64,000 bases of DNA from an uncultured Nitrososphaerales archaeon (GCA_963706445.1 OY970160.1:1632001-1696000), one strand, 5' to 3'; shown: positions 1 through 64,000, counted from the first letter of the stretch. Notes: generated by a model from the sequence alone, not told the origin. A program made the numbers and translations.

Positions 1-98
1 TTTGATGGTAACCAATTTCCTCATTTCTGGAAGTGTGGGCAAAGACCAAGCACCTAGCAGAAATTCTGGGGAGGTTCAGGCTTCAGCAATTTGTTGGC

Positions 99-2078
99 TC
101 AGCTGCCTACGTATTGGATGGTCTGGAAGAACGGAACCGAATTCTGGGCGTCCCAGGAGGGGTCGAACATCATCGTGTTCTTGATTACGTGATTGTTCCA
201 AACCGTGGAGCCGCCGTAGACCAGCCAGAGGCCGAACGTTCCGAGCCAATCGTAGGGAGCGTCGTTGTAAATCTGGCGCTGAGCCGCCGTGCAGTCTGTC
301 ACAATCTGGGTCATGTCGGCAGTGGTCCCAAAGTCATTGACGCACTTCTGGACGATTGGGTTCGAGTACCCGGCCCAGTTCCCCCACACAGAGTTATTGC
401 TGACAAAGGCTGACCAGTAATCTGAGGGCGCCCCGTAGGGTCCGAAGCCAAACCCGCCGTCGACCCATGCCAGCTGGCCTATTTGCTGCGCGTCGGCGAC
501 GTTAGTCGAGTAACCTCCGAAGACGGAGAAGTAGTTACCGCTCGTCTCCGTTTCAATGGTCACCTGGATTCCGATCTGGGAGAGATCGGACTGGATGACT
601 TGGGCTCCATTGGAACAGAGTTCGCACTCTGCAACTATCTTCAGCACAAGCGGCTGCATCGTCGCCACGTTCACCCCTGATTCGGTCAGGTACTGCTGGG
701 CCAGAGTCAGGTTGAATTGATATGGAGTTAAACCGCCGAGATCGTAGAACTGAGACCATGAGGGAAATTCCGGTCCTACGAATTGGCTGTTAGCGCCCAG
801 GAAGGCTTTCTGGTTTAGCTCGGTATAGTTTATCGCATGAACGATCGCTTGACGGAATGCAGTAATGTTGGTGGGATACACGTTTACATTCAGCCCGAGC
901 GGATCTACCTCGCCACTCCAGGCTGGAAGGGTTAGGTAGGAGAACTGACTGTTTGATGTGACTAGGTTCCAGTCGCTCTGTTGGATTTCCGAAATCTGCA
1001 CGGCACCAGTCGATAGGTCGGTGTACCTCGACACGTCGTCCGGCTTGTAATACACGTCTACGTTCTTAACGTACCCTGGACCAAGGAGCGGCTGCTGAGC
1101 GATCTGGGCGGCCGTCAGGTTGCGTCCCCAGTAGGTGGGGTTCTGGGTGAATGTCGTGTATGAATTAGTTACCGCACTTACCACCTTGTACGGGCCGGTC
1201 CCTGGAATCGGCACCGTCTCGAATGGGGCGTTGTTGGGAGACGCCGGCGTTCCAAATCCTCCATGTTCAAGGACGTACTGAGAGTCGTAGAGTAATCCGG
1301 CGTAGGACAAGCCTGTTCCCGCCACCCATGGAAACGGTCCCTTCAGATGGAAGACGAGGGTGTATGCATCGGGAGCATAAATCGGCCAATTACTGTTCGA
1401 CATGACAGCAATTGCCGATTGGGATGGGTTGACCAAGCCTCCGGTCTGGTTGATCATCGATATGGTGGCCGGACCAAAAACGACGCCTGTGTAGTCGAAT
1501 ATGTTGTAATTGTTGAGCCAACCGGATGCATTCCCCTCCAGGTAGTACGTTGCGTAGAACTGCATCCATACTTGGTATGAGTTGAACGGGTCGCCGTTCG
1601 AAAATGTGACGCCGTGCCTTAGGTGGAAGGTCCAGACCGTGCTGTCTTGTGAAGAAGTCCAGTTCGAGGCAAGACCCGGCAGGAACTGCCAAGTGCCATG
1701 GTGCCAGAGGGCGGACTCGTTCACTGTGGTAAGCGTCTGATAAACGTCATATTCCTGATAATTAGGATACGGGTTGTACCAGCCCGTTATCTGGCTTAGC
1801 CCCCCGATCGGATACGCTTCTGCATCTATGGAAACAGTGTTCGGGACTGAAGTGGTCTGCGTTGAGGTTGTCGACTGAGTCGAGGTGGTGGTCGTAGTCG
1901 TCGACTGGGAGGATGAGCTCGTTGTATTCTGCGAGGAGCTCGAAGTGGTAGTGCTGGAGCTTGAGGCCCCGCTGCTAAGGTAGTATGCGGCGACGACACC
2001 CGCCAATATTACAATGACAACAATAACAACAGCGGAAACGGTTTTTGTAATCGCCCTCCGATAGAGAGACAGCTGCAA
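99..2078 (-). CDS. ABC transporter substrate-binding protein, family 5 (oligo/dipeptide type), membrane-anchored
   Basis: N-terminal TM helix, long Ser/Thr linker, SBP_bac_5 signature PGLASNW...WTFHLRHGVTFSNGDPF, GTGPYK motif; TATA-like box ~2107-2114. Confidence 0.9.
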   Translation of the reverse strand: MQLSLYRRAITKTVSAVVIVVIVILAGVVAAYYLSSGASSSSTTTSSSSQNTTSSSSQSTTTTTTSTQSTTSTQTTSVPNTVSIDAEAYPIGGLSQITGWYNPYPNYQEYDVYQTLTTVNESALWHHGTWQFLPGLASNWTSSQDSTVWTFHLRHGVTFSNGDPFNSYQVWMQFYATYYLEGNASGWLNNYNIFDYTGVVFGPATISMINQTGGLVNPSQSAIAVMSNSNWPIYAPDAYTLVFHLKGPFPWVAGTGLSYAGLLYDSQYVLEHGGFGTPASPNNAPFETVPIPGTGPYKVVSAVTNSYTTFTQNPTYWGRNLTAAQIAQQPLLGPGYVKNVDVYYKPDDVSRYTDLSTGAVQISEIQQSDWNLVTSNSQFSYLTLPAWSGEVDPLGLNVNVYPTNITAFRQAIVHAINYTELNQKAFLGANSQFVGPEFPSWSQFYDLGGLTPYQFNLTLAQQYLTESGVNVATMQPLVLKIVAECELCSNGAQVIQSDLSQIGIQVTIETETSGNYFSVFGGYSTNVADAQQIGQLAWVDGGFGFGPYGAPSDYWSAFVSNNSVWGNWAGYSNPIVQKCVNDFGTTADMTQIVTDCTAAQRQIYNDAPYDWLGTFGLWLVYGGSTVWNNHVIKNTMMFDPSWDAQNSVPFFQTIQYVGS

Positions 2079-2243
2079 CCTGCGTAACGGGTTAGGGGCG
2101 TTGGGATATTAAGCGTTTGGCGCGCTCTGTTCTTGGTGCACTAATCATGCAAGTACCGCGATTCTCAATCAAAAGCTGCTCGACCGTTTTGACCGCCCCG
2201 CCAAAGATTAAAATCACTCGTCAAGCGCAATCACGTTAGAACT

Positions 2244-3689
2244 TTGCCGGAAACGATCCTGAACTACGTCGGCGGAAAATGGACCGGTTCAGAGACGAGG
2301 GAGACTTTCGAAGTAAGCGATCCGGCGACAGCTGAGGTCCTAGCGAAGGCGCAGAAGTCCTCCACTGATGATGTGCGGGAAGCCATCGAATACGCGGCGA
2401 AGACGAGGGAGAATGGAATATGGGCAAACAATCCAAGGCAAAGGGCCCTCGCGATGTTGAAGTTGGCCGACATGATGGAGGCCGATGCTGAAACGCTTTC
2501 CCGGCAGCTTACGCTTGAGAATGGCAAGCCCTTGAAACTTTCAAGAGGGGAGATCAACAGCTCGATTGACCACATCAGGTTCTACGGAGGACTGAGCCGT
2601 GCCCTCTACGGACGTGCCATCGGAGTAGAGGAGACATCCTACAGCATAATCTCACGCGAACCGATGGGCATAGTCGGACACATAGTTCCCTGGAACTACC
2701 CAATCTTGCTGATGTTCAGATCACTTGCTGCTTCGCTTGCCGCTGGCAACATTTGCATCGTGAAGCCTGCAAGCTACACCCCCCTCACCGCCGCTCTGAT
2801 AATGCAGATGGTCGACAGGATACCGGGCTTCCCCAAAGGCGTCCTAAGTTACATCACTGGACCTGGACCTGTTGTTGGCGCGGAGATTGCGCGCAACCCG
2901 GAGGTCGACATGGTCACACTGACCGGCGATAACAAGACTGGGAAAGAGATACTCAGGCTAGCTTCGGAAAGCGTCAAAAAGGTTGCCTTGGAACTGGGAG
3001 GGAAATCTCCCAACATCGTTTTCCCGGACGCGGACCCGAAGAAAGCGATGGCTGGGGCCCTGTCAGGCGCCTTCCTAGTCTCCGGCCAGGTTTGCATGGC
3101 AGGATCAAGAGTGTTGGTCGAACGTGCCATCCACGACGACTTTGTCAAGTCGTTCAAGGCAGCTGCCAGCAAGATGAAAATTGGTAACGGCCTGGACGAG
3201 TCGACCGAACTCGGTCCGATTATTTCACGACAGCAGATGGAGCATATCCTTGAGTTCGTTGAAGAGGGAAAGAAGAACGCTGTTCTGGTGACGGGCGGGA
3301 GGCAGGTCACGGAGGCGGCATTATCCAAGGGGAACTTCATCGAGCCCACAATCTTCGATAACGTTCCAAACGATTCCAAGCTCGGGCAGGAGGAGATTTT
3401 CGGCCCTGTGGCTTCAGTGATGCAGTTCGAGGACGAGGAGGAAGCAGTCAAGATGGCGAACGACACCAAGTTCGGATTGGCGGCCGCGATATGGACCAAG
3501 GACATCTCCAGGGCCTTTAGGCTGAGCAGAAGGATTCGGGCTGGAACTGTATGGGTGAATGCTTACGGCAAGGTGTATGCGGAAACGGAGTATGGCGGGT
3601 ACAAGCAGAGCGGAATCGGAAGGGAGAGAGGGCTGGATGGAATCTACGAATTTACTCAGGCGAAACACATCTATTTCGGGTTAGATTAG
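2244..3689 (+). CDS. NAD(P)-dependent aldehyde dehydrogenase
   Basis: PWNYP, KPAS, LELGGKSP (catalytic Glu), GQVC (catalytic Cys), EEIFGPV, YGGYKQSG. Confidence 0.95.
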   Translation: MPETILNYVGGKWTGSETRETFEVSDPATAEVLAKAQKSSTDDVREAIEYAAKTRENGIWANNPRQRALAMLKLADMMEADAETLSRQLTLENGKPLKLSRGEINSSIDHIRFYGGLSRALYGRAIGVEETSYSIISREPMGIVGHIVPWNYPILLMFRSLAASLAAGNICIVKPASYTPLTAALIMQMVDRIPGFPKGVLSYITGPGPVVGAEIARNPEVDMVTLTGDNKTGKEILRLASESVKKVALELGGKSPNIVFPDADPKKAMAGALSGAFLVSGQVCMAGSRVLVERAIHDDFVKSFKAAASKMKIGNGLDESTELGPIISRQQMEHILEFVEEGKKNAVLVTGGRQVTEAALSKGNFIEPTIFDNVPNDSKLGQEEIFGPVASVMQFEDEEEAVKMANDTKFGLAAAIWTKDISRAFRLSRRIRAGTVWVNAYGKVYAETEYGGYKQSGIGRERGLDGIYEFTQAKHIYFGLD

Positions 3690-3748
3690 ACGGTTCTCCG
3701 GATCCGACGGAGGGAAGGTCAAGGACAAGAAGTTGAGTTCATTACCAA

Positions 3749-4075
3749 CTACTTTGACGTGGTGGGGCCTCCGGAGCGACGACCTACCATGGTTGCTAGC
3801 CGCTGAAGGAGAAGCCCGATGAGTTCAACGAGCTTCTCTTCGACTTCGTTTCTGGAGTTGCTTATGCAGTCGCCTAAATATCGTGACTCTCGAGCATCGA
3901 GAGCTATCAGACTTCGAGAAAGAAGGATACAAAGCCATCTTCTGTTAACATTCGAGGTATTCTCCAACCCAAGGGCGGTCTCCCAAAGGTCGAAGTCTTC
4001 GATAGTCACTGGCTGCCAGATAACTTGGCAAGGGCAGCCAGACAATGCTGCAATTAGCATTGATTTCGAGGACAA
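3749..4075 (-). CDS. Hypothetical protein (weak call)
   Basis: 108-aa ORF filling the gap downstream of the TrmB gene in the same orientation; no recognisable motif. Confidence 0.3.
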   Translation of the reverse strand: MSSKSMLIAALSGCPCQVIWQPVTIEDFDLWETALGLENTSNVNRRWLCILLSRSLIALDARESRYLGDCISNSRNEVEEKLVELIGLLLQRLATMVGRRSGGPTTSK

Positions 4076-4181
4076 CCCAGCTAATAGTCCAGTTGGCGGA
4101 CACGCTTGGGACCATGGCCGACCTCTGCCTTTCTATGGATAGATAGTCGCAGGGATATTGGCGCTAACACGCCAGTCGTAA

Positions 4182-4997
4182 CTAGGTTCGCAAACTCATG
4201 GACTTCATGGTCGGGGCGGCGGGTGCGGCCAGGAACCAGGCCGAATCGAAGGATGCCGCGAGCATCTTCACGAATGACTCCCCGTTTGACCAGAGCGCGA
4301 CGTGTTCTGTGATGTCCTCTTCCAGGGCATCGTTGATCGCAAGAGCCACTGAGCCAACCTTCATGTCGTAAATCGACGCGTTGGTCGACTGATTTCTTAC
4401 GTGACGGACCTCGGCTATTTTGCCCAGAATCCTGATGTCTTTGGCGTTTGCCCTGGTGATCTCGGTTATCACCCTGAACCTCACACCTTCCTTCGCCTTC
4501 TGGCTCATGACCGAGACGAAGTCCCTGAACCTGCTCAGCCGGATGAGGCCATTGGATGACATGAGGAATGATACTTCGGTGGTGCATCCTGATATCGATT
4601 CTATCATGCGGAGATAGGTCCTGACCCTTCCCTTCATCACAGAGAAGGTTTCCGCATTAGGTGGCGTTTCTCGTTCCGATTGGGAAAGATTGGTCAGGAC
4701 CGAGTCCCTCATCTCTTCAAGTTTTCTCAGTTTGACGGTCTGAAGGTTGAACAGGCGGTCAATTGCGTCCCTGGGATCAATCGGCTTGAACTTCGTTGGC
4801 GAGTCGACGGTCGGGTCTACCAGCCCCAGCAGCTGAAGCCTCTGCAAGAGATGATGTGTGTTGCTTCGCTCCTTTTCGGCCAGGGCCGCAATTTCGGTCG
4901 TGGTGGCGACGCCAAGTCTTGCTGCCGCGAGGTACACCTTGGCTTCCGAGCTTGTTAGGCCCATGTCCACAAGAGCAGTCAGAAGCTCGCTGCTCAT
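4182..4997 (-). CDS. TrmB family transcriptional regulator
   Basis: LVDMGLTSSEAKVYLA winged HTH and C-terminal PLD-like effector domain (GVRFRVIT...EVRH...IYD); ATG at 4997 fits a TATA at 5029-5034. Confidence 0.88.
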   Translation of the reverse strand: MSSELLTALVDMGLTSSEAKVYLAAARLGVATTTEIAALAEKERSNTHHLLQRLQLLGLVDPTVDSPTKFKPIDPRDAIDRLFNLQTVKLRKLEEMRDSVLTNLSQSERETPPNAETFSVMKGRVRTYLRMIESISGCTTEVSFLMSSNGLIRLSRFRDFVSVMSQKAKEGVRFRVITEITRANAKDIRILGKIAEVRHVRNQSTNASIYDMKVGSVALAINDALEEDITEHVALWSNGESFVKMLAASFDSAWFLAAPAAPTMKSMSLRT

Positions 4998-5000
4998 GTT

Positions 5001-5034
5001 GTGTGTGTTGTGTAACACACACTTATCCTTTTAT
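5001..5034. promoter_or_regulatory. Perfect 9-4-9 inverted repeat GTGTGTGTT-gtgt-AACACACAC next to a shared TATA-like TTTTAT of the divergent TrmB/ParB genes
   Basis: Arms at 5001-5009 and 5014-5022 lie between the TrmB ATG (4997) and TTTTAT (5029-5034); ParB GTG at 5058. Confidence 0.65.
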
Positions 5035-5057
5035 TCGCTGAGAACCTCTTGGCTGCC

Positions 5058-5963
5058 GTGGTCACTCGCCTGAATGACTACCTCAACGCCGTCAGTGTTT
5101 TTGAGCGCCTCGAAATAGGGCTGATTTCATTTTCTCCCAATCCGATAAGGCAACACAAGGATGATGATCTGTTCGACCTGACTGCTTCAATCCAAGAGCA
5201 CGGGCTTTTGGAGCCGATCATAGTCAGGCCGAAGGGGAATGGGTTCGAGGTAGTTGCCGGCAACCGTCGCCTCAAGGCATGCCGGCTTCTCAGGTTTCGC
5301 AGGGTCAATTGCATTGTCTCCAATCTTGACGATGCCGACGCCTATGAGGTATCACTGATCGAGAACGTGCAGAGACGGACCCTCAACCCCCTCGATGAAG
5401 CAGAGGCCTTCAAGAAGTACTGCAAAGAGTTCGGCTGGGGGAGCCAGACCAAGCTTGCGAAGAAGCTGGGGAAGAGTCAGGAATACATTTCGCATCGGCT
5501 CAAGCTCCTTGACCTGCCGGAAGAAGCAAAACAAGAGTTGCTCAGCGGGAGGCTGAGCCCAGCGGCCGCGCAAGAGCTCGTCTGGCTGAAGTCAGATGAC
5601 AGGTGCATCGCCGCCCTTGGATTTCTGAAGGAGACCGAATTGAACACCAGAACGGTAAGGAGGTTGGTCCGCGACCTCAACGCGCCGGAGTCCTCCCGAA
5701 TAGGGACCGGCTTCGAGGTCTCCCCTAACGAATACAACAACGGCCAGGGGAAGAACTTCATCGAAGAAGCCGTCCTGATCATGAGGATCTCACTGGCAAG
5801 GCTTGACTGGCTGGTGACGAAGGTCCCAGACGCTCAGTTGAAGACAGTCCTGCTCATGAAAAGGTCTGCGCTGAACAGCATAATCGACGATTTGATTCGG
5901 ATAAAGATGAGCGAAATCTACCAGTCGCGTACGACTCCGGCGATCGCACTCAGGGCCGGCTAG
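5058..5963 (+). CDS. parB: ParB/RepB/Spo0J family protein (orphan, no adjacent ParA)
   Basis: NPIRQ...LTASIQEHGLLEPIIVRP...VAGNRRLKA (GxRR CTP motif), ENVQRRTLNPLDEA, HTH QTKLAKKLGKSQEYISHRLKLL; alternative start TTG 5049. Confidence 0.9.
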   Translation: MVTRLNDYLNAVSVFERLEIGLISFSPNPIRQHKDDDLFDLTASIQEHGLLEPIIVRPKGNGFEVVAGNRRLKACRLLRFRRVNCIVSNLDDADAYEVSLIENVQRRTLNPLDEAEAFKKYCKEFGWGSQTKLAKKLGKSQEYISHRLKLLDLPEEAKQELLSGRLSPAAAQELVWLKSDDRCIAALGFLKETELNTRTVRRLVRDLNAPESSRIGTGFEVSPNEYNNGQGKNFIEEAVLIMRISLARLDWLVTKVPDAQLKTVLLMKRSALNSIIDDLIRIKMSEIYQSRTTPAIALRAG

Positions 5964-5979
5964 TGCGCATTCGAATCTC

Positions 5980-7158
5980 TCATCGCTGAGAGAGGTATTC
6001 GATGATCGAGTCGTGGGCGATTGCAATTGAGGTGAGCAGAGCCTCCTCAGCCTCCGCCGCGCCAGCGCATTTCTTCCATTCCTCCGAATGGCCTGGAAGC
6101 CCTTCCCGCCCGACTTTGACCGAGAGGTGCACCGTCGGGATTATCTGCGAAACGTTCGAAATGTCGCTGGAAGCGACGGCGAGGTTCGACCATGACTCGT
6201 CGGGGGAGCCCACTTTGTCCAAGTATTCTGACGCGTGCTTGTAGTACAATCCTTCAAGTTCAGGGTGTCGTTTGAACGAGTCGAGAAACTTTCCAAGCCG
6301 GGTCCATTCTACCGTGCATCCGGTCATGGTCGCCGCCCCCTGTGCTATCTGCAGTATCCTCCCTTCAAGCTCGAGCACGTAGGACGTGTCATTCGAGCGG
6401 ATGTCCATCCAAACCTCCGATCTTCCGGGAACGACGTTTGGCAGAGCACCTCCGTCCTTTATGATGGCGCTCAGAATCACGTCCTTGTCCCTCCTAACCA
6501 GATTGCGCAGCATCTTCGCCTGCATGTAGAACTGTACGGCTGCATCCAGAGCATTCAGTCCGTCCTGCGGCGAAAGCGCTGCGTGCGAGTCCCTTCCATG
6601 GAAGACGAATGAGATCCGGGTTGACGCTAGCATCCGCCACCCCACCCCCCACACTCCCATGGGGTGCATCGAGAAGACGGCCTCCGTGCCGAGTTCCTTG
6701 AGCCTGGGGCCGATGGCGATTTTGGATTGGGCGTACTTGCCGTATCCCTCTTCTGCGGGGCTCCCGGCCACGTAGAGCGTCCCGCGCGGGAGCCCTTCCT
6801 TGGCCAGTGAAGCGGCGACGCCGAAGGCCCATGCGGCCATCAGGTTGTGGCCGCAGCCATGGCCGATGGGAAGGGCGTCGTACTCGGCGAAGATCGCGAC
6901 CTTTGGTTCCCCGCTCCCCATCTCGGCCAGAAAGGACGTCTCCATTCCGAGGAAGTTGTCTGTCACCTTGAAACCTTTGTCTCCCAGCTTCGAAGTGAGC
7001 AGTTTCGATGCTTGGAACTCCTCGCTCCCGAGCTCTGGATGCGCGTAAACGAAGCGAGAGACACCCCTAATCTCGCTGTCCAGGTCGCTCACGGCAGATG
7101 GTAGCTCCTTCTTTCTGGCGGTGATGTATCCAAGATCCTGCGAGATGTCTGCGTTCAT
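5980..7158 (-). CDS. M20 amidohydrolase (ACY1L2/AbgB-like)
   Basis: HPELGSEE, EYDALP..HGCGHN, PAEE, MHP, GHS motifs. Confidence 0.9.
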   Translation of the reverse strand: MNADISQDLGYITARKKELPSAVSDLDSEIRGVSRFVYAHPELGSEEFQASKLLTSKLGDKGFKVTDNFLGMETSFLAEMGSGEPKVAIFAEYDALPIGHGCGHNLMAAWAFGVAASLAKEGLPRGTLYVAGSPAEEGYGKYAQSKIAIGPRLKELGTEAVFSMHPMGVWGVGWRMLASTRISFVFHGRDSHAALSPQDGLNALDAAVQFYMQAKMLRNLVRRDKDVILSAIIKDGGALPNVVPGRSEVWMDIRSNDTSYVLELEGRILQIAQGAATMTGCTVEWTRLGKFLDSFKRHPELEGLYYKHASEYLDKVGSPDESWSNLAVASSDISNVSQIIPTVHLSVKVGREGLPGHSEEWKKCAGAAEAEEALLTSIAIAHDSIIEYLSQR

Positions 7159-7311
7159 TCAATCTGTTGCTCGTTCCAAGATATTAATGGATTCTGAAAG
7201 AGGGTCTTTGCAAAGGAGCCGGTCCTGACAGGGCGGTCAACCTTCGTTCTACTCTTCAGATTTGTCGCTCGGCCTGAAACCCGTTTATATCGCCGCTTGA
7301 TAATTTCGTTC

Positions 7312-7818
7312 GTGCCTGGCGAAGAAGAGCTCGCAAAGGTGGTCAAGGAGTACTTGCAGAAAAGGGGCCAAGCCACCGACAAGGAGTTCCTGTTGGCGAC
7401 CGAACGATCCGATTTGAGAATAGTAAGCGGGCTCAAGTTCGAGGCCCGCAGGCGACAGTTCATGTTCTATGTTGATGAGCCGCCGGAAAGAGGAGGAACG
7501 GACGCGGGCCCTAGTCCATTGGCTTACTTCATTGCAGGGGCTGCGTCGTGCCTTCTCAATCAGTTTTCTATGTTGGCCATGGGGAGGGACATTCGGCTGC
7601 GTGGGACGTTGTCTGCCAGGGCCAACTTCGACAGGAGGCTCGGAGGGTCCTTCGAGTCGATCGAATACGACATCAAGCTGGAAAGCACAGCGCCTGCGGA
7701 CGAAATTCTCAGGATTTCCAAGGAGGCGCTTGGCATGTGCTACGCCAACAACACGCTGAGGCGGGCAGGCGTCATCATAACGGCTATCGTCTCTCTGAAC
7801 GGGAAACCGGTCTCATAG
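7312..7818 (+). CDS. OsmC/Ohr family protein
   Basis: VDEPPERGGTDAGPSP...ASC and second Cys in MCYANNT; GTG start after TTTATA box. Confidence 0.85.
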   Translation: MPGEEELAKVVKEYLQKRGQATDKEFLLATERSDLRIVSGLKFEARRRQFMFYVDEPPERGGTDAGPSPLAYFIAGAASCLLNQFSMLAMGRDIRLRGTLSARANFDRRLGGSFESIEYDIKLESTAPADEILRISKEALGMCYANNTLRRAGVIITAIVSLNGKPVS

Positions 7819-7833
7819 GTCGCGAGACAGCCG

Positions 7834-8784
7834 CTAGCCCGAAAGGAATTGGAACGAATCAACCTTCTTTTCTCCTAGAGTCACGAGCACACTGCGCAGA
7901 ATACCCTCTGAGTACTCGCTCCCCGGATTCAGGCAGACCGTCCTCCCGATTTTGTCAACGCCTCTCGACTCGTGGATGTGGCCGTGTAACGAAAGTACGG
8001 GTTGGTAGGTTTCAATTGCCTTCTTGACCGCTGAGGATCCTCCGGCGGCGTCTACCCCGGCTATCGGTTTTGGCGGGTCGAACGAGGTGTCCAGCTTGGT
8101 GCATCGGTCGAGCATGGTATCGATGGGCGGGCAATGAAGGTTGAATATCGCAGACTCTCTGTTTTGCACCTTCTGGGCCATCGAGTCGATTTTGGAGTAA
8201 AGCTCGTCTTCTGTGATGTCCCTCGGACATTTCCAAGGAGTGATATTGGTGTAGCCCGAGGAGATCATTTCGTGGGTCTCTCCGATTATCTGGACCTTGT
8301 TTTCCGCGAAGATTAACGACTCTGACGCTGCTAACACTTCGTCGAGTTCGAGGTAGTCATCGTTCCCGCCAGTGACGTAGACGTCGATACCGATTCCGGC
8401 AAGCCTTTCCTTCGCAATCCTGCTCCATTCCTTCAACCTCTTCGCTGTGGCATAGTGGAAGAGCGAGTTCGAATATTCCAAGTCAGTCCCAAGCTTGGCG
8501 ACTTCCTCTTCGGAGAGGTCCACCGGATAGTATCCGCAGTCCTCGATCGCTTTCCATACTTCCTGCCGTTTCGCATCCGAGTCAATCGTATGCACTTGAC
8601 CGTTGAATTCTGCCGTCGCTAGACCGTTGGACTTCACGACTGGTACGACAACCTTTCCAGTCAGGTCTCCCCCGATTATCCCCACGTCGGCCTTGTAGAG
8701 CTTTAGGGCGTTGAGGAACTTAAGAAAAGCTCTCCGCGACCCATGGAGGTCGGTCACGAAGAGTATTCTGACAGGCTTCGCCAT
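7834..8784 (-). CDS. Calcineurin-like metallophosphoesterase (Icc-related)
   Basis: TDLHG, GGDLT, GGND, LHCPP, GHIHE, NPGS motifs. Confidence 0.9.
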   Translation of the reverse strand: MAKPVRILFVTDLHGSRRAFLKFLNALKLYKADVGIIGGDLTGKVVVPVVKSNGLATAEFNGQVHTIDSDAKRQEVWKAIEDCGYYPVDLSEEEVAKLGTDLEYSNSLFHYATAKRLKEWSRIAKERLAGIGIDVYVTGGNDDYLELDEVLAASESLIFAENKVQIIGETHEMISSGYTNITPWKCPRDITEDELYSKIDSMAQKVQNRESAIFNLHCPPIDTMLDRCTKLDTSFDPPKPIAGVDAAGGSSAVKKAIETYQPVLSLHGHIHESRGVDKIGRTVCLNPGSEYSEGILRSVLVTLGEKKVDSFQFLSG

Positions 8785-8832
8785 ACTAACTCCTTCATTC
8801 TATGATTTCTGGCGCAATAAAGGTTAATGAGG

Positions 8833-10452
8833 TCACTCGGGCGGAATTTCCTTGTAGGCAAGGCCGATGTCTATACCCCTCTTCTTCTGGTACCACTTGA
8901 AGCCGAAGTACCAAAGGAGCCCTACTAGTGCGATACCAAAGATGATCCCCAACCCGTTATACCCGAGGCTTACCTCCAGCTCGGGGATGACGACATATCC
9001 CACGAAGACGAACATGACCAAGGCGAATACGATTAACGAGGATATGAAAAGCAACCCTTTGTACTTGGCAACCAGTGAGTTCTTGTAGATTGACGGGTTC
9101 GTCCATTGGAATAGCATACCGGATAAGCTTGTGCCGAAGAATATGATGGGCCCAGTCCAGACTGCCACGTCGGTCCAGAACGCAATTTGAGCCGGAGTGA
9201 AGTCTACTATGGCAGCCCAGACCAAGACCACAATTGAGGACAGCACTAGGGCGTTCAACGGTGTCTTGAACTTCCTGTTAGGAGAGGACAGAGCAAATGG
9301 TAAGGCGCCGTCGATCGATCCGGCCAGCAGGTATCTGCTCATGTTGGTGATGAAAAGCTGAGCCATGAAGTACCCCGCGACCATAAACCCCACCGATGCA
9401 AGGAACATCACGATCACGTTGCTAGTTGTCATTAACGTGAGAAGCCCGAACGATGGATAGAAGCTGAGAGCTGGTGTGAAGGTTATACCCTGAAACGCCG
9501 CCGCGCTTAGAAATGATGACCCGAGACCGTGTTGGAACCCGGCGAGTTCAGGTATCATCAGGAAGAACGCTTGGAAAGCCCCTCCGGCTACGAATGTTAG
9601 GAACAGGTTCCTGAAATTGTTCGCCCCCTTAATTTCCCCAAAGAACGGCGCGGTCCAGACGGTCCAGAACAAGAAGGAAGTCGCGATGATTATCGCTAGG
9701 TAGATTGTATGCAGCCAACTGAAGGCGGGCGCAGTGAACCCCGCCGATGATGCAGCGTTGATGAGGTTGCCATAAGTGTTTGAAGTCCCGTTGAGAATGA
9801 GGCCGTAGTGATTGAAGTTGGTTTCAAAGGATGACGGAGTCGACGAGAACAGAAGAACCGCTATGACCACTCCAGAAATGATGATTATTGGAAACAGGAT
9901 ATACCTCTGCGAGCGGCCAACCCACTTCAGGCCGGCCACGTTAGCAGCCAAGGCCAACAGGACAAATATGACTGCTATGGTGAAGAGTCCCCAAGGGGAA
10001 CCGGCCCAGGTTCCAGCCGATATCAGCCAAGCGTTCCCCGTCGCAGCCCCAGCCATGGTTAGGAATGGGGAGAATCCAAGTTCAGCTGAGGACAACATGA
10101 GAATTACCAAGAAGACAGGCGCCTGTAAGAAGACGTCCAATGAGATGACGCTGAGAAACGAAAGAATGGGATGAACCCCCCTGCTCTGGAACACATAATC
10201 CCCGCCGGACCTCGGCATCATTGAACCGAAGCTGGCGTACAAAGCATAGGCAGCGAAAGATAGGGCGAATCCAATGATCACTGCGGTTGTCCAGTCGGCT
10301 CCTGGAAGCAGGAATTCGTAGAGTGGGAACAGGAAGAAGTTAGCCGCGAATGGAATTGCGAGACTTATTCCGAAGATGAAAGCGTCGCGTAATGATACGT
10401 CCCGGACAACGCCTGACGTCTTCCTTGCGAAAGCCCCATGGGTTTCGGCCAA
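8833..10452 (-). CDS. APC family amino acid/polyamine permease
   Basis: FARKTSGVVR N-terminus, MPRSGGDYVF motif, ~12 TM segments, KEIPPE C-terminus typical of archaeal APC permeases. Confidence 0.9.
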   Translation of the reverse strand: MAETHGAFARKTSGVVRDVSLRDAFIFGISLAIPFAANFFLFPLYEFLLPGADWTTAVIIGFALSFAAYALYASFGSMMPRSGGDYVFQSRGVHPILSFLSVISLDVFLQAPVFLVILMLSSAELGFSPFLTMAGAATGNAWLISAGTWAGSPWGLFTIAVIFVLLALAANVAGLKWVGRSQRYILFPIIIISGVVIAVLLFSSTPSSFETNFNHYGLILNGTSNTYGNLINAASSAGFTAPAFSWLHTIYLAIIIATSFLFWTVWTAPFFGEIKGANNFRNLFLTFVAGGAFQAFFLMIPELAGFQHGLGSSFLSAAAFQGITFTPALSFYPSFGLLTLMTTSNVIVMFLASVGFMVAGYFMAQLFITNMSRYLLAGSIDGALPFALSSPNRKFKTPLNALVLSSIVVLVWAAIVDFTPAQIAFWTDVAVWTGPIIFFGTSLSGMLFQWTNPSIYKNSLVAKYKGLLFISSLIVFALVMFVFVGYVVIPELEVSLGYNGLGIIFGIALVGLLWYFGFKWYQKKRGIDIGLAYKEIPPE

Positions 10453-10535
10453 GGCCAGCGCACCATTTCACGGTTTAAGGACTTAAGCCTTTATCCCGGC
10501 TCGATGTCTCGGCGAGAACTACTCTCTACGCTTGT

Positions 10536-11369
10536 CTAGAGGTCGTCGACCTCGCGGTACCAAGGCTTTGAAGTCCCTACCGCGGCCCTGATCTTCCAGT
10601 CGGGTGTCTTCTGCTCAGCTTCGATGGCGCTTGTCAGTGCGTTGACCTTCCGGCCTATCGTCTCCCACTGCTCAGGGCTCAGCTTGTTCTCCTGCACCAG
10701 GCTTGGGCCCAGGTTCATCAGATGAGAAAGGTTGTTTGTAGCGTCGTACCAGAAACCCCAGTCGTTCGCAAGTACGCCTGCGATGTACTTCGCGTCGACC
10801 GCGTTTGGCTGCGCTCCCTGAGCTATGTCGTGACCCAGAAAGAGGACCATCAGATCGATGAGATCCTTCCTGTTGATCTGGTGGATCTGCAACTTTTCCA
10901 AAACTATGTCTGCGAGGGTCAGAGTGGGGTAGTCAAGCTGGAGTCGGGCGTGCCCTGGGTAGTCTCCGAACCTCAGGATGTGGCTAAACTCCAGTGTCTC
11001 GAAGAATACGTCTATCGGAAAGCGCGACTTCGGATGGAAGTAGACAAGCCTCCTGTCCCCGAACAACGCGTTGACCATTCTATCAGGTTTGAGGCCACAC
11101 CCTTTCTCAAGAATGTCCCGGATCTGTTTCCACTGCTTGTTGTACCCTATAAGATCCAAGTCGGTGAAGGGAGGCTTGCCATCACCCAGTCTTCCCAGGG
11201 TAAGTTGGAGCCTCTTGCACTCTTCGTTCTCGACCGAATGGGCGTATATCGCGAGGCCCCCCATGATCCTCAGGGTGATTTCCTTGGCTTCTGCTGCCTT
11301 GACGATCTCGATGGACTCGGCCAGGAGCTGTTCCGGGGGGATATTGACGGGGCTTCGCTCTAGGGACAA
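10536..11369 (-). CDS. Uncharacterised Pol-beta-like nucleotidyltransferase fold protein
   Basis: LRIMGGLA...TDLDLIG (GG...DxD), IDVF, LEKLQI...KDLID. Confidence 0.65.
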   Translation of the reverse strand: MSLERSPVNIPPEQLLAESIEIVKAAEAKEITLRIMGGLAIYAHSVENEECKRLQLTLGRLGDGKPPFTDLDLIGYNKQWKQIRDILEKGCGLKPDRMVNALFGDRRLVYFHPKSRFPIDVFFETLEFSHILRFGDYPGHARLQLDYPTLTLADIVLEKLQIHQINRKDLIDLMVLFLGHDIAQGAQPNAVDAKYIAGVLANDWGFWYDATNNLSHLMNLGPSLVQENKLSPEQWETIGRKVNALTSAIEAEQKTPDWKIRAAVGTSKPWYREVDDL

Positions 11370-11409
11370 ACCTGAAACGAGCTTCCCTTAGGGACGATAG
11401 AAAAGGGTT

Positions 11410-11811
11410 CTAACCAACGAACCTCAGCAGGAACTTTGTGAAGAATCCTCCACTGTTGACAATCTGCTGGGACATCTTGTTTAGCCGCACCAGGTAGGTA
11501 ACAGGCCCAGACACCTCGACCTTCCTCATGAAGAAGGCCTCGTCCTGCTTTAGTTCTCCCTTCATTATCTGTATGAACGACTCGCTGTCGGATCTTATCG
11601 TCGCGGTTGGGGATTCCTTCCTCCCGCCATGCACGGAGAGCTTGCCGCCATTAAAGTCGAGGAAGAACTCCCTGCCGTCGTCAATCTCGAATTGGATGGT
11701 GGTGTTGTCGGGCATCAACTCGTTGAGATCCTTCCTCCGGTTGGCGAGCACCACGAACATCTTGAGCGCCCGTTCAAGCCCGATGGCGGCCAATTGGAGC
11801 TGACTCGCCAC
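11410..11811 (-). CDS. SCP2 sterol-carrier-like domain protein
   Basis: TIQFEI...FFLDF...PTATIR...AFFMRKVEVSG pattern; start abuts the Mo-subunit stop. Confidence 0.75.
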   Translation of the reverse strand: MASQLQLAAIGLERALKMFVVLANRRKDLNELMPDNTTIQFEIDDGREFFLDFNGGKLSVHGGRKESPTATIRSDSESFIQIMKGELKQDEAFFMRKVEVSGPVTYLVRLNKMSQQIVNSGGFFTKFLLRFVG

Positions 11812-14190
11812 CTACTTGATTGCCTTGAGCACTTTCTCTGGAGTCATCGGCAGGGAAGTGACCCTGGCTTTGACAGCATCGGCGATGGCGTTGGCGACCG
11901 CAGGCGCAACGGGGACCAGGGCCGCCTCGGCGATCCCCTTCGCTCCGAATGGCCCGTTAGGGTCTCTCTTCTCGACGAAGATTACTTTGACCGGGGGCAT
12001 GTCAGGGGCCCTCAGGATGAAGTAGTCTCGGAAGTCCTTGACCAGGGTGACCCCCTTCTCGATTCGCATGTCCTCCCACAGGGCGAGGCCCAAGCCGTGG
12101 AGGACGGCGCCCTCGATCTGTCCCTCTGCGGTCGTAGGGTTGATGACCCTCCCCACATCGTGGGCCGCGACCAGGTTCAGGATCTTGACTTTGCCAGTCT
12201 CTGGATTGACCTCGACCTCGACCGCGTGGCAGGCGAAGGTGTAGGCGATGCTGGGACCGGGCTCTTTCCACATCCCGGTCTTCGGGTCGATGAGGGTCGA
12301 TGGGGTGTCGTAGATTCCGACTGTAATCAGGTTCTTCGGCTTCCCAGCGCCGTAGTAAGCATACTTGGCGACCTCGCGGAGGGTGACCTTGATGTCAGGG
12401 TCGCTCTTAGAGAAGACGACAGAGTTGCTCATGTCGAGATCTTCGGCTGGCAGGTTGAGCAGCTCCGAGGCCAGTGAAAAGATGTCTTCCTTCATCTTCT
12501 CCGCGGCTATGCAGACAGCGTTGCCCCCAGTGAAAGTTGACCTGCTGGCATAGGCGCCGAGGTCGAAGGCAGGCAGGTCAGTGTCACCGGCCACGACCCT
12601 GATCTCTTCGAACTTCGCCCCCAGGGCATCTGCGCAGATCTGAGCGAGAATCGTCCAGGCCCCTGTCCCCAGGTCTTGGGAGCCTGCGAATATCGTGACG
12701 CTCCCGTCGTCGTTAACCTTGAGTGTGCATGACGAGCCTTCGATGTTGCCGTAGGCCCCTCTCTCCCCCGTGCTGTGTATCAGGCATGCGAGGCCCAAGC
12801 CCCTGTTCGGCACCGGGTGTTGCTTCTTCTCGTACCAGCCGATTGCCTCGGTGGCCTTCTCGATGCACTCGGTGAGGGCTGCGCTCTGGGGCATCCTCCA
12901 GCCGTGCGCTGTAGTGTCACCAGGCCTGTTGGCATTAAGGAGACGAAGCTTGACCGGGTCAAGGCCGAGCCTCTCAGCGATCATGTCCATTTGGGACTCG
13001 ATGGCGAAGGACGCCTGGGGGTTACCGAAGCCCCTGTAGGCTGACGGCGGCTGCTTGTTGGTGTAGACCAGCTTCGCGTCGAACTTGACGGCCTTGGGTC
13101 TGTACAGGCTGGCGGACGGATAGCAGATGGCGAAGAATGCGACTGCGGCGCCCTGGCACATGTAGGCCCCCTTGTCTACGAGAATCTTCACTTCCCTGGC
13201 CATTATCTCCCCTGACTTCTTCAGACCGGTCTTGACGGTCATCCTGTACGGGTGGCGGCAGCCCGTCGCCATGAACTCCTCTTCCCTGGACAATATCAGG
13301 CTGACCGGAGCGCGGGCGACCTTCGAGAGCTGGGAGCAGATAATCATGAACGGCTCTAGTTCGTTCTTCGAGCCGAACGCACCTCCGACCCACTTGGAGA
13401 TCAGCCTAATCTTGCTCTCGGGCATGTCGAGGACCTTGGCCAGCTCGAGCCTGATTGTGTGAGGGGTCTGGACTCCGGACCAAACCGTCAGGTTCCCTTC
13501 GGAGTCCCATTTGCACACGCAGCCGTGGGTCTCCATGCACGCCTGGTGCTGGTGCTGCGTGCTGAAGGTGTCCTCGAAGACGTGGTCGGATTCCTTGAGG
13601 GCCCGGTCGAAGTCGCCCCAAGTCCCGTGGAGGTGAGCGGCAAGGTTGTCTTTGATCTCGTCATGGACCAAGGGCGCCTTGGGCTTGACGGCCTCGTCTA
13701 TCTCTGTCACGGCAGGGAGGGCCTCGTATTCGACCTCGATGAGCGACAGGGCCCTGATCGCCGTGTCCTCGTCAACCGCTGCGACCGCAGCGATCTCGTC
13801 CCCGATGAACCTGACCTTCCCTCTTGCCAGAGGATGTTTGTCGGCCCTCGGCGGAGGCATCAGACCTCTAAGCGCAGATTCACCGCCCTTCTCTGGAGGC
13901 ACCTTCCGTCCGTCCTCGAATTCAGCGAAGTTGAAGGTGTACCTTACCGGGATGTCCTCGCCGGTAAGCACGGCTCTCACACCCGGAAGAGCCCGGGCTT
14001 TCGCCGTGTTGACCTTCAGAATCTTCGCGTGTTGGAAGGGGCTGCGGAGGATTTTTCCAACAAGCTGACCTGGAAGATGGATATCGAGGCCGTATTCGGC
14101 CTCCCCGGTCACCTTGGCCCTGGCATCGATCTTCGGCACCCGCTTGCCGACTACAGTCTCAGCTATCTTCTCGATCGTTACCTGGCTCAT
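11812..14190 (-). CDS. Xanthine dehydrogenase family molybdopterin-binding (large) subunit
   Basis: KVTGEAEY, LRSPFQHA, VRFIGD, METH, VGGAFGSK, AYRGFG, GAYASR, GQIEGA, AKGIAE (catalytic Glu); ATG 14190 overlaps the upstream stop (ATGA). Confidence 0.93.
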   Translation of the reverse strand: MSQVTIEKIAETVVGKRVPKIDARAKVTGEAEYGLDIHLPGQLVGKILRSPFQHAKILKVNTAKARALPGVRAVLTGEDIPVRYTFNFAEFEDGRKVPPEKGGESALRGLMPPPRADKHPLARGKVRFIGDEIAAVAAVDEDTAIRALSLIEVEYEALPAVTEIDEAVKPKAPLVHDEIKDNLAAHLHGTWGDFDRALKESDHVFEDTFSTQHQHQACMETHGCVCKWDSEGNLTVWSGVQTPHTIRLELAKVLDMPESKIRLISKWVGGAFGSKNELEPFMIICSQLSKVARAPVSLILSREEEFMATGCRHPYRMTVKTGLKKSGEIMAREVKILVDKGAYMCQGAAVAFFAICYPSASLYRPKAVKFDAKLVYTNKQPPSAYRGFGNPQASFAIESQMDMIAERLGLDPVKLRLLNANRPGDTTAHGWRMPQSAALTECIEKATEAIGWYEKKQHPVPNRGLGLACLIHSTGERGAYGNIEGSSCTLKVNDDGSVTIFAGSQDLGTGAWTILAQICADALGAKFEEIRVVAGDTDLPAFDLGAYASRSTFTGGNAVCIAAEKMKEDIFSLASELLNLPAEDLDMSNSVVFSKSDPDIKVTLREVAKYAYYGAGKPKNLITVGIYDTPSTLIDPKTGMWKEPGPSIAYTFACHAVEVEVNPETGKVKILNLVAAHDVGRVINPTTAEGQIEGAVLHGLGLALWEDMRIEKGVTLVKDFRDYFILRAPDMPPVKVIFVEKRDPNGPFGAKGIAEAALVPVAPAVANAIADAVKARVTSLPMTPEKVLKAIK

Positions 14191-14655
14191 TTCAACCCTT
14201 CCTCCTTGGCCGCCATCACCGCTTCGACAATCTTGACGTAGCCTGTGCACCTGCAGAGGTTACCTCCCAGGGCCTTCCTGACCTCAGCCTCCGTCGCGTT
14301 CGGCTTGTGTTCCACGACGTATTTGCTGACCATGATGAACCCAGGCGTGCAGAATCCGCACTGCGCCGCTCCCTTCTCCATGAAGGTCCTCTGAATCGGG
14401 TCGAGATGACCAGCCCTCGCTAAGGCCCTCGAGGGTGACGATGCTCTTGCCTTCGGCCCAGCCGGCGAGGAGGCAGCAAGAGTACACCGGCTTGTCGTCG
14501 ACGAGGACTGTGCAGGCCCCGCATCCTCCCACGTCGCAGCCCTTCTTCACGCTCGTATATCCGCTTCTCCTCAGGACGTCGCGGAGATTCTCGTGTGGCT
14601 CCGCCTTCAGAATCGTCTTGAAGCCGTTAATCGTCATTTCTAGGTCCGTCCTCAA
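14187..14655 (-). CDS. [2Fe-2S] small subunit of XDH-family enzyme (one frameshift near 14420)
   Basis: CDVGGCGAC...C in ORF 14284-14655 and QCGFCTPG...CRCTGY in ORF 14187-14381; GHLDPIQRTF links them in the second frame. Confidence 0.9.
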
Positions 14656-14667
14656 GTCACTCCGAGC

Positions 14668-15555
14668 TTATTCGCCAACGTTCGCCAACGCCTTCTTCGC
14701 CAGATACTTCGTCAGGACGCGCCGGTATTCGTGCGATGCACGAAGGTCGGCCGATGGATCTATCTCCTTTGCTGCGGCCTCGCCGACTTTCGCGTACGAT
14801 TGTGCCTCCATCTTTGCGCCGCGCAGGGTCTTCTCTGCTTCTGGGAGCCTCCTTGCGGTCCTCCCGACTGAACCCACCGCTATCCTGCAGTCCTTGACCT
14901 TACCGCCATCATCCAGAAACACCGAGGCCGACATGCTGACAGTCGGGTAGTCGGCGGCCACGGTCTTCTCGGCCACGTAGATCGAAGCGCCTTTGCCTTC
15001 ACGAAGGGGAATCTGCACTTCTGTCAGGAACTCGTCGGGCTTATTTTGGTTATCAGGTAGTCTTCGTAGAGGCCCTCGACCGGGAGTATTCGCTCGCCCG
15101 AGCTGCCCAAGGAGTGCGACCTGCGCGTCGAGCGTCATCAGCACAGGGGGCATGCTGACGATGGGGACCGCCGAGCATATGTTCCCGGCGATGGTCGCAG
15201 CGTTTGCTACCTGTAGTGGGAAGGTGTCTACTGCCTCGGACACGGCCTGATAGTAGGGTTGATTCCTGAACAACGAGTGTTCGGACATGCTCGCCACGGT
15301 CGTCGAACCTCCGACCTTGATCCATTGACTGTCAGCCGTTATGTAGTCCAAGCCGACGCCCTTGATGTCAATCAGTTTCTTGACTTGAGGGAGAAATCCA
15401 AGGACGCCCATCTCGTGGATCGTTATGCCTGCTCCGACAACTCTGGCGGCATCACCGTACCGTTTGAGTAGAGCAACAACCTCATCCTTGCTCTTTGCTC
15501 GTATGTATTCGTCAGGTCTGAATTCCGAATAGGGTTTGACATAAACCCTAGTCAT
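14668..15555 (-). CDS. FAD-binding medium subunit of XDH-family enzyme (two compensating frameshifts ~15045-15110)
   Basis: QVANAATIAGN, IAVGSV, DLRASHEYRR; the segment GSSGERILPVEGLYEDYLITKI is in a shifted frame. Confidence 0.88.
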   Translation of the reverse strand: MTRVYVKPYSEFRPDEYIRAKSKDEVVALLKRYGDAARVVGAGITIHEMGVLGFLPQVKKLIDIKGVGLDYITADSQWIKVGGSTTVASMSEHSLFRNQPYYQAVSEAVDTFPLQVANAATIAGNICSAVPIVSMPPVLMTLDAQVALLGQLGRANTPGRGPLRRLPDNQNKPDEFLTEVQIPLREGKGASIYVAEKTVAADYPTVSMSASVFLDDGGKVKDCRIAVGSVGRTARRLPEAEKTLRGAKMEAQSYAKVGEAAAKEIDPSADLRASHEYRRVLTKYLAKKALANVGE

Positions 15556-15614
15556 TTGGAATTCGCAAGTCTTGAATGGATTTAAGTCTTGTCGCAAATT
15601 TCGCGACTGCATCG

Positions 15615-17459
15615 TCACTCTTCGTTGACGATCACTCTCACATATTTCATCAGGTCGACGTCTACCAAACCCGACTGCGTGATTTTCAGAGTCGGAATCA
15701 GTGGATACGTCATGAACATCAGTGTTAGGAAAGGAGACTTGAACCTGCACCCAAGACTTCGGAACGACTCGGTCGCCTTCTCCAGATTATTCGTGACCTT
15801 GTCGAGTGGATCCTCTGATATGAGCCCCAATATCGGAAGATGAAACTCTGCGATCACCTTCCCACCTGTGCAGATCACGAAGCCACCCTGCATAGCCCTG
15901 ACCTTGTTGATTGCGAACGCCACTTCGTCATCGGAGCAGCCGACCGCCACCAAGTACTCGGGGACCGGAGCAAAAGACTCGGCAACAGCTCCGTGGTCCA
16001 AGTCGAAGCCGCTGATGAAGCCGTTGCCTATCAGGTTGGAGCCGTACCTATCCACCACGCTGATCTTCAGGATGTCTTTCTCGGGGTCGGGGAGAACGAC
16101 TCCCCCTCCCACTTCAAGGGTTGCCATCCCTCTCCCGGAGATCAGGCTCCCCTCTCTGGCTTGGATGACGTTGACCGTGGCGTGTGACGCTCTCTTGTTT
16201 CTGGTACGGACAGCAAAATCAGCCCCCCCGAGCGTTGGTCTAATGCGTATGGTCCTTCGCATGAACTTCGGTTGCTTCGGCTGCTTCAACCGGTCGAGAA
16301 ATCTCCCTCCTTCGGCCACCACCTTGCCATTGGCGATAACGGTCTGCGCTCTGAAATCCGAAAGATCCTTCACTAACACGATGTCGGCTATCTTCCCGGC
16401 CGTTATGCTACCGATGTCATTGTCGACTCTGTAGTATTCTGCGGCGTTGATCGTGGCCATCTGTATGGCGGAAATTGGCGGAATTCCCATCCCCATTGCT
16501 TTCCGCACCTTGTAGTCCATGTGCCCCAGCGCCTTCAGTTCGAGGGCATCCACTTCGTCGGTACAGAACATGAATCTCCTGGTGTCCAAGCCTCGCTCTG
16601 TGACGGCGCGAAGCACGTTTCCCAGGTCTACTGCTGCTGAACCTTCCCTCGCAACAATCCGGACCCCTCGCCTTACCTTCTCTAACGCCTCGTAAGGGTC
16701 AACCGATTCGTGGTCGGATGTAGCGCCGAGCGAGAGCCAAGATGCGACCCTCGCCCCGTGGAACCCCACGTAGTGCCCTACAACTGTCTTCCTCAGCTTG
16801 ATTGTCTTCTCGATTAGGGCTCTGACATGAGGGTTGGATGCTGTCTGGGGTTGGACTTCCCCAAGGGCCACGGTGGCGTCCCAGTCGAGCATCTCCATCA
16901 GAGTCCGCCGGCTTGACCTTGCCGCTGTTGCCGAATGGGTCGTTCTGTACGTACGCCAGGAGCGGGACGTTGAACAGGACCTTCAGCGGTGTTCTGAGCG
17001 CCTCTGCCAGACCCGCCTCGACGGCCCTGGGCCCGGCCACCGCGCCGTATTCGTAGAAGTCGGAGGCTATGGCGGTGGTCCCTCTTGCCAGCAGGCTCAT
17101 GGCAAGGTTTGTCATGGTCAGGTAGGTGCCTGCCACGTGGTAGTGCACGTCGATGAGGCCAGGAGAGAGGAAAGCCCCCTCCGCGTTCACGACCTTGGTC
17201 TTCGAGGAAGTGAACTCCTTCGCGTCCTCTCCCACCACCGCTATTCTTGTCCCGAAGACAGGCGACATCGGCTTCGTAGATTTCCAGAGGAATGGACATT
17301 GACGAGCTTCCCACCCTTGATGATCAGGTCGGCCTTCAACCTGCCAGACTCCAGCAGGTCGACCAGCCGATGTCGTTCGCGAACTTCATTGAATCCTTCG
17401 TTGACGAGGTTCGTCGAGGGTTCGCGCCCCCTGGAGCCGGGTCCCTCCCTTGGGCCCAT
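15615..17459 (-). CDS. ade: Adenine deaminase family amidohydrolase (split by ~3 frameshifts)
   Basis: ADLIIKGGKLVNVH, PGLIDVHYH, SDHES, REGSAA, FCTDE, ATINAA..GSITAGKIAD, GAVAES, LPILGL across ORFs 17241-17459, 16699-17268 and 15615-16898. Confidence 0.85.
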
Positions 17460-17517
17460 GGGTGACTCGCTGGGGGATGGAGGAATTAAGCTGTAATCGT
17501 TCGGTCAGGGCCTTGTC

Positions 17518-17958
17518 TCAGAGATTCTGTTCGATGGCCTTCTGCAGGTCGGCGGGGATATTGGGCGAATGAATCACTCGGACTATCCACTTGAAGATAT
17601 CACGCTCCGTGGTTATGCCCACTAGCTGCCCGTTTTTCACCACCGGGAGCTGTCTGATCTTTTTATTGACCATGAGGTCCAGAGCGTCCCAGACCTTGGT
17701 GTCGGGGCTCACTGAGATTACGGGCCTGGAGGAGATTTCTCCAATCTTCAGTCGCATGTCTACCGACTTGTCCTTGGTGTACTTCCTTACGAAGTCGCGC
17801 TCGGTGACAATTCCCACAGGTTTCTTCCCTTCGACCACGACCACCGAACCGATGTCGTAGTTCGCCATCGCCTCAAGGGCCAGGCCCACGGTCCCGGTGG
17901 AGTCGACAGTCCGGACCGTTTTGCTCATGACTTCTGAGACGGAATCTTTGTCCGACAA
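17518..17958 (-). CDS. CBS domain pair protein
   Basis: IGSVVVV...GIVTERD and IRQLPVV...GITTERD; TTG start at 17958 with TATA ~17987-17993. Confidence 0.9.
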   Translation of the reverse strand: MSDKDSVSEVMSKTVRTVDSTGTVGLALEAMANYDIGSVVVVEGKKPVGIVTERDFVRKYTKDKSVDMRLKIGEISSRPVISVSPDTKVWDALDLMVNKKIRQLPVVKNGQLVGITTERDIFKWIVRVIHSPNIPADLQKAIEQNL

Positions 17959-18079
17959 ACTCTGTTGTTCGGTGCTTGGGGCCGGTCTATAAACGATAGG
18001 ACAATCTTCGGATGTCAAAAACCGGTTGCGCGGCGGTCAGCCCGCGTGAGGCGGCCGCCGTGCTCTCTCTCCGTCGATT

Positions 18080-19312
18080 CTAGTTTGTCAGCGGGAGGAC
18101 GGTCATCTCGTCGGAAGGCCACTTGGAGAGTATCTCGTACCCTCCTGAGGTCACCCGGATCATTTCCTCGATGCGGGTCCCACCGTCGTGCGGCCTGCCG
18201 TCCTGGGTCTCCACTGAGAAGGTCATGTTCTCCTCAATCTTCTGCGGGAACTCGAAGGAGAAGGCCCTGCTCACGTTTGGAGGCTCGTACAGGGACAGCC
18301 CGATGCCGTGGCCCCATTGGTTGGCGATGGCCTCCCACTCGCTCTTGTAGCCCCACTCCTTGGTGGAGTCAGGCCACTCCGCTGCGAGCTGGTCCGTCGT
18401 GGCTCCCGGCTTGATCTTTCTGATTGCGGCGTAGAGCCAGTCGTAGGTGCGCTTGTAGTAGTCCTTCATTCGCTGGCTCGGCGGTCCACAGCTGAAGACC
18501 CTGTACCAGTCTGCCAAGTAGCCGTTCCACGCGAGCCCTCCTATGTCGTAGTTGACGACTTCGTTGGGCCTCACCATCCTGTCGGTGTGGAACTTGAAGT
18601 TGGGCCACCCGTAGTGCCCGGAGGTGACGGTGAAACCGATGTTGTCGTCCGCTCCGAGGGCCCAGGCCACCTTCGACCCGTAGCCGACAAGTTCTCTTTC
18701 CGTTACTCCTGGCCTGATTTGTTTGGCGACCTCGTTGAAGACGGCCTCGGATATGGCGCAGGCGATCCTTAGGCACTCTATCTCGTCCTCGGTCTTGATC
18801 TTCCTGGCGTCGACCATGGCAGTCTGGGCGTCTACCGGGGTTATGCCGACGCTCTTGAGGCCTTGGACCGCGTAGAAGTCGTGGACGTCCATTCCGATCC
18901 GCCCGTTGATCTGTCCCCTAGCCTTGATCTCTTCTTTGATGTCTTCAGCCCAGCGCTTGGCGATGGTCTCGGGCCAGACTCCGGTGGAGCCTCTTAGCCA
19001 GACGATGGCCGACTTGATGTTGCCCTCCAACCATGGAGCCTCTTCGAGCATGGTGTACTTGATGTCCCCGTGCTCGTAGAGCAGTGGAATCTGGTCTCGT
19101 GTGACCACGGCGTACCTCCAGCCAGGCACACGGATCATCCATGGCGGCGTGGCGGTGCTTGTAGTGTATCTCACGTTCGCCAGGTCGAGGAGGATCATCG
19201 CATCGAGATCCTTCTCTTTCATTTGCTTCTTGGCGCGCTCCAGGCGCTCTTTCCTCATCCTCTCAATGTTGACCCCTATTCTCCAGTCGTAGGCGTTTCT
19301 TCCGAAAGACAT
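18080..19312 (-). CDS. M24 family (Xaa-Pro peptidase/creatinase-like) protein
   Basis: RKIKTEDEIE, YDIG..YLAD, GHGIGLSLYEPP, FSVET, RIEE metal-ligand motifs. Confidence 0.9.
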   Translation of the reverse strand: MSFGRNAYDWRIGVNIERMRKERLERAKKQMKEKDLDAMILLDLANVRYTTSTATPPWMIRVPGWRYAVVTRDQIPLLYEHGDIKYTMLEEAPWLEGNIKSAIVWLRGSTGVWPETIAKRWAEDIKEEIKARGQINGRIGMDVHDFYAVQGLKSVGITPVDAQTAMVDARKIKTEDEIECLRIACAISEAVFNEVAKQIRPGVTERELVGYGSKVAWALGADDNIGFTVTSGHYGWPNFKFHTDRMVRPNEVVNYDIGGLAWNGYLADWYRVFSCGPPSQRMKDYYKRTYDWLYAAIRKIKPGATTDQLAAEWPDSTKEWGYKSEWEAIANQWGHGIGLSLYEPPNVSRAFSFEFPQKIEENMTFSVETQDGRPHDGGTRIEEMIRVTSGGYEILSKWPSDEMTVLPLTN

Positions 19313-19413
19313 GACTCTTGAGCGGCCGTGTCATTGATTTAAGAGTTGATACGAAAGGTGAATCTTACCAGTTACCTTCGGGCCCCAGATTAGTCGGCAC
19401 CAACTAAATTTGG

Positions 19414-19731
19414 CTATTTGGATTTGTTTCGGAGCTTAAGCTCGACTGTGAACTCCCTTATCATTGAATCCAGAAACTTCGTGAACTCCTCTTCAGACTG
19501 GAACGCGACATGCTCGTTCTCGTCTATCTTCTTCTTGGCCGCAAGGAGAAATTCGTCCGTGTTGATGCACGGCACTTGTCGAGACGCGGTTGCGAGCCTG
19601 CTCAGGGCCTGCATGAGCCTGAGCGGCCCGTAGTGGGGAGGCTCGTCCAGACAACCTCGCGCGCTCGCGAGAAGGAACATCGCCAAATCATACACGTAAT
19701 CGTTGGGTCCCATCGAACCTTCCTCGGTCAT
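19414..19731 (-). CDS. Small helical protein, DUF6092-like
   Basis: SARGCLDEPPHYGPLRL motif; ATG overlaps the nitroreductase stop (ATGA). Confidence 0.65.
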   Translation of the reverse strand: MTEEGSMGPNDYVYDLAMFLLASARGCLDEPPHYGPLRLMQALSRLATASRQVPCINTDEFLLAAKKKIDENEHVAFQSEEEFTKFLDSMIREFTVELKLRNKSK

Positions 19732-20258
19732 GCTTCCCAAGTCCTGCCATACCTGTCGAGATAAATGGCGTCGGCGTCCGCCTTTGGCCTGACGGAGGGG
19801 GGCAGCTCCTTCTTGGGGTACCCCAGCTGGACCATGATTTCGGTCCTGCAGTTCGCCGGTATATCGAGAATCTCTTTCAGGCCCTCCTCTGAATAGGATT
19901 TCGCAAGACATGCACCCAGGCCTAGGTCCACAGCAGCTAACAAGACGTTCTCCGCAGCTGCACCCGCGTCCATGGGCGAGCAGATGGCACCCAGCCTGCC
20001 GAGTTGCTTCGCCGAGTCAAGGTCGGTAATCATGATTATGAGCGCGGTCGGGGACCCTCTGATGCCAGGCGAGACCTGCTTGACCAGCTTTATCGTTGCG
20101 GGGTTGTTCACCACGAGAATTCTCCTGTAAGGCGCGTTGCCCGACGTCGGTGCCCTCCTAGCCGCATAGACCAGCTTCTTCAGAATATCTTCTGGCACGG
20201 GCGCCGTTGTGAAATCCCTGACTGCTCTGCGTCTTTGCAGCGCCTCGAAGAGTTCCAT
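19728..20258 (-). CDS. Nitroreductase family flavoprotein
   Basis: RRAVRDF, APTSGN, DAGAAAENVLLAAVDLGLGAC, LGYP. Confidence 0.92.
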   Translation of the reverse strand: MELFEALQRRRAVRDFTTAPVPEDILKKLVYAARRAPTSGNAPYRRILVVNNPATIKLVKQVSPGIRGSPTALIIMITDLDSAKQLGRLGAICSPMDAGAAAENVLLAAVDLGLGACLAKSYSEEGLKEILDIPANCRTEIMVQLGYPKKELPPSVRPKADADAIYLDRYGRTWEA

Positions 20259-20296
20259 TTGGAGGTTTCTGCACAGGCTCCTAGATGTGGCTATCC

Positions 20297-21319
20297 CTAG
20301 GCGTCACCAGGCCTCCTCCATCTCTTCACAAGTTCGCCGAACCTTTCCGAGGTCATGGCTGAGAGGTCTCCCATCTCTGCGAGCTCGGCTTCGGTGTAGC
20401 CAGCGTAGAGGAGCATGGTCCTCCTTGCCTTGACCTGCGTGTCCCCCGGTTCGCCGAGTGGTTTCTCGACGGGCGGACTGTCCTGCCCTTGGTGGGCCCT
20501 GCTGATGATGTCCTTGTTGTACTTGGTAGCTATGGCCTCGCTCAATATGCTGACTGCGATTTCTCCTGCCGAGATTGCCCCGATGTCCGCGCCCACCGGT
20601 GACTTGATGGATGCCACGAACGATTCCTCGACTCCCGCCTTCCTGAGCTTGGCGAAGTCCTCTTTCGCTCTCTGAAGGCTCGCCACCATTCCAACGAATC
20701 TGAGCTTGAACTTCGAGAGGGCCTGCAGCGTTTCAACGTCTCTTTCGCCCTTGGTCAGGACGACGATGGAATCCGAGTTCGTAAAGCCGAACGAGCTGAG
20801 GTCATAGGCGGGATCTTGGATCAGCTGGTCCGGCTTCTCGGTCAACATCGGGCTGTGGTCGATAACGACGACAGTGATGTCGAGGACTTTGGCGACCCGG
20901 ACGAGGGCTTCTTCGACGTCGTCTTTGCCGCCCTGGCCGATGAGGATCAGCCTCTCTTGCGGGAGGTAAGGCTCAACATAGATCTCCATCATACCACCGC
21001 AGTCGGTTTCGACGTGAATTTCGTCATCGCTGTGCCCTCGGAGTGCGGCTCCCACGGCCTTGTCTGGCCCTTCCAGGAAGACCTTGACCATCTTGGGAGT
21101 TCTCGTCCTCATGGTCATCTTGGCCGCCGCCACTATGGCGGACTCGGGGCAGACGCCCCCCAACGTGCCGTAGAGGATTTCGCCCGCGCCTGAAACGACG
21201 GCCTTGAAGCCCGGCTTGCCCAGGGACGACCCTTCTGTCTTCACCACCGTCGCCACTGCGAACGGCTCCCCCGTGCTGGTGAGCGACTCGATGACTTCGG
21301 CGAACTCTTTCTGCTTCAT
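20297..21319 (-). CDS. xdhC: XdhC/CoxI molybdenum cofactor insertion chaperone
   Basis: ATVVKTEGSS, GTLGGVCPE, CGGMMEIYVEP, SPVGADIGA...EIAVSI. Confidence 0.9.
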   Translation of the reverse strand: MKQKEFAEVIESLTSTGEPFAVATVVKTEGSSLGKPGFKAVVSGAGEILYGTLGGVCPESAIVAAAKMTMRTRTPKMVKVFLEGPDKAVGAALRGHSDDEIHVETDCGGMMEIYVEPYLPQERLILIGQGGKDDVEEALVRVAKVLDITVVVIDHSPMLTEKPDQLIQDPAYDLSSFGFTNSDSIVVLTKGERDVETLQALSKFKLRFVGMVASLQRAKEDFAKLRKAGVEESFVASIKSPVGADIGAISAGEIAVSILSEAIATKYNKDIISRAHQGQDSPPVEKPLGEPGDTQVKARRTMLLYAGYTEAELAEMGDLSAMTSERFGELVKRWRRPGDA

Positions 21320-21414
21320 GGCACTTGCTGGGTTAGATTTCCCGTCCCGTTATTTATCCAATGGCGTCGAGCATTCCGGTTGCTCGGTTAGCAGCGGTGA
21401 AGCGATTAACGTGG

Positions 21415-21681
21415 CTATGAAATCCAAGTGTCGACTTCGTCCTTGCCTACCGCGATTAGGGTCGTTGACGAAGCTACTTCCGAGGTCGCCATGGCGTATT
21501 TCATGGCCGCATTCTCGTCGGGAGCTTCGATGACAGACACCACGTCATATGCGCCTAGAGTAAAGTATGTGCGCACGAACTTCACGCCCCATGGTAGCGC
21601 TTCGTCGTGCTTCCTGTCAAACCACGCCTTCTGCTCCTTGTCGTACGGGGTCTTCAGCTTGATGAGTCGGATGAAAATCAT
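21415..21681 (-). CDS. GYD domain protein
   Basis: YFTLGAYDVVSVIEAPD motif. Confidence 0.85.
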   Translation of the reverse strand: MIFIRLIKLKTPYDKEQKAWFDRKHDEALPWGVKFVRTYFTLGAYDVVSVIEAPDENAAMKYAMATSEVASSTTLIAVGKDEVDTWIS

Positions 21682-21839
21682 GGCAAAGCGTGACTCGCAT
21701 CCCAGCTATTTAAGACGGCATTGGCTTCAGAGATGATCTGCGGATTTTGACATGCCGGCTCTAATTGCCCGATTCAGAAGAATTCCATCGACCCACCAGA
21801 TAACGCTTTATTATCAGTCTCCGCTCTTTGTTGTATCAA

Positions 21840-22265
21840 ATGGTTTCGAAGGCAATCCAGTTTGTCATCCCTCTGACCAACAAACCCGGAACCATGTCGA
21901 AGCTCTGTTCGGCGCTGGGCGAGAAGGGAGTGAACATAATCGCCATCCTCGTACCCGAGGCGGAGCGTAAGCAGATCGCGCGAGTGATGGTGAAGGTTGA
22001 CGACCTAGGCGTGACCAGAGATGTCCTCAAGCGGGAGAGGATTGAATTCTCCGAGGAGGAGGTACTTGACATAGAGATGGACAACAAGCCGGGGGCGTTC
22101 GGTGAACTGTCTGGAAAGCTCGCCAGGGCTGGAGTCAACATCAAGTACGCCTACGCAACGACCGAGCCATTCGCTAGGGCAAGGGTGGTCATTGCAGTAC
22201 CCAACGTTTCCAAGGGATTAACGGTTCTAACAAACGGGCAAAGGTTGGTCGAGGCGTCGGCCTAG
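21840..22265 (+). CDS. Tandem ACT domain protein
   Basis: NKPG...GVNI repeated twice, YAY motif. Confidence 0.88.
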   Translation: MVSKAIQFVIPLTNKPGTMSKLCSALGEKGVNIIAILVPEAERKQIARVMVKVDDLGVTRDVLKRERIEFSEEEVLDIEMDNKPGAFGELSGKLARAGVNIKYAYATTEPFARARVVIAVPNVSKGLTVLTNGQRLVEASA

Positions 22266-22362
22266 CTGTCGGTTTGAGCCTACAAACCAGTATTCGTTGC
22301 CGTAATGTCGTTTCAGACGTCAGACGTCGAACTAGAATTCGACCCTTGTCGTGCTTTGCGTG

Positions 22363-22394
22363 GATTTGAACCCACATATGTGGACTCACATCCC
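22363..22394 (+). repeat. Copy 1 of 28-bp 11-6-11 imperfect palindrome (att/dif-like site)
   Basis: GATTTGAACCCACATATGTGGACTCACATCCC is identical over 32 bp to 59523-59554. Confidence 0.9.
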
Positions 22395-22552
22395 CCAGGG
22401 CCCTTATTCATGGACCTAGTTCAAATCACCGAACGGGAATCATCCCTTCTCTACTGGGAACAAATTAGACAGTTTGACTAGCGACTCCGGTCATCTGCGG
22501 AATGTGGCTACATAGACGTGATTTCTTCCTAATGCCTTGTGACAACGAAGGT

Positions 22553-22626
22553 CTCAGGGGCTCGCGAAAGCGAGGAAGGAGCGGAGAGGCCCTCTGACGA
22601 AACAGTCTGTTTTAGCGGAGGGAGCC
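22553..22626 (+). ncRNA. TPP-riboswitch-like structured element (variant or degenerate)
   Basis: CTC-AGGGG...GCGGAGA..CCCT-CTGAC-[GAAAC/GTTTT stem]-AGCGGAGGGAG follows the TPP order P1, P2, P3, (U)GAGA, CUGAY, P5, GCGNAGGGA; J2/4 is missing; lies upstream of an NCS1 permease. Confidence 0.4.
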
Positions 22627-22666
22627 AAGGAACAGTTAAGCGACTTTCTCCTGCAGCCTCTTCAAG

Positions 22667-24011
22667 ATGACGGACAGTCCTGCAAGCGTCGAAAGGCGGG
22701 GGATCGAACACATCCCAGACGAGGAAAGGCACGGCTCGCCTGGCAGGGTCTTCACCCTCTGGTTCGCTGCCAATCTGACCGTCGCTGACTACGTCATCGG
22801 GGTGCTCTGCGTCCAGGCTTTCGGGCTGACCGTCCCCCAGGCCCTCCCCGTGCTGCTTTTGGGCAACCTGCTAGGGGGCCTGCTCCTCGGCCTCTCTGCC
22901 GCCATGGGTCCAAGGTTGGGGTTCCCACAGATGCTTTCGTCTCGCAGTTCATTCGGGAGGCGGGGAAACTACCTCTTCGGGGGGCTGAACTGGATAAGCA
23001 CGGTCGGCTGGTTCACGGTCAACACAATCCTTGGGGTCGAGGCCCTGCAGGCAGTACTGCCGGGGGTCAATTTCTACGGTGCGGCTGCGGCCTTGGTCGC
23101 AATTCAGATCGTCATCGCCGTCTATGGGCACGATTTCATCCACCTGCTGGAGAAAGCGATGGCCGTTGTCCTGGGCCTCCTTTTCATGGGAGTGTTCATC
23201 GTTGCCATTCCTAAGCTTGGAGCCTCCTTCTCGTTTGTCCCGGCTGAAGGTTCCGCGGGTTGGCCAGCACTGGGGGCCGTCGGGGTCGTGCTCGCGACGT
23301 CCTTCTCCTACCTGATGAGCTGGTCCCCCTACGCATCTGACTACAGCAGGTATCTTCCGAGTTCGGTTTCAGGCAGGAGGGTCGCTTCCTTCGCGCTGAT
23401 CGGTGGCGCAGCCGCTTCGTTCGCAGTGGAGGCCATCGGAGCCATGGTTGGAAGCCTCACCCCCAACGTCGGGTTCTTCCAGGCTTTGGACAGTTTCTCG
23501 GGATGGTTCGGGCCCTTCGCAATCATCGCCATCGTCCTCGGCGCCTTGGCAGCTAACGAGTTGAACCTCTACACGAACGCCCTCTCTGCTCTTGTCCTCG
23601 ACATCAGGGTGAAGCGTTGGGTTGCAGTTGTGGCGGGCGGGCTGGTTGGGCTTTCACTGTCAATCATCGGCAGCTCCAATTTCGTGATTAACTATCAGAA
23701 CTTCCTCTTCGTCCTCGACTACTGGATAACGCCATGGCTTGGGATAGTGCTGGTTGACTACTACGTGGTGAGAAGAACGACAGTCGAGATTTCTCTCTTC
23801 CGACTGGAACTTGAAAGCGCTCTCAGTGTACCTGATTGCAGTGTTAGTTTCAGTGCCTTTCATGGTTCCTGCTCTGAATCTCGGATCTCCGTTCGGGTCC
23901 CTCGCGTATCTTTTCGGCGGAGCGGACTTCAGCTACTTCGTCTCGTTCGCCGTCGCGTGTGTTCTGACATACTTGGTTCGCCGACAATCTGCTCGTCGAT
24001 GGGCCAGATAG
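22667..24011 (+). CDS. NCS1 purine-cytosine permease family transporter (CytX/CodB-like; frameshift near 23800)
   Basis: VERRGIEHIPDEERHG, WFAAN, GPRLGFPQM, SWSPYASDYSRYLP, N.Y, LDYWITPW; C-terminal FGGADFSY is in ORF 23811-24011. Confidence 0.9.
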
Positions 24012-24054
24012 TGCGTGAAGGAGCCAGGCTATCGCCTTGCTATTCCTTTTCAGA

Positions 24055-24082
24055 ATTTGTTCCCACACATGTGGACTCACAT
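24055..24082 (+). repeat. Copy 2 of 28-bp 11-6-11 palindromic site (25/28 identical to copy 1)
   Basis: ATTTGTTCCCA-CACATG-TGGACTCACAT. Confidence 0.85.
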
Positions 24083-24363
24083 CATACCCAACGAGTGCGC
24101 AGAGAGCTCCATCGACAACGCTGACTCTTCATTTCCCAGCCCAAAGAGCCTCGAATGAATTAGGGTAGGAAGCTATAGTGGTCGTGCCATAAGAGAACTC
24201 CCTTCCAAGAATTCCTAGCCCAACTACTCGTTTCTAATGCAACCTTTGAAAGTTCGCTTCATGGTACTCTGACCGGATTCTTCATCGCGTTACAGTTCCT
24301 GGCCGATTCCTTAGGGACAAGTCTTTTATTCAAAAAAGCCGTCCAAAAAATTAGGGAACCAGT

Positions 24364-25626
24364 TTGGTGAGGCTGTACGAGTTTCAGGGGAAGCAGCTGC
24401 TGAAGACAGCCAACATCTCCATCCCCAAAGGCGGAGTTGCAGGTACGCCCGAAGAAGCGAGGAAGGTCGCTGAGGGAATCGGCAAGGCTGTGGTGATCAA
24501 GGCACAGATCTGGAAGACTGGGCGCTTCAAAGCCGGCGGCATCAAGTTCGCCAACACCCCCGATGAGGCTGAGGAGATGGCTCGTGATCTGATTGGCAGT
24601 GAAATCAGCGGAACCAAAGTGAAGCAGGTGCTGGTTGAGGAAAAGTTGGAGATATCAAAGGAATTCTACGCGGGGGTGATTGTCGACAGCTCCAGAGAAG
24701 TACGTGGTCCAGTGGTTATCTTCAGCACTCAGGGGGGCACCGACGTCGAGCAGGTGGCGAAGGAGTCGCCGGGCAAGGTAGGGCGTTTGGGTGTCGACTA
24801 TCTCAAAGGAATCGATTCCAGCGAGGCGGATGGTCTTGTGTCCAGAGCAGAGGTTAACACTCGTGAGAAGGAGCTTCTGAGTTCAATCGTTTCTAGTCTG
24901 TATGGACTTTTCGTCAAATACGAAGCGCGGTCTGCCGAAATCAATCCTCTCGTCCTGACAAAGGATGGAAATGTGTTCGCTGCGGACTGCCGGATAACCG
25001 TCGACGACTCGGCCATATTCCGCCACCCGGAGCTTGGTATCAAAGTGGCGCGAGAGTTCCCAAGGGAACCGACCCCATTGGAGGAGATCGCATATGAGAT
25101 GGAGGTCGGCGATTACAGAGGAAACGCGTTCTTCTCCCAGATGGTTGAGAAGATAGAAGGGCCAGGATATGTCGGATACCATGGTATCGGAGGGGGCGGC
25201 GCGATTCTGGGCGTCGATGCCCTCAACAGAAAGGGGCTGAAGATCGCCAACTATTCCGACTCGAGTGGAGACCCGACTGCATCGAAGGTCTACCGTCTTT
25301 CGAAGGTGATACTGGCGATACCTGGCATTGAGGGTTATCTGCTGGGCGGCTTCATAGCAGCGAATCAAGAACAATGGCACCACGCCCACGGTCTAGTGAA
25401 GGCATTCAGGGAGGAACTTGCTCAGAAGCCGGGCTTCCCTGTGGTTCTCTTGATTTGTGGGAACAAGGAGAAGGAGTCTCACGTCATCCTGAAGGAAGGC
25501 CTGAGAGACCTTCCAATTCGCCTTGAAGTATACGGAAGCGAATATGTGTACAACCCAGACTTCGTAGCAGGAAGAATGAGGGCGCTCGTTGACGAATACA
25601 GGGCTGACAGAGGAGTGCGCCCGTGA
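24364..25626 (+). CDS. Succinyl-CoA synthetase beta-like ATP-grasp subunit (divergent)
   Basis: LYEFQGKQLL, VIKAQ..GRFKAGG, EINPL, AADC..VDDSAIFRH; the canonical GNGAG loop is replaced by GIGGGG. Confidence 0.85.
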   Translation: MVRLYEFQGKQLLKTANISIPKGGVAGTPEEARKVAEGIGKAVVIKAQIWKTGRFKAGGIKFANTPDEAEEMARDLIGSEISGTKVKQVLVEEKLEISKEFYAGVIVDSSREVRGPVVIFSTQGGTDVEQVAKESPGKVGRLGVDYLKGIDSSEADGLVSRAEVNTREKELLSSIVSSLYGLFVKYEARSAEINPLVLTKDGNVFAADCRITVDDSAIFRHPELGIKVAREFPREPTPLEEIAYEMEVGDYRGNAFFSQMVEKIEGPGYVGYHGIGGGGAILGVDALNRKGLKIANYSDSSGDPTASKVYRLSKVILAIPGIEGYLLGGFIAANQEQWHHAHGLVKAFREELAQKPGFPVVLLICGNKEKESHVILKEGLRDLPIRLEVYGSEYVYNPDFVAGRMRALVDEYRADRGVRP

Positions 25627-25934
25627 CCGAGTTCAAGGAAAGAACGATAACCGTGACCATAGACGACAGCGTGTGTGGAGAATGCACGACGAAAGCGTGT
25701 GTGACAGCATGTCGCATCTATGGTCGAGGCATACTGACCCTTAGAGAAGGAAAACCGACGATTTTGCTGACCGCTAGCGAAGCGGCAAGGGCCGGTACTG
25801 AATGTCTGGCGTGCGAACACGAATGCCTTCTAAGGGGGCTGCATGCGCTGAAAATCAATGTCCCCATGCCTGAGCTGGACAAGTTCAAGGCGTCACTGAA
25901 CACCAGAGGGGAGGAAAGACGGGAATACTCATAG
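25623..25934 (+). CDS. Ferredoxin-like protein between the SCS-like subunits
   Basis: CGECTTKACVTAC and CLACEHEC Cys clusters; GTGA overlap with the beta subunit. Confidence 0.75.
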   Translation: MTEFKERTITVTIDDSVCGECTTKACVTACRIYGRGILTLREGKPTILLTASEAARAGTECLACEHECLLRGLHALKINVPMPELDKFKASLNTRGEERREYS

Positions 25935-26821
25935 ACGAGAAGACCAGCGTAATCGTCCAGGGTATCACTGGCAGGTCTGGAGAGGCCTACGCCAGATACA
26001 TGAAGGAATACGGAACAAACGTCGTGGGAGGAATATCTCCAGGACGTGGCGGCGCCATCGTCGCGGGCATACCAGTGTATGAATCGGTCAAGGAGGCAGT
26101 CGAGAAGCATGGACCGATCGACGCAGCAGTCACCTTCGTTCCGGCTCCGGCGCTGAAGGATGCGGTGCTGGAGGACATCGAAGCTGGAATCAAGCTAATA
26201 GTCTCTCCAGTCGAAAGGGTCCCTCTCCACGACATAATGGTCATGGTGGCCTCGGCGAAGCGGAAGGGCGTACGAATCATAGGGCCGGGAACCATAGGTG
26301 TCATTACTCCTAGCAAGGCAGTGCTAGGCTGGGTCGGAAGCTCGGCTGAAAGGGCAAAGGAGATCTTCCAACCAGGACCGGTGGGAATATTGTCGAGGAG
26401 CGGGGGCCAATCGGGGACCTTGCCCTGGATCATAAAGAACGCGGGTCACGGTTGCAGCACTCTAGTCCACGAGGGGACGGAGCCAATCATAGGCACGTCG
26501 TTCGGTGACCTGCTGCCTTTCTTCGAGGAAGACGAGCAGACGAAGGTTGTCGCGATGTTTGGGGAGCTCGGAGGAACCACGGAAGAAGAGGCGGCCATGG
26601 AGATTGAGAAGGGGCACTTCACTAAGCCCTTGGTCGCGTACATCGCTGGTGCCTGGGCGCCTGAAGGCATGAGATTCTCCCACGCTAGCAGTATTATCGA
26701 ACATGGCAAAGGGTCTGCGAAGAGCAAGATAGACGCCCTTAGGAACGCCGGCGCTCATGTGGTTGAGAAACCGGCCGAAATCCCCACCATGATTTCAGAG
26801 ATCCTAGTGAAGACGCAATAG
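25919..26821 (+). CDS. sucD: Succinyl-CoA synthetase alpha-like CoA-binding subunit
   Basis: (M)GILIDEKTSVIVQGITG read from an ACG at 25919, IIGPG, SRSGG, GELGG, phospho-His in FSHASS. Confidence 0.88.
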   Translation, partial: TGILIDEKTSVIVQGITGRSGEAYARYMKEYGTNVVGGISPGRGGAIVAGIPVYESVKEAVEKHGPIDAAVTFVPAPALKDAVLEDIEAGIKLIVSPVERVPLHDIMVMVASAKRKGVRIIGPGTIGVITPSKAVLGWVGSSAERAKEIFQPGPVGILSRSGGQSGTLPWIIKNAGHGCSTLVHEGTEPIIGTSFGDLLPFFEEDEQTKVVAMFGELGGTTEEEAAMEIEKGHFTKPLVAYIAGAWAPEGMRFSHASSIIEHGKGSAKSKIDALRNAGAHVVEKPAEIPTMISEILVKTQ

Positions 26822-26839
26822 TGTCCCAGGTAGGTGCGC

Positions 26840-27400
26840 CTACTGCGCTGGCATTCTGGCTGGACTATTGATAAGCCCAAAGCCCCAATCTATGGCCTGC
26901 GAGTTCTTCTCAACTGTCCTCTTGGGGACTGTTTCGCTCATTGCTTTGACGAGGGCGTCCTTGGTGCATATCCCGCTGAGTTGAACGAAGGCTCCCAGCA
27001 TGATCATATTCGCAAGCATTGGTTCCTGAAGCTCCTCGGAGGCTATTTTCGTTGCTGGGATCCCGTAGGTCGCAACCTTGTTTTGGTCCGGTTTCATCGT
27101 CACCATCGAGGAGTCGATAATCAGGGTACCGTTGCTTCGCAGTTTGGTTACAAACTGGTCGGCAGCCTGCTGAGACATGGCGACGAGATAATCCTCCTGT
27201 AAGATTTCGGGGTAGTCGATCTTGGAGTCGGAGACGACCAGGTCGCAATGGCAGGAGCCCCCTCTGGACTCGGGCCCGTATGATTGGGTCAGGGAAGCGT
27301 TCTTCCTGTCATGAAGAACGATGGCCTTGCCCAATACGGTCCCCGCAAGGATGACACCTTGTCCGCCGAAGCCAGCGAACCTCACCTCAATCCTTTGCAA
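26840..27400 (-). CDS. korC: 2-oxoglutarate/2-oxoacid:ferredoxin oxidoreductase gamma subunit
   Basis: FAGFGGQG, SYGPESRGG, NMIMLGA. Confidence 0.92.
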   Translation of the reverse strand: MQRIEVRFAGFGGQGVILAGTVLGKAIVLHDRKNASLTQSYGPESRGGSCHCDLVVSDSKIDYPEILQEDYLVAMSQQAADQFVTKLRSNGTLIIDSSMVTMKPDQNKVATYGIPATKIASEELQEPMLANMIMLGAFVQLSGICTKDALVKAMSETVPKRTVEKNSQAIDWGFGLINSPARMPAQ

Positions 27401-27404
27401 GCCG

Positions 27405-28229
27405 TCACACCCCCGAGCTGTGTCGCGCGGCGAATTCGTGGAGCGTTGCGCTGTAGCCCTTCACATTCCTGTCAACGAGCTTACCAATGACATACTTCCC
27501 CCTCAGGGCCTCCTCAGTCATCCCCTGCGCTCGTTCCTTTGTCACTGAGTTCTTCAGGAACCCCCTCATCATCTCGGCCCCGTCGCCAAGCCGGTTCCTT
27601 CTGCCGAAGTAGGTCGGACACTGGGAGACGACCTCAACGTAGGCGAAGGCCTGCTTCTGGATTGCCTCTTTGATCGAGTTTACAATCTGGCGGTGGTGTG
27701 CGGAGGTCCACCTTGCTACATACCCCGCCCCACATGCCTCGACAAGTCTGCAGAGGTCGAATGGAGGCTCCATAGAACCCTCGACTGATGTCATTGTTAT
27801 GCCGCCCAATGGTGTGGTTGGAGAGTACTGTCCCCCCGTCATTCCGTAGTTGAAATTGTTGATGCAGATCGCTGTAAGCTCAACGTTCCGCCTCGCGGTC
27901 TGTATGAGGTGGTTTCCGCCGATTGCAGAGGTCTCGCCGTCGCCCATGTGGCAGATGACAGTCAGCTCGGGATTGGCCAGCTTTATTCCAGTGGCAAAGC
28001 CGAGAGGCCTGCCATGTAGGGTGTGCATAGAGTCTTTGTACCAGTAGGTGCACATCCTGCCGCTGCATCCGCTTCCTCCAACCCAGACAACCTTGTCGTG
28101 GTCAAGGCCTAGCTCGTTGATCGCCTGAACGGTGTAGTACCATACCTGCCCTATCCCGCACCCCGGACACCATAAGTTCGGAGAACCCGGCCTGTCGAGC
28201 CTGAAGTACTCTAGAGCCGGATGTCTCAT
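27405..28229 (-). CDS. korB: 2-oxoacid:ferredoxin oxidoreductase beta subunit (TPP-binding)
   Basis: WCPGCG, TLHGR, GDG...GGNH, NNFNYGMTGGQ.SPT, SQCPT. Confidence 0.93.
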   Translation of the reverse strand: MRHPALEYFRLDRPGSPNLWCPGCGIGQVWYYTVQAINELGLDHDKVVWVGGSGCSGRMCTYWYKDSMHTLHGRPLGFATGIKLANPELTVICHMGDGETSAIGGNHLIQTARRNVELTAICINNFNYGMTGGQYSPTTPLGGITMTSVEGSMEPPFDLCRLVEACGAGYVARWTSAHHRQIVNSIKEAIQKQAFAYVEVVSQCPTYFGRRNRLGDGAEMMRGFLKNSVTKERAQGMTEEALRGKYVIGKLVDRNVKGYSATLHEFAARHSSGV

Positions 28230-29383
28230 GCTCCCAGCCCCTTCAAAGCGTTAGCAACCTCCAAAGGCGTGTGTGCCTCTACGCCTGGTTTGGAGAGCAG
28301 GCTCACCTTGGCCGCCCCTTCGGCTGCCCTTTGAACCTCCCTCACCACCTTGCCCATGTTCATCTCTGCCACGAGAATTGTCTTGACTCCTTCCGCGATT
28401 TCTTTGATCTTCCTGTCAGGAAACGGCCAGATTGTAATCAGCCTCACATAGCCGACCTTAACCCCCTCGCGCCTTGCATCCTGTACCGCTCTGTGAACCG
28501 ACCTGGCGGGCACTCCATACGAGAGCACAGCGACGTCGGCGTCTTCGAGGTATTCAGTCTCGATTCTAGCGATCTCGTCGGCCTTCTTCTCGACCTTGTT
28601 CCAGAGCCTCGTGACCAGCTGGTGCTGGACTTGCATACTGGTTGACGGCGACCCCGACTCGTTCCTTGCGAAGGATGAGATCGGGAGGGCATATCCATCT
28701 CCGAACGAAGGCATTGCTGGAACGTCCGTGTCGGAAGCAGCCCTGAATGGGACGAACTTATCGGGTGGGACATCAGGTTTCTTCCTGTTCAGAACGTGGA
28801 TCTTCTCCGCTGGTGGAATCTCGACCTTTTCCATCATGTGCCCGACGAGCTCATCTGCGAGGATGAAAGTGGGGACGCGGTACTGCTCCGAGAGGTTGAA
28901 TGCCTCTACGGTCAAGTCGAACATCTCCTGAGGTGAGTCGGGGGCTAGGGCGATAATCGAGTAGTCCGAGTTACTTCCGTATCTTACCTGATAGATGTCG
29001 CCCTGCATGCTCTTGGTGGCGATTCCGGTACCTGGCCCTGCCCTCTGCACGTCGACAATCACGCAAGGAGTTTCAGTCATGGCAGCGTAGCCTATGTTCT
29101 CCTGCATCAGGCTTATCCCGTTTCCCGAGGTCGCAGTCATGGCCTTCTTGCCAGCACAGGAAGCCCCAATCACTATGGCCAGAGAGTCAAGCTCGTCGGC
29201 GCCCTGAACGAAGATCCCTCCAACACCGAAGAGTCGCCTGGAGAGCACCTCCGAAATTTCTGTGGCAGGCGAGATTGGATAGCCAGCGAAGAGGCCGCAC
29301 CCCGCAGCCAAAGCCCCTTCTGCGCAGGCCTCATCTCCGTTGATGAAGTGTAGACCGCTCCTGACTCTTTCTTGCAGCTTCAT
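28226..29383 (-). CDS. korA: 2-oxoacid:ferredoxin oxidoreductase alpha subunit
   Basis: GYPISPATE, DE, ATSG.G..LMQE, QRAGPGTG, EMNMG. Confidence 0.93.
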   Translation of the reverse strand: MKLQERVRSGLHFINGDEACAEGALAAGCGLFAGYPISPATEISEVLSRRLFGVGGIFVQGADELDSLAIVIGASCAGKKAMTATSGNGISLMQENIGYAAMTETPCVIVDVQRAGPGTGIATKSMQGDIYQVRYGSNSDYSIIALAPDSPQEMFDLTVEAFNLSEQYRVPTFILADELVGHMMEKVEIPPAEKIHVLNRKKPDVPPDKFVPFRAASDTDVPAMPSFGDGYALPISSFARNESGSPSTSMQVQHQLVTRLWNKVEKKADEIARIETEYLEDADVAVLSYGVPARSVHRAVQDARREGVKVGYVRLITIWPFPDRKIKEIAEGVKTILVAEMNMGKVVREVQRAAEGAAKVSLLSKPGVEAHTPLEVANALKGLGA

Positions 29384-29631
29384 CCACTCCTCTTTTCAAC
29401 AGCAATGGCAAAATCCGGACAGAATTCGACGCATGTGTTGCAGCCTGTGCATTTGTCCATGCTCAGGACGATTGCTTCATGAGCGCCTCTCGCATTCAGC
29501 TGCGGCGAACTCGCTAATACTTTGAATGGGCAGAAGTCGATACAAATTCCACAACCTGCGCAGAATTTATCATCGACATAGATAGCGTATTTCGAACCAA
29601 CGTACTGTCTCATGGCGAGCGCCGAAGCCAA
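29380..29631 (-). CDS. korD: 2x[4Fe-4S] ferredoxin delta subunit
   Basis: CAGCGICIDFCP and CTGCNTCVEFCP. Confidence 0.9.
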   Translation of the reverse strand: MASALAMRQYVGSKYAIYVDDKFCAGCGICIDFCPFKVLASSPQLNARGAHEAIVLSMDKCTGCNTCVEFCPDFAIAVEKRSG

Positions 29632-29743
29632 ATTTGCAGGATGTGCGTTTTAAGACCTGTCACTAACTGGTAAGGGAACGAGAATCAGCCCATCTTGACC
29701 ACTTGAATCTGATAACCTAATCGGTGGCGGCGTTCGGGTTGTT

Positions 29744-30898
29744 TCACCTTAATGCGAAGTTAAGACGGCTTTCATCTCGGTTGCTCTTTAGCTTGGCTAG
29801 ATTACCAAGATTCATTTCGCGAAGTGTTCCCTGAACGGCTTCGACGGTCCTCCGCGCTTGTTCCGAGTTGAGAATTCCCATGTGGCCGATTCTGATCAAC
29901 TTCGTGGAATAGTCCCCCAAGCCCCTTGCCACCTCGATCTTGTACTCTTCCCTTAGCCTCGCCTGCATCTCAGGCGCTTTCCCCTCCTCAACGAGAAAGC
30001 CAGTTAACGTGTTGGGCCTATATCCTTCTTCGGCGATGAACTGCATTCCCGTCTCCCTGATGCCGGTCCGGATTGAATCGGCGAGAGCCTTGTGCCTCTC
30101 CCATCTTCTTTCGACCCCTTCTTCTTTCAATTCGAGAAGTGCCTCTCGCAGAGCCAGAATGATTTGGACGGCAGGCGTCGCAAGGTACTTCCGCGGGTCA
30201 TCCATTATGGGCTTCCATCTCAGAAGATCGAGGTAGTATGACCCGATGGGGCCCACCCTACTTTCGCAGTATTCAAGCAGTTCTTTTGAGATTGCAATCA
30301 ACACTGCGCCTGGCGGCGCGGCAATTGCCTTCTGTGAAGCCGTGAAGACCACATCGGCTCCAAGCCTGTCGAAGTCGAGTTCCTCCCCCGCAAGCCCGCA
30401 CACCGAGTCTACGACGGCGAACACCCCTGCGTTCTTGCACTCCGCGACGAGTTCTCTGATGGGGTTGATTATCGCGCTGCCCGTGTCCACGTGGGTGATG
30501 AAAACAGCTTTGAATTTGTCCTCCCTCAGCTTCCTTCTAAGGTCGTCAGGATTGGCGTGGGTTCCTATGGGGTATTGGAGCGTAGAGACCTTGGCTCCGT
30601 GGGTCTCGTTGATTGTAGCCATCCTCTGCCCGAAGTAGCCAGTGTCGAGCACGATGGTCTTGTCGCCGGGCTGGACTGTGTTGACCACGGAGGCCTCCAT
30701 GGCCAGCGTTCCTGTCCCAGTGAACACGAACTGGCCACCCCCGTTGTTCTTGAAGGCATACCTTGCAAGGTTCAGCATCTCTGAGAACTTCTCCGTGAAC
30801 TTGGGGGATCCGTGCCCCTGCTGGGGTTGGGACATCACCTCCCTCACTCTTTCCGAGAGATTTGTGGGGCCAGGTATCATGAGAAGATTTTCTTCCAA
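29744..30898 (-). CDS. Class V PLP aminotransferase (serine-pyruvate/alanine-glyoxylate type)
   Basis: MIPGPT, GTGT.AME, VDSV, SQKA..APPG, RIGHMG. Confidence 0.92.
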   Translation of the reverse strand: MEENLLMIPGPTNLSERVREVMSQPQQGHGSPKFTEKFSEMLNLARYAFKNNGGGQFVFTGTGTLAMEASVVNTVQPGDKTIVLDTGYFGQRMATINETHGAKVSTLQYPIGTHANPDDLRRKLREDKFKAVFITHVDTGSAIINPIRELVAECKNAGVFAVVDSVCGLAGEELDFDRLGADVVFTASQKAIAAPPGAVLIAISKELLEYCESRVGPIGSYYLDLLRWKPIMDDPRKYLATPAVQIILALREALLELKEEGVERRWERHKALADSIRTGIRETGMQFIAEEGYRPNTLTGFLVEEGKAPEMQARLREEYKIEVARGLGDYSTKLIRIGHMGILNSEQARRTVEAVQGTLREMNLGNLAKLKSNRDESRLNFALR

Positions 30899-30996
30899 TG
30901 AACTTCGAGAGGCGATTCACCTGCCGTCGGAATAAATGCGTTGCGCCTAAAGCGACTGCGTTACTTGAGGGATAACACCTGTCGGGTGCGGTAGAG

Positions 30997-32318
30997 CTAC
31001 TGACTTCTCCCACCGGGAAGGTCTCCCGTTCTGCGCCTTTCAGGCCTTATTACAGACAGGATTATTTTCTGCAAGACATCAGGACCTATGGTACTCCTCC
31101 TCACTCTCCGGGTGAGTCTATTGATGATTTCGGTGTACTCATCGTCCGAGGCAGAGAGACCCATCTTCTCGATCATCGCGTCGACAGACCCGGACCTTCC
31201 TCGCCTTAACCTCCCTTCCGCCCATTCCAATCTGAACTCGCGGCCCATGACGTCAGGACGGATATTGTCCCAGGCGAACCAGATCCCCCGCAGGACACTT
31301 GTTAAGTGGCTGTCGAGTTGGTGTCTGTAGATGTTTGTTCCGACCACAGGTTTGTTCGGATGAACCTTGACTCCTGAGAACCGTTCGACCATCTTGGACG
31401 CCCCTCCGAGTTTGGTTATGTCGATCCCGCATTCCACATCGTATTGCACAGTCGAGCACAGTGGCCAGCTCCTCCAGGGCCGTAATACCAGCGTTGTGGC
31501 CAAGCCCGTTTATCGCGACATCGACAACCTCAGCGCCCGCTTTGATGCCCGCCGTGGCATTTGCCATCGACAGACCGAACTCGTTGTGGCAGTGAAGGGC
31601 GACCTTGGTCTGATGGCTGACATTGTCTCTGACAAGCCTTACGGCAAAATCGAATAGTTCGGGCGTCGCGTTCCCCGTCGGGTCTGCCACATAGACGCGA
31701 TCTATTTTCAGGCCTGACAGTTGCTGAAGTAATTGGACTAGAAGATCAAAGCGGACTCTCAACATGTCGACAAGGAGAAAGCCAACCTTGGCACCCCTCG
31801 AATTCGCGTAGTCGACGCATTCCGTAACTCTTGCCGGGACCTGCTCGCTTGTCAACCAAGGCGTCGTAGGCATCAACGACTGCGACATCCAGAATACAAA
31901 ATCAACTATGTCTACGCCAGCGTCAATGCTCCTGTCTATCTCGTCCCTCCATTCGTTACCCCGGGTGTAGCCCCGGTTAATGCGACCCCAGGGTTAGCTT
32001 GTAACCCCTCTTCTTGATGGATTTGGCAAATTCGTACTGTTCGTTTATGGCCCCTGCGTAGCCGACCTCGGTCTCGGTGACGCCTATTTCTTCCAGTTTG
32101 TCGAGGATTTTGAACTTGGCCGCCTTGGTGTAGAGCACGTCTGGAGTGTCCTCTCCCTCTCTGATTGTTTGGTCCATGAGGATGACTCGTTTGGGCAGGT
32201 CAAGCCGCGACCTGACCAGCGACCAAGAAGCGAGGTTACTCTGCCACCATTTCTTGCCAGGTCCCCAACGCATCTCCTTGTCGAGTTCCTCGTCTTCGAC
32301 CGGAGATGATCGTCGCAT
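30997..32318 (-). CDS. DRE-TIM acyl-CoA condensing enzyme (isopropylmalate/homocitrate/citramalate synthase family), split by 2 frameshifts
   Basis: DQTIREGED, EVG, ADPTGNATP, HCHNEFGL..AN, NGLG, NKPVVG across three ORFs. Confidence 0.8.
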
Positions 32319-32406
32319 TCTTCAGAGACTTCGACTTGAAGCCTTTGGTAGCTCATTTATCCTTTCTTGGCGTAAGTTCAGCCCGGCTGGAGAGGTGGAG
32401 AGAATT

Positions 32407-33313
32407 CTAGAGCTTCAGCATCCTAGTAGCGTTCCCTCCAATGATTCCGTCGATTTCGCTCTGACTGAAGGTCGGCCAGCCCGATCCCTGCGAGAGCCTG
32501 TTGAGGTCTGTCTTTAGCCAGTCGATGCTTCTCTTTACCGGCCTGCCGATGCCAGGCCCGTCGGTGCCGAACATGAGTCTGTCCATCACTTTGTACTCCT
32601 TCGCCATGACGAGTCCCCAGGTCAGCTGCGTAGGCCTGTTCTGGTACAAGGTCTCCGAAATGTCGGCGTAGATGTTCCGTGCCTTCCTGCATTAGGAGGC
32701 AGCATTCTGTCATCCAAGGGCTCCCAAAGTGTGCTATTCCCAGCTTAAGGTCTGGAAAGTCTGTTGCGACATTATCGAGCGGGAGAGGTGTGCCATACTT
32801 CAGATAGGCTTTAGGAAGGTTCTCGGGAGAAACGTGCGAAAGGATAGGGATCCCAAGCTCCAGGCATTTCTCGTAGAGCGGATACAGTGCTTTGTCATCA
32901 GGAGAATAGTTCCCGTACCAAGGATAGAGCTTGAGACCTTTGAAACCGTATTGGTTCACTGCCTTTTCGACGTCGACCAGCGCTTGTCTCTTGAACTTCC
33001 CCACCGAGTCAAGGGGCTCCACGGAAGAATAGCCCACGAGGAATTTGGGATACTCTTTCACGTATCCCCAGATGAATTCATCTGGAATCTTCGTGTCGAA
33101 TACCCTGGTGAGGTCGAACGCCATGACAATCGCCTTCTCGACTCCGGCGTCCTTCAGCTCCGTAATCCAGGCTTCCCTGGTTATGGGCATCCAGTGCTGG
33201 GTCGCCGCGGCATCGACGTCGCCAACTCGCTTTCGGTGGGAAAGCGCCTCCTTGAGATAATCCTTGGAGGCGTATTTTTCGTCCCAGACATGAGAATGTG
33301 CGTCGACTATCAA
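32407..33313 (-). CDS. Amidohydrolase_2 family metal-dependent hydrolase (frameshift ~32680)
   Basis: IVDAHSH, GLKLYP, PILSH, AHFG, LMFGTDGP. Confidence 0.87.
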
Positions 33314-33380
33314 TTTGACCTCAATTTCCTGCCCGACGCGCCCATTGATTTAAACGATGACAGTGAGAGAGTCCCTGTCG

Positions 33381-34192
33381 ATGGCGCGAAGAGTGCCAGC
33401 GAGGGATGATCAAGAGATACGGCGGTCGTCTGAGGTGAATAGATTCCATGGCAAGGTGGCGTTAGTCACTGGGAGTAGTAGAGGCATAGGAAGGGCCTGC
33501 GCAGTAGAGCTCGCCAGACAGGGAGCGAACGTTGCAGTGAACTACAGGGCAGATCAACATCAGGCAGAGAAGACCGTCAAGGAGATTGAAAGTCTTGACA
33601 GAGTCTACGGGCCCATCCAGGCAGACACGTCGAGCTCGTCTCAGGTGGCATTGATGGTGGAGGCAGTCGAGAGGGACTTCGGTGGCATAGACATCCTGGT
33701 CAACAATGCGGGGATGCTCAAGAGGACTCCTTTCCTGGAAATAAGCGAAAGCAAGGATCGGACGAGGTCCTAAATACGGACCTGAAAGGATACTTTTTGG
33801 TTGGACAGGCGGTGGCAAGAGTCATGGCTCGCCGGAGTGGAGGCGTCATCGTGAACATTTCTTCCAACGCCGAGGAAAAGCCGTCACAGAACCTCGCCCA
33901 TTACTCTGTAGCGAGAGCCGGAGTCGGCATGCTGACCAAGAGCATGGGCCTCGAGCTGGCACCCAATAAGATCAGGGTCGTCGCAGTGGCCCCCGGCCTC
34001 ATCGAGACTGACATAAACAGGAAGGACTTTTCGGACCCATCTTTCCTCAAACGGAGGCTAGATAGAATCCCATTGAAGGTCGTCGGCAAGCCCGAGGACG
34101 TTGCGAAGATGGTCGCGTTCGTCGCTTCAGACGAGGCCAGACTGGCGACGGGCCATACGATGTTCATAGACGCAGGTTCGAACATCTCGTAG
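33381..34192 (+). CDS. SDR family oxidoreductase (frameshift ~33755)
   Basis: VTGSSRGIG, NNAG, VNISS, YSVAR (YxxxK with K to R), PGLIET. Confidence 0.87.
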
Positions 34193-34327
34193 CGCAGATG
34201 AAACCCGAATCGGATGGCTGCGTCAGAGGGTGGATAGAAGCTAGCAATCTGGTTGCCGCTCCCTCCTAAAGGCGAAGACTTCTCTCATCACAGGCAGTTT
34301 AAAATCCATGAGAGGTCGGTCGTGCCC

Positions 34328-35497
34328 ATGGCAGCGAGAACTGAAGCGCAGAAAGATAGGAAGGAGTCGCAATCGAGCGGGCTGCAAGGCGAGCAGCTGC
34401 CAGCACAGCCATAACGCGCATCGATCCGGTCGAGGGTAGGGTCTACTTCAGGGGATACGAGATTGATGAGCTGGTCACGAAATCAAACTATGAAGAGGTG
34501 ATTTTCCTCCTTTGGCACGGCCGTCTCCCCACGAAAGATGAACTGGCTTCGTTCAGCCAAAGAATGGCCCAAAGTCGGGACCTGCCATCCCAGGTTCTCT
34601 CCATTCTCCGGGAACTTCCACCTGACTGCAATGCCATTGACGCTGTCAGCCTAGGAGTCTCCGCCTTGGGACTTTTTGACAGGAGGGGGAAGACCTTCGA
34701 GGACAACGCTGTTTCGATATCGGCCAAGATGGGGACCCTTGTGGCTGCTATCTCCAGGACAAAGCTAGGGGTAGCACCAATCCCGCCCAGAACGGACCTG
34801 AACTACGCCACTGACTTCCTGCGTATGTTGAAAGGGAAAGAGCCCAGCGAAGCGGATGCCAAGCTGATGGACGGGATGCTAATCCTCCATGCAGACCACG
34901 AAATGACAGTCTCGACCTTCGCTGCTCGCGTGGTTGCATCCACACTCGCGGACGTCTATTCCGCATTCGGGGCCGCCGTGGAGGCCTTCAAGGGACCCCT
35001 TCACGCAGGGGCCAGCGAAGCGGTGGTGGAGATGCTTGATGAAATAGGAGGCCCTATGGGCGTCGAGACCTATCTAGAAGCGAAGTTCGCGAGGAAGGAG
35101 AAGGTGATGGGCTTCGGTCATAGAATCTTCCGAGCGGGGAATCACATAACAGCAATAATGAGGGACTACAGCGAAAAGCTGGCGGCGACGGACTACGAAA
35201 AGAAGAGACTCGCCCATCCTAGTGAACGTGGAAAGACTGATGGTGGAGAAGAAGAAGATCTACCCGAACATGGACTATTACTCGGGCCTGCTCTTTCAGC
35301 ACTTGGGCATTCCAGGCTTCCTCTTCGTTCCTGTCTTCGCTGCGGGAAGGACCCCCGGAATCCTTGCGCATATCAATGAACAGCTCAGCGACAACCGGCT
35401 GATTAGGCCGAGTGCTGAGTACGTCGGATCAGGGGCGAGAGCTACGTCCCGATCAGTCAGAGGCAATCCACCGGGTAAGAACGCGACGAACCTTTGA
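34328..35497 (+). CDS. Citrate synthase / 2-methylcitrate synthase (2-3 frameshifts)
   Basis: GRVYFRGY, LHADHE, GPLHAGA, GFGHR, YPNMDYYSG, RLIRP. Confidence 0.85.
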
Positions 35498-35546
35498 AGG
35501 CGTGACCCATCCCCAAGGAGTTTTAAGCGCTCGACCAGCCCGCGAC

Positions 35547-36836
35547 ATGCAGACCGCTGCCCGCGCCCTGCATGTCGTAGACGAAAGTAGGAAGGATTTG
35601 CTGGAGGAGCTAGCCCGACTCGTCCGCATACCGAGCCAGTACGGGAGCGAGGAAGCCTGCCAAAGGACTGTAGCCGATAGAATGAGGAACCTGGGCCTTC
35701 AGGTTGACTCGTTCGTCGCCAATCTGAGGGAACTCAAGGCGCATCCCGACTACACTCCGGTCAGGACAATGGAGCTAGGGAGCAAAAACAGGCCCAACGT
35801 CTGCGGCCGCTGGAAAGGGTCTGGGGGAGGAAGGTCACTGGTGTTGGCCGCACACATCGACCACCTTCAGGTAGGCGACAGAAGTCTTTGGAGCGAGGAC
35901 CCCTTCGCCGCCGCCATAAGAGGGCGCAGAATGATTGGCAGAGGGGCTGCCAACGACAAGGGCGGCGTTGCGATGATGCTTGCTGCGATTAACGTTCTTG
36001 AGAAAGCCGGCGTCCATCTTAAAGGAGATCTGATCGCAATGAGTTCTCTGGGAGGAAGGGACTATGGGGAGGGGGACAATGGTGGACTCTTCGCGTGCGC
36101 CCTCAGAGGATACCGAGCAGACGCAGGGATCTACCTACATCCGCACGAAGGACAGGCGGGGTTGTCAAAGATCGTAGTGTCGAGCTTCGGAGCAGTCACC
36201 TTCGCCCTGAAGGTCAAAGGAAGGCGTCCCGCCGTATTCTATGAAGACTGGAAAGGGGTCAACGCAATAATGAAAGCCACTCAAGTCTTGGATGGGCTTG
36301 GGCAAGCTTGCGCGGGTCAGGGCTTGAAGCTAAACGCCGGACTAATCAGTGGAGGTGGCCGGTGGCAACAGGGGGGCGTCGACGAGGGAGGACCTTTGCT
36401 GACGCCAGAAGAATGTCTAGTCGAATGCAGGATGTCGTTCGACCCGAGGCACACACTGGCGAAGGTTAGAAGCTGGATCCCGAAGGCGGTGGGAAAATTG
36501 GCGTCTGTTGACCCGTGGCTGAGGACGCACCCCCCAGAGACAAAGTTCAAGCACTTCCAGTGCGAATCATCAGCGGTTGACACGAACCACCCCATCGTCC
36601 ATGTGGTTTCTGATGCCATCACCTCGATAACACGTGTGAAGCCGGCCATCGAGCACTCTGAATCGCCTAGTGACATTCGCTTCTTCACCAGGTACGCGAA
36701 CACTCCCATGATCAAATATGGTCCACTGGGCGGGGGCGGAGATCAACCGAACGAGTGGATAAACGTCAAGGAGTATCTCGACTCGGTGAAGGCGACATGC
36801 CTTTCGATAATGAATTGGTGCGGGTTGAGCGAGTAG
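35547..36836 (+). CDS. M20 ArgE/DapE-like hydrolase (atypical ligands)
   Basis: LAAHID, GRGAANDKGG, GVNAI, YGP...NE; EE is present only in a shifted frame (~36052); terminal His replaced by Asp. Confidence 0.8.
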   Translation: MQTAARALHVVDESRKDLLEELARLVRIPSQYGSEEACQRTVADRMRNLGLQVDSFVANLRELKAHPDYTPVRTMELGSKNRPNVCGRWKGSGGGRSLVLAAHIDHLQVGDRSLWSEDPFAAAIRGRRMIGRGAANDKGGVAMMLAAINVLEKAGVHLKGDLIAMSSLGGRDYGEGDNGGLFACALRGYRADAGIYLHPHEGQAGLSKIVVSSFGAVTFALKVKGRRPAVFYEDWKGVNAIMKATQVLDGLGQACAGQGLKLNAGLISGGGRWQQGGVDEGGPLLTPEECLVECRMSFDPRHTLAKVRSWIPKAVGKLASVDPWLRTHPPETKFKHFQCESSAVDTNHPIVHVVSDAITSITRVKPAIEHSESPSDIRFFTRYANTPMIKYGPLGGGGDQPNEWINVKEYLDSVKATCLSIMNWCGLSE

Positions 36837-36935
36837 CAGATCCCAACGTGCCCATGCGAGCTGCTGGTCTCGATTCTTAGCAGGCTGTCTGGCGAGCGTG
36901 CAAACTTACAGTGCTTAATGGAGCGATGAGGACCA

Positions 36936-38084
36936 TTACTTCTTGATCCTGATTGCTTCGACAAGGTCGTCTACCGACTCTACCCCGAGCCCAGGCGACT
37001 GCGGTAGCTTGGCCTTTCCGTCTTTGATGACGACCCCGCCCTCTCATTGGATCCTCGGCAAACCAGTAGTGGCATTCGGCCGCAAGCGGATAGGGTTGCC
37101 TCACGATGGCGGCAAGATGCGTGATGGCCGCCTCCCCCAGCCTTGTGTAGAGCCCATCTATGGTCACCCCTATTCCCGCCGATTCAGCCATGTGAATCAG
37201 GTTGACTGCCTCGAACAAACCGCCCACCCTTGCGAGCTTGATGACTATCCTGTCAGCGGCTTCTCGCTGGATGACTTGTAGCAGAGCTTGGGAGCCGGTT
37301 ATGGTTTCGTCGAGCACCAAGGGGATAGTCAACTCCCGCGCTATCCGACTGAGGCCGCTGATGTCCCAGTAAGAGATAGGCTGTTCTATTGCAATAGGTT
37401 GCCGTACTTCTCGAACCCTCTCAGCAGAGAGATGACCCTGTCGGCGTTCCTCCAGCCCTGGTTCGCATCGGCGTCCACGGGGATGGTGTCCGGAATCGAG
37501 CTCAGCACCTGCTCCAGCTTCGCCATTTCTACTTTCGCAGTCTCTAGGGTCGAACCTCGAGACTCGATTTCCAAGGCGATCTTGACCTTCAAACCACCGT
37601 AGCCGCGTTTGACATAGTCAACTGCAGATTTCGCCATATCATCCGGAGCAGTGAGGTACAATTCGCCTTTGAGGTCGAAGGTGTCCCTTAGTTCGCCGCC
37701 TAGCAGTTTGTATACGGGCACGCCGTAGGATTTTGCAGACAGATCGTACAGAGCCATGTCGACTGCGCTCCTAGCTGACTCGGACGCCGGCCCACCACGG
37801 CCCACGTGGGTTGTCATCAGATTGTGGGCTTTGACGATGTTTGTGGGGTCCTCTCCCTTGAGAAGACCTTCGTAGAGCTTCAAAAGGCTAAGGTCATGTT
37901 CGAGCGTGTTGCCGGTATACCAAGGCATTACGTGAGATTCGCCGTAACCGACAAGGCCGTTCGAGGTATGGACCTTAATCAGCACCTCCTGAATTCCCGC
38001 CGGCCAAAAGAAGTAGTTCTTCCCCCAACCCTCTTTTGAGGAACTCAGAGCTATTGGAATTGTTTCGATTTCAGTGATTCGCAA
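36936..38084 (-). CDS. Enolase superfamily, MLE subgroup (HpbD/dipeptide epimerase-like), 2 frameshifts
   Basis: GYGE, DMALYDL..K....PVY.LLGG, KVK, DANQGW, EQP, LDE, IKLARVGG, PGLGVE. Confidence 0.85.
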
Positions 38085-38190
38085 ATTGTATAGATTTTCT
38101 CGCCTGGTTCTTTTAAGGTTGCTGAGTTTTCCCATCCAAACGTCAATGCTTTAATCACTATGGCTGACGCTGTTCGGTCATTGGGATCTG

Positions 38191-39387
38191 ATTGACAAAC
38201 TTCCTCTTGACGGAATATTCATCACTGATCTTACCGGTATGGTCGCCGGCCCGGCAGCCGCGACGATCCTCAAACTTGGGGCGGAGGTGGTGAAGGTCGA
38301 GAATCCAGCAGAAGGCGATTACATGAGGGAGAGCATGCGACCACTCCTCTTGGGACCTACTAGCTATTTCTTCTATAATTTCAACCGGAACAAGCGTAGC
38401 CTCACTCTCGACCTGAAGAATGGAAAGGCGAAGGAGATAATCGCAAAGCTGGTCGAGAAATCAGATGTCTTCATCGAAAGCTTCAGACCCGGGGTCACCG
38501 ACCGACTGGGAGTCGGATTCGAAGACGTCAAGAAGATGAACCCCCGGATAGTGTACTGTTCTGTGTCCGCTTACGGACAATACGGGCCGTTCAGCGACAG
38601 GCCGGGGTACGACCCTATCATGCAAGCTGAATCTGGCATAATGTCAGTCGTTGGCAGCCCCGGAAGCCCTCCTTGCCTCGGTCCACCTGGAATGGTCGAC
38701 AACATCACGGGCATCTGGGGGGCACTGGCCATCCTGGCCGCTCTGCGCGAGAGAGATGAGACGGGTCAGGCGCAGAGGGTCGACATCGCTCTGTTCGACG
38801 TCGCATTGTATCTGCTGTTCCCCTACGCGATACCTGAGTATTTCGGCGAAGGCAAGGACGTGCTCCCCAGAGGCTCCGGGCACCCGTTTCTCATTCCATA
38901 CGAAGCTCATAAGACAAAAGACGGCAAACTGCTCATGGTCGCTGCCCTTTCCGAGAAGCTGTGGACTACCCTCTGCGCCACTCTCGGATTAGAGAGCATG
39001 GCAAAGAACCCGGACTTCGTAGACAATGCCTCCAGGATGAAGAACAGGACCCGGCTGCTTGAAGCTCTGGATAGGAAATTCGAGCAGAGAAATCTGGAAG
39101 AGTGGCTGAAGGTATTGAACGACGCCAAGGTGCCATGCGCGCCCATCAACTCGACCTCTGGGGCGATACATCATCCGCAGACGGCAGTTCGGAGAATGCT
39201 CATGGATATCGAAGATCCCAGAATCGGGAAAGTGAAGCTGATGGGGAGCCCCATCAAGATCAATGGAAATGGTACGGCGGTTAGACGCCGGGCTCCCGAG
39301 CTTGGCGAGCACACTTTCGAGTTACTGAAGACTCTAGGGTACAGCGACGACGACTGCGAAAGGTTACAAAAGGAAGGCGTGGTCTAG
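38191..39387 (+). CDS. CaiB/BaiF family III CoA-transferase
   Basis: PLDGIFITDL..VAGP, NRNKRSLTLDLK, ESFRPG, GYD...QA.SG, catalytic Asp (MVD), APELGEHT; homology starts upstream of the ATG at 38239. Confidence 0.92.
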   Translation: MDKLPLDGIFITDLTGMVAGPAAATILKLGAEVVKVENPAEGDYMRESMRPLLLGPTSYFFYNFNRNKRSLTLDLKNGKAKEIIAKLVEKSDVFIESFRPGVTDRLGVGFEDVKKMNPRIVYCSVSAYGQYGPFSDRPGYDPIMQAESGIMSVVGSPGSPPCLGPPGMVDNITGIWGALAILAALRERDETGQAQRVDIALFDVALYLLFPYAIPEYFGEGKDVLPRGSGHPFLIPYEAHKTKDGKLLMVAALSEKLWTTLCATLGLESMAKNPDFVDNASRMKNRTRLLEALDRKFEQRNLEEWLKVLNDAKVPCAPINSTSGAIHHPQTAVRRMLMDIEDPRIGKVKLMGSPIKINGNGTAVRRRAPELGEHTFELLKTLGYSDDDCERLQKEGVV

Positions 39388-39589
39388 TTCGTATCCTGCG
39401 CTTCAACCGCACCCCCCCTTCGCACCCGCGCAACGCGATCAAGTGAAGTAGCATGAGGACAGGCTGCAGCATGTTCGGCGGATCAGGGTTACGGAACGGA
39501 ATAGCTCAGAATCTGATTAGGGGAGGTAGGGAGTCCAGCCCTCAAGGCAGGGCAAGAATCAACTGCTCAAGCCAGCAGGCAAGACCCCA

Positions 39590-40768
39590 GTGAAAATTGC
39601 GTTCTCTCCCGCCCACTCCATCGTCTTTCTAGCAGGAGCGGCCTATGGAAGCATAATCTCGATACTACCTTTGTATGCACAGGCGCTGGGAGCATCTTTT
39701 TTCATAGTGTCGTCAATCACTGCTTCATCCGGCTTCGTCAGAATGATTGCCGGCCCCTACTTCGGCCACATTTCCGACAGGTTCGGCACCAAACGCATTT
39801 TTGCTTTGGTCCTTGTCTGCCTCACAGCCGCTCCATTGCTTTTTGCTGTGACCTCGAACCCCATCGTAATCGCCTTCGAGTCTTCCCTGCTCGGCGTGTC
39901 CCTGACCGTATACATGGTCGCCGCAATCTACGTGGCCCACACGTCGAAACCCGAGACAATAGACGTGGAGATGGGCGTGAACATGATGAGCCAAGGGGCT
40001 GGTTTCGCCATCGGCCCTGTACTTGGGGGAAATGTCGCGCAGGCCCTCGGGTTCCAGAGCGCCTATCTCATAGCGTCGTCCATTTCCGGGATCGCACTGC
40101 TTGTAGCCATTTTCAGATTGCAGGAGCCGAAGCGGGAACCCAGACCTGCGAATGGGCATTTGCTCATCAAGCTAAGGAGAGGGTTCATGGACCGCAGGGT
40201 CCTCGCAATCGGAATCCTCGCAGCAATCATGTCGTTCACCTTCAACGTGTCTTACACGTTCTTTCCGCTGCGGGGAAAATCGATTGGCCTGACAGAATCC
40301 GAAATCGGAACGATCCTTGGGGTCAGAGGTGTGGCCTCGACACTTGTCAGAGTTCCGGCGGGCCGATTGTCGCTTGGATTGGGAAGGCTAAGGTTGCTTG
40401 CCCTGTGTGTTGTTTCCGCGGCAATAGCCGATGGCATATTGTCTTTCGCCGTGGGATTCGCGGTCGCCCTCACAGCGGTCACACTGGAAGGGGTTGGGTA
40501 CGGAATTTATCTCACCGTCTCCCGCGCACTCATTGGCGCCTCGGTTTCCCAGTCAGACGTCGGAGTCGGCATGGGGATTTTGGAGGTCTTTACGGGAATT
40601 GGCCAGACAGTACTAATCTTGGCCCTGGGAGTCGTGTCTGAATCCTTCGGCCTTGGCTTCGCCTACGTGGTGGCGTCGGCCACGATTCTTCTCGGAGGCT
40701 TGGCCCCCCTCGTTGCCTTGGAGTGGTTAGCCCCTAGGCCAAACCGTAGTTTATGCGGCGCCGAATAA
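39590..40768 (+). CDS. MFS transporter
   Basis: GHISDRFGTKR motif A, 12 hydrophobic segments. Confidence 0.88.
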   Translation: MKIAFSPAHSIVFLAGAAYGSIISILPLYAQALGASFFIVSSITASSGFVRMIAGPYFGHISDRFGTKRIFALVLVCLTAAPLLFAVTSNPIVIAFESSLLGVSLTVYMVAAIYVAHTSKPETIDVEMGVNMMSQGAGFAIGPVLGGNVAQALGFQSAYLIASSISGIALLVAIFRLQEPKREPRPANGHLLIKLRRGFMDRRVLAIGILAAIMSFTFNVSYTFFPLRGKSIGLTESEIGTILGVRGVASTLVRVPAGRLSLGLGRLRLLALCVVSAAIADGILSFAVGFAVALTAVTLEGVGYGIYLTVSRALIGASVSQSDVGVGMGILEVFTGIGQTVLILALGVVSESFGLGFAYVVASATILLGGLAPLVALEWLAPRPNRSLCGAE

Positions 40769-40814
40769 CTGAGATATGGGCGGGATGAGTATCTGGTTTC
40801 GAGACTGGAAGCGG

Positions 40815-41246
40815 TTACTTCTTGCTGAAACTTACCTTCTCGGTGCCCTTCATCAGGACGCGCCGGCAGACTGTGTTAAGCTCGTCCAGGTTGTCATGTA
40901 TCTTGGCGAATACATTGACAGGTTGGTATGCGTTGACCGTAAGACCCCTTGAAACGAAAATGCCGTATGAAATGTAGATTTCATCTGGGATCAGTCTAGG
41001 CGGATCCCTCACTAGGAACGAAAGAGTCCCAGGCTCTATTCCCATGACCATTTGGTTTTCAGGTTCGACTGTCAGATCAGGTGGCAGAGTGACGATGGCA
41101 CGCCCAGAAACTATGCTGTGGTAGAACTCGTACTCGAAAGGGAGCCTGTTCCATATTGCGCCGGTTGTCTTGGGAGCCTCTTTCTCGAGCAGCTCGGCCG
41201 AGAAAACGCCGCCCTTCTGGAACCCAATTTGAATCGCTCTTGGCAT
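40815..41246 (-). CDS. DUF3830 family cyclophilin-like protein
   Basis: AELLEKEAPKT...LP...H...SG...EN...PG...EIYISYG...NVFA pattern. Confidence 0.75.
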   Translation of the reverse strand: MPRAIQIGFQKGGVFSAELLEKEAPKTTGAIWNRLPFEYEFYHSIVSGRAIVTLPPDLTVEPENQMVMGIEPGTLSFLVRDPPRLIPDEIYISYGIFVSRGLTVNAYQPVNVFAKIHDNLDELNTVCRRVLMKGTEKVSFSKK

Positions 41247-41397
41247 AGTTAGTCCATCTTGGTGTCGTCGGAAGATTGTATTTGTGGATTGCGATGGTGT
41301 ATTCAATGCGCCCACGAATCACCCGGCACCATCATCGCTGTGGTTTGCTCGAATCAAGTAAAGTGTGGCATTCAGACGCCCCAATTGTCGTCTGAGC

Positions 41398-42489
41398 CTA
41401 CCGTGACAGAGGGAACTTGATCCTTCGACCCTTGCGTGAGGAGATGTAGATTCCGGTGGCCATCTCGAGACTCTTCCTCCCTTCGGCTCCGTCAACCGCG
41501 TTTTTCCGATGAGAGATAATCGATTGGAGGAAGTCAGAGAAATGGTTGAAAAGCGAATGTACAGAAGACAGGCCTGTCAGAGGGACGGTCCACGGTAGGA
41601 GCCTCCCTGCGAACCTGGCCTCTATTCCCTTGTCCTGTTCAATCTTTATCTCGTTCCAAGCACCGTTTGAGAAGACGTAGACCGCGGTACCGAGGCTCTT
41701 CCACGACGCATCCTTCTTGTCGGTGAGACTGATTGCGCCCTTGGTGCCAAAGATTTCTAGCCTCGGGGAGTTGCTCGCCCAAGAAGCTGTGCTCAAATTG
41801 AAGGAAGAGACTGCGCCCCTCGTGAACTTTATTGTTGCCGAAGCATAGTCCTCAACTTCGATTGGCTGAACAAGGGTGTCGACGTATCCGGACACCCAAG
41901 CTGGCTTGCCTAGGAACCATTGGATGAAGTCTAGATCGTGGGAGTAGTTCGTCATGAGTACCCCGCCCCCCGCAACGCCTTTCTTCGCCCTCCATTGCCC
42001 CTGGGACCAGTAATCCTGACCGCGGTACTGTTGAATCGTACTCAGCGTCGAAGCAACGCGGCCAATTTCTCCTGAGAGGATTACCTCCCGTATCTTCTGT
42101 ATGTGGGGTGTGAACCTGTAATGGAATCCGATTTCGAGTTTCTTCCTCATCTGCTTGCTCGCCGCTATCATCTCATCAGCCTCTCTGAGAGTCGCGGCCA
42201 TGGGCTTTGTGCAGTAAACATGATTCCCTGCCTTCATTGCCGTGACTGTGTTGCGAAGATGAATGCCTTGTGGTGTGGCTATGAATGTAACTTGTGAATC
42301 TGACTTCTTGAGCATGGTTGCTTCGTCCTCAAACCCCTCCACGTCGAACTCTGCGGCGATGTCACCCAGGACCCTCTTGTTCCGTGTGCTCACTGCGATG
42401 AGCTCTGATTCCGGCAGTTCCTTGAGCACTCTAGCATAGACAACGCCCAGGTTGCCTAGACCGACTACGCTTGTTCTTACCTTCTCCAC
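41398..42489 (-). CDS. Gfo/Idh/MocA family oxidoreductase
   Basis: VVGLGNLG, ATP..H, C(T)KP, GGG.LM..SHDLD, VED. Confidence 0.9.
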   Translation of the reverse strand: MEKVRTSVVGLGNLGVVYARVLKELPESELIAVSTRNKRVLGDIAAEFDVEGFEDEATMLKKSDSQVTFIATPQGIHLRNTVTAMKAGNHVYCTKPMAATLREADEMIAASKQMRKKLEIGFHYRFTPHIQKIREVILSGEIGRVASTLSTIQQYRGQDYWSQGQWRAKKGVAGGGVLMTNYSHDLDFIQWFLGKPAWVSGYVDTLVQPIEVEDYASATIKFTRGAVSSFNLSTASWASNSPRLEIFGTKGAISLTDKKDASWKSLGTAVYVFSNGAWNEIKIEQDKGIEARFAGRLLPWTVPLTGLSSVHSLFNHFSDFLQSIISHRKNAVDGAEGRKSLEMATGIYISSRKGRRIKFPLSR

Positions 42490-42774
42490 AGGTTGAAGTC
42501 GCCAAGAAGGGTCATTTTAAACGATGCTCGCATACTCAGGCAGAGCGCATCCGCCGAGACAAGCAAGAGAGATTCTTCGCAGAAAGCCCTCGAATCCTGA
42601 ATCCGTCACCTCAGGCCGCAGCGCTCAGTGGGTCGTCTGGCGCGGAAAGGAGGGTCACTCCAAATATCAGACCTTCCCACCGCCGGCAGGGTATTGTCTT
42701 GCTCAACCCGAGAAGAGTTCCCACTGAGGCCATTGGTTCAGCGGGCTCCAGCTGGCCTAACTTGCCACCGTGGC

Positions 42775-44369
42775 TTATTTCACTATGGTTTGGGTTTGTT
42801 CGTGCAGGAAGGAAAGCAGATAGTAGGGTCCGCCAGCTCCCTTTCCGCTCGAACCGCTGTACTTCCAACCAACGAAGGGCTGTGTTCCTGTCACTGCACC
42901 CGTGGTGGCGCTAGATTTCCTGTTTGCGTAGACTGTGCCCGCCTCAATTCTGTCAAAGAAATGGGTTACTTCCTTCCTGTCTTTGCTGAAGATGCCCGCA
43001 GTGAGCCCATATTTGCTCTTATTGGCCTCCTGGATGGCTTCATCGAGAGAATCGGTCGATGCCACTGCCAGTAGAGGGACAAAGAGCTCTTCGGTCAGGA
43101 TTGGGTGGTCCTTCGGGAGATCGGTGACGATAGTAGGTTCGACGAAATAGCCTTTGGCGTAGTCCCCGGATTTCACGGCTCTCCCGCCAAAAATCACCCG
43201 CCCGTCTTTTCTCCCTAGCTCGGCGAAGTCGATGAACTTCTGGTATGCATTGGAATTAATCAGTGGTGTGACGAACGAATCCCTTCGCGTCGGGTCGTCG
43301 ACCTTGAGGTTCTTAGTTGCATCCACGAGAAGCTTCTCGAACTGAGCCTTAACCTTCTTGTCCACGTACACCCGGGAAGTCGCGCTGCACTTTTGTCCAG
43401 AATAACCAAAAGCCCCTGAGGCGACGCCAGCGGCGGCCTTCTTGAGGTCGGCATTCTTCGTCACGATTGCGGCGTTCTTCCCTCCCATCTCAGCGATGAA
43501 CGGCCTAGGGTCCTTCGATGTGAAAGCGGCGTGTGATGCTACTCCGACATCCCTGGAACCAGTAAAGACTATGCCCTGGACTAGATTGTCTTCGACTAGA
43601 GCGTTACCGACAACCCCTCCAGGACCAGAGATGTAGTTCATCGCGCCTTTTGGTAGGCCTGCTTCAGCCAGGTACTGGCAGAAGCGAAAGCCCATCCACG
43701 GAGTATCCGTTGCTGGCTTGTAGATTACGGTATTGCCGGTGAGGAGAGCGCCTGTGGACATCCCCACCGTGAGGGCAACAAAATTGAAAGGTGCAATCAC
43801 GCCCCACACCCCGTAGGGCCTAAGGACGCTCTTCACGGCCTCAGAGGACCCGGTTTTGCTCATAACTCGGGTGTATCCTTCGTTCTCTTCCATTAGCGAA
43901 GAATAGTACCGCATCAGGTCGATTGACTCGTCGACGTCGCCCATGGCCTCGAATCTGTTCTTGCCGTTGTCAAAGGAGACCAGAGCCGCAAATTCGAACT
44001 TATTCTTGCTGACGATATCTGCCGTCTTTCCGAAGAGCCTGATTCTCTCCTTGTAAGGGATCGCGCACCATGGAACAAATGCTTCGTAGGCGGCTGCTAC
44101 CGCAATCTCAACGTCCTTCTTGCTACCGTTCTGGAACACGCCAAGAACTTCAGAAGTGTTGGCAGGGGACACGTCCTTGAACGTCGAGTCAGCATACACC
44201 TCGTTTCCGTTTTAATGTTCGGGTATGTTTTTCCGAACTCGCTTCGAATCCTCTTTATGGCCCTATCATAAGCAGAGTGAAATTCGTCTTCCTTTCTTGC
44301 CTCTACAGCTCTTGCCCAGGTAGCCTCGTTCTCAAAGGATTTCGGGACGGAAATCTGGCGATGGCTCAT
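42775..44369 (-). CDS. Aldehyde dehydrogenase, 1-pyrroline-5-carboxylate dehydrogenase-like (frameshift ~44205)
   Basis: FENE N-terminus, PFNF, FTGS, AEMGGKN, GYSGQKCSATSR, YGLTAG, QPF.GWK.SG..GK.AGG..YL. Confidence 0.85.
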
Positions 44370-44544
44370 GAGAAGAACTTTGTGACGCTATAAAGGTCTT
44401 GTTCTCATGAAGAACGCGAAGGCTTGGCAATTTCGGATTGTCTACCATTTTGTGGCATAAGTAGCGGTTGGTTGGTTGAAATGGCCGGGGATAAATAGGA
44501 ACTTGGGCTCAAGAATTAAATAGCATGCGTGGAGAGCCAGCTCA

Positions 44545-45455
44545 ATGAAGATGCGTGTTGACGGGATAAACGTTGGAACGGTAACGCCATTTAAGAGAGA
44601 CAACACCGTTGATTACGAAGGCATAAGGCAGAATCTTGACTTCGTTCTTGACGCCGGTGTGCACACGATTGAACCTGTGTCGAGTACGGGTGAAGGATCG
44701 CTTCTAACACCGGACGAGTATAAGGAAGTCGTGAAGGCCACCGTTGATTACGTCAATGGCAGAGTTCCTGTTTCTTCAGGTGCTCCCGGAGCGTCGCCCG
44801 AGACGATCATAAGGAACCTAAAGCTTGTGAAAGATCTAGGTTCGGATGGCGGTTACCTTTCAACTCCAGCATATCTGCTTCCCACGCAAAAGGGGATGCT
44901 AGCTCACTTCGGCAAGATTTTCGATTCGGTGGACATGCCAATCACCGTTTACAATGCCATCCATAGGTCGGGAGTTGAGCTCCTTCGGAGTCAGTGGCCA
45001 AGCTCGCAGAAGAGCACTCGAACTTTGTCGCCTACAAAGAGCAATCACTCTTCAGAATCTTGCAGGTGAAGAACCTTGTAGGGAATAGACTGCAGTTGAT
45101 TGGTGAAGATTGGGTCTGGCTGCCCTGCATGTCCATTGGTGTGAATGGAGTCCAATCTGTCGTCGGAAGCATCTTCCCGAGGTTAATGGTCGAGATGTAC
45201 AATGATTTCAAGAATGGGAACGTTTCGAAAGCTCTCCAGACACAAATCCAAATCACCCCATTGATGGAACCGCTCGGGGTCGGAATAGGTGGGAACGAGC
45301 CTAACCCATCGCCTCTCAAGGCAATATTGAACATGCTGGGAAGACCTGCAGGCGACCCCCGGCTGCCACTCGTTCCTGCTTCGGAAGAACTGAAGGCACT
45401 GCTCAAAACGCGCCTGATTCAAGTCGATCCAACCCTGAAGAGCAAACTGAAGTAA
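44545..45455 (+). CDS. DHDPS/NAL family aldolase (frameshift ~44985)
   Basis: VTPF, SSTGE, TP.Y, VYN, Schiff-base Lys in AYKE, RLPL. Confidence 0.87.
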
Positions 45456-45526
45456 AAGCCGGATAGGGAAGATCCATCCGGGCGCCTCGACGCCGACGAA
45501 TTCTTGCCCGGAGGGCCAGTCTGTGG

Positions 45527-46501
45527 CTACATCATGAACGAACGGCCCACATGTAACCTCGTCGCTTTATCGTAAACCTTCAGGGCAGCGCATACGTCGT
45601 GGGAGGGAACGCCCACTGACTTGAACACCGTCACTTCGTCCTCGTTCGTACGCCCCGGCCTTTTTCCTGAAATCACGTCGCCGAGAGAGTCGATGTCCTT
45701 GGGTGAAATCAGCTTGCCGGCTATTGGTTGAATGATGTCGCCGGCCTCGCGCATTGCTGACTCGAAGTCGTCGACGACTATCCGACTCATCGAGACGGTA
45801 CGGTCATCCAGTTCGCGCATTGTAGGAGTAATGCTCATTATGCTGTTGATGTGGGTCCCCTTCCGCAGCCACTCGCCATCGAAAACTGGGACCGGTGATG
45901 TCGTTGCGGTGACTATAATGTCAGACTCCCTCACCAACTGTTTCGGGCTTTCAGCTTCCCTGATCTCGGAATGCACGTCCCTTGACAAATTGCCTACGAA
46001 ACTTGCCATTCGGGAACGGTCGCTGTCGTAGGCAAGAATCCTCTTGATTTCTCTAACCCTGGAAATGGCCAGGACATGGGTTCTCCCTTGGGCCCCGGTC
46101 CCGATGATACCTAGGGTGTGCGAGTCGAGGCGGGATAGGTGTTTGGTTGCTAGCGCGCTCCCCGCTGCTGTCCTCATTGCCGTCAAGTGGGACCCGTCCA
46201 TCATGGCGAGCAGTTCACCAGTTGACGGCTTGAAGAGGAGGATCGTAGCCTGGGCGCTTGGCAATCCGAACTTCGCCATGTTGTCCTTGTACACAGCAAT
46301 TACTTTCAATCCTGCTCCGCCCAATCCTTTCACTTGTGCTGACATGGCGAGTAAAGTGCCCCCATGCTGCGACATGTCGAGAAACGACCTCCAAGACTCG
46401 ACGTTTCCTGCAGAAAGCGCTTCGAATGATATAGTGACCGCCTCGAGAGCGTCGTCGACCCCCAACAACTGCCTGACGTCCTCTCCGGTGAGCAGTAGCA
46501 C
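45527..46501 (-). CDS. Ornithine cyclodeaminase/mu-crystallin family protein
   Basis: GLK, LTAMRTAA, IIGTGAQG, VTAT, GTHIN, FKSVG...D. Confidence 0.9.
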   Translation of the reverse strand: MLLLTGEDVRQLLGVDDALEAVTISFEALSAGNVESWRSFLDMSQHGGTLLAMSAQVKGLGGAGLKVIAVYKDNMAKFGLPSAQATILLFKPSTGELLAMMDGSHLTAMRTAAGSALATKHLSRLDSHTLGIIGTGAQGRTHVLAISRVREIKRILAYDSDRSRMASFVGNLSRDVHSEIREAESPKQLVRESDIIVTATTSPVPVFDGEWLRKGTHINSIMSITPTMRELDDRTVSMSRIVVDDFESAMREAGDIIQPIAGKLISPKDIDSLGDVISGKRPGRTNEDEVTVFKSVGVPSHDVCAALKVYDKATRLHVGRSFMM

Positions 46502-46644
46502 GAAGGTGCCAAGCCAAGAACCGGTATTAAGCAGACGGGTACAACTGCGCCTTAAGCAAGGAACTGTTTGGAATCTGGAGAGTTCAGCATGCCTATTTGG
46601 GGATAGACCGATAAGGGAGCCCGAGGCACCTTCGCCGTGGTATC

Positions 46645-47724
46645 ATGAAGACTCAGCTTAGAGGTAAAGACGTGCTTACGACGTACGAATGGGAAAGGGA
46701 AGAGTTGGAGACAGTTCTAGACGTCGCGAAAGATCTGAAAGGCAAATTCGCCACCGACCAAGTAACAGATTACCTGAAGAACAAGACTTTCTTCATGGTA
46801 TTTTACAATCAGTCCATGAGAACACGGAATAGTTTCGAGGCTGGGATGACGCAACTCGGAGGACACGCTCACGACCTTACGGTCGAGAAGATTTACAGCC
46901 CCATAATGGCGGACGAGAGGAAGAAACAACTCGAAGCTGGGAAGGAGCTCAAGGAGACCCACGAAGAAATCTCAGAAACGGCTCAAATCCTCTCGAGGTA
47001 CGGGCACGGAATTGGTGTGAGGGTGTTCGGAAAGTCTGTGGACTACGTGTACGGCCGCGGGCACGAGATGATTCGGGAATTTGCGAAGTATTCGACCGTC
47101 CCGGTCTTCAACATGGCGGACGACATGGATCATCCCACACAGGCCATGGCCGACCTCATGACGATAATCGAGAAGTTCCACGGGAACGTCCAGAACAAGA
47201 AGATTGTGATGGGCTGGACCTACGCTCCAAGCCCCTGGAGGCAGCTCGCTGTTTCGCATGGGGTAATCTCAACCATGACAAAATTCGGGATGGATGTTGT
47301 CGTTGCGAACCCGAAGGGGTTCGACCTCGACCCCAAGTATACGAAGATCAGCAAGGAGAACGCAGACAGGTTTGGCGGCTCCTTCGAGGTAGTGAACGAT
47401 CTCGAGGAGGCCTGCGAGGGGGCTGACGTCGTCTATGCAAAGTCTTGGGGAGTGCGTGCTCTCCTGCCTCCGGCATCGCCGCAACCCAACCTTGAGAAGG
47501 CAAAGGAAGAGTTCGACAAGCACAAAGACTGGATCGTCAATCAGGAACTCATGGACAAGACAAAGAAGCACTCCTTGTACATGCACTGTCTCCCAGTAGA
47601 CAGAGGATTCGAAGTAACAGACGAAGTCATCGACGGGCCCCACTCGGTCGTGATAGATGAGGCAGAGAACAGGCTCCATGCGCAGAAGGCATACCTCGCA
47701 CTGACTATGGGAGGACGCCCGTAG
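46645..47724 (+). CDS. N-acetylornithine-type carbamoyltransferase (AOTCase/ArgF'-like)
   Basis: NQSMRTRNSF, HPTQ, WTYAPSP...AV, VVYAKSWG, MHCLP.DR, EAENRLH. Confidence 0.82.
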   Translation: MKTQLRGKDVLTTYEWEREELETVLDVAKDLKGKFATDQVTDYLKNKTFFMVFYNQSMRTRNSFEAGMTQLGGHAHDLTVEKIYSPIMADERKKQLEAGKELKETHEEISETAQILSRYGHGIGVRVFGKSVDYVYGRGHEMIREFAKYSTVPVFNMADDMDHPTQAMADLMTIIEKFHGNVQNKKIVMGWTYAPSPWRQLAVSHGVISTMTKFGMDVVVANPKGFDLDPKYTKISKENADRFGGSFEVVNDLEEACEGADVVYAKSWGVRALLPPASPQPNLEKAKEEFDKHKDWIVNQELMDKTKKHSLYMHCLPVDRGFEVTDEVIDGPHSVVIDEAENRLHAQKAYLALTMGGRP

Positions 47725-47868
47725 TAGTCAAATTGGATCAACTGGCATCACAATCTGAAGCTCACGTTATCGGCTTGTTAGATATCGCCTCCATGGGCGC
47801 TCGGAGTTAACGAGTGCGTGCGAGAAGAGACGAGGAGCCAGGAATTGGGGGGTTTGTCCGGCCCAGAT

Positions 47869-48840
47869 TTACAGCGCTATTTCTTGGCCTAGGCCCCTCT
47901 CCAGGGCCAGCTCGTAGGCCCTCCTGGCAACTGCGATGTCCTCGAGGGCGATTCCGACGGATTTGAACATGGTAATCTGCGAGTCGTCGGCACGCCCTAC
48001 GATACGTCCTGTTATGACGTCGCAAAGGTTTCCTTTGATGCTTTCTATATGGTAGTTTCCTTGCTTGATGGGGATGGCTAGGTCTCCGGCTTCTTCCACA
48101 ACCTGCTCAAGCCTGTCCACGAACACTCGCGATTTCTGCAGAACACTGACGTCAATTTCTTGGCGGTTGGGCGCGTTGGAACCAATTGCATTGATGTGTG
48201 TTCCCGGCCTCAGCGGCGAGCCGAAAATCACCGGGGTCGTCGCAGGCGTGGCAGTGCATATGACGTCGCATTCGTACAGTTCATCGATTGTATCCGCACC
48301 CTCGACATCCACACCGAGCTTCTCTTTGGCCTGTGACGCTAGGGCCTCGACCTTGTTGGTCTCGAGATCGTAGACCACACCCCTGGTAATTGAGGTGGCC
48401 GAAGTTACGCCTTCCAGCTGCCCATAGCCTTGGACCCCCGCGCCGAGCAGCCCTATGGTCTGTGGGGTTCTCTTGGCCAGGTACTTCGTTGCTATTCCCG
48501 AGGCCGCGCCAGTTCTTAACTGTGTCAGTCTGTTGGCAGCCACAACGGCTAGTATTGACGCGTCTGAAGTGTCGAGAACGAGGGTTAGGAAATAGGTCGA
48601 ATTGGGCTTGCGCTTTCCTGGAACGCCGAGCAGTGCCTTGAGACCAAGAGATTCTATCCCGGAGGCTGACGCCGCCATGATTCTAACCACGGCATCCGAG
48701 TTATTTTCCTTCATGACCTGGCGGGGAGGCATCAACACTCGATTCTCACTCTGTTCCTTGAATGCCGCCTCGATGCATGCGATTGTTGTCTTCATATCCA
48801 TCAGAGAAGTTACGTCGTCTTCGCTGAGCAAGAGGATCAT
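47869..48840 (-). CDS. Ornithine cyclodeaminase/mu-crystallin family protein (second paralogue)
   Basis: MPPR, GLK, LTQLRTGA, LGAGVQG, GTHINAIG, FKSVGIALED. Confidence 0.9.
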   Translation of the reverse strand: MILLLSEDDVTSLMDMKTTIACIEAAFKEQSENRVLMPPRQVMKENNSDAVVRIMAASASGIESLGLKALLGVPGKRKPNSTYFLTLVLDTSDASILAVVAANRLTQLRTGAASGIATKYLAKRTPQTIGLLGAGVQGYGQLEGVTSATSITRGVVYDLETNKVEALASQAKEKLGVDVEGADTIDELYECDVICTATPATTPVIFGSPLRPGTHINAIGSNAPNRQEIDVSVLQKSRVFVDRLEQVVEEAGDLAIPIKQGNYHIESIKGNLCDVITGRIVGRADDSQITMFKSVGIALEDIAVARRAYELALERGLGQEIAL

Positions 48841-49704
48841 CTAACCTTCGCCTCCTCCCTTGACGAAGTTGCGCAACGAAGGGAAACCATCTATCCTGCA
48901 CTCGACTTCGTCCCCGTCGCTGATCTTTGCGGCGCCAGGGGTTCCGGTCAGAATGATGTCACCGGGTTCGAACGTGAAAATTCTTGAGTGAAAAGCCACA
49001 AGGTAATCCGGCGGGAATGCCATGTTCTTGACCTTATTTGTCCTCTTGACTTCGCCGTTAACAACCGTAGAGATGTTCCGCTCCCCCAGGTCCTGGACCT
49101 CGTCTGGGGAGACGATGCACGGTCCCAAGCTGAGGAACGTGTCGTAGCTCTTGGCTCTGGTCAGGAACCGGGGGTTCCTCCGAAGTATGTCTTCCGCAGT
49201 CATGTCCAGAAGCGGGACATATCCGAAGACCACGCTTCGAACATCTGCCCGATCTACGTTCTTGCATCTCTTCCCGATAACGACCCCAAGCTCGGCCTCG
49301 GCAGTGACCCTGCTCGAATCAGGAGGAAGGACGATGTTTTCCTTCTGCCCAATCAAAGTCGTCCCAGGCTTCATGAAGCTAGCAGGCTCAGAGGGCCACT
49401 CCGCGGCGAGGTCACTCGCATGGTCACGGTAGTTCAAGCCTATACCCCAGATTTTGGGTGGATTAACCAGGGGCGGACCAAACTCCACCTCGGCAGACTG
49501 CTTGCCTGCTTTGGCGTTCGATGGGAACCTTGCTAATTCCTTCTCAAGCTTCGTCGCTGAACCTGTGGTTTCAATGAATTCAAGGAGACTCGATGGAAAA
49601 TTCGTCCCGAGCAACGCATTGATTTCAGCCATTCCCACAATTCGGCCGTTGACAAGTACTGCCGCCTCGTCTCTACCTTGGTAATGCCTGGAGTAGAATC
49701 TCAT
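48841..49704 (-). CDS. Fumarylacetoacetate hydrolase family protein
   Basis: GIGLNY..H, FMK, EAELGVVIG, DMTA, AKSYDTF, GDIILTGTP. Confidence 0.92.
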   Translation of the reverse strand: MRFYSRHYQGRDEAAVLVNGRIVGMAEINALLGTNFPSSLLEFIETTGSATKLEKELARFPSNAKAGKQSAEVEFGPPLVNPPKIWGIGLNYRDHASDLAAEWPSEPASFMKPGTTLIGQKENIVLPPDSSRVTAEAELGVVIGKRCKNVDRADVRSVVFGYVPLLDMTAEDILRRNPRFLTRAKSYDTFLSLGPCIVSPDEVQDLGERNISTVVNGEVKRTNKVKNMAFPPDYLVAFHSRIFTFEPGDIILTGTPGAAKISDGDEVECRIDGFPSLRNFVKGGGEG

Positions 49705-49903
49705 TGTTTCATCATGAATTCTATTTCGTAGCGCTGAATTGATGAAACTTGCGTAGAACCGAAATTTAAGCGTGGTGCGGAGGACTCGAGAGCGATGAGG
49801 CCTTCAAGAGCTTGAAGTTCGCAGAAGGCGTGTATTGGGTCATAACACCCATTCTTCGCGCTCAACGTTGCGGTTTCTGAAGCCAAGTTTGGACGAGCGC
49901 TGT

Positions 49904-50617
49904 TTACGCGGATTGGAGGCCCAGGTAAAGCTTGCCTAGTTCCTTGTGCTCGAGCAGCTCCGTGCAGCTACCGTAGAACGCAGTTTGACCTCCGACCAAG
50001 AGATAGACATTGTCCCCCATTTCAAGCGCCCTCCGCACGTTCTGCTCGACTAGGACTGTGGCCAAATTCAGATCCTTGGTCAAGGAAGCGATCGTCTTAA
50101 GGACCTGTGTCGATAGCTTCGGTGACAGATTGGCAGTAGGTTCGTCAAACATTATCGTTGAGGGTTTCCTGATGAGAGCCATTGACATCGAGAGCATTTG
50201 CCTTTCGCCCCCGCTCAGGTTAGCGACCTTCGTGTTCCAGTAGTCGGAGAGAATCGGAAACATCTCCAGGACCCACTTGACCCTTGATTCGTAATCCGAC
50301 TTGCGCACAATGTATCCCGAGATTCTCAGGTTGCCTCTGACAGTCAGGCTCGTGAAGCAGTTGTCGGTCTGGGGCAGATAGGTTAGCCCGAGCCTGGCGA
50401 TCTCAGGCGCGGACATCGCCGAAATGATTTTGCCGTCAAGCTCCACCGTCCCGCTGAAGATTCTTGCGATTCCGGCGACTGATTTCAGGAGTGTGCTCTT
50501 CCCTGAGCCGTTAGGGCCAACAATCACAGTCACCTTCCCCGGAGGTACCTCGATCGATACGTTGTCCAGAATCTGCAGCTTGCCATATCCTGCGGAGATC
50601 CCGTTCAGCTTGAGCAT
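49904..50617 (-). CDS. livF: Branched-chain amino acid ABC transporter ATPase
   Basis: GPNGSGKST, LSGGERQML, DEPT, VEQN. Confidence 0.92.
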   Translation of the reverse strand: MLKLNGISAGYGKLQILDNVSIEVPPGKVTVIVGPNGSGKSTLLKSVAGIARIFSGTVELDGKIISAMSAPEIARLGLTYLPQTDNCFTSLTVRGNLRISGYIVRKSDYESRVKWVLEMFPILSDYWNTKVANLSGGERQMLSMSMALIRKPSTIMFDEPTANLSPKLSTQVLKTIASLTKDLNLATVLVEQNVRRALEMGDNVYLLVGGQTAFYGSCTELLEHKELGKLYLGLQSA

Positions 50618-50619
50618 TG

Positions 50620-51456
50620 CTAGCCCCCCAAGTATGCTTCAACTACCCTCGGATCTGTGATAACCGATTGGGAATCCCCAGATCTTATGACCTGCCCGTT
50701 CGCCATTGCAATGACCCGGTCGACATAGTTCAAAGCGATGTCGAGTCGGTGCTCTATAAACAAGAACGTCACTGAAAACTCGTCCCTCATCTTGATCATG
50801 GAAGCAAGAATTTCGTGGGCTAGGGTCGGGTTAACCCCTGAGACAGGCTCGTCCAATAGCAGTAGCTTGGCCCCGCTCATTAGCGCTCTGGCCATCTCGA
50901 GTAGTTTTGACTGCCCCCCGCTGAGATTTGACGCCATCTGGTCCTTATGGCTGATCAACTTGACCGCCTCGAGGATTTCCAGGGCCTTACGCTTCTCTTC
51001 TCTTTCTGCCTTGACCCAAGTCCTCTTGAAGGGGGCCCTGACTAATCCCTCCCCTGGGTTTCCGACCGCGGCAACGAGCACGTTTTCAAGGACAGTAAGC
51101 TTTGGAAAGAGAGATGGTATCTGGAAGGTTCGGGCCAGGCCTTTACGATAGATTTCGTGCGGGGGACGGCCGTCGATCCTGTCTGATTCGAACTGCACAT
51201 TCCCTTTATCGGGTTTGTAAAGTCCCGAGACTACATTGACAAGCGTTGTCTTTCCCGAACCGTTGGGTCCGATTAGGATGGTGACGGTCTTCCGCTCTAG
51301 CGTGAATGAAACGTCATCCAGCGCGACGAGCCTTCCAAACGACTTGGACACCCCATTCACAGAGAGTATGGGAGAGGTAGACATCCCCACTTCTCCGAGG
51401 TTTCGACTTGGTGTGGCTATATCAGAATTGGAAGACATTTGTTTAGCACTAACCAT
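50620..51456 (-). CDS. livG: Branched-chain amino acid ABC transporter ATPase
   Basis: GPNGSGKTT, ARTFQ, LSGGQ, DEP, IEH, AYLG; start at 51456 or 51384. Confidence 0.92.
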   Translation of the reverse strand: MVSAKQMSSNSDIATPSRNLGEVGMSTSPILSVNGVSKSFGRLVALDDVSFTLERKTVTILIGPNGSGKTTLVNVVSGLYKPDKGNVQFESDRIDGRPPHEIYRKGLARTFQIPSLFPKLTVLENVLVAAVGNPGEGLVRAPFKRTWVKAEREEKRKALEILEAVKLISHKDQMASNLSGGQSKLLEMARALMSGAKLLLLDEPVSGVNPTLAHEILASMIKMRDEFSVTFLFIEHRLDIALNYVDRVIAMANGQVIRSGDSQSVITDPRVVEAYLGG

Positions 51457-51461
51457 CCCAT

Positions 51462-52481
51462 TCAAACGGTCTTGGTAGGTCTCTCCTTGAGGATTCCCTC
51501 TGGTCTGAGGAAGATAATCGCGATGATTAGAAATCCCGGAAGCAGGTAATTCAACCACACCGTGTCGAATGGTATGTAATTTTGGAACGATGGTGCGCCG
51601 ATGCTAATTGCCTTTAGCATAACCCAAAAGACGATGGTCCCGACAAGCGTGCCTCGGATATTCGCCAGTCCACCGAGGATGATTATGAGGAATGGATAGA
51701 AGGTCCATTGCAGCGGATTAAACGAATAGGGGTTGAAGCTCAGGGTGTAGAAGGAGTAGAGCGCCCCCGCGATAGCTGCGATTGCCGAGGCGAGGATGAG
51801 CACATTCCGCCGGATCCCAACAACGTCCTTCCCAAGGGCCTCGGCGGCGACGGGGTTGTCTCGAAGAGCTCTTAGCACCCTGCCGGTTGGGGAGGTGCTG
51901 ATCCTACTGATCAACAGGTACGCAAGGACGGCGGTTATGGCCATTACCACCATGCTTGCGTAGTAGGAGTTGCCGGTCCAAGCGTATGGGTCGGGGATCG
52001 AGATCCCGTTCTGCCCGCCCGCCAGGGGGGAGTAGTTTATGAGAAACACTTGGACGAAGACGGAAAGGACGAACAGGAGCATCGCAAGATAGTCCTCTCT
52101 TAGCCGGATTGCAGGAAAGGACATGACGAATCCAAGAGCTCCGCCGACCACGGCGGCAATGATGACTGCGCAGAAGAAAATAGCCAATGATACTGGTATG
52201 TTCCCTTGCAGGATTGTGGTAATCTGCGGCGCTACCACAGTGTTATTTGCCAAGAATCCCCCTGGGATAGTCATGCCCAAGAGGTAAACCGCGAGCCTTC
52301 CGGCGACACCTCCGCAGATGGCAGCCCCAGCAGTTACAAAGAGTACCTTGCCGAAATCAGGAACCCCGGAAAATCCGTATTCCAAATTGAGGCTCAGGCT
52401 GATAATTAGGTAGAGCGCCGCAGTAGTAATGAAGTCTACCAGGAGCAGCCCTGCATCTAGGCCAAAGATCATTATTGCCAA
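51462..52481 (-). CDS. livM: Branched-chain amino acid ABC transporter permease
   Basis: SLNLEYGFSG..DFG, RLREDYLA, S.TGRVLRALRDN..AAEALG, ILGG. Confidence 0.92.
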   Translation of the reverse strand: MAIMIFGLDAGLLLVDFITTAALYLIISLSLNLEYGFSGVPDFGKVLFVTAGAAICGGVAGRLAVYLLGMTIPGGFLANNTVVAPQITTILQGNIPVSLAIFFCAVIIAAVVGGALGFVMSFPAIRLREDYLAMLLFVLSVFVQVFLINYSPLAGGQNGISIPDPYAWTGNSYYASMVVMAITAVLAYLLISRISTSPTGRVLRALRDNPVAAEALGKDVVGIRRNVLILASAIAAIAGALYSFYTLSFNPYSFNPLQWTFYPFLIIILGGLANIRGTLVGTIVFWVMLKAISIGAPSFQNYIPFDTVWLNYLLPGFLIIAIIFLRPEGILKERPTKTV

Positions 52482-53411
52482 TTATGTCTTCCTCTTTGCG
52501 ACTCCCTTGCTCAGGCTGATTGATGTTATTCCCGCCGGCAAGAATAGAAGCACACCAACCATGATCAAGATTGGAACGGCAGCCTGGTACGAAAGAACCC
52601 AAGGCCCAAGAATGCTGCCAAGGTATGATGTCACTACAATCTGGCTTGTTCCTATCACCATTCCTCCAACAACTGCGCCGTAGATGCTGGTGAGGCCCCC
52701 GAGGATGCTGGCGGCAAAAATGGAAATGATGAACGAATTCGCGAAGTTAGGGCCCACGGGGAGGTAAAACACGATCAGGGAGCCGGCGAGGCCTGCCAGT
52801 GCCCCGCCAATCAGCCATGAAATAGTATAAACTCGGTCAACCTTGATTCCAATGGTTTCTGCGAGGCTCGGCTTCTCGACTGAGGCCGTCATCGCTAGAC
52901 CGAAGTTAGTCTTGCTGAGAAGGAGATAGATTGAAACAACGGTACCGATCAAGCACACCAACGACACAATCATCACTCCGGAGATGCCTGACATTGAGAA
53001 GTCTAATCGGGACAGCAGAAAGAAATCCGCGTCACCGAAGCGATAAACATTGGTCAGTACATCTCCTATTATTCCGAAGAACCCAATGAAGAGGAGATTG
53101 ATCGCGAGCGTCACTATCATAAGCGCAATCGTCGGAGCTCCACGATTTGCCAACGGACGCAGAACCACCCGGTAGACGAATACCGCAACCGCTCCACACA
53201 CAACGGCAGTAAGCGGAATCGAATAGTACGGGTTCACATTATAGAATTTGAAGAGGATATAGCCCAGGTAGGCACCAAGAGTTACGAAATTCCCATGGGC
53301 GAAGTTTGGAATTTTGGTAGTAAGGTAGGTAAGGGTCAGCCCGGTTGCCATCATTGACAATAGAACTCCGTACAGGAGTGCATTGGTAAAAATGCCGGGA
53401 GCTAGGGCCAT
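52482..53411 (-). CDS. livH: Branched-chain amino acid ABC transporter permease
   Basis: GLTLTY...NFAHG, T.FG.AM.A......LAE..GI, ILGGL.S..GA. Confidence 0.92.
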   Translation of the reverse strand: MALAPGIFTNALLYGVLLSMMATGLTLTYLTTKIPNFAHGNFVTLGAYLGYILFKFYNVNPYYSIPLTAVVCGAVAVFVYRVVLRPLANRGAPTIALMIVTLAINLLFIGFFGIIGDVLTNVYRFGDADFFLLSRLDFSMSGISGVMIVSLVCLIGTVVSIYLLLSKTNFGLAMTASVEKPSLAETIGIKVDRVYTISWLIGGALAGLAGSLIVFYLPVGPNFANSFIISIFAASILGGLTSIYGAVVGGMVIGTSQIVVTSYLGSILGPWVLSYQAAVPILIMVGVLLFLPAGITSISLSKGVAKRKT

Positions 53412-53449
53412 GGTGTCCGAACACGATTGTGGCCGGAGAAGCTATGATC

Positions 53450-54805
53450 CTAGCCCGTGCTATTTGTGAGGGTGATTTGCTGTGTTGAAGCGTCCCAGTA
53501 TCCGATTGGAACCCATGCCAGCGTCCCGTTCACCATTTGGACACCGAAGTCTCCGTAGTTTGTTGCTGTCCTGTCTCCGTTAGCATTCATTTGGACCCAA
53601 CCTGTTACTCCGAAGTAGTTGTCTGCGACTGTGCTGAAGCTAGCTTGGACGCACTGACCGCTATTCGACCCGCATGCTAGGATAGCGAGCGCCGCCAGCC
53701 AGATTGAGTCGTACGCAGCCAGGCCGCTGAAGATTCCGGGGACTGACCCGGTTGCAGTTACGAAACGATTGTAGAATTGTGTGTACTTGGTTGAAGCTGC
53801 TGGCGCTGGCTGGAAGCCCGAAAGCTTCACCGTCAAGGCATTGTTACCAGCGGTAGTCAACAGGTCTGTGCTTGAGACTTGGTTGGTGAACCATGGCACT
53901 GTCAGTAGTGACCCGAAGGTGGATGCTTGGGATAGTGCGACTCCGATTTCAGCGTCACCAAGTGCCAAGATCGCAACATGGCTATTTCCGTACGTCGCTT
54001 GGGCTGCGCTCAGGTCGCTCTGCATCTGTCCGAGTTGGCTCGTGAAGTCGTAGCTTCCAGTGCTGATTGGAGTGTATTGTACCACGTCATAGGTACCACC
54101 GTCTGTAGTATATGGCGCCTCGAACGAGGCAGCTAGGCCAGTTCCGAATGGATCGTTCCTAACGAGAAGGACTGCGTGTGTGTATCCGGCCTGCGTAAGC
54201 GCAGATGCGAATGGAACCCCTTCAACATTGTCGGGGGGAACAATTCTGAACAGATCCCCGAGGGTTCTGTTGTCGATTGAAGTCCCTGTAGACGCTGTGC
54301 TAATCAGGACCAAGTTATTGGCTGTCGCGTATGAGAGTACGTTTGTTGCAATTCCAGTGGTCATCAAACCGACGTAGATCTTGATGCCCTGTGCGGCCAT
54401 GTTCTGAATGTCAGTGAGGGCCGTCGCAGGATCCGTCGCGTCGTCTTGGATGTTGAGTGCGAAACGGGTTGACGATCCCTGAGTGGCTAGCCATGCGTTG
54501 ACATCGCTCAGGGCCATGTTAACCGCTGATTTGGACAGCTGGCCATAGTCGGCCTGGTCGCCAGTCAAGTCGAGGATGGCCCCAATGGTAACTGTCCCCA
54601 ATGATGATCCCGCACCCGTCACTGTAGTTGTTATGGTGCTCGTCGCGCCTCCAATCGTGGTAGTGATGGTGCTTCCTCCTCCGACTGTAGTTGTAATAGT
54701 ACTAGTTGAGGTAGTTGTCGTACTAGGGAAGGCTGCATAGACAACGGCTGCACCGATGAGAAGACCGATGATTACTGAGACACCTATTGTGACTCCTGTT
54801 TTCAT
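53450..54805 (-). CDS. LivJ/LivK-like substrate-binding protein, membrane-anchored
   Basis: N-terminal TM, Thr-rich repeats, IGAILDLTG, FRIVPPD, AYDS, GVTG....NGDR. Confidence 0.9.
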   Translation of the reverse strand: MKTGVTIGVSVIIGLLIGAAVVYAAFPSTTTTSTSTITTTVGGGSTITTTIGGATSTITTTVTGAGSSLGTVTIGAILDLTGDQADYGQLSKSAVNMALSDVNAWLATQGSSTRFALNIQDDATDPATALTDIQNMAAQGIKIYVGLMTTGIATNVLSYATANNLVLISTASTGTSIDNRTLGDLFRIVPPDNVEGVPFASALTQAGYTHAVLLVRNDPFGTGLAASFEAPYTTDGGTYDVVQYTPISTGSYDFTSQLGQMQSDLSAAQATYGNSHVAILALGDAEIGVALSQASTFGSLLTVPWFTNQVSSTDLLTTAGNNALTVKLSGFQPAPAASTKYTQFYNRFVTATGSVPGIFSGLAAYDSIWLAALAILACGSNSGQCVQASFSTVADNYFGVTGWVQMNANGDRTATNYGDFGVQMVNGTLAWVPIGYWDASTQQITLTNSTG

Positions 54806-54960
54806 CTTCGGCAGATTCTCGCTCTGACTAGGTCTTAAGGATTAGTCCTAATTCCTCGCGTTCCCGCGTTCTGAAGGGGCCAACCCATCTTCGTTCTGCG
54901 ACTCCCGCCCCCCAGATGCGGCGGCGGCTGGTTGAGGCTCTGGCTCCACGTTCAGGCGTG

Positions 54961-56163
54961 CTACACAGCGTACTTCTTGAGCGCATCCTCGTTTATTGTT
55001 ACGCCGAGTCCAGGCCCTCTTGGGACGTCGATCCGCCCTGTCCGGTCCATTTCGAAAGGTTCGTTCAGCAGGTGGGCCTTGAGCGTCGATAGTTCGGTGA
55101 AATCGCTCGCGTAGATTGCGTTCCTCGTCGATGCGGCGATGTGGGCTTTTGCAGCTATGCAGACGGCGACCTCCCCCTCCGCGCCCAGCATACAACCCAT
55201 GCCTACTGCGTCTGCAACCGCCGCGACCTTCTTGGCCTGGAGGATCCCTCCGACTTTCGGGACCTTCATGTTGATCACGTCTGCAGCCTTCCTCCGGCTG
55301 AGCTCCATGACGTCGTAGACTGTGAATGCAGCCTCGTCGGCGTTAATGGCCACTCCTGTTTGGCTTCGGATTTCCGCCATCCCGTCCAAGTTCCAGGCGG
55401 GGATTGGTTGTTCGAGGTACTCGAAGTTCAGCCCGCTCAGGTACTTGCATGCTCGCTTCGACTCGGCCACGGTCCAATGGGTGTTCGGGTCCACCCTGAG
55501 CTTGACTTCGTCGCCAACCGCATCCCTGATCGCCTTGATTCTTCGAAGGTCCTCTTCAATACCCCCATGTCCCGCCTTGATTTTGACGACGGTGAGGCCT
55601 CTCCGCACCCAGTCAGCCGCCTCCTCTGCCATCTCCTCGGGGCTCCGCATGCCTATCTCAATGGCAATTGGGATCTTCTCGAAGACCAAGCCACCTATGA
55701 GGTTGTGGACGGGCTGATTGACGGCCTTCCCCATGATGTCGTACAGCGCCATGTCAACCCCGGTCTTCGCGCAGGGCGTTCGAGTGCTGGCTGCCTCCAT
55801 CAGGTCGTAGATGTACTGTATCCGGAATGGGTCTTTTCCAATCAGGAGGGGGGTGAAGATATTTCGAATGGTGGAGTTGACCGAGTCGAGCGACTCCCCA
55901 TAGAGTTCGGGATAGTTAGCGTGGGCCTCTCCATACCCGACTATTTTCTCGTCAGTCTCAATCCGTACGATGACAGCTCTGTACACTTTGAACTGACCGT
56001 ACGCGTCTCTGTAACTTATTGTGGGAACAGAGACTGGCGTTGTCTCGACTTTGGTGATTTTCAAAATTCTAGAACCTGTATTGCCCTCGGGTCCGAGGCG
56101 TATATTTACGTCGTTTCTTTCCGGAGAAGGGGACACCAGAGTCGAAAACGACTCGCTAGCCAA
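54961..56163 (-). CDS. Enolase superfamily, MLE subgroup (muconate cycloisomerase/dipeptide epimerase-like)
   Basis: KIK, VDPN, EQP, ADE, MKVPK.GG, PGLGV. Confidence 0.9.
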   Translation of the reverse strand: MASESFSTLVSPSPERNDVNIRLGPEGNTGSRILKITKVETTPVSVPTISYRDAYGQFKVYRAVIVRIETDEKIVGYGEAHANYPELYGESLDSVNSTIRNIFTPLLIGKDPFRIQYIYDLMEAASTRTPCAKTGVDMALYDIMGKAVNQPVHNLIGGLVFEKIPIAIEIGMRSPEEMAEEAADWVRRGLTVVKIKAGHGGIEEDLRRIKAIRDAVGDEVKLRVDPNTHWTVAESKRACKYLSGLNFEYLEQPIPAWNLDGMAEIRSQTGVAINADEAAFTVYDVMELSRRKAADVINMKVPKVGGILQAKKVAAVADAVGMGCMLGAEGEVAVCIAAKAHIAASTRNAIYASDFTELSTLKAHLLNEPFEMDRTGRIDVPRGPGLGVTINEDALKKYAV

Positions 56164-56256
56164 GGAGTTGAATCACGACACGAGCCGGCGTTATCTCTGC
56201 TCGGTCGGGGAGACACGGTCACTTCATGGGGGGAGCGTCTTGAAAGTTGAAGTATC

Positions 56257-57087
56257 GTGGCCTCCGACCAAGCGGATGAGGTAGGAGCCTACCAGGCGAG
56301 GTGCTTGAAGGGGTATACCCATTTCCTGACTCCGAATGGCAGGGGGTCGATTCTTTCGGAAGGGCCGTGGTACTACGGCGTAAACTACCTTGCAGCCTAT
56401 TTCGTGGGCGACAAAAGCAAGATGTCAGAACTCCTTCCCCCTCCGCTAAGGGTTGGGGACGGCACGGCACTGGCATATGTGGCTGAATTCGTTTCAGCAG
56501 GCGCTCCAGACCTCGAGAATGACTACCTGGACCCGGCCCAGACTGTCTACAACGAAGCCGCAGTCGGCGTTTTGTGCACATACAAAGAGCGTAAAGGCGT
56601 CTATTTCCCTTTCATGTGGGTCGACAGGGACTGGTCAATGATACGAGGCTGGCTGCTCGGGTATCCGAAGAAGATAGCGGAAGACATTCAGATGACGAGG
56701 ACCCATCCGTTGAACCGTCTTGCGGCGTCCTTCGGGGAAGGCATGGGTCTTATGGGGTATTGCACACGCCATGGGAAGAGCCTTGTCGAGATTGGTCTGA
56801 CGATCAAAAAGCGGGGGGACAAGAAGGATGTATTCGACCTGGGAGCGGCCTACGGCCTGAGGCATTTCCCTGGCGTAGGGAAGAAGGGGACGCCGGTCAA
56901 CGAGGTCGTTGAAATCGTCAAGAGCGGATTCAGGATTGGCAAGGAGGTGTGGGTGGGGGACGTGGCATTGAAGTTTGGGCATTCGCTGAACGAAGAGTTG
57001 GGGTTCTTTCAGCCCGTTAGGTTACTCTATGGCTGTAGCTATAGCACGGGCTTCGCTAACTTGGCAGTCAAGGTCCTCGCATCTTAG
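56257..57087 (+). CDS. Acetoacetate decarboxylase-like superfamily protein
   Basis: LLPPPL, YNEA, WVD, RGW..GYPKK (Schiff-base Lys motif). Confidence 0.85.
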   Translation: MASDQADEVGAYQARCLKGYTHFLTPNGRGSILSEGPWYYGVNYLAAYFVGDKSKMSELLPPPLRVGDGTALAYVAEFVSAGAPDLENDYLDPAQTVYNEAAVGVLCTYKERKGVYFPFMWVDRDWSMIRGWLLGYPKKIAEDIQMTRTHPLNRLAASFGEGMGLMGYCTRHGKSLVEIGLTIKKRGDKKDVFDLGAAYGLRHFPGVGKKGTPVNEVVEIVKSGFRIGKEVWVGDVALKFGHSLNEELGFFQPVRLLYGCSYSTGFANLAVKVLAS

Positions 57088-57104
57088 GTCGCGGGCATTC
57101 AAGC

Positions 57105-58370
57105 ATGTTACGAATTACGCCGGCCTACTCCGATGTCCTGAGGAGAATTTCGAACGCGGACGTCTCATTTGTCCTTGGGAGGCTTGTGAAGATTTCCAGC
57201 CAGTGCTACAAGAAGGAAGAAGGGAAATGTTGTCTGGCAGTAAGAGATATCCTCGAGGGCTGGGGAATCAGGTCCAAGCTTCAACCTGTTGACAAGCCCT
57301 CTTACAGAAGGTACAATGTGATAGCCGCTCTGAAGGGAATCGAGGAGAAGCCGAGGCTCTTGTTCAATTGCCACGTGGATACTGTCCCCACCGAAGGCAT
57401 GGAATTCAATCCCCTAAGAGGAATAGTGAAACATGGAAGGGTCTACGGGCGGGGAGCGAGCGACGATAAGTCAGGAATTGCTACAGGCATGGTTTCGCTG
57501 AAAGCATTGTCTGAGGCCGGTTTCCCGCTGAAGGGAAATTTTATCTTCGCAGCAGTCTCGGACGAGAACGGGCAGGCGCTCGGTGTGAAAACCATGCTGA
57601 AGCGCGGCCTGACAGCGGACTGGGGAATCGTGGCGGAGCCCACCGCCAATCGCGTCGTGATAGCTCATAGGGGCAGGATTGACCTGGTGGTGACAGTGAG
57701 GGGAAAAGCCGGGCATTCGGGGTCGCCAGGATCTGGGGTCAACGCCATTGTCAAGATGGCATCACTCATCGGAACCATCGAGAAGGAGCTTCCGAGATAC
57801 CTCGCAAGGAAGAGTTTCGCAAGGATGCCTGAAATGAGACCGAGTTTCAACGTCTCGGTGATTCAGGGCGGCCTAGTGCAGAACATCATCCCAAGCGAAT
57901 GCAAGGTCATCATTGACAGAAGGATTATCCCCGGGGAGACGCATGAGGAAGCGTTCAACGAAGTGAAGGAAATTGTTCGTGAGGCGACCGAGAAGGACAG
58001 AGACCTTCGTGCCGAGGTCAAGGTTTTTGAAAAGCCTGACCAGTTTCCCAACTGCCCCGAGCACACTCCGATCAAACCGATGCCCCCTTACGAAGGAAGG
58101 AAGATGCCTTTGGATCTGGCGCCAAACGCAAGAATCGCCGAAGTGGCCAGAGCAGCTTGCGAGTCAGTCCTGAGAAAAGACAACGGATTCTCGATGTACC
58201 CCGGTCATACCGCAGCTGAGGTTCTAACCCATACGGGCGGAATCCCAAGCATAGTCCTCGGCCCCGGGGAGCCTGACAAGTCCTTTGCGCCGGACGAATC
58301 TGTGAGAATTCGGGATGTAACCCGAGGGGCGAAAATTGTTTCGCTCATTGCCATGAAGCTGCTTTCCTGA
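57105..58370 (+). CDS. M20 DapE/ArgE-like hydrolase lacking one metal site
   Basis: NCHVDT, GRGASDDK, DEN (for DEE), AEPT, H.G.P..GVNAI, GPG....F.PDE (H to F). Confidence 0.85.
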   Translation: MLRITPAYSDVLRRISNADVSFVLGRLVKISSQCYKKEEGKCCLAVRDILEGWGIRSKLQPVDKPSYRRYNVIAALKGIEEKPRLLFNCHVDTVPTEGMEFNPLRGIVKHGRVYGRGASDDKSGIATGMVSLKALSEAGFPLKGNFIFAAVSDENGQALGVKTMLKRGLTADWGIVAEPTANRVVIAHRGRIDLVVTVRGKAGHSGSPGSGVNAIVKMASLIGTIEKELPRYLARKSFARMPEMRPSFNVSVIQGGLVQNIIPSECKVIIDRRIIPGETHEEAFNEVKEIVREATEKDRDLRAEVKVFEKPDQFPNCPEHTPIKPMPPYEGRKMPLDLAPNARIAEVARAACESVLRKDNGFSMYPGHTAAEVLTHTGGIPSIVLGPGEPDKSFAPDESVRIRDVTRGAKIVSLIAMKLLS

Positions 58371-58546
58371 ACAGCGCAGCCCACTGAGAATGAAAAACAG
58401 TCGGCAGCAGAACCGCCGAATGATCACGCCATCACGTTGGGGCCACTCAATGAGTGAAGATAGTCTCGGTTTTCACAGTTCGGCAATCGTCTAGTGAACC
58501 ATCGACAATTCACCAGGTTCTTAAGCGAAGCAGATAAACAAAGATC

Positions 58547-58681
58547 ATGGCTTCGGCGCTCCTCGCGTCGAGGAAGGTCATTCGTTGCATCTGGTGTGAT
58601 GCCCTAGTCGACGAGACAGATATGACTCAGGTTGCATATCAGACCTGTCGGAACTGTCTCTTTCCTGTCCCCACTGATTAG
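58547..58681 (+). CDS. 44-aa CxxC...CxxC zinc-finger microprotein (not in ORF track)
   Basis: MASALLASRKVIRCIWCDALVDETDMTQVAYQTCRNCLFPVPTD; TTAAG box at 58521, 26 nt before the ATG. Confidence 0.55.
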   Translation: MASALLASRKVIRCIWCDALVDETDMTQVAYQTCRNCLFPVPTD

Positions 58682-58920
58682 TTCCAGTCAATCCTTCCCA
58701 CGGTACGAATTGACTTCTGTTGACTGGCATGAACTTCGGCATTGAATTGGCGTGCCGTTGGGGTTACCAGCAAACTAAAACTAGTTCCTGTCCAACGGGC
58801 GGGAATCGAGAAATGGGAAGAGGAAACTGTGAGGGAGTCTCTTTGCAGATTCGAACTTGAGCGTCGTCGACCTACCATTGCTGAAGCATCTTTTTAGTTG
58901 ATTTCGAGAGAATCAAGCTC

Positions 58921-59421
58921 ATGCGGGTAGTCGATCTTTACGAGTATTCGTCCAGGGTTAGGCGAAGGTTTGCCGACAAGCTGGCGGAACTGGATTGGAC
59001 GGAGGTCGAAAGGAACAGGGAAGCGAGCTACTACAGCATGAAGAATATCCTGATTCACATCATAGACAACGAAGACTGGATAGTCAACTGGGTGATCAAG
59101 AACAAGTCAAGAGAGTACAGGAGGGAGAGGAAGTCCGACCAATACCTGAACATGAAGATGATTATGGATCATCTGGCCGAAGTGGAGGCTAGGACGAGGA
59201 ACTACCTGTCGAAAGCCGACGATGCGGAACTGTCCATGCGAGTCGATTTCGTGCTCTCGTCAGGGGAATCGTTTGAAATGACTGCCGAGGAGTCTCTTTT
59301 CCAGTCCTTCACAGAACAACTCTATCACATTGGAGAACTGATCGCGCTTCTATGGCAGGATAACATCGAACCCCCCAAGATGCAGTGGTTCTACAATCGA
59401 GACGGGCTTACCTCAGTCTGA
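58921..59421 (+). CDS. DinB/YfiT-like family protein
   Basis: SMKNILIHI...E..W and QSFTEQLYHIGEL motifs of the four-helix DinB fold. Confidence 0.82.
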   Translation: MRVVDLYEYSSRVRRRFADKLAELDWTEVERNREASYYSMKNILIHIIDNEDWIVNWVIKNKSREYRRERKSDQYLNMKMIMDHLAEVEARTRNYLSKADDAELSMRVDFVLSSGESFEMTAEESLFQSFTEQLYHIGELIALLWQDNIEPPKMQWFYNRDGLTSV

Positions 59422-59522
59422 TTCCTTCTCGGCAGCAACCCCCGCCTTTCGAGCCCTTTCGCCAAGACTATACTATTCGTCGATAATCAAAGGAATATTC
59501 GTCATTTGTCTTGAGATGAGTA

Positions 59523-59554
59523 GATTTGAACCCACATATGTGGACTCACATCCC
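59523..59554 (+). repeat. Copy 3 of the palindromic site (identical to copy 1 over 32 bp)
   Basis: GATTTGAACCCACATATGTGGACTCACATCCC between the convergent DinB and MFS genes. Confidence 0.9.
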
Positions 59555-59710
59555 ACCAAGAGTCTCCTGCCCTGTCATTTGGCGAGGAGGCCCGGAAGCT
59601 CCTGCATTCCTTCTCGAGAGATGTGAAAGACCACGTTCCAAAGCCCCATTTCTGTTGCCCAAATCCCACCCAGGGCCCCACTTGTAGTGTCGCGACTTTC
59701 TGTCGACCTG

Positions 59711-61192
59711 CTACGCTGCTACGGAGGCAACTTTGGTTTCGCCAGACTGGATTTCGGTGTAACTCTTGCGCCGCCTGGCTTGTTCCCTGAGGACCAGGAT
59801 AAGGAACGGCACCCCGAGAAGCCCCACTATTCCGAGTGCTACCATAGCATTCACCAGACCTTGGTCGAAGAGAAGTGCCGAGGCCGTCGAGAGCCCGGTT
59901 ACCGCACCTGAGTGTATCTGGGCTGACAGGGCTGCAGGGAGGGAGGCCGTGGAGACCGAAACCACGAGGGCAACGCTCGTCGCGAAGCCGACGTAGATCA
60001 ATGTGAAGGCCGTGCCGTTGGCGACCCCACGCATCTCCGGCCTGGCGAACTCTATTGCAGATGAGATGGATGGGGCCCACACGAACCCACCTCCTACTCC
60101 GATAAGGCCGAGCAGGACGGTGATGGTCGTCCCCGGGCTCTGTGTCTTGAGCGCGGAGCTGAGCAGGAAGACCGACCCGGCGACCAGAAGGCCGCCAAGG
60201 ATCGCCATTATCGCTGGGAGTCTGAACCTGTCGAACAGTTTGCCCGAAAGCGGGTTGAATATGCCGAGCATTGCGGGGAGAGGGGCGACCCATATTCCCG
60301 CGATCAGGGGAGTGAATCCGGCCACCGATTGGAAGTAGAACGACATTAGGAACACCACCCCGAAGAACGAGGTCATCATTATCCCCAGGCCCAATGCCGA
60401 GAAGACGAAGCCCCTGTTTCGCAGGAGCTCCCGGCTGAGTATGGGGTTCTTCGACTTCGATTCCACCAGCGCGAAGGCCAGTATCCCCAAGCCACCAAGA
60501 GCGGCAAGGCGCAAATCCAGGAGTGTCAGCCAGAGCATGACCAATCCGATTGCGATTCCCAGGACAATTGCGTTGGGCAAGTTCAGACGACTCGCGTTCG
60601 GGTTCCTGGCGTTTAGGTAGGCAGGGATCCTCGCTCGCCCTACCAGAATCGCCGCGGCCGCGACAGGGACGTTGACATAGAAGATCAGCCTCCAGTCAAT
60701 CGATGTCAGCACGCCTCCCAGGACGGGGCCGGCCACGGCACCCATGGCCCAGGCCACGGAGTTGATGCCTATGGCCGAGCCTCTTTCCTTCGGAGGGAAG
60801 GAAGCGAAGATCAGCGGTATACCAGTGGCCAGCATGACGGACGCCCCCGCTCCCTGGACGATCCTGAACGCAATCAGAGAGTAGACGCTTGGAGACAGCC
60901 CGCACAGGGCGGAAGACATGCCGAAGATAGCGAAGCCTAGGAGGTAGATCCTCTTCTTACCGTAGTTGTCGCCGAGTTTGCCGGCCTGGAGGACCAGAGC
61001 AGCCACCGCCAGGACGTACCCCGCCAGGACCCATCCCAAGAGCGAGTAACCAGCCGAGAGGTCCTTCGCAATGTTCGGGAGGGCTATGGTGACTATGTTC
61101 GAGTCGAGGGCAGACATGAACGCCCCGAGGGTGGTAACAGAAAGGATTGTCCACCTCGGGAGGGACCCCGATTGAACTTGGCGATGGGCCAA
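59711..61192 (-). CDS. MFS drug:H+ antiporter-2 (EmrB/QacA-like, 14 TM)
   Basis: LDSNIVTIALP, GKLGDNYGKKR, RIVQG.G, GPVLGG, WRLIFYVNVP. Confidence 0.92.
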   Translation of the reverse strand: MAHRQVQSGSLPRWTILSVTTLGAFMSALDSNIVTIALPNIAKDLSAGYSLLGWVLAGYVLAVAALVLQAGKLGDNYGKKRIYLLGFAIFGMSSALCGLSPSVYSLIAFRIVQGAGASVMLATGIPLIFASFPPKERGSAIGINSVAWAMGAVAGPVLGGVLTSIDWRLIFYVNVPVAAAAILVGRARIPAYLNARNPNASRLNLPNAIVLGIAIGLVMLWLTLLDLRLAALGGLGILAFALVESKSKNPILSRELLRNRGFVFSALGLGIMMTSFFGVVFLMSFYFQSVAGFTPLIAGIWVAPLPAMLGIFNPLSGKLFDRFRLPAIMAILGGLLVAGSVFLLSSALKTQSPGTTITVLLGLIGVGGGFVWAPSISSAIEFARPEMRGVANGTAFTLIYVGFATSVALVVSVSTASLPAALSAQIHSGAVTGLSTASALLFDQGLVNAMVALGIVGLLGVPFLILVLREQARRRKSYTEIQSGETKVASVAA

Positions 61193-61352
61193 TTTACACC
61201 CGGCTGAAGGGCCCGGATTTAGACTAAGCGCCCGATGGACTCCCCAATGCTATCGATCCATCGGATGTGCTGGCACACGGTTGCTGACGTCCCAAGCTAG
61301 TTGCTGACTTGGCGAAGTCTTTAGGTAGGCTACCCGAGACTGTCTATAACAG

Positions 61353-62615
61353 ATGGCGCGGACTGTGACCAAGGACAGGAAGGCTGAGCTGGCGCTCAAT
61401 GGTGGATCGCCTGTCAGGAAGGAACCTCTCCCGGTGATGCACCCCGGTGGGACGGCCATCGGAGAGGAGGAGATCAGGGCCGTCGAGGCGGTGCTGAGGA
61501 GCCAGTCCCTCTACAGATTCTACGGTCCAGATTTCAAAGATGTGACAGGGGCTTTCGAAACCGAGCTGGCGCGATATGAAGCGAGGAAGTACGCCCTAGG
61601 CCTGACGTCTGGGACAGCCGCCCTGCACACGGCGCTGGTCGCGCTGGGTGTGGGTAGCGGGGACGAAGTTATTCTCCCCACATATGCATGGGTGGCCTGC
61701 CCGGACGCAGTTGTCGCTGCGGGAGGAACTCCGGTGCTGGCAGACATCGACGATTCGATGACAATCGACCCCCACGACGTGGAGCGGAGGATCACCAAGA
61801 AGACGAAGGCAATCATGGCCGTCCATGCCCGCGGGGTTCCCTGCGACCTGAATTCCCTGAGGAAGATCGCCGAGGAGCATTCGATCCCTCTGGTCGAGGA
61901 CGTAGCCCAGGGAGCCGGTGCGACATACAGGGGGAAGAAGCTCGGAAGCTATGGGGAAATCGGGACATTTAGCTTTCAGCTCAACAAGATGATCACGGCC
62001 GGAGAGGGAGGAGCCCTGGTGGTGGACGACAGGACCGTCTATGAGAAATGTGTGATGTTCCATGACATAGGGACCCCTTACAGGCAGTTCTCAGGCCAGG
62101 GGGTCAAGTTCGAGATAGAGCCGTTCCCCGGGGTCAATTATAGGATGAACGAGATCACGGCTGCGATACTCAGAGAGCAGCTGAAAAAGATGGACGGGGT
62201 AGTCAGTAGGATCAGGGAACGAAATGCCCGGGTGAAGGAAGGTATCTCGGGGATTAGAGGCATCAGGTTCAGGAGGTCCAACGACGAGCAGGGGGAGTCG
62301 GGGATCTCCCTCGTGTTCTTCGTCGGGAGCGCAGAGAAGGCGAGGTTATTCAAAGACGCGTTGGTGGCTGAGAACATCAGGACGGTCAGCGGGGGCTATC
62401 CGACAGTGGTCTACGACCCAAGGGTCATCGATGGCCACACGTTCATGCACTGGGGGCACATAATCAAGGACATGAAGAGGAACATCAGGGAACACTCCCA
62501 GTCACTGGGCCTGATGACTAGGGCGGTCCACCTTGACATCAGCCCGCTCCTGGCAGACTCCGACGTACAGGATGTGGTCGCCGCCGTGAAGAAAGTCTCC
62601 GACGCTGTGCTGTGA
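61353..62615 (+). CDS. DegT/DnrJ/EryC1/StrS family PLP aminotransferase (sugar/inosose type)
   Basis: SGTAALH, EDVAQ, FSFQLNK.ITAGEGG, G.NYRM.E. Confidence 0.93.
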   Translation: MARTVTKDRKAELALNGGSPVRKEPLPVMHPGGTAIGEEEIRAVEAVLRSQSLYRFYGPDFKDVTGAFETELARYEARKYALGLTSGTAALHTALVALGVGSGDEVILPTYAWVACPDAVVAAGGTPVLADIDDSMTIDPHDVERRITKKTKAIMAVHARGVPCDLNSLRKIAEEHSIPLVEDVAQGAGATYRGKKLGSYGEIGTFSFQLNKMITAGEGGALVVDDRTVYEKCVMFHDIGTPYRQFSGQGVKFEIEPFPGVNYRMNEITAAILREQLKKMDGVVSRIRERNARVKEGISGIRGIRFRRSNDEQGESGISLVFFVGSAEKARLFKDALVAENIRTVSGGYPTVVYDPRVIDGHTFMHWGHIIKDMKRNIREHSQSLGLMTRAVHLDISPLLADSDVQDVVAAVKKVSDAVL

Positions 62616-62664
62616 CCGAGGGCCTTCGGAACTTTTAAGCCCCAACAAAACGGCTCTGGATTCA

Positions 62665-63675
62665 ATGGCTTCTGAAGTCGGGCTGGGTTTGATAGGGGCC
62701 GGGGCGATAGGGCGTGTCCACGCCAAGAACATCCACACGAACATCAAGGGGGCGACCCTTACCGCGGTCGCAGACGTGGACCAGAACGCCGCAAAGTCCG
62801 TGGCCGGAGATGCGAAGGTCTATTCCGACTTCCACGAGATGATCAAAGACGACTCGGTCGACGGTGTCATAGTCTGCACGCCACCCTTCCTTAAGATGGA
62901 GATCACCAAGGCTGCGGCAGAAGCTGGGAAAGCCGTCTTCTGCGAGAAACCCATCTCGGTGACACTCGACGAGGCGAACAAGATGCTGGCCGTCGTCAAA
63001 TCTGGTGGCATCAAGTTCCAGGTAGGGTACCAGCGAAGGTTCGACACCTCGTATCTCAGGGCGAGGCACGCCATGGAAAGCGGAGAGCTGGGGAAACTCC
63101 TCCTGCTCAAAGAGCATAACCGCGACCCGCCTGGGCCCATATTGGGTTGGTCGACTGTGCCGGCGAAGAGCGGGGGGATCTTCCTCGACACGACGAGCCA
63201 CGACTTCGACGCGGTGAGGTGGCTCTCCGGGAGCGAGGTGGAAAGGGTGTACGCAGAGGGAGCAGCCCTCGTCTACGACGACCTCCGGAAGAACGGGGAC
63301 TTCGACACCACGACAGTGGTGATGAAGCTTGCCAACGGAGCCCTCGCCTACGTCGATTCGTGCTACAACACTGCGTATGGTTTCGACGCCAGGTTGGAGA
63401 TGCTCGGAACCAAGGCAGCCGTCTCCGTCGACCTGGGAGAGAAGTCGTTCGCCCATGTCATGAAGATGGAGGGGACGAGCAATGAGTATTTCGACGGCTT
63501 CGCGACCCGGTGGGCCCAGGCATACAGAGACGAAATCGTGGACTTCGCGGACTGCGTCCGGACGGGGAGAGACGTCAGGGTCGACATCTCGGACGGAAGA
63601 GAGGCGCTGAAGATCGGGCTAGCAGCGAGGGCGTCAATTGCCGAAGGGAAGCCGGTCCCGGTCAGCAGAGACTGA
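62665..63675 (+). CDS. iolG: myo-inositol 2-dehydrogenase-like Gfo/Idh/MocA oxidoreductase
   Basis: IGAGAIG..HA, CEKP, GYQRRFD, RDP, SGGIF.D...HDFD, YGFD.R.E..G. Confidence 0.85.
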   Translation: MASEVGLGLIGAGAIGRVHAKNIHTNIKGATLTAVADVDQNAAKSVAGDAKVYSDFHEMIKDDSVDGVIVCTPPFLKMEITKAAAEAGKAVFCEKPISVTLDEANKMLAVVKSGGIKFQVGYQRRFDTSYLRARHAMESGELGKLLLLKEHNRDPPGPILGWSTVPAKSGGIFLDTTSHDFDAVRWLSGSEVERVYAEGAALVYDDLRKNGDFDTTTVVMKLANGALAYVDSCYNTAYGFDARLEMLGTKAAVSVDLGEKSFAHVMKMEGTSNEYFDGFATRWAQAYRDEIVDFADCVRTGRDVRVDISDGREALKIGLAARASIAEGKPVPVSRD

Positions 63676-63677
63676 AC

Positions 63678-64000
63678 CTACATCAAAGGCGTCAGGTAGT
63701 CGAAGTTCTTCTTGACTGACTCTTCGACAGTTATCCTGTGAGCGAAGTCTACCTCGACCATCAGCCAGCCGTCGTAGCGGACCTTCTTGAGGGCGCCCAT
63801 TATGGCCGGGAAGTCGCACAGCCCTTCGCCCAGGTCGACGAAGTCGTTGTCATAGTCGATGTCCTTGGGGTCCTTCCTGACCCGGAGATCCTTGAGGTGG
63901 ACAAGGCAGAGCCTGTCCTTGTACCGCTCGATGAATCCGGGGAGGTCCATGCTCAGGGCCTCCTGGTGGGCGGAGTCGAAGCAGACGTCCAGAATCGCGG
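63678..64000 (-). CDS. Xylose-isomerase-like TIM barrel protein, inosose dehydratase IolE-like (5' end outside window)
   Basis: CFDSAH, VHLKD, FVDLGEG..DF, YDGWLMVE.D. Confidence 0.8.
   Translation of the reverse strand, partial: AILDVCFDSAHQEALSMDLPGFIERYKDRLCLVHLKDLRVRKDPKDIDYDNDFVDLGEGLCDFPAIMGALKKVRYDGWLMVEVDFAHRITVEESVKKNFDYLTPLM

Follow-up and report, generated by a model that had tools for sequence, protein, structure and literature searches.

Palindromic direct repeats as probable att-type junctions of islands stacked at a tRNA-His gene in a Nitrososphaerales archaeon

The chromosome of an uncultured Nitrososphaerales archaeon carries three co-oriented copies of an imperfect 28-nt palindrome, which raises the question of what these sites are and how they came to separate blocks of metabolic genes. 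Within the window (the whole stretch of 64,000 nucleotides analysed here) they lie on the plus strand at 22364-22391, 24055-24082 and 59524-59551, where the original prediction had placed them. The 11-6-11 geometry and the 8/11 arm matches that it described are present, as is the 32-nt identity between copies 1 and 3 (22363-22394 and 59523-59554). Copy 2 matches the other copies at 25/28 positions and differs at 3/28, and the similarity between copies 3 and 1 continues 27 nt leftward, with 84% identity over 58 nt. The chance expectation for 28-mer matches is 0 (100 shuffles). A scan of the whole 1.82-Mb genome for the 28-mer returned just these three sites at ≤3 mismatches, and one diverged relative with 5 mismatches at genome position 1557894.

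All three copies are intergenic. Copy 2 overlaps a mechanically called open reading frame only because of an apparent frameshift near 23.8 kb in the NCS1 permease gene, whose real frame stops at 24011. The palindromic form and the position of copies 1 and 2, which are 276 and 282 nt upstream of plus-strand genes, would suit a transcription-factor operator common to the permease and a SucC-like operon. This explanation is highly improbable and already contradicted: there are only three copies in the whole genome, copy 3 lies between convergent genes (DinB-like on the plus strand, MFS on the minus strand), the DNA downstream of the site in other genomes is unrelated (an integrase gene, the 3′ end of a gene, another half-site), and the sequence is tRNA-derived and marks recombinant joints, as described below. 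A wider regulon was also considered and rejected, the three genomic copies having no consistent position upstream of a set of genes; nor does any one gene recur consistently downstream of the site across genomes.

Very probably, the three palindromes are att-type junctions of integrative elements which target the 3′ part of tRNA-His in this archaeal genus and have accumulated by serial stacking. Genome islands of this kind are known; the form seen here is unusually clear and in part integrase-less. The features on which this reading is based are, in window coordinates:

1..22361: distal part of island A; the island begins 14.5 kb left of the window, at a truncated tRNA-His gene
22272..22283, plus strand: GTTTGAGCCTAC, exact inverse of GTAGGCTCAAAC; inverted end pair of island A
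22362..22405, plus strand: copy 1, full att unit, with inverted T-arm box GGATTTGAACCCAC, ATAT spacer, degenerate T-arm GTGGACTCACATCCC and acceptor CCAGGGCC
22406..22427, plus strand: linker CTTATTCATGGACCTAG and direct T-arm-like box GTTCAAATC
22455..22466, plus strand: TGGGAACAAATT, exact inverse of the variant left arm of copy 2; inverted end pair of module B
22667..24011, plus strand: NCS1-family permease, cargo of module B, with the apparent frameshift
24055..24082, plus strand: copy 2, right end of module B, acceptor part diverged (CATCATACCCAACGAG)
24083..59522: module C, 35.4 kb, metabolic and transport genes, no integrase in Pfam and integrase searches
59523..59554, plus strand: copy 3, right end of module C, acceptor part diverged (CCCACCAAGAGTC)
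59658..59677, plus strand: displaced genuine native tRNA-His 3′ end, outer right edge of the array
61353..64000, plus strand: resumption of the conserved chromosome (DegT-type aminotransferase, GFO/IDH/MocA oxidoreductase), colinear with the congener G060

The link with tRNA-His is found to the left of the window. There the native tRNA-His gene, 36.8 kb left of copy 1, is truncated, and its promoter-side flank is conserved with a congener. It is adjoined by an intact replacement tRNA-His, carried on the island in the opposite orientation, and by a gene for a tyrosine integrase of 422 amino acids (genome 1617772-1619040; Pfam Phage_integrase, PHROG integrase). This gene lies directly past the tRNA pair, with about 55 nt separating it from the replacement and 250 nt from the truncated native gene, and is 36 kb left of copy 1. 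The original prediction had described an integrase-less array captured in trans. This has to be revised, since the integrase heads the array, outside the segment then considered; modules B and C themselves are indeed without a recombinase (three PF00589 genes in the genome, none in the window). A tRNA-targeting integrase was one of the two enzymes that it had proposed, and this one is now rated likely.

The right arm of copy 1 and its flank are tRNA-derived, a degenerate T-arm leading into the acceptor CCAGGGCC. This acceptor is the 3′ strand of native tRNA-His, of the type found in the congeners and in the truncated gene (genome 1617456-1617522). The adjoining segment at 22406..22427 is homologous to TTATTTACTACCTAG-GTAGGCTCAAAC just past the truncated tRNA-His (sequences read by eye, with no statistical score), and copy 1 therefore resembles a whole attP-type junction; it looks like one which joins two stacked elements. 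Element-specific exact inverted 12-mers pair both ends of island A and likewise of module B. GTAGGCTCAAAC sits 16 nt past the truncated tRNA-His (genome 1617538) and its pairing with GTTTGAGCCTAC has a chance expectation of 0 in 20 kb, while the two ends of module B have an AA/TT variant in common (2 matches in the window, 0 expected). The presumed exchange region is damaged in this genome (G000): the truncated tRNA lacks CCAGGGCC and copy 1 has a 1-nt deletion. Since this region is damaged and the acceptors of copies 2 and 3 have diverged, the array may be frozen.

At the right edge, CAAATCCCACCCAGGGCC (59660-59677) is an exact 18-nt match to the tRNA-His 3′ end of congeners and lies 107 nt right of copy 3. 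If joined, the truncated tRNA-His and the 59658..59677 fragment would give a complete T-arm and acceptor. The congener G060 (G060:C21) is colinear as far as tRNA-His and again from window position 61377, and the DNA between these points is unrelated in the two genomes. The proposed comparison of synteny thus shows that relatives do not keep it across the region. The right att edge is separated by the MFS gene (59711-61192) from the position at which G060 is colinear again, and no empty tRNA-His site joined straight to the right-flank genes was found among the congeners compared.

Base composition gives a similar picture. GC content was claimed to be lower inside 24.1-59.5 kb than in the flanks. 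It is lower, although by less than was stated (54.2% against a genome mean of 58.1%), and the left edge of the claim does not stand. There is no GC step at 24.1 kb because the DNA leftward, back to tRNA-His, is a GC-poor island too. Module C is the lowest-GC 35-kb window genome-wide (standard deviation 1.5 for 35-kb windows) and its tetranucleotide distance is at the 99th percentile. The expected compositional boundary is present at copy 3: GC is back up to ~59-60% from ~59.9 kb, and the cumulative GC deficit spans approximately tRNA-His to window position 59876. The array therefore extends over ~74 kb from tRNA-His and not over the 37 kb first proposed, the DNA left of copy 1 being island as well. 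Within island A, the segment 4182-21719 has a counterpart in G045 at 88-92% identity, against 65-74% for the remaining matches over the 100 kb compared, which is evidence of module transfer. In G045 this counterpart lies between the motif and a second att-like site.

Insertions at tRNA-His in congeners have the motif at their far end. The closest homologue of the integrase (64% identity) lies directly past tRNA-His in G005. In two other genomes (G068 and G065) a tRNA is followed by an integrase of 56% identity and then, 8.5 and 25 kb on, by an inverted box, 4 nt, a T-arm and the acceptor. One G005 contig (G005:C83) has an intact tRNA-His, then 22 kb of metabolic and transport genes without an integrase, and then the motif. 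In G007 the related integrase is on the right-hand side of the motif and oppositely oriented, so that gene order in the family is not fixed.

The exact 23-mer core occurs in 22 metagenome stretches, which provide evidence of flank exchange in natural populations and thereby lend indirect support to excision and re-integration. L095 and L096 have a common left flank over 781 bp (99%) and diverge straight after ACATC, while L093 and L096 have the site and the right flank in common and differ in the left flank. Conservation extends over ~35-45 nt in the 22 contexts, with no conserved arm sequence further left. The palindrome is identical in all 22 unrelated contexts and more conserved than an ordinary att flank, although the search pattern selected for identity; its conservation suggests a role beyond that of the plain att model.

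These data also bear on the reading of the site as a stand-alone core of lox/FRT/dif type, with recombinase monomers on 11-nt arms, exchange across a 6-nt spacer, and cassettes shuffled by XerA or another enzyme in trans. The limited conservation, the 11-6-11 geometry with its 8/11 arm matches, archaeal dif sites of the same geometry (PMC8371274) and modules without a recombinase are all as this reading would have them. We nevertheless regard it as improbable. The natural recombinant joints fall after ACATC on the right and ~5 nt before the palindrome on the left, and not in the spacer, although this is not a mapping of cleavage. The right arm is a T-arm mimic which runs into the tRNA-His acceptor, and the sites of congeners end tRNA-His insertions that start with an integrase. 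Instead of one site there are three within 37 kb, all in direct orientation and grouped next to tRNA-His. Moreover, the spacer varies among subfamilies (ATAT, GTAA, GCAC, GTTT) and differs from the tRNA equivalent (GATC). Strand exchange usually requires identity across the exchanged segment, and exchange in the spacer would thus lack this usual identity. Modules of pdif type are bounded by oppositely oriented sites. The original proposal that these are junctions of tyrosine-recombinase type is supported; the 11-6-11 resemblance to dif/Xer would be coincidental, the palindrome being an inverted T-arm copy which faces a T-arm-like sequence. Membership of the Xer/dif or pdif group was rejected, the geometry agreeing, and exchange at the spacer borders and single or oppositely oriented sites not being found.

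It is about equally improbable that the imperfect hairpin is functional as a folded single strand, either as a ssDNA recombination site or as a small structured RNA. Changes on both arms preserve pairing (CCCAC/GTGGA against CCTAC/GTAGA in G066), T-G wobble-type pairs occur in G068, G065 and site 4, the AA/TT variant is matched at both module B ends, and the palindrome is conserved beyond its flanks. However, such arm matching is also expected if both boxes are T-arm copies bound by one protein. Rfam gave no family at E up to 1 for six loci with the site, and ARAGORN called no tRNA at the site except for an implausible tRNA-Pro on the minus strand of G007/G047, with a 132-nt intron, which spans the motif.

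Returning to stacked tRNA-His islands, each copy would close one element or module on its right side, with the order: element-borne inverted T-arm box, 4-nt spacer, T-arm mimic, and target-derived T-stem and acceptor. Repeated integration at one tRNA gene would have stacked several units over the ~74 kb. The proposed array thus runs from the truncated native tRNA-His through island A, with the replacement tRNA-His and the integrase, copy 1, the 1.7-kb permease module, copy 2, the 35.5-kb metabolic module and copy 3 to the displaced tRNA-His 3′ end. Modules B and C, which lack an integrase, may be decayed elements, or may be movable only through the neighbouring integrase, like bacterial cis-mobilizable elements. 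We infer that strands are exchanged in or just past the T-loop mimic and that the integrase binds the T-arm-like boxes; the order of the integration events is likewise inferred.

Archaeal integrative elements and islands with a tyrosine integrase at tRNA genes have been reviewed (PMC8371274), and arrays can arise by re-use of one site (PMC6563490). The locus resembles such islands in having an integrase beside the tRNA, a direct repeat of the tRNA 3′ end at the far end, an insertion relative to relatives with breaks in synteny and deviant GC composition, and units stacked at one tRNA gene, the older ones without integrase genes. It differs in that the tRNA is not rebuilt, the native tRNA-His lacking its 3′ acceptor and the island-borne replacement being in the opposite orientation. 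In addition, a strongly conserved inverted copy of the T-arm makes the att unit a 28-nt palindrome, and the large cargo consists almost entirely of metabolic genes.

The tandem ssrA islands of Dehalococcoides, compared here together with cis-mobilizable elements (CIMEs) with accretion (PMC3146451), are similar arrays downstream of a small-RNA gene, bounded by direct repeats of its 3′ end, with insertion in or near the T-loop, metabolic cargo, and an integration module which is often absent while att sites are kept. The recombinase of those islands is a serine enzyme and their 20-bp repeat is not palindromic, in contrast to the tyrosine integrase, tRNA-His and archaeal host here. The att sites on either side of modules B and C resemble those of the neighbouring element that bears the integrase, and the modules carry neither integrase nor transfer genes. 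On sequence grounds, the locus is a tandem tRNA-linked island array, arranged like a bacterial CIME with its neighbouring integrative element.

The inverted-repeat geometry and the short sites bounding modules without their own recombinase recall Xer/dif and pdif systems, from which the locus differs in its T-arm copy, direct repeats beside tRNA-His, joints outside the spacer and another type of integrase at the head of the array. Integrons (attI, attC) also have one head integrase, co-oriented imperfect palindromes distal in each unit, and variable cargo. In contrast to integrons, the units here are multi-gene blocks of 1.7-37 kb with their own promoters, the integrase belongs to the first unit, the sequence of the sites is conserved, and single-strand recombination is not evidenced. 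It is conceivable, though doubtful, that the palindrome is not only an att scar but a portable recombination signal, its arms folding into a copy of the tRNA T-arm duplex, so that one tRNA-His integrase would capture, stack and reshuffle large integrase-less metabolic modules. This would make the locus an archaeal integron-like or accretion platform, and the genome would hold a second array of ~10 sites at 747-788 kb.

The locus illustrates the way in which an archaeon of a peat-type environment acquires large catabolic and transport blocks, a single tRNA gene serving repeatedly as the target of site-specific insertion. Every block bears as its tag a short conserved site that is easily searched, and related modules can be found in metagenomes, where the site has already been seen with exchanged partners. 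Integrase-less modules that keep their sites offer a test for bacterial-style accretion and mobilisation of passive islands in archaea, and the conserved inverted T-arm copy is a concrete substrate for studying target recognition by this integrase family.

As predicted, the palindromic sites delimit discrete units of cargo, module B of 1.7 kb and module C of 35.5 kb. The first frame of the module B permease matches Pfam Transp_cyt_pur over profile positions 2-382 of 440. No DNA orthologous to module C was found in 54 congeners. Its metabolic genes include a SucCD-like ligase, a 2-oxoacid:ferredoxin oxidoreductase, an aminotransferase, a CoA-transferase III and an ALDH. It also carries two ornithine cyclodeaminases, an OTCase-like gene and a branched-chain amino-acid ABC transporter, as well as enolase-superfamily genes, M20 peptidases and the DinB-like gene. 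Several genes of module C are split.

The three 28-nt palindromic sites at 22364-22391, 24055-24082 and 59524-59551 (copies 1, 2 and 3) all lie on the plus strand, and a pattern search allowing up to 3 mismatches finds only these in the window. The same search, run on 100 shuffles, gives a chance expectation of 0 matches. Copies 1 and 3 share an identical 32-nt stretch, as originally noted, while copy 2 differs from them at three positions. The window corresponds to genome positions 1632001-1696000 on a single 1.818-Mb contig. The proposed genome-wide scan for the 28-mer recovered the three window copies but no further copy with up to 3 mismatches, and a diverged relative with 5 mismatches occurs at genome 1557894. 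Copy 3 is indeed located between convergent genes, DinB-like (+) and MFS (-). Copy 2 is also intergenic, since the frame of the NCS1 permease appears to shift near 23.8 kb and the real gene end is therefore at 24011. A dispersed REP-like repeat is ruled out: a genome-wide scan for exact 16-mer repeats gave one tandem repeat only. Nor are the sites a protein-coding repeat, since both strands are open across the repeat, yet no consistent ORF extends beyond it on either strand.

The sites represent att-type junctions, belonging to a family of integrative elements which targets tRNA-His. The right arm of the motif together with its flank is a degenerate T-arm followed by CCAGGGCC, and the left arm is the reverse complement of the 5' half of the T-arm. 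The tRNA gene concerned lies outside the window, where three features occur in close succession.

Features at the tRNA-His locus (genome coordinates)
1617456-1617522, plus strand: native tRNA-His(GTG), truncated; 36.8 kb left of copy 1 and ~14.5 kb left of window position 1
1617618-1617716, minus strand: replacement tRNA-His, intact and intron-bearing; ~100 nt beyond the truncated native gene, within the island and beside the integrase
1617772-1619040: tyrosine integrase, 422 aa, directly after both tRNA genes; Pfam Phage_integrase, PHROG integrase

The native gene ends in a perfect T-arm and lacks the 3' acceptor strand CCAGGGCC, which is exactly what the motif carries. Its promoter-side flank is conserved with that of the congener G005, which identifies the truncated gene as the native locus. 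Intact tRNA-His genes of congeners have the 3' end GTGGGTTCAAATCCCACCCAGGGCC. Since the intact tRNA-His lies within the island, the island seems to have replaced the tRNA that it broke. A split or permuted tRNA-His, in which the truncated gene and the acceptor at copy 1 would be joined in trans, was also considered and dropped: an intact intron-bearing tRNA-His adjoins the truncated gene, and the same architecture marks ordinary insertions in congeners. ARAGORN calls no tRNA within the window, in 22 metagenome stretches or at the majority of relatives' sites. A tRNA-Pro with a 132-nt intron, called by the same program on the minus strand across the motif in congeners G007 and G047, was treated as spurious. 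Rfam searches (E up to 1) of six loci holding the site, over a span including the 276-nt gap (22392-22666) that separates copy 1 from the permease start, gave no family.

The original prediction had read the sites as tyrosine-recombinase core sites, used in trans by archaeal XerA or a tRNA-targeting integrase. The 11-6-11 geometry is formally present, though the dif/Xer reading is unsupported. The array had also been described as integrase-less. This is correct for the window, which contains none of the genome's three PF00589 genes, but not for the locus, where a tyrosine integrase directly follows the tRNA-His pair. No relatives of this integrase in other taxa were obtained in a search of genome contigs, and a PDB sequence search found no match among solved structures. 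Homologues are present in 33 of 54 congeners.

An att-type organization at tRNA-His is also seen in the following congeners, with or without an integrase (identities are to the integrase described here).

Elements following tRNA-His in congeners
G068: integrase, 56% identity; distal site 8.5 kb on, with an inverted T-arm-like box, 4 nt, then T-arm and acceptor
G065: integrase, 56% identity; distal site 25 kb on, with an inverted T-arm-like box, 4 nt, then T-arm and acceptor
G005, contig C91: closest integrase, 64% identity, directly after a CCAGGGCC-type tRNA-His; distal site not on this contig
G005, contig C83: 22 kb without integrase; at the distal end the motif, then a second half-motif

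In both G068 and G065, the distal box also recurs, exactly inverted, just after the tRNA. The 22-kb segment of G005 encodes an amino-acid kinase, an amidohydrolase, PrpD, PrpF, an ABC transporter, an aminotransferase and an oxidoreductase; with tRNA-His and the motif as its boundaries, it is an independent metabolic module without integrase. Anchored alignment revealed a common plan in more than 10 loci. The motif itself occurs with at most one mismatch in G005 (contig C89), G007 and G047, and with two mismatches in G045.

Matched inverted boxes also occur within the array. Island A, from the truncated tRNA-His to copy 1, carries an exact inverted 12-mer pair, one member at each end. Module B, the 1.7 kb between copies 1 and 2, likewise has an exact inverted 12-mer pair specific to it, the variant in the left arm of copy 2 recurring at 22455-22466. 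Downstream of copy 1 are a linker and a direct T-arm-like box. Since these resemble the DNA which follows the truncated tRNA, copy 1 appears to be a complete attP-type junction, with a stacked element on either side.

The right att edge is an exact 18-nt tRNA-His 3' end (T-loop end, T-stem and acceptor) at 59660-59677, 107 nt to the right of copy 3. This segment would restore the tRNA if joined to the truncated gene. The predicted compositional boundary is borne out by a cumulative GC deficit which runs from around the tRNA-His locus to window 59876. Module C, the 35.5 kb between copies 2 and 3, is indeed poorer in GC (54.2% for 24083-59522 against a genome mean of 58.1%). It has the lowest GC of all 35-kb windows of the genome, and its tetranucleotide distance is at the 99th percentile; both outer flanks are of ordinary composition. 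The anticipated break in synteny is present in the comparison with the congener G060, which is colinear up to tRNA-His (~10 kb; ~18 kb in this genome) and again from window 61377, but G060 does not provide an empty site. The unrelated DNA between these points amounts to 34 kb in G060 and 76 kb here, and one MFS gene lies between the right att edge and the point where synteny resumes. No truly empty tRNA-His site was found among congeners, and module C DNA has only paralogue-level matches (64-75%, to generic genes) in the 54 congeners.

Several comparisons bear on movement and exchange at the site. Window 4182-21719 is 88-92% identical to DNA of G045, whereas identity in the remaining G045 matches, over the 100 kb compared, is 65-74%. 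The motif and a second att-like site flank the homologous block in that congener, one at either end. The exact 23-nt core is present in 22 metagenome stretches, with a different left flank in nearly all and a different right flank in most. Viral contigs contain no exact copy of the core. The left flanks of stretches L095 and L096 match at 99% identity over 781 bp, and the two sequences part directly after ACATC, while L093 and L096 have the site and right flank in common and differ from ~5 nt before it. A given left partner thus has different right partners, and a given right partner different left ones, with the joint exactly at the site. The sequence after ACATC varies, with T-stem/acceptor versions CCAGGGCC, CGCGGCC, CAAGGGCC and others, which fits a target-derived segment from tRNA-His genes of different hosts. 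Mosaic variants of the T-loop mimic (CTCACAT, CTCGCAT, CTCGAAT, CTCAAAT) suggest that strand exchange would occur in or just after the T-loop. Since this exchange region is damaged in all copies in the present genome, the array may no longer move. A 1.1-kb segment that is on the right side of the site in one metagenome contig (L091 640-1714) is on the left side and inverted in another (L103 2420-3496), a hint of inversion about the palindromic site.

Repeated use of one tRNA gene has produced a tandem array at this locus, a kind of system already known. Arrays of integrated elements and integrase gene loss have been described in archaea (PMC8371274, PMC6563490). Dehalococcoides carries tandem islands bounded by repeats of a small-RNA gene 3' end, many without an integration module, and these have been discussed as cis-mobilizable elements (PMC3146451). 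What is unusual here is the strongly conserved inverted T-arm copy, which makes the site a palindrome, the matched inverted boxes, each module having its own, and the size and purely metabolic content of the integrase-less modules. It is also unusual that the target tRNA is not rebuilt and that an island-borne tRNA-His compensates.

Island A begins with the integrase, a winged-helix protein, a LOR-domain protein and several ORFs without family match, and continues with ABC transporter and metabolic genes. The cargo of module B is the NCS1 permease, and that of module C consists exclusively of metabolic and transport genes. Five or more genes of modules B and C look split, either as two ORFs matching consecutive parts of one Pfam family or with a continuation in another frame. 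This could reflect decay of the island cargo or assembly error.

Apparently split genes in modules B and C (window coordinates)
22667-24011: NCS1 permease
31253-32318: HMGL-like
33357-34192: SDR
36877-38135: MR_MLE (enolase superfamily)
44545-45455: DHDPS-like

The module C aldehyde dehydrogenase has bacterial matches only in the genome-contig search (Thermoleophilaceae MAGs, 43-49% identity), too distant for these bacteria to be named as donor.

Related sequences occur elsewhere. At two loci of G007 (L073 190-380; L074, contig C26, 14520-14710), an intact tRNA-His whose acceptor is different (CCAAGGCC) is preceded, ~70 nt upstream, by an inverted 25-nt CCAGGGCC-type tRNA-His 3' fragment. At genome 1619420-1619530, a small conserved ORF (C-terminal ...EALAKFEVFDRLL...) has a counterpart in G007 (L014 1309-1419); it is an integrase companion in two distantly related elements whose gene order and orientation differ. 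A second array, at genome 747790-788700, comprises ~10 co-oriented copies of a ~44-nt unit (GTTGGGGCGCC..CTAGA..CCCGGCCAGGGCGCC) spaced 1-10 kb apart. The unit resembles an arm joined to a tRNA-like 3' end, and the region includes several of the genome's lowest-GC 35-kb windows. A fourth att-like palindrome, of a CCGCGGC acceptor subfamily, is located at genome 1557894-1557921, 1.9 kb downstream of a DinB-like gene (1555410-1555960) with 88% DNA identity to the DinB-like gene at window 58921-59421; the latter stops 100 nt short of copy 3.
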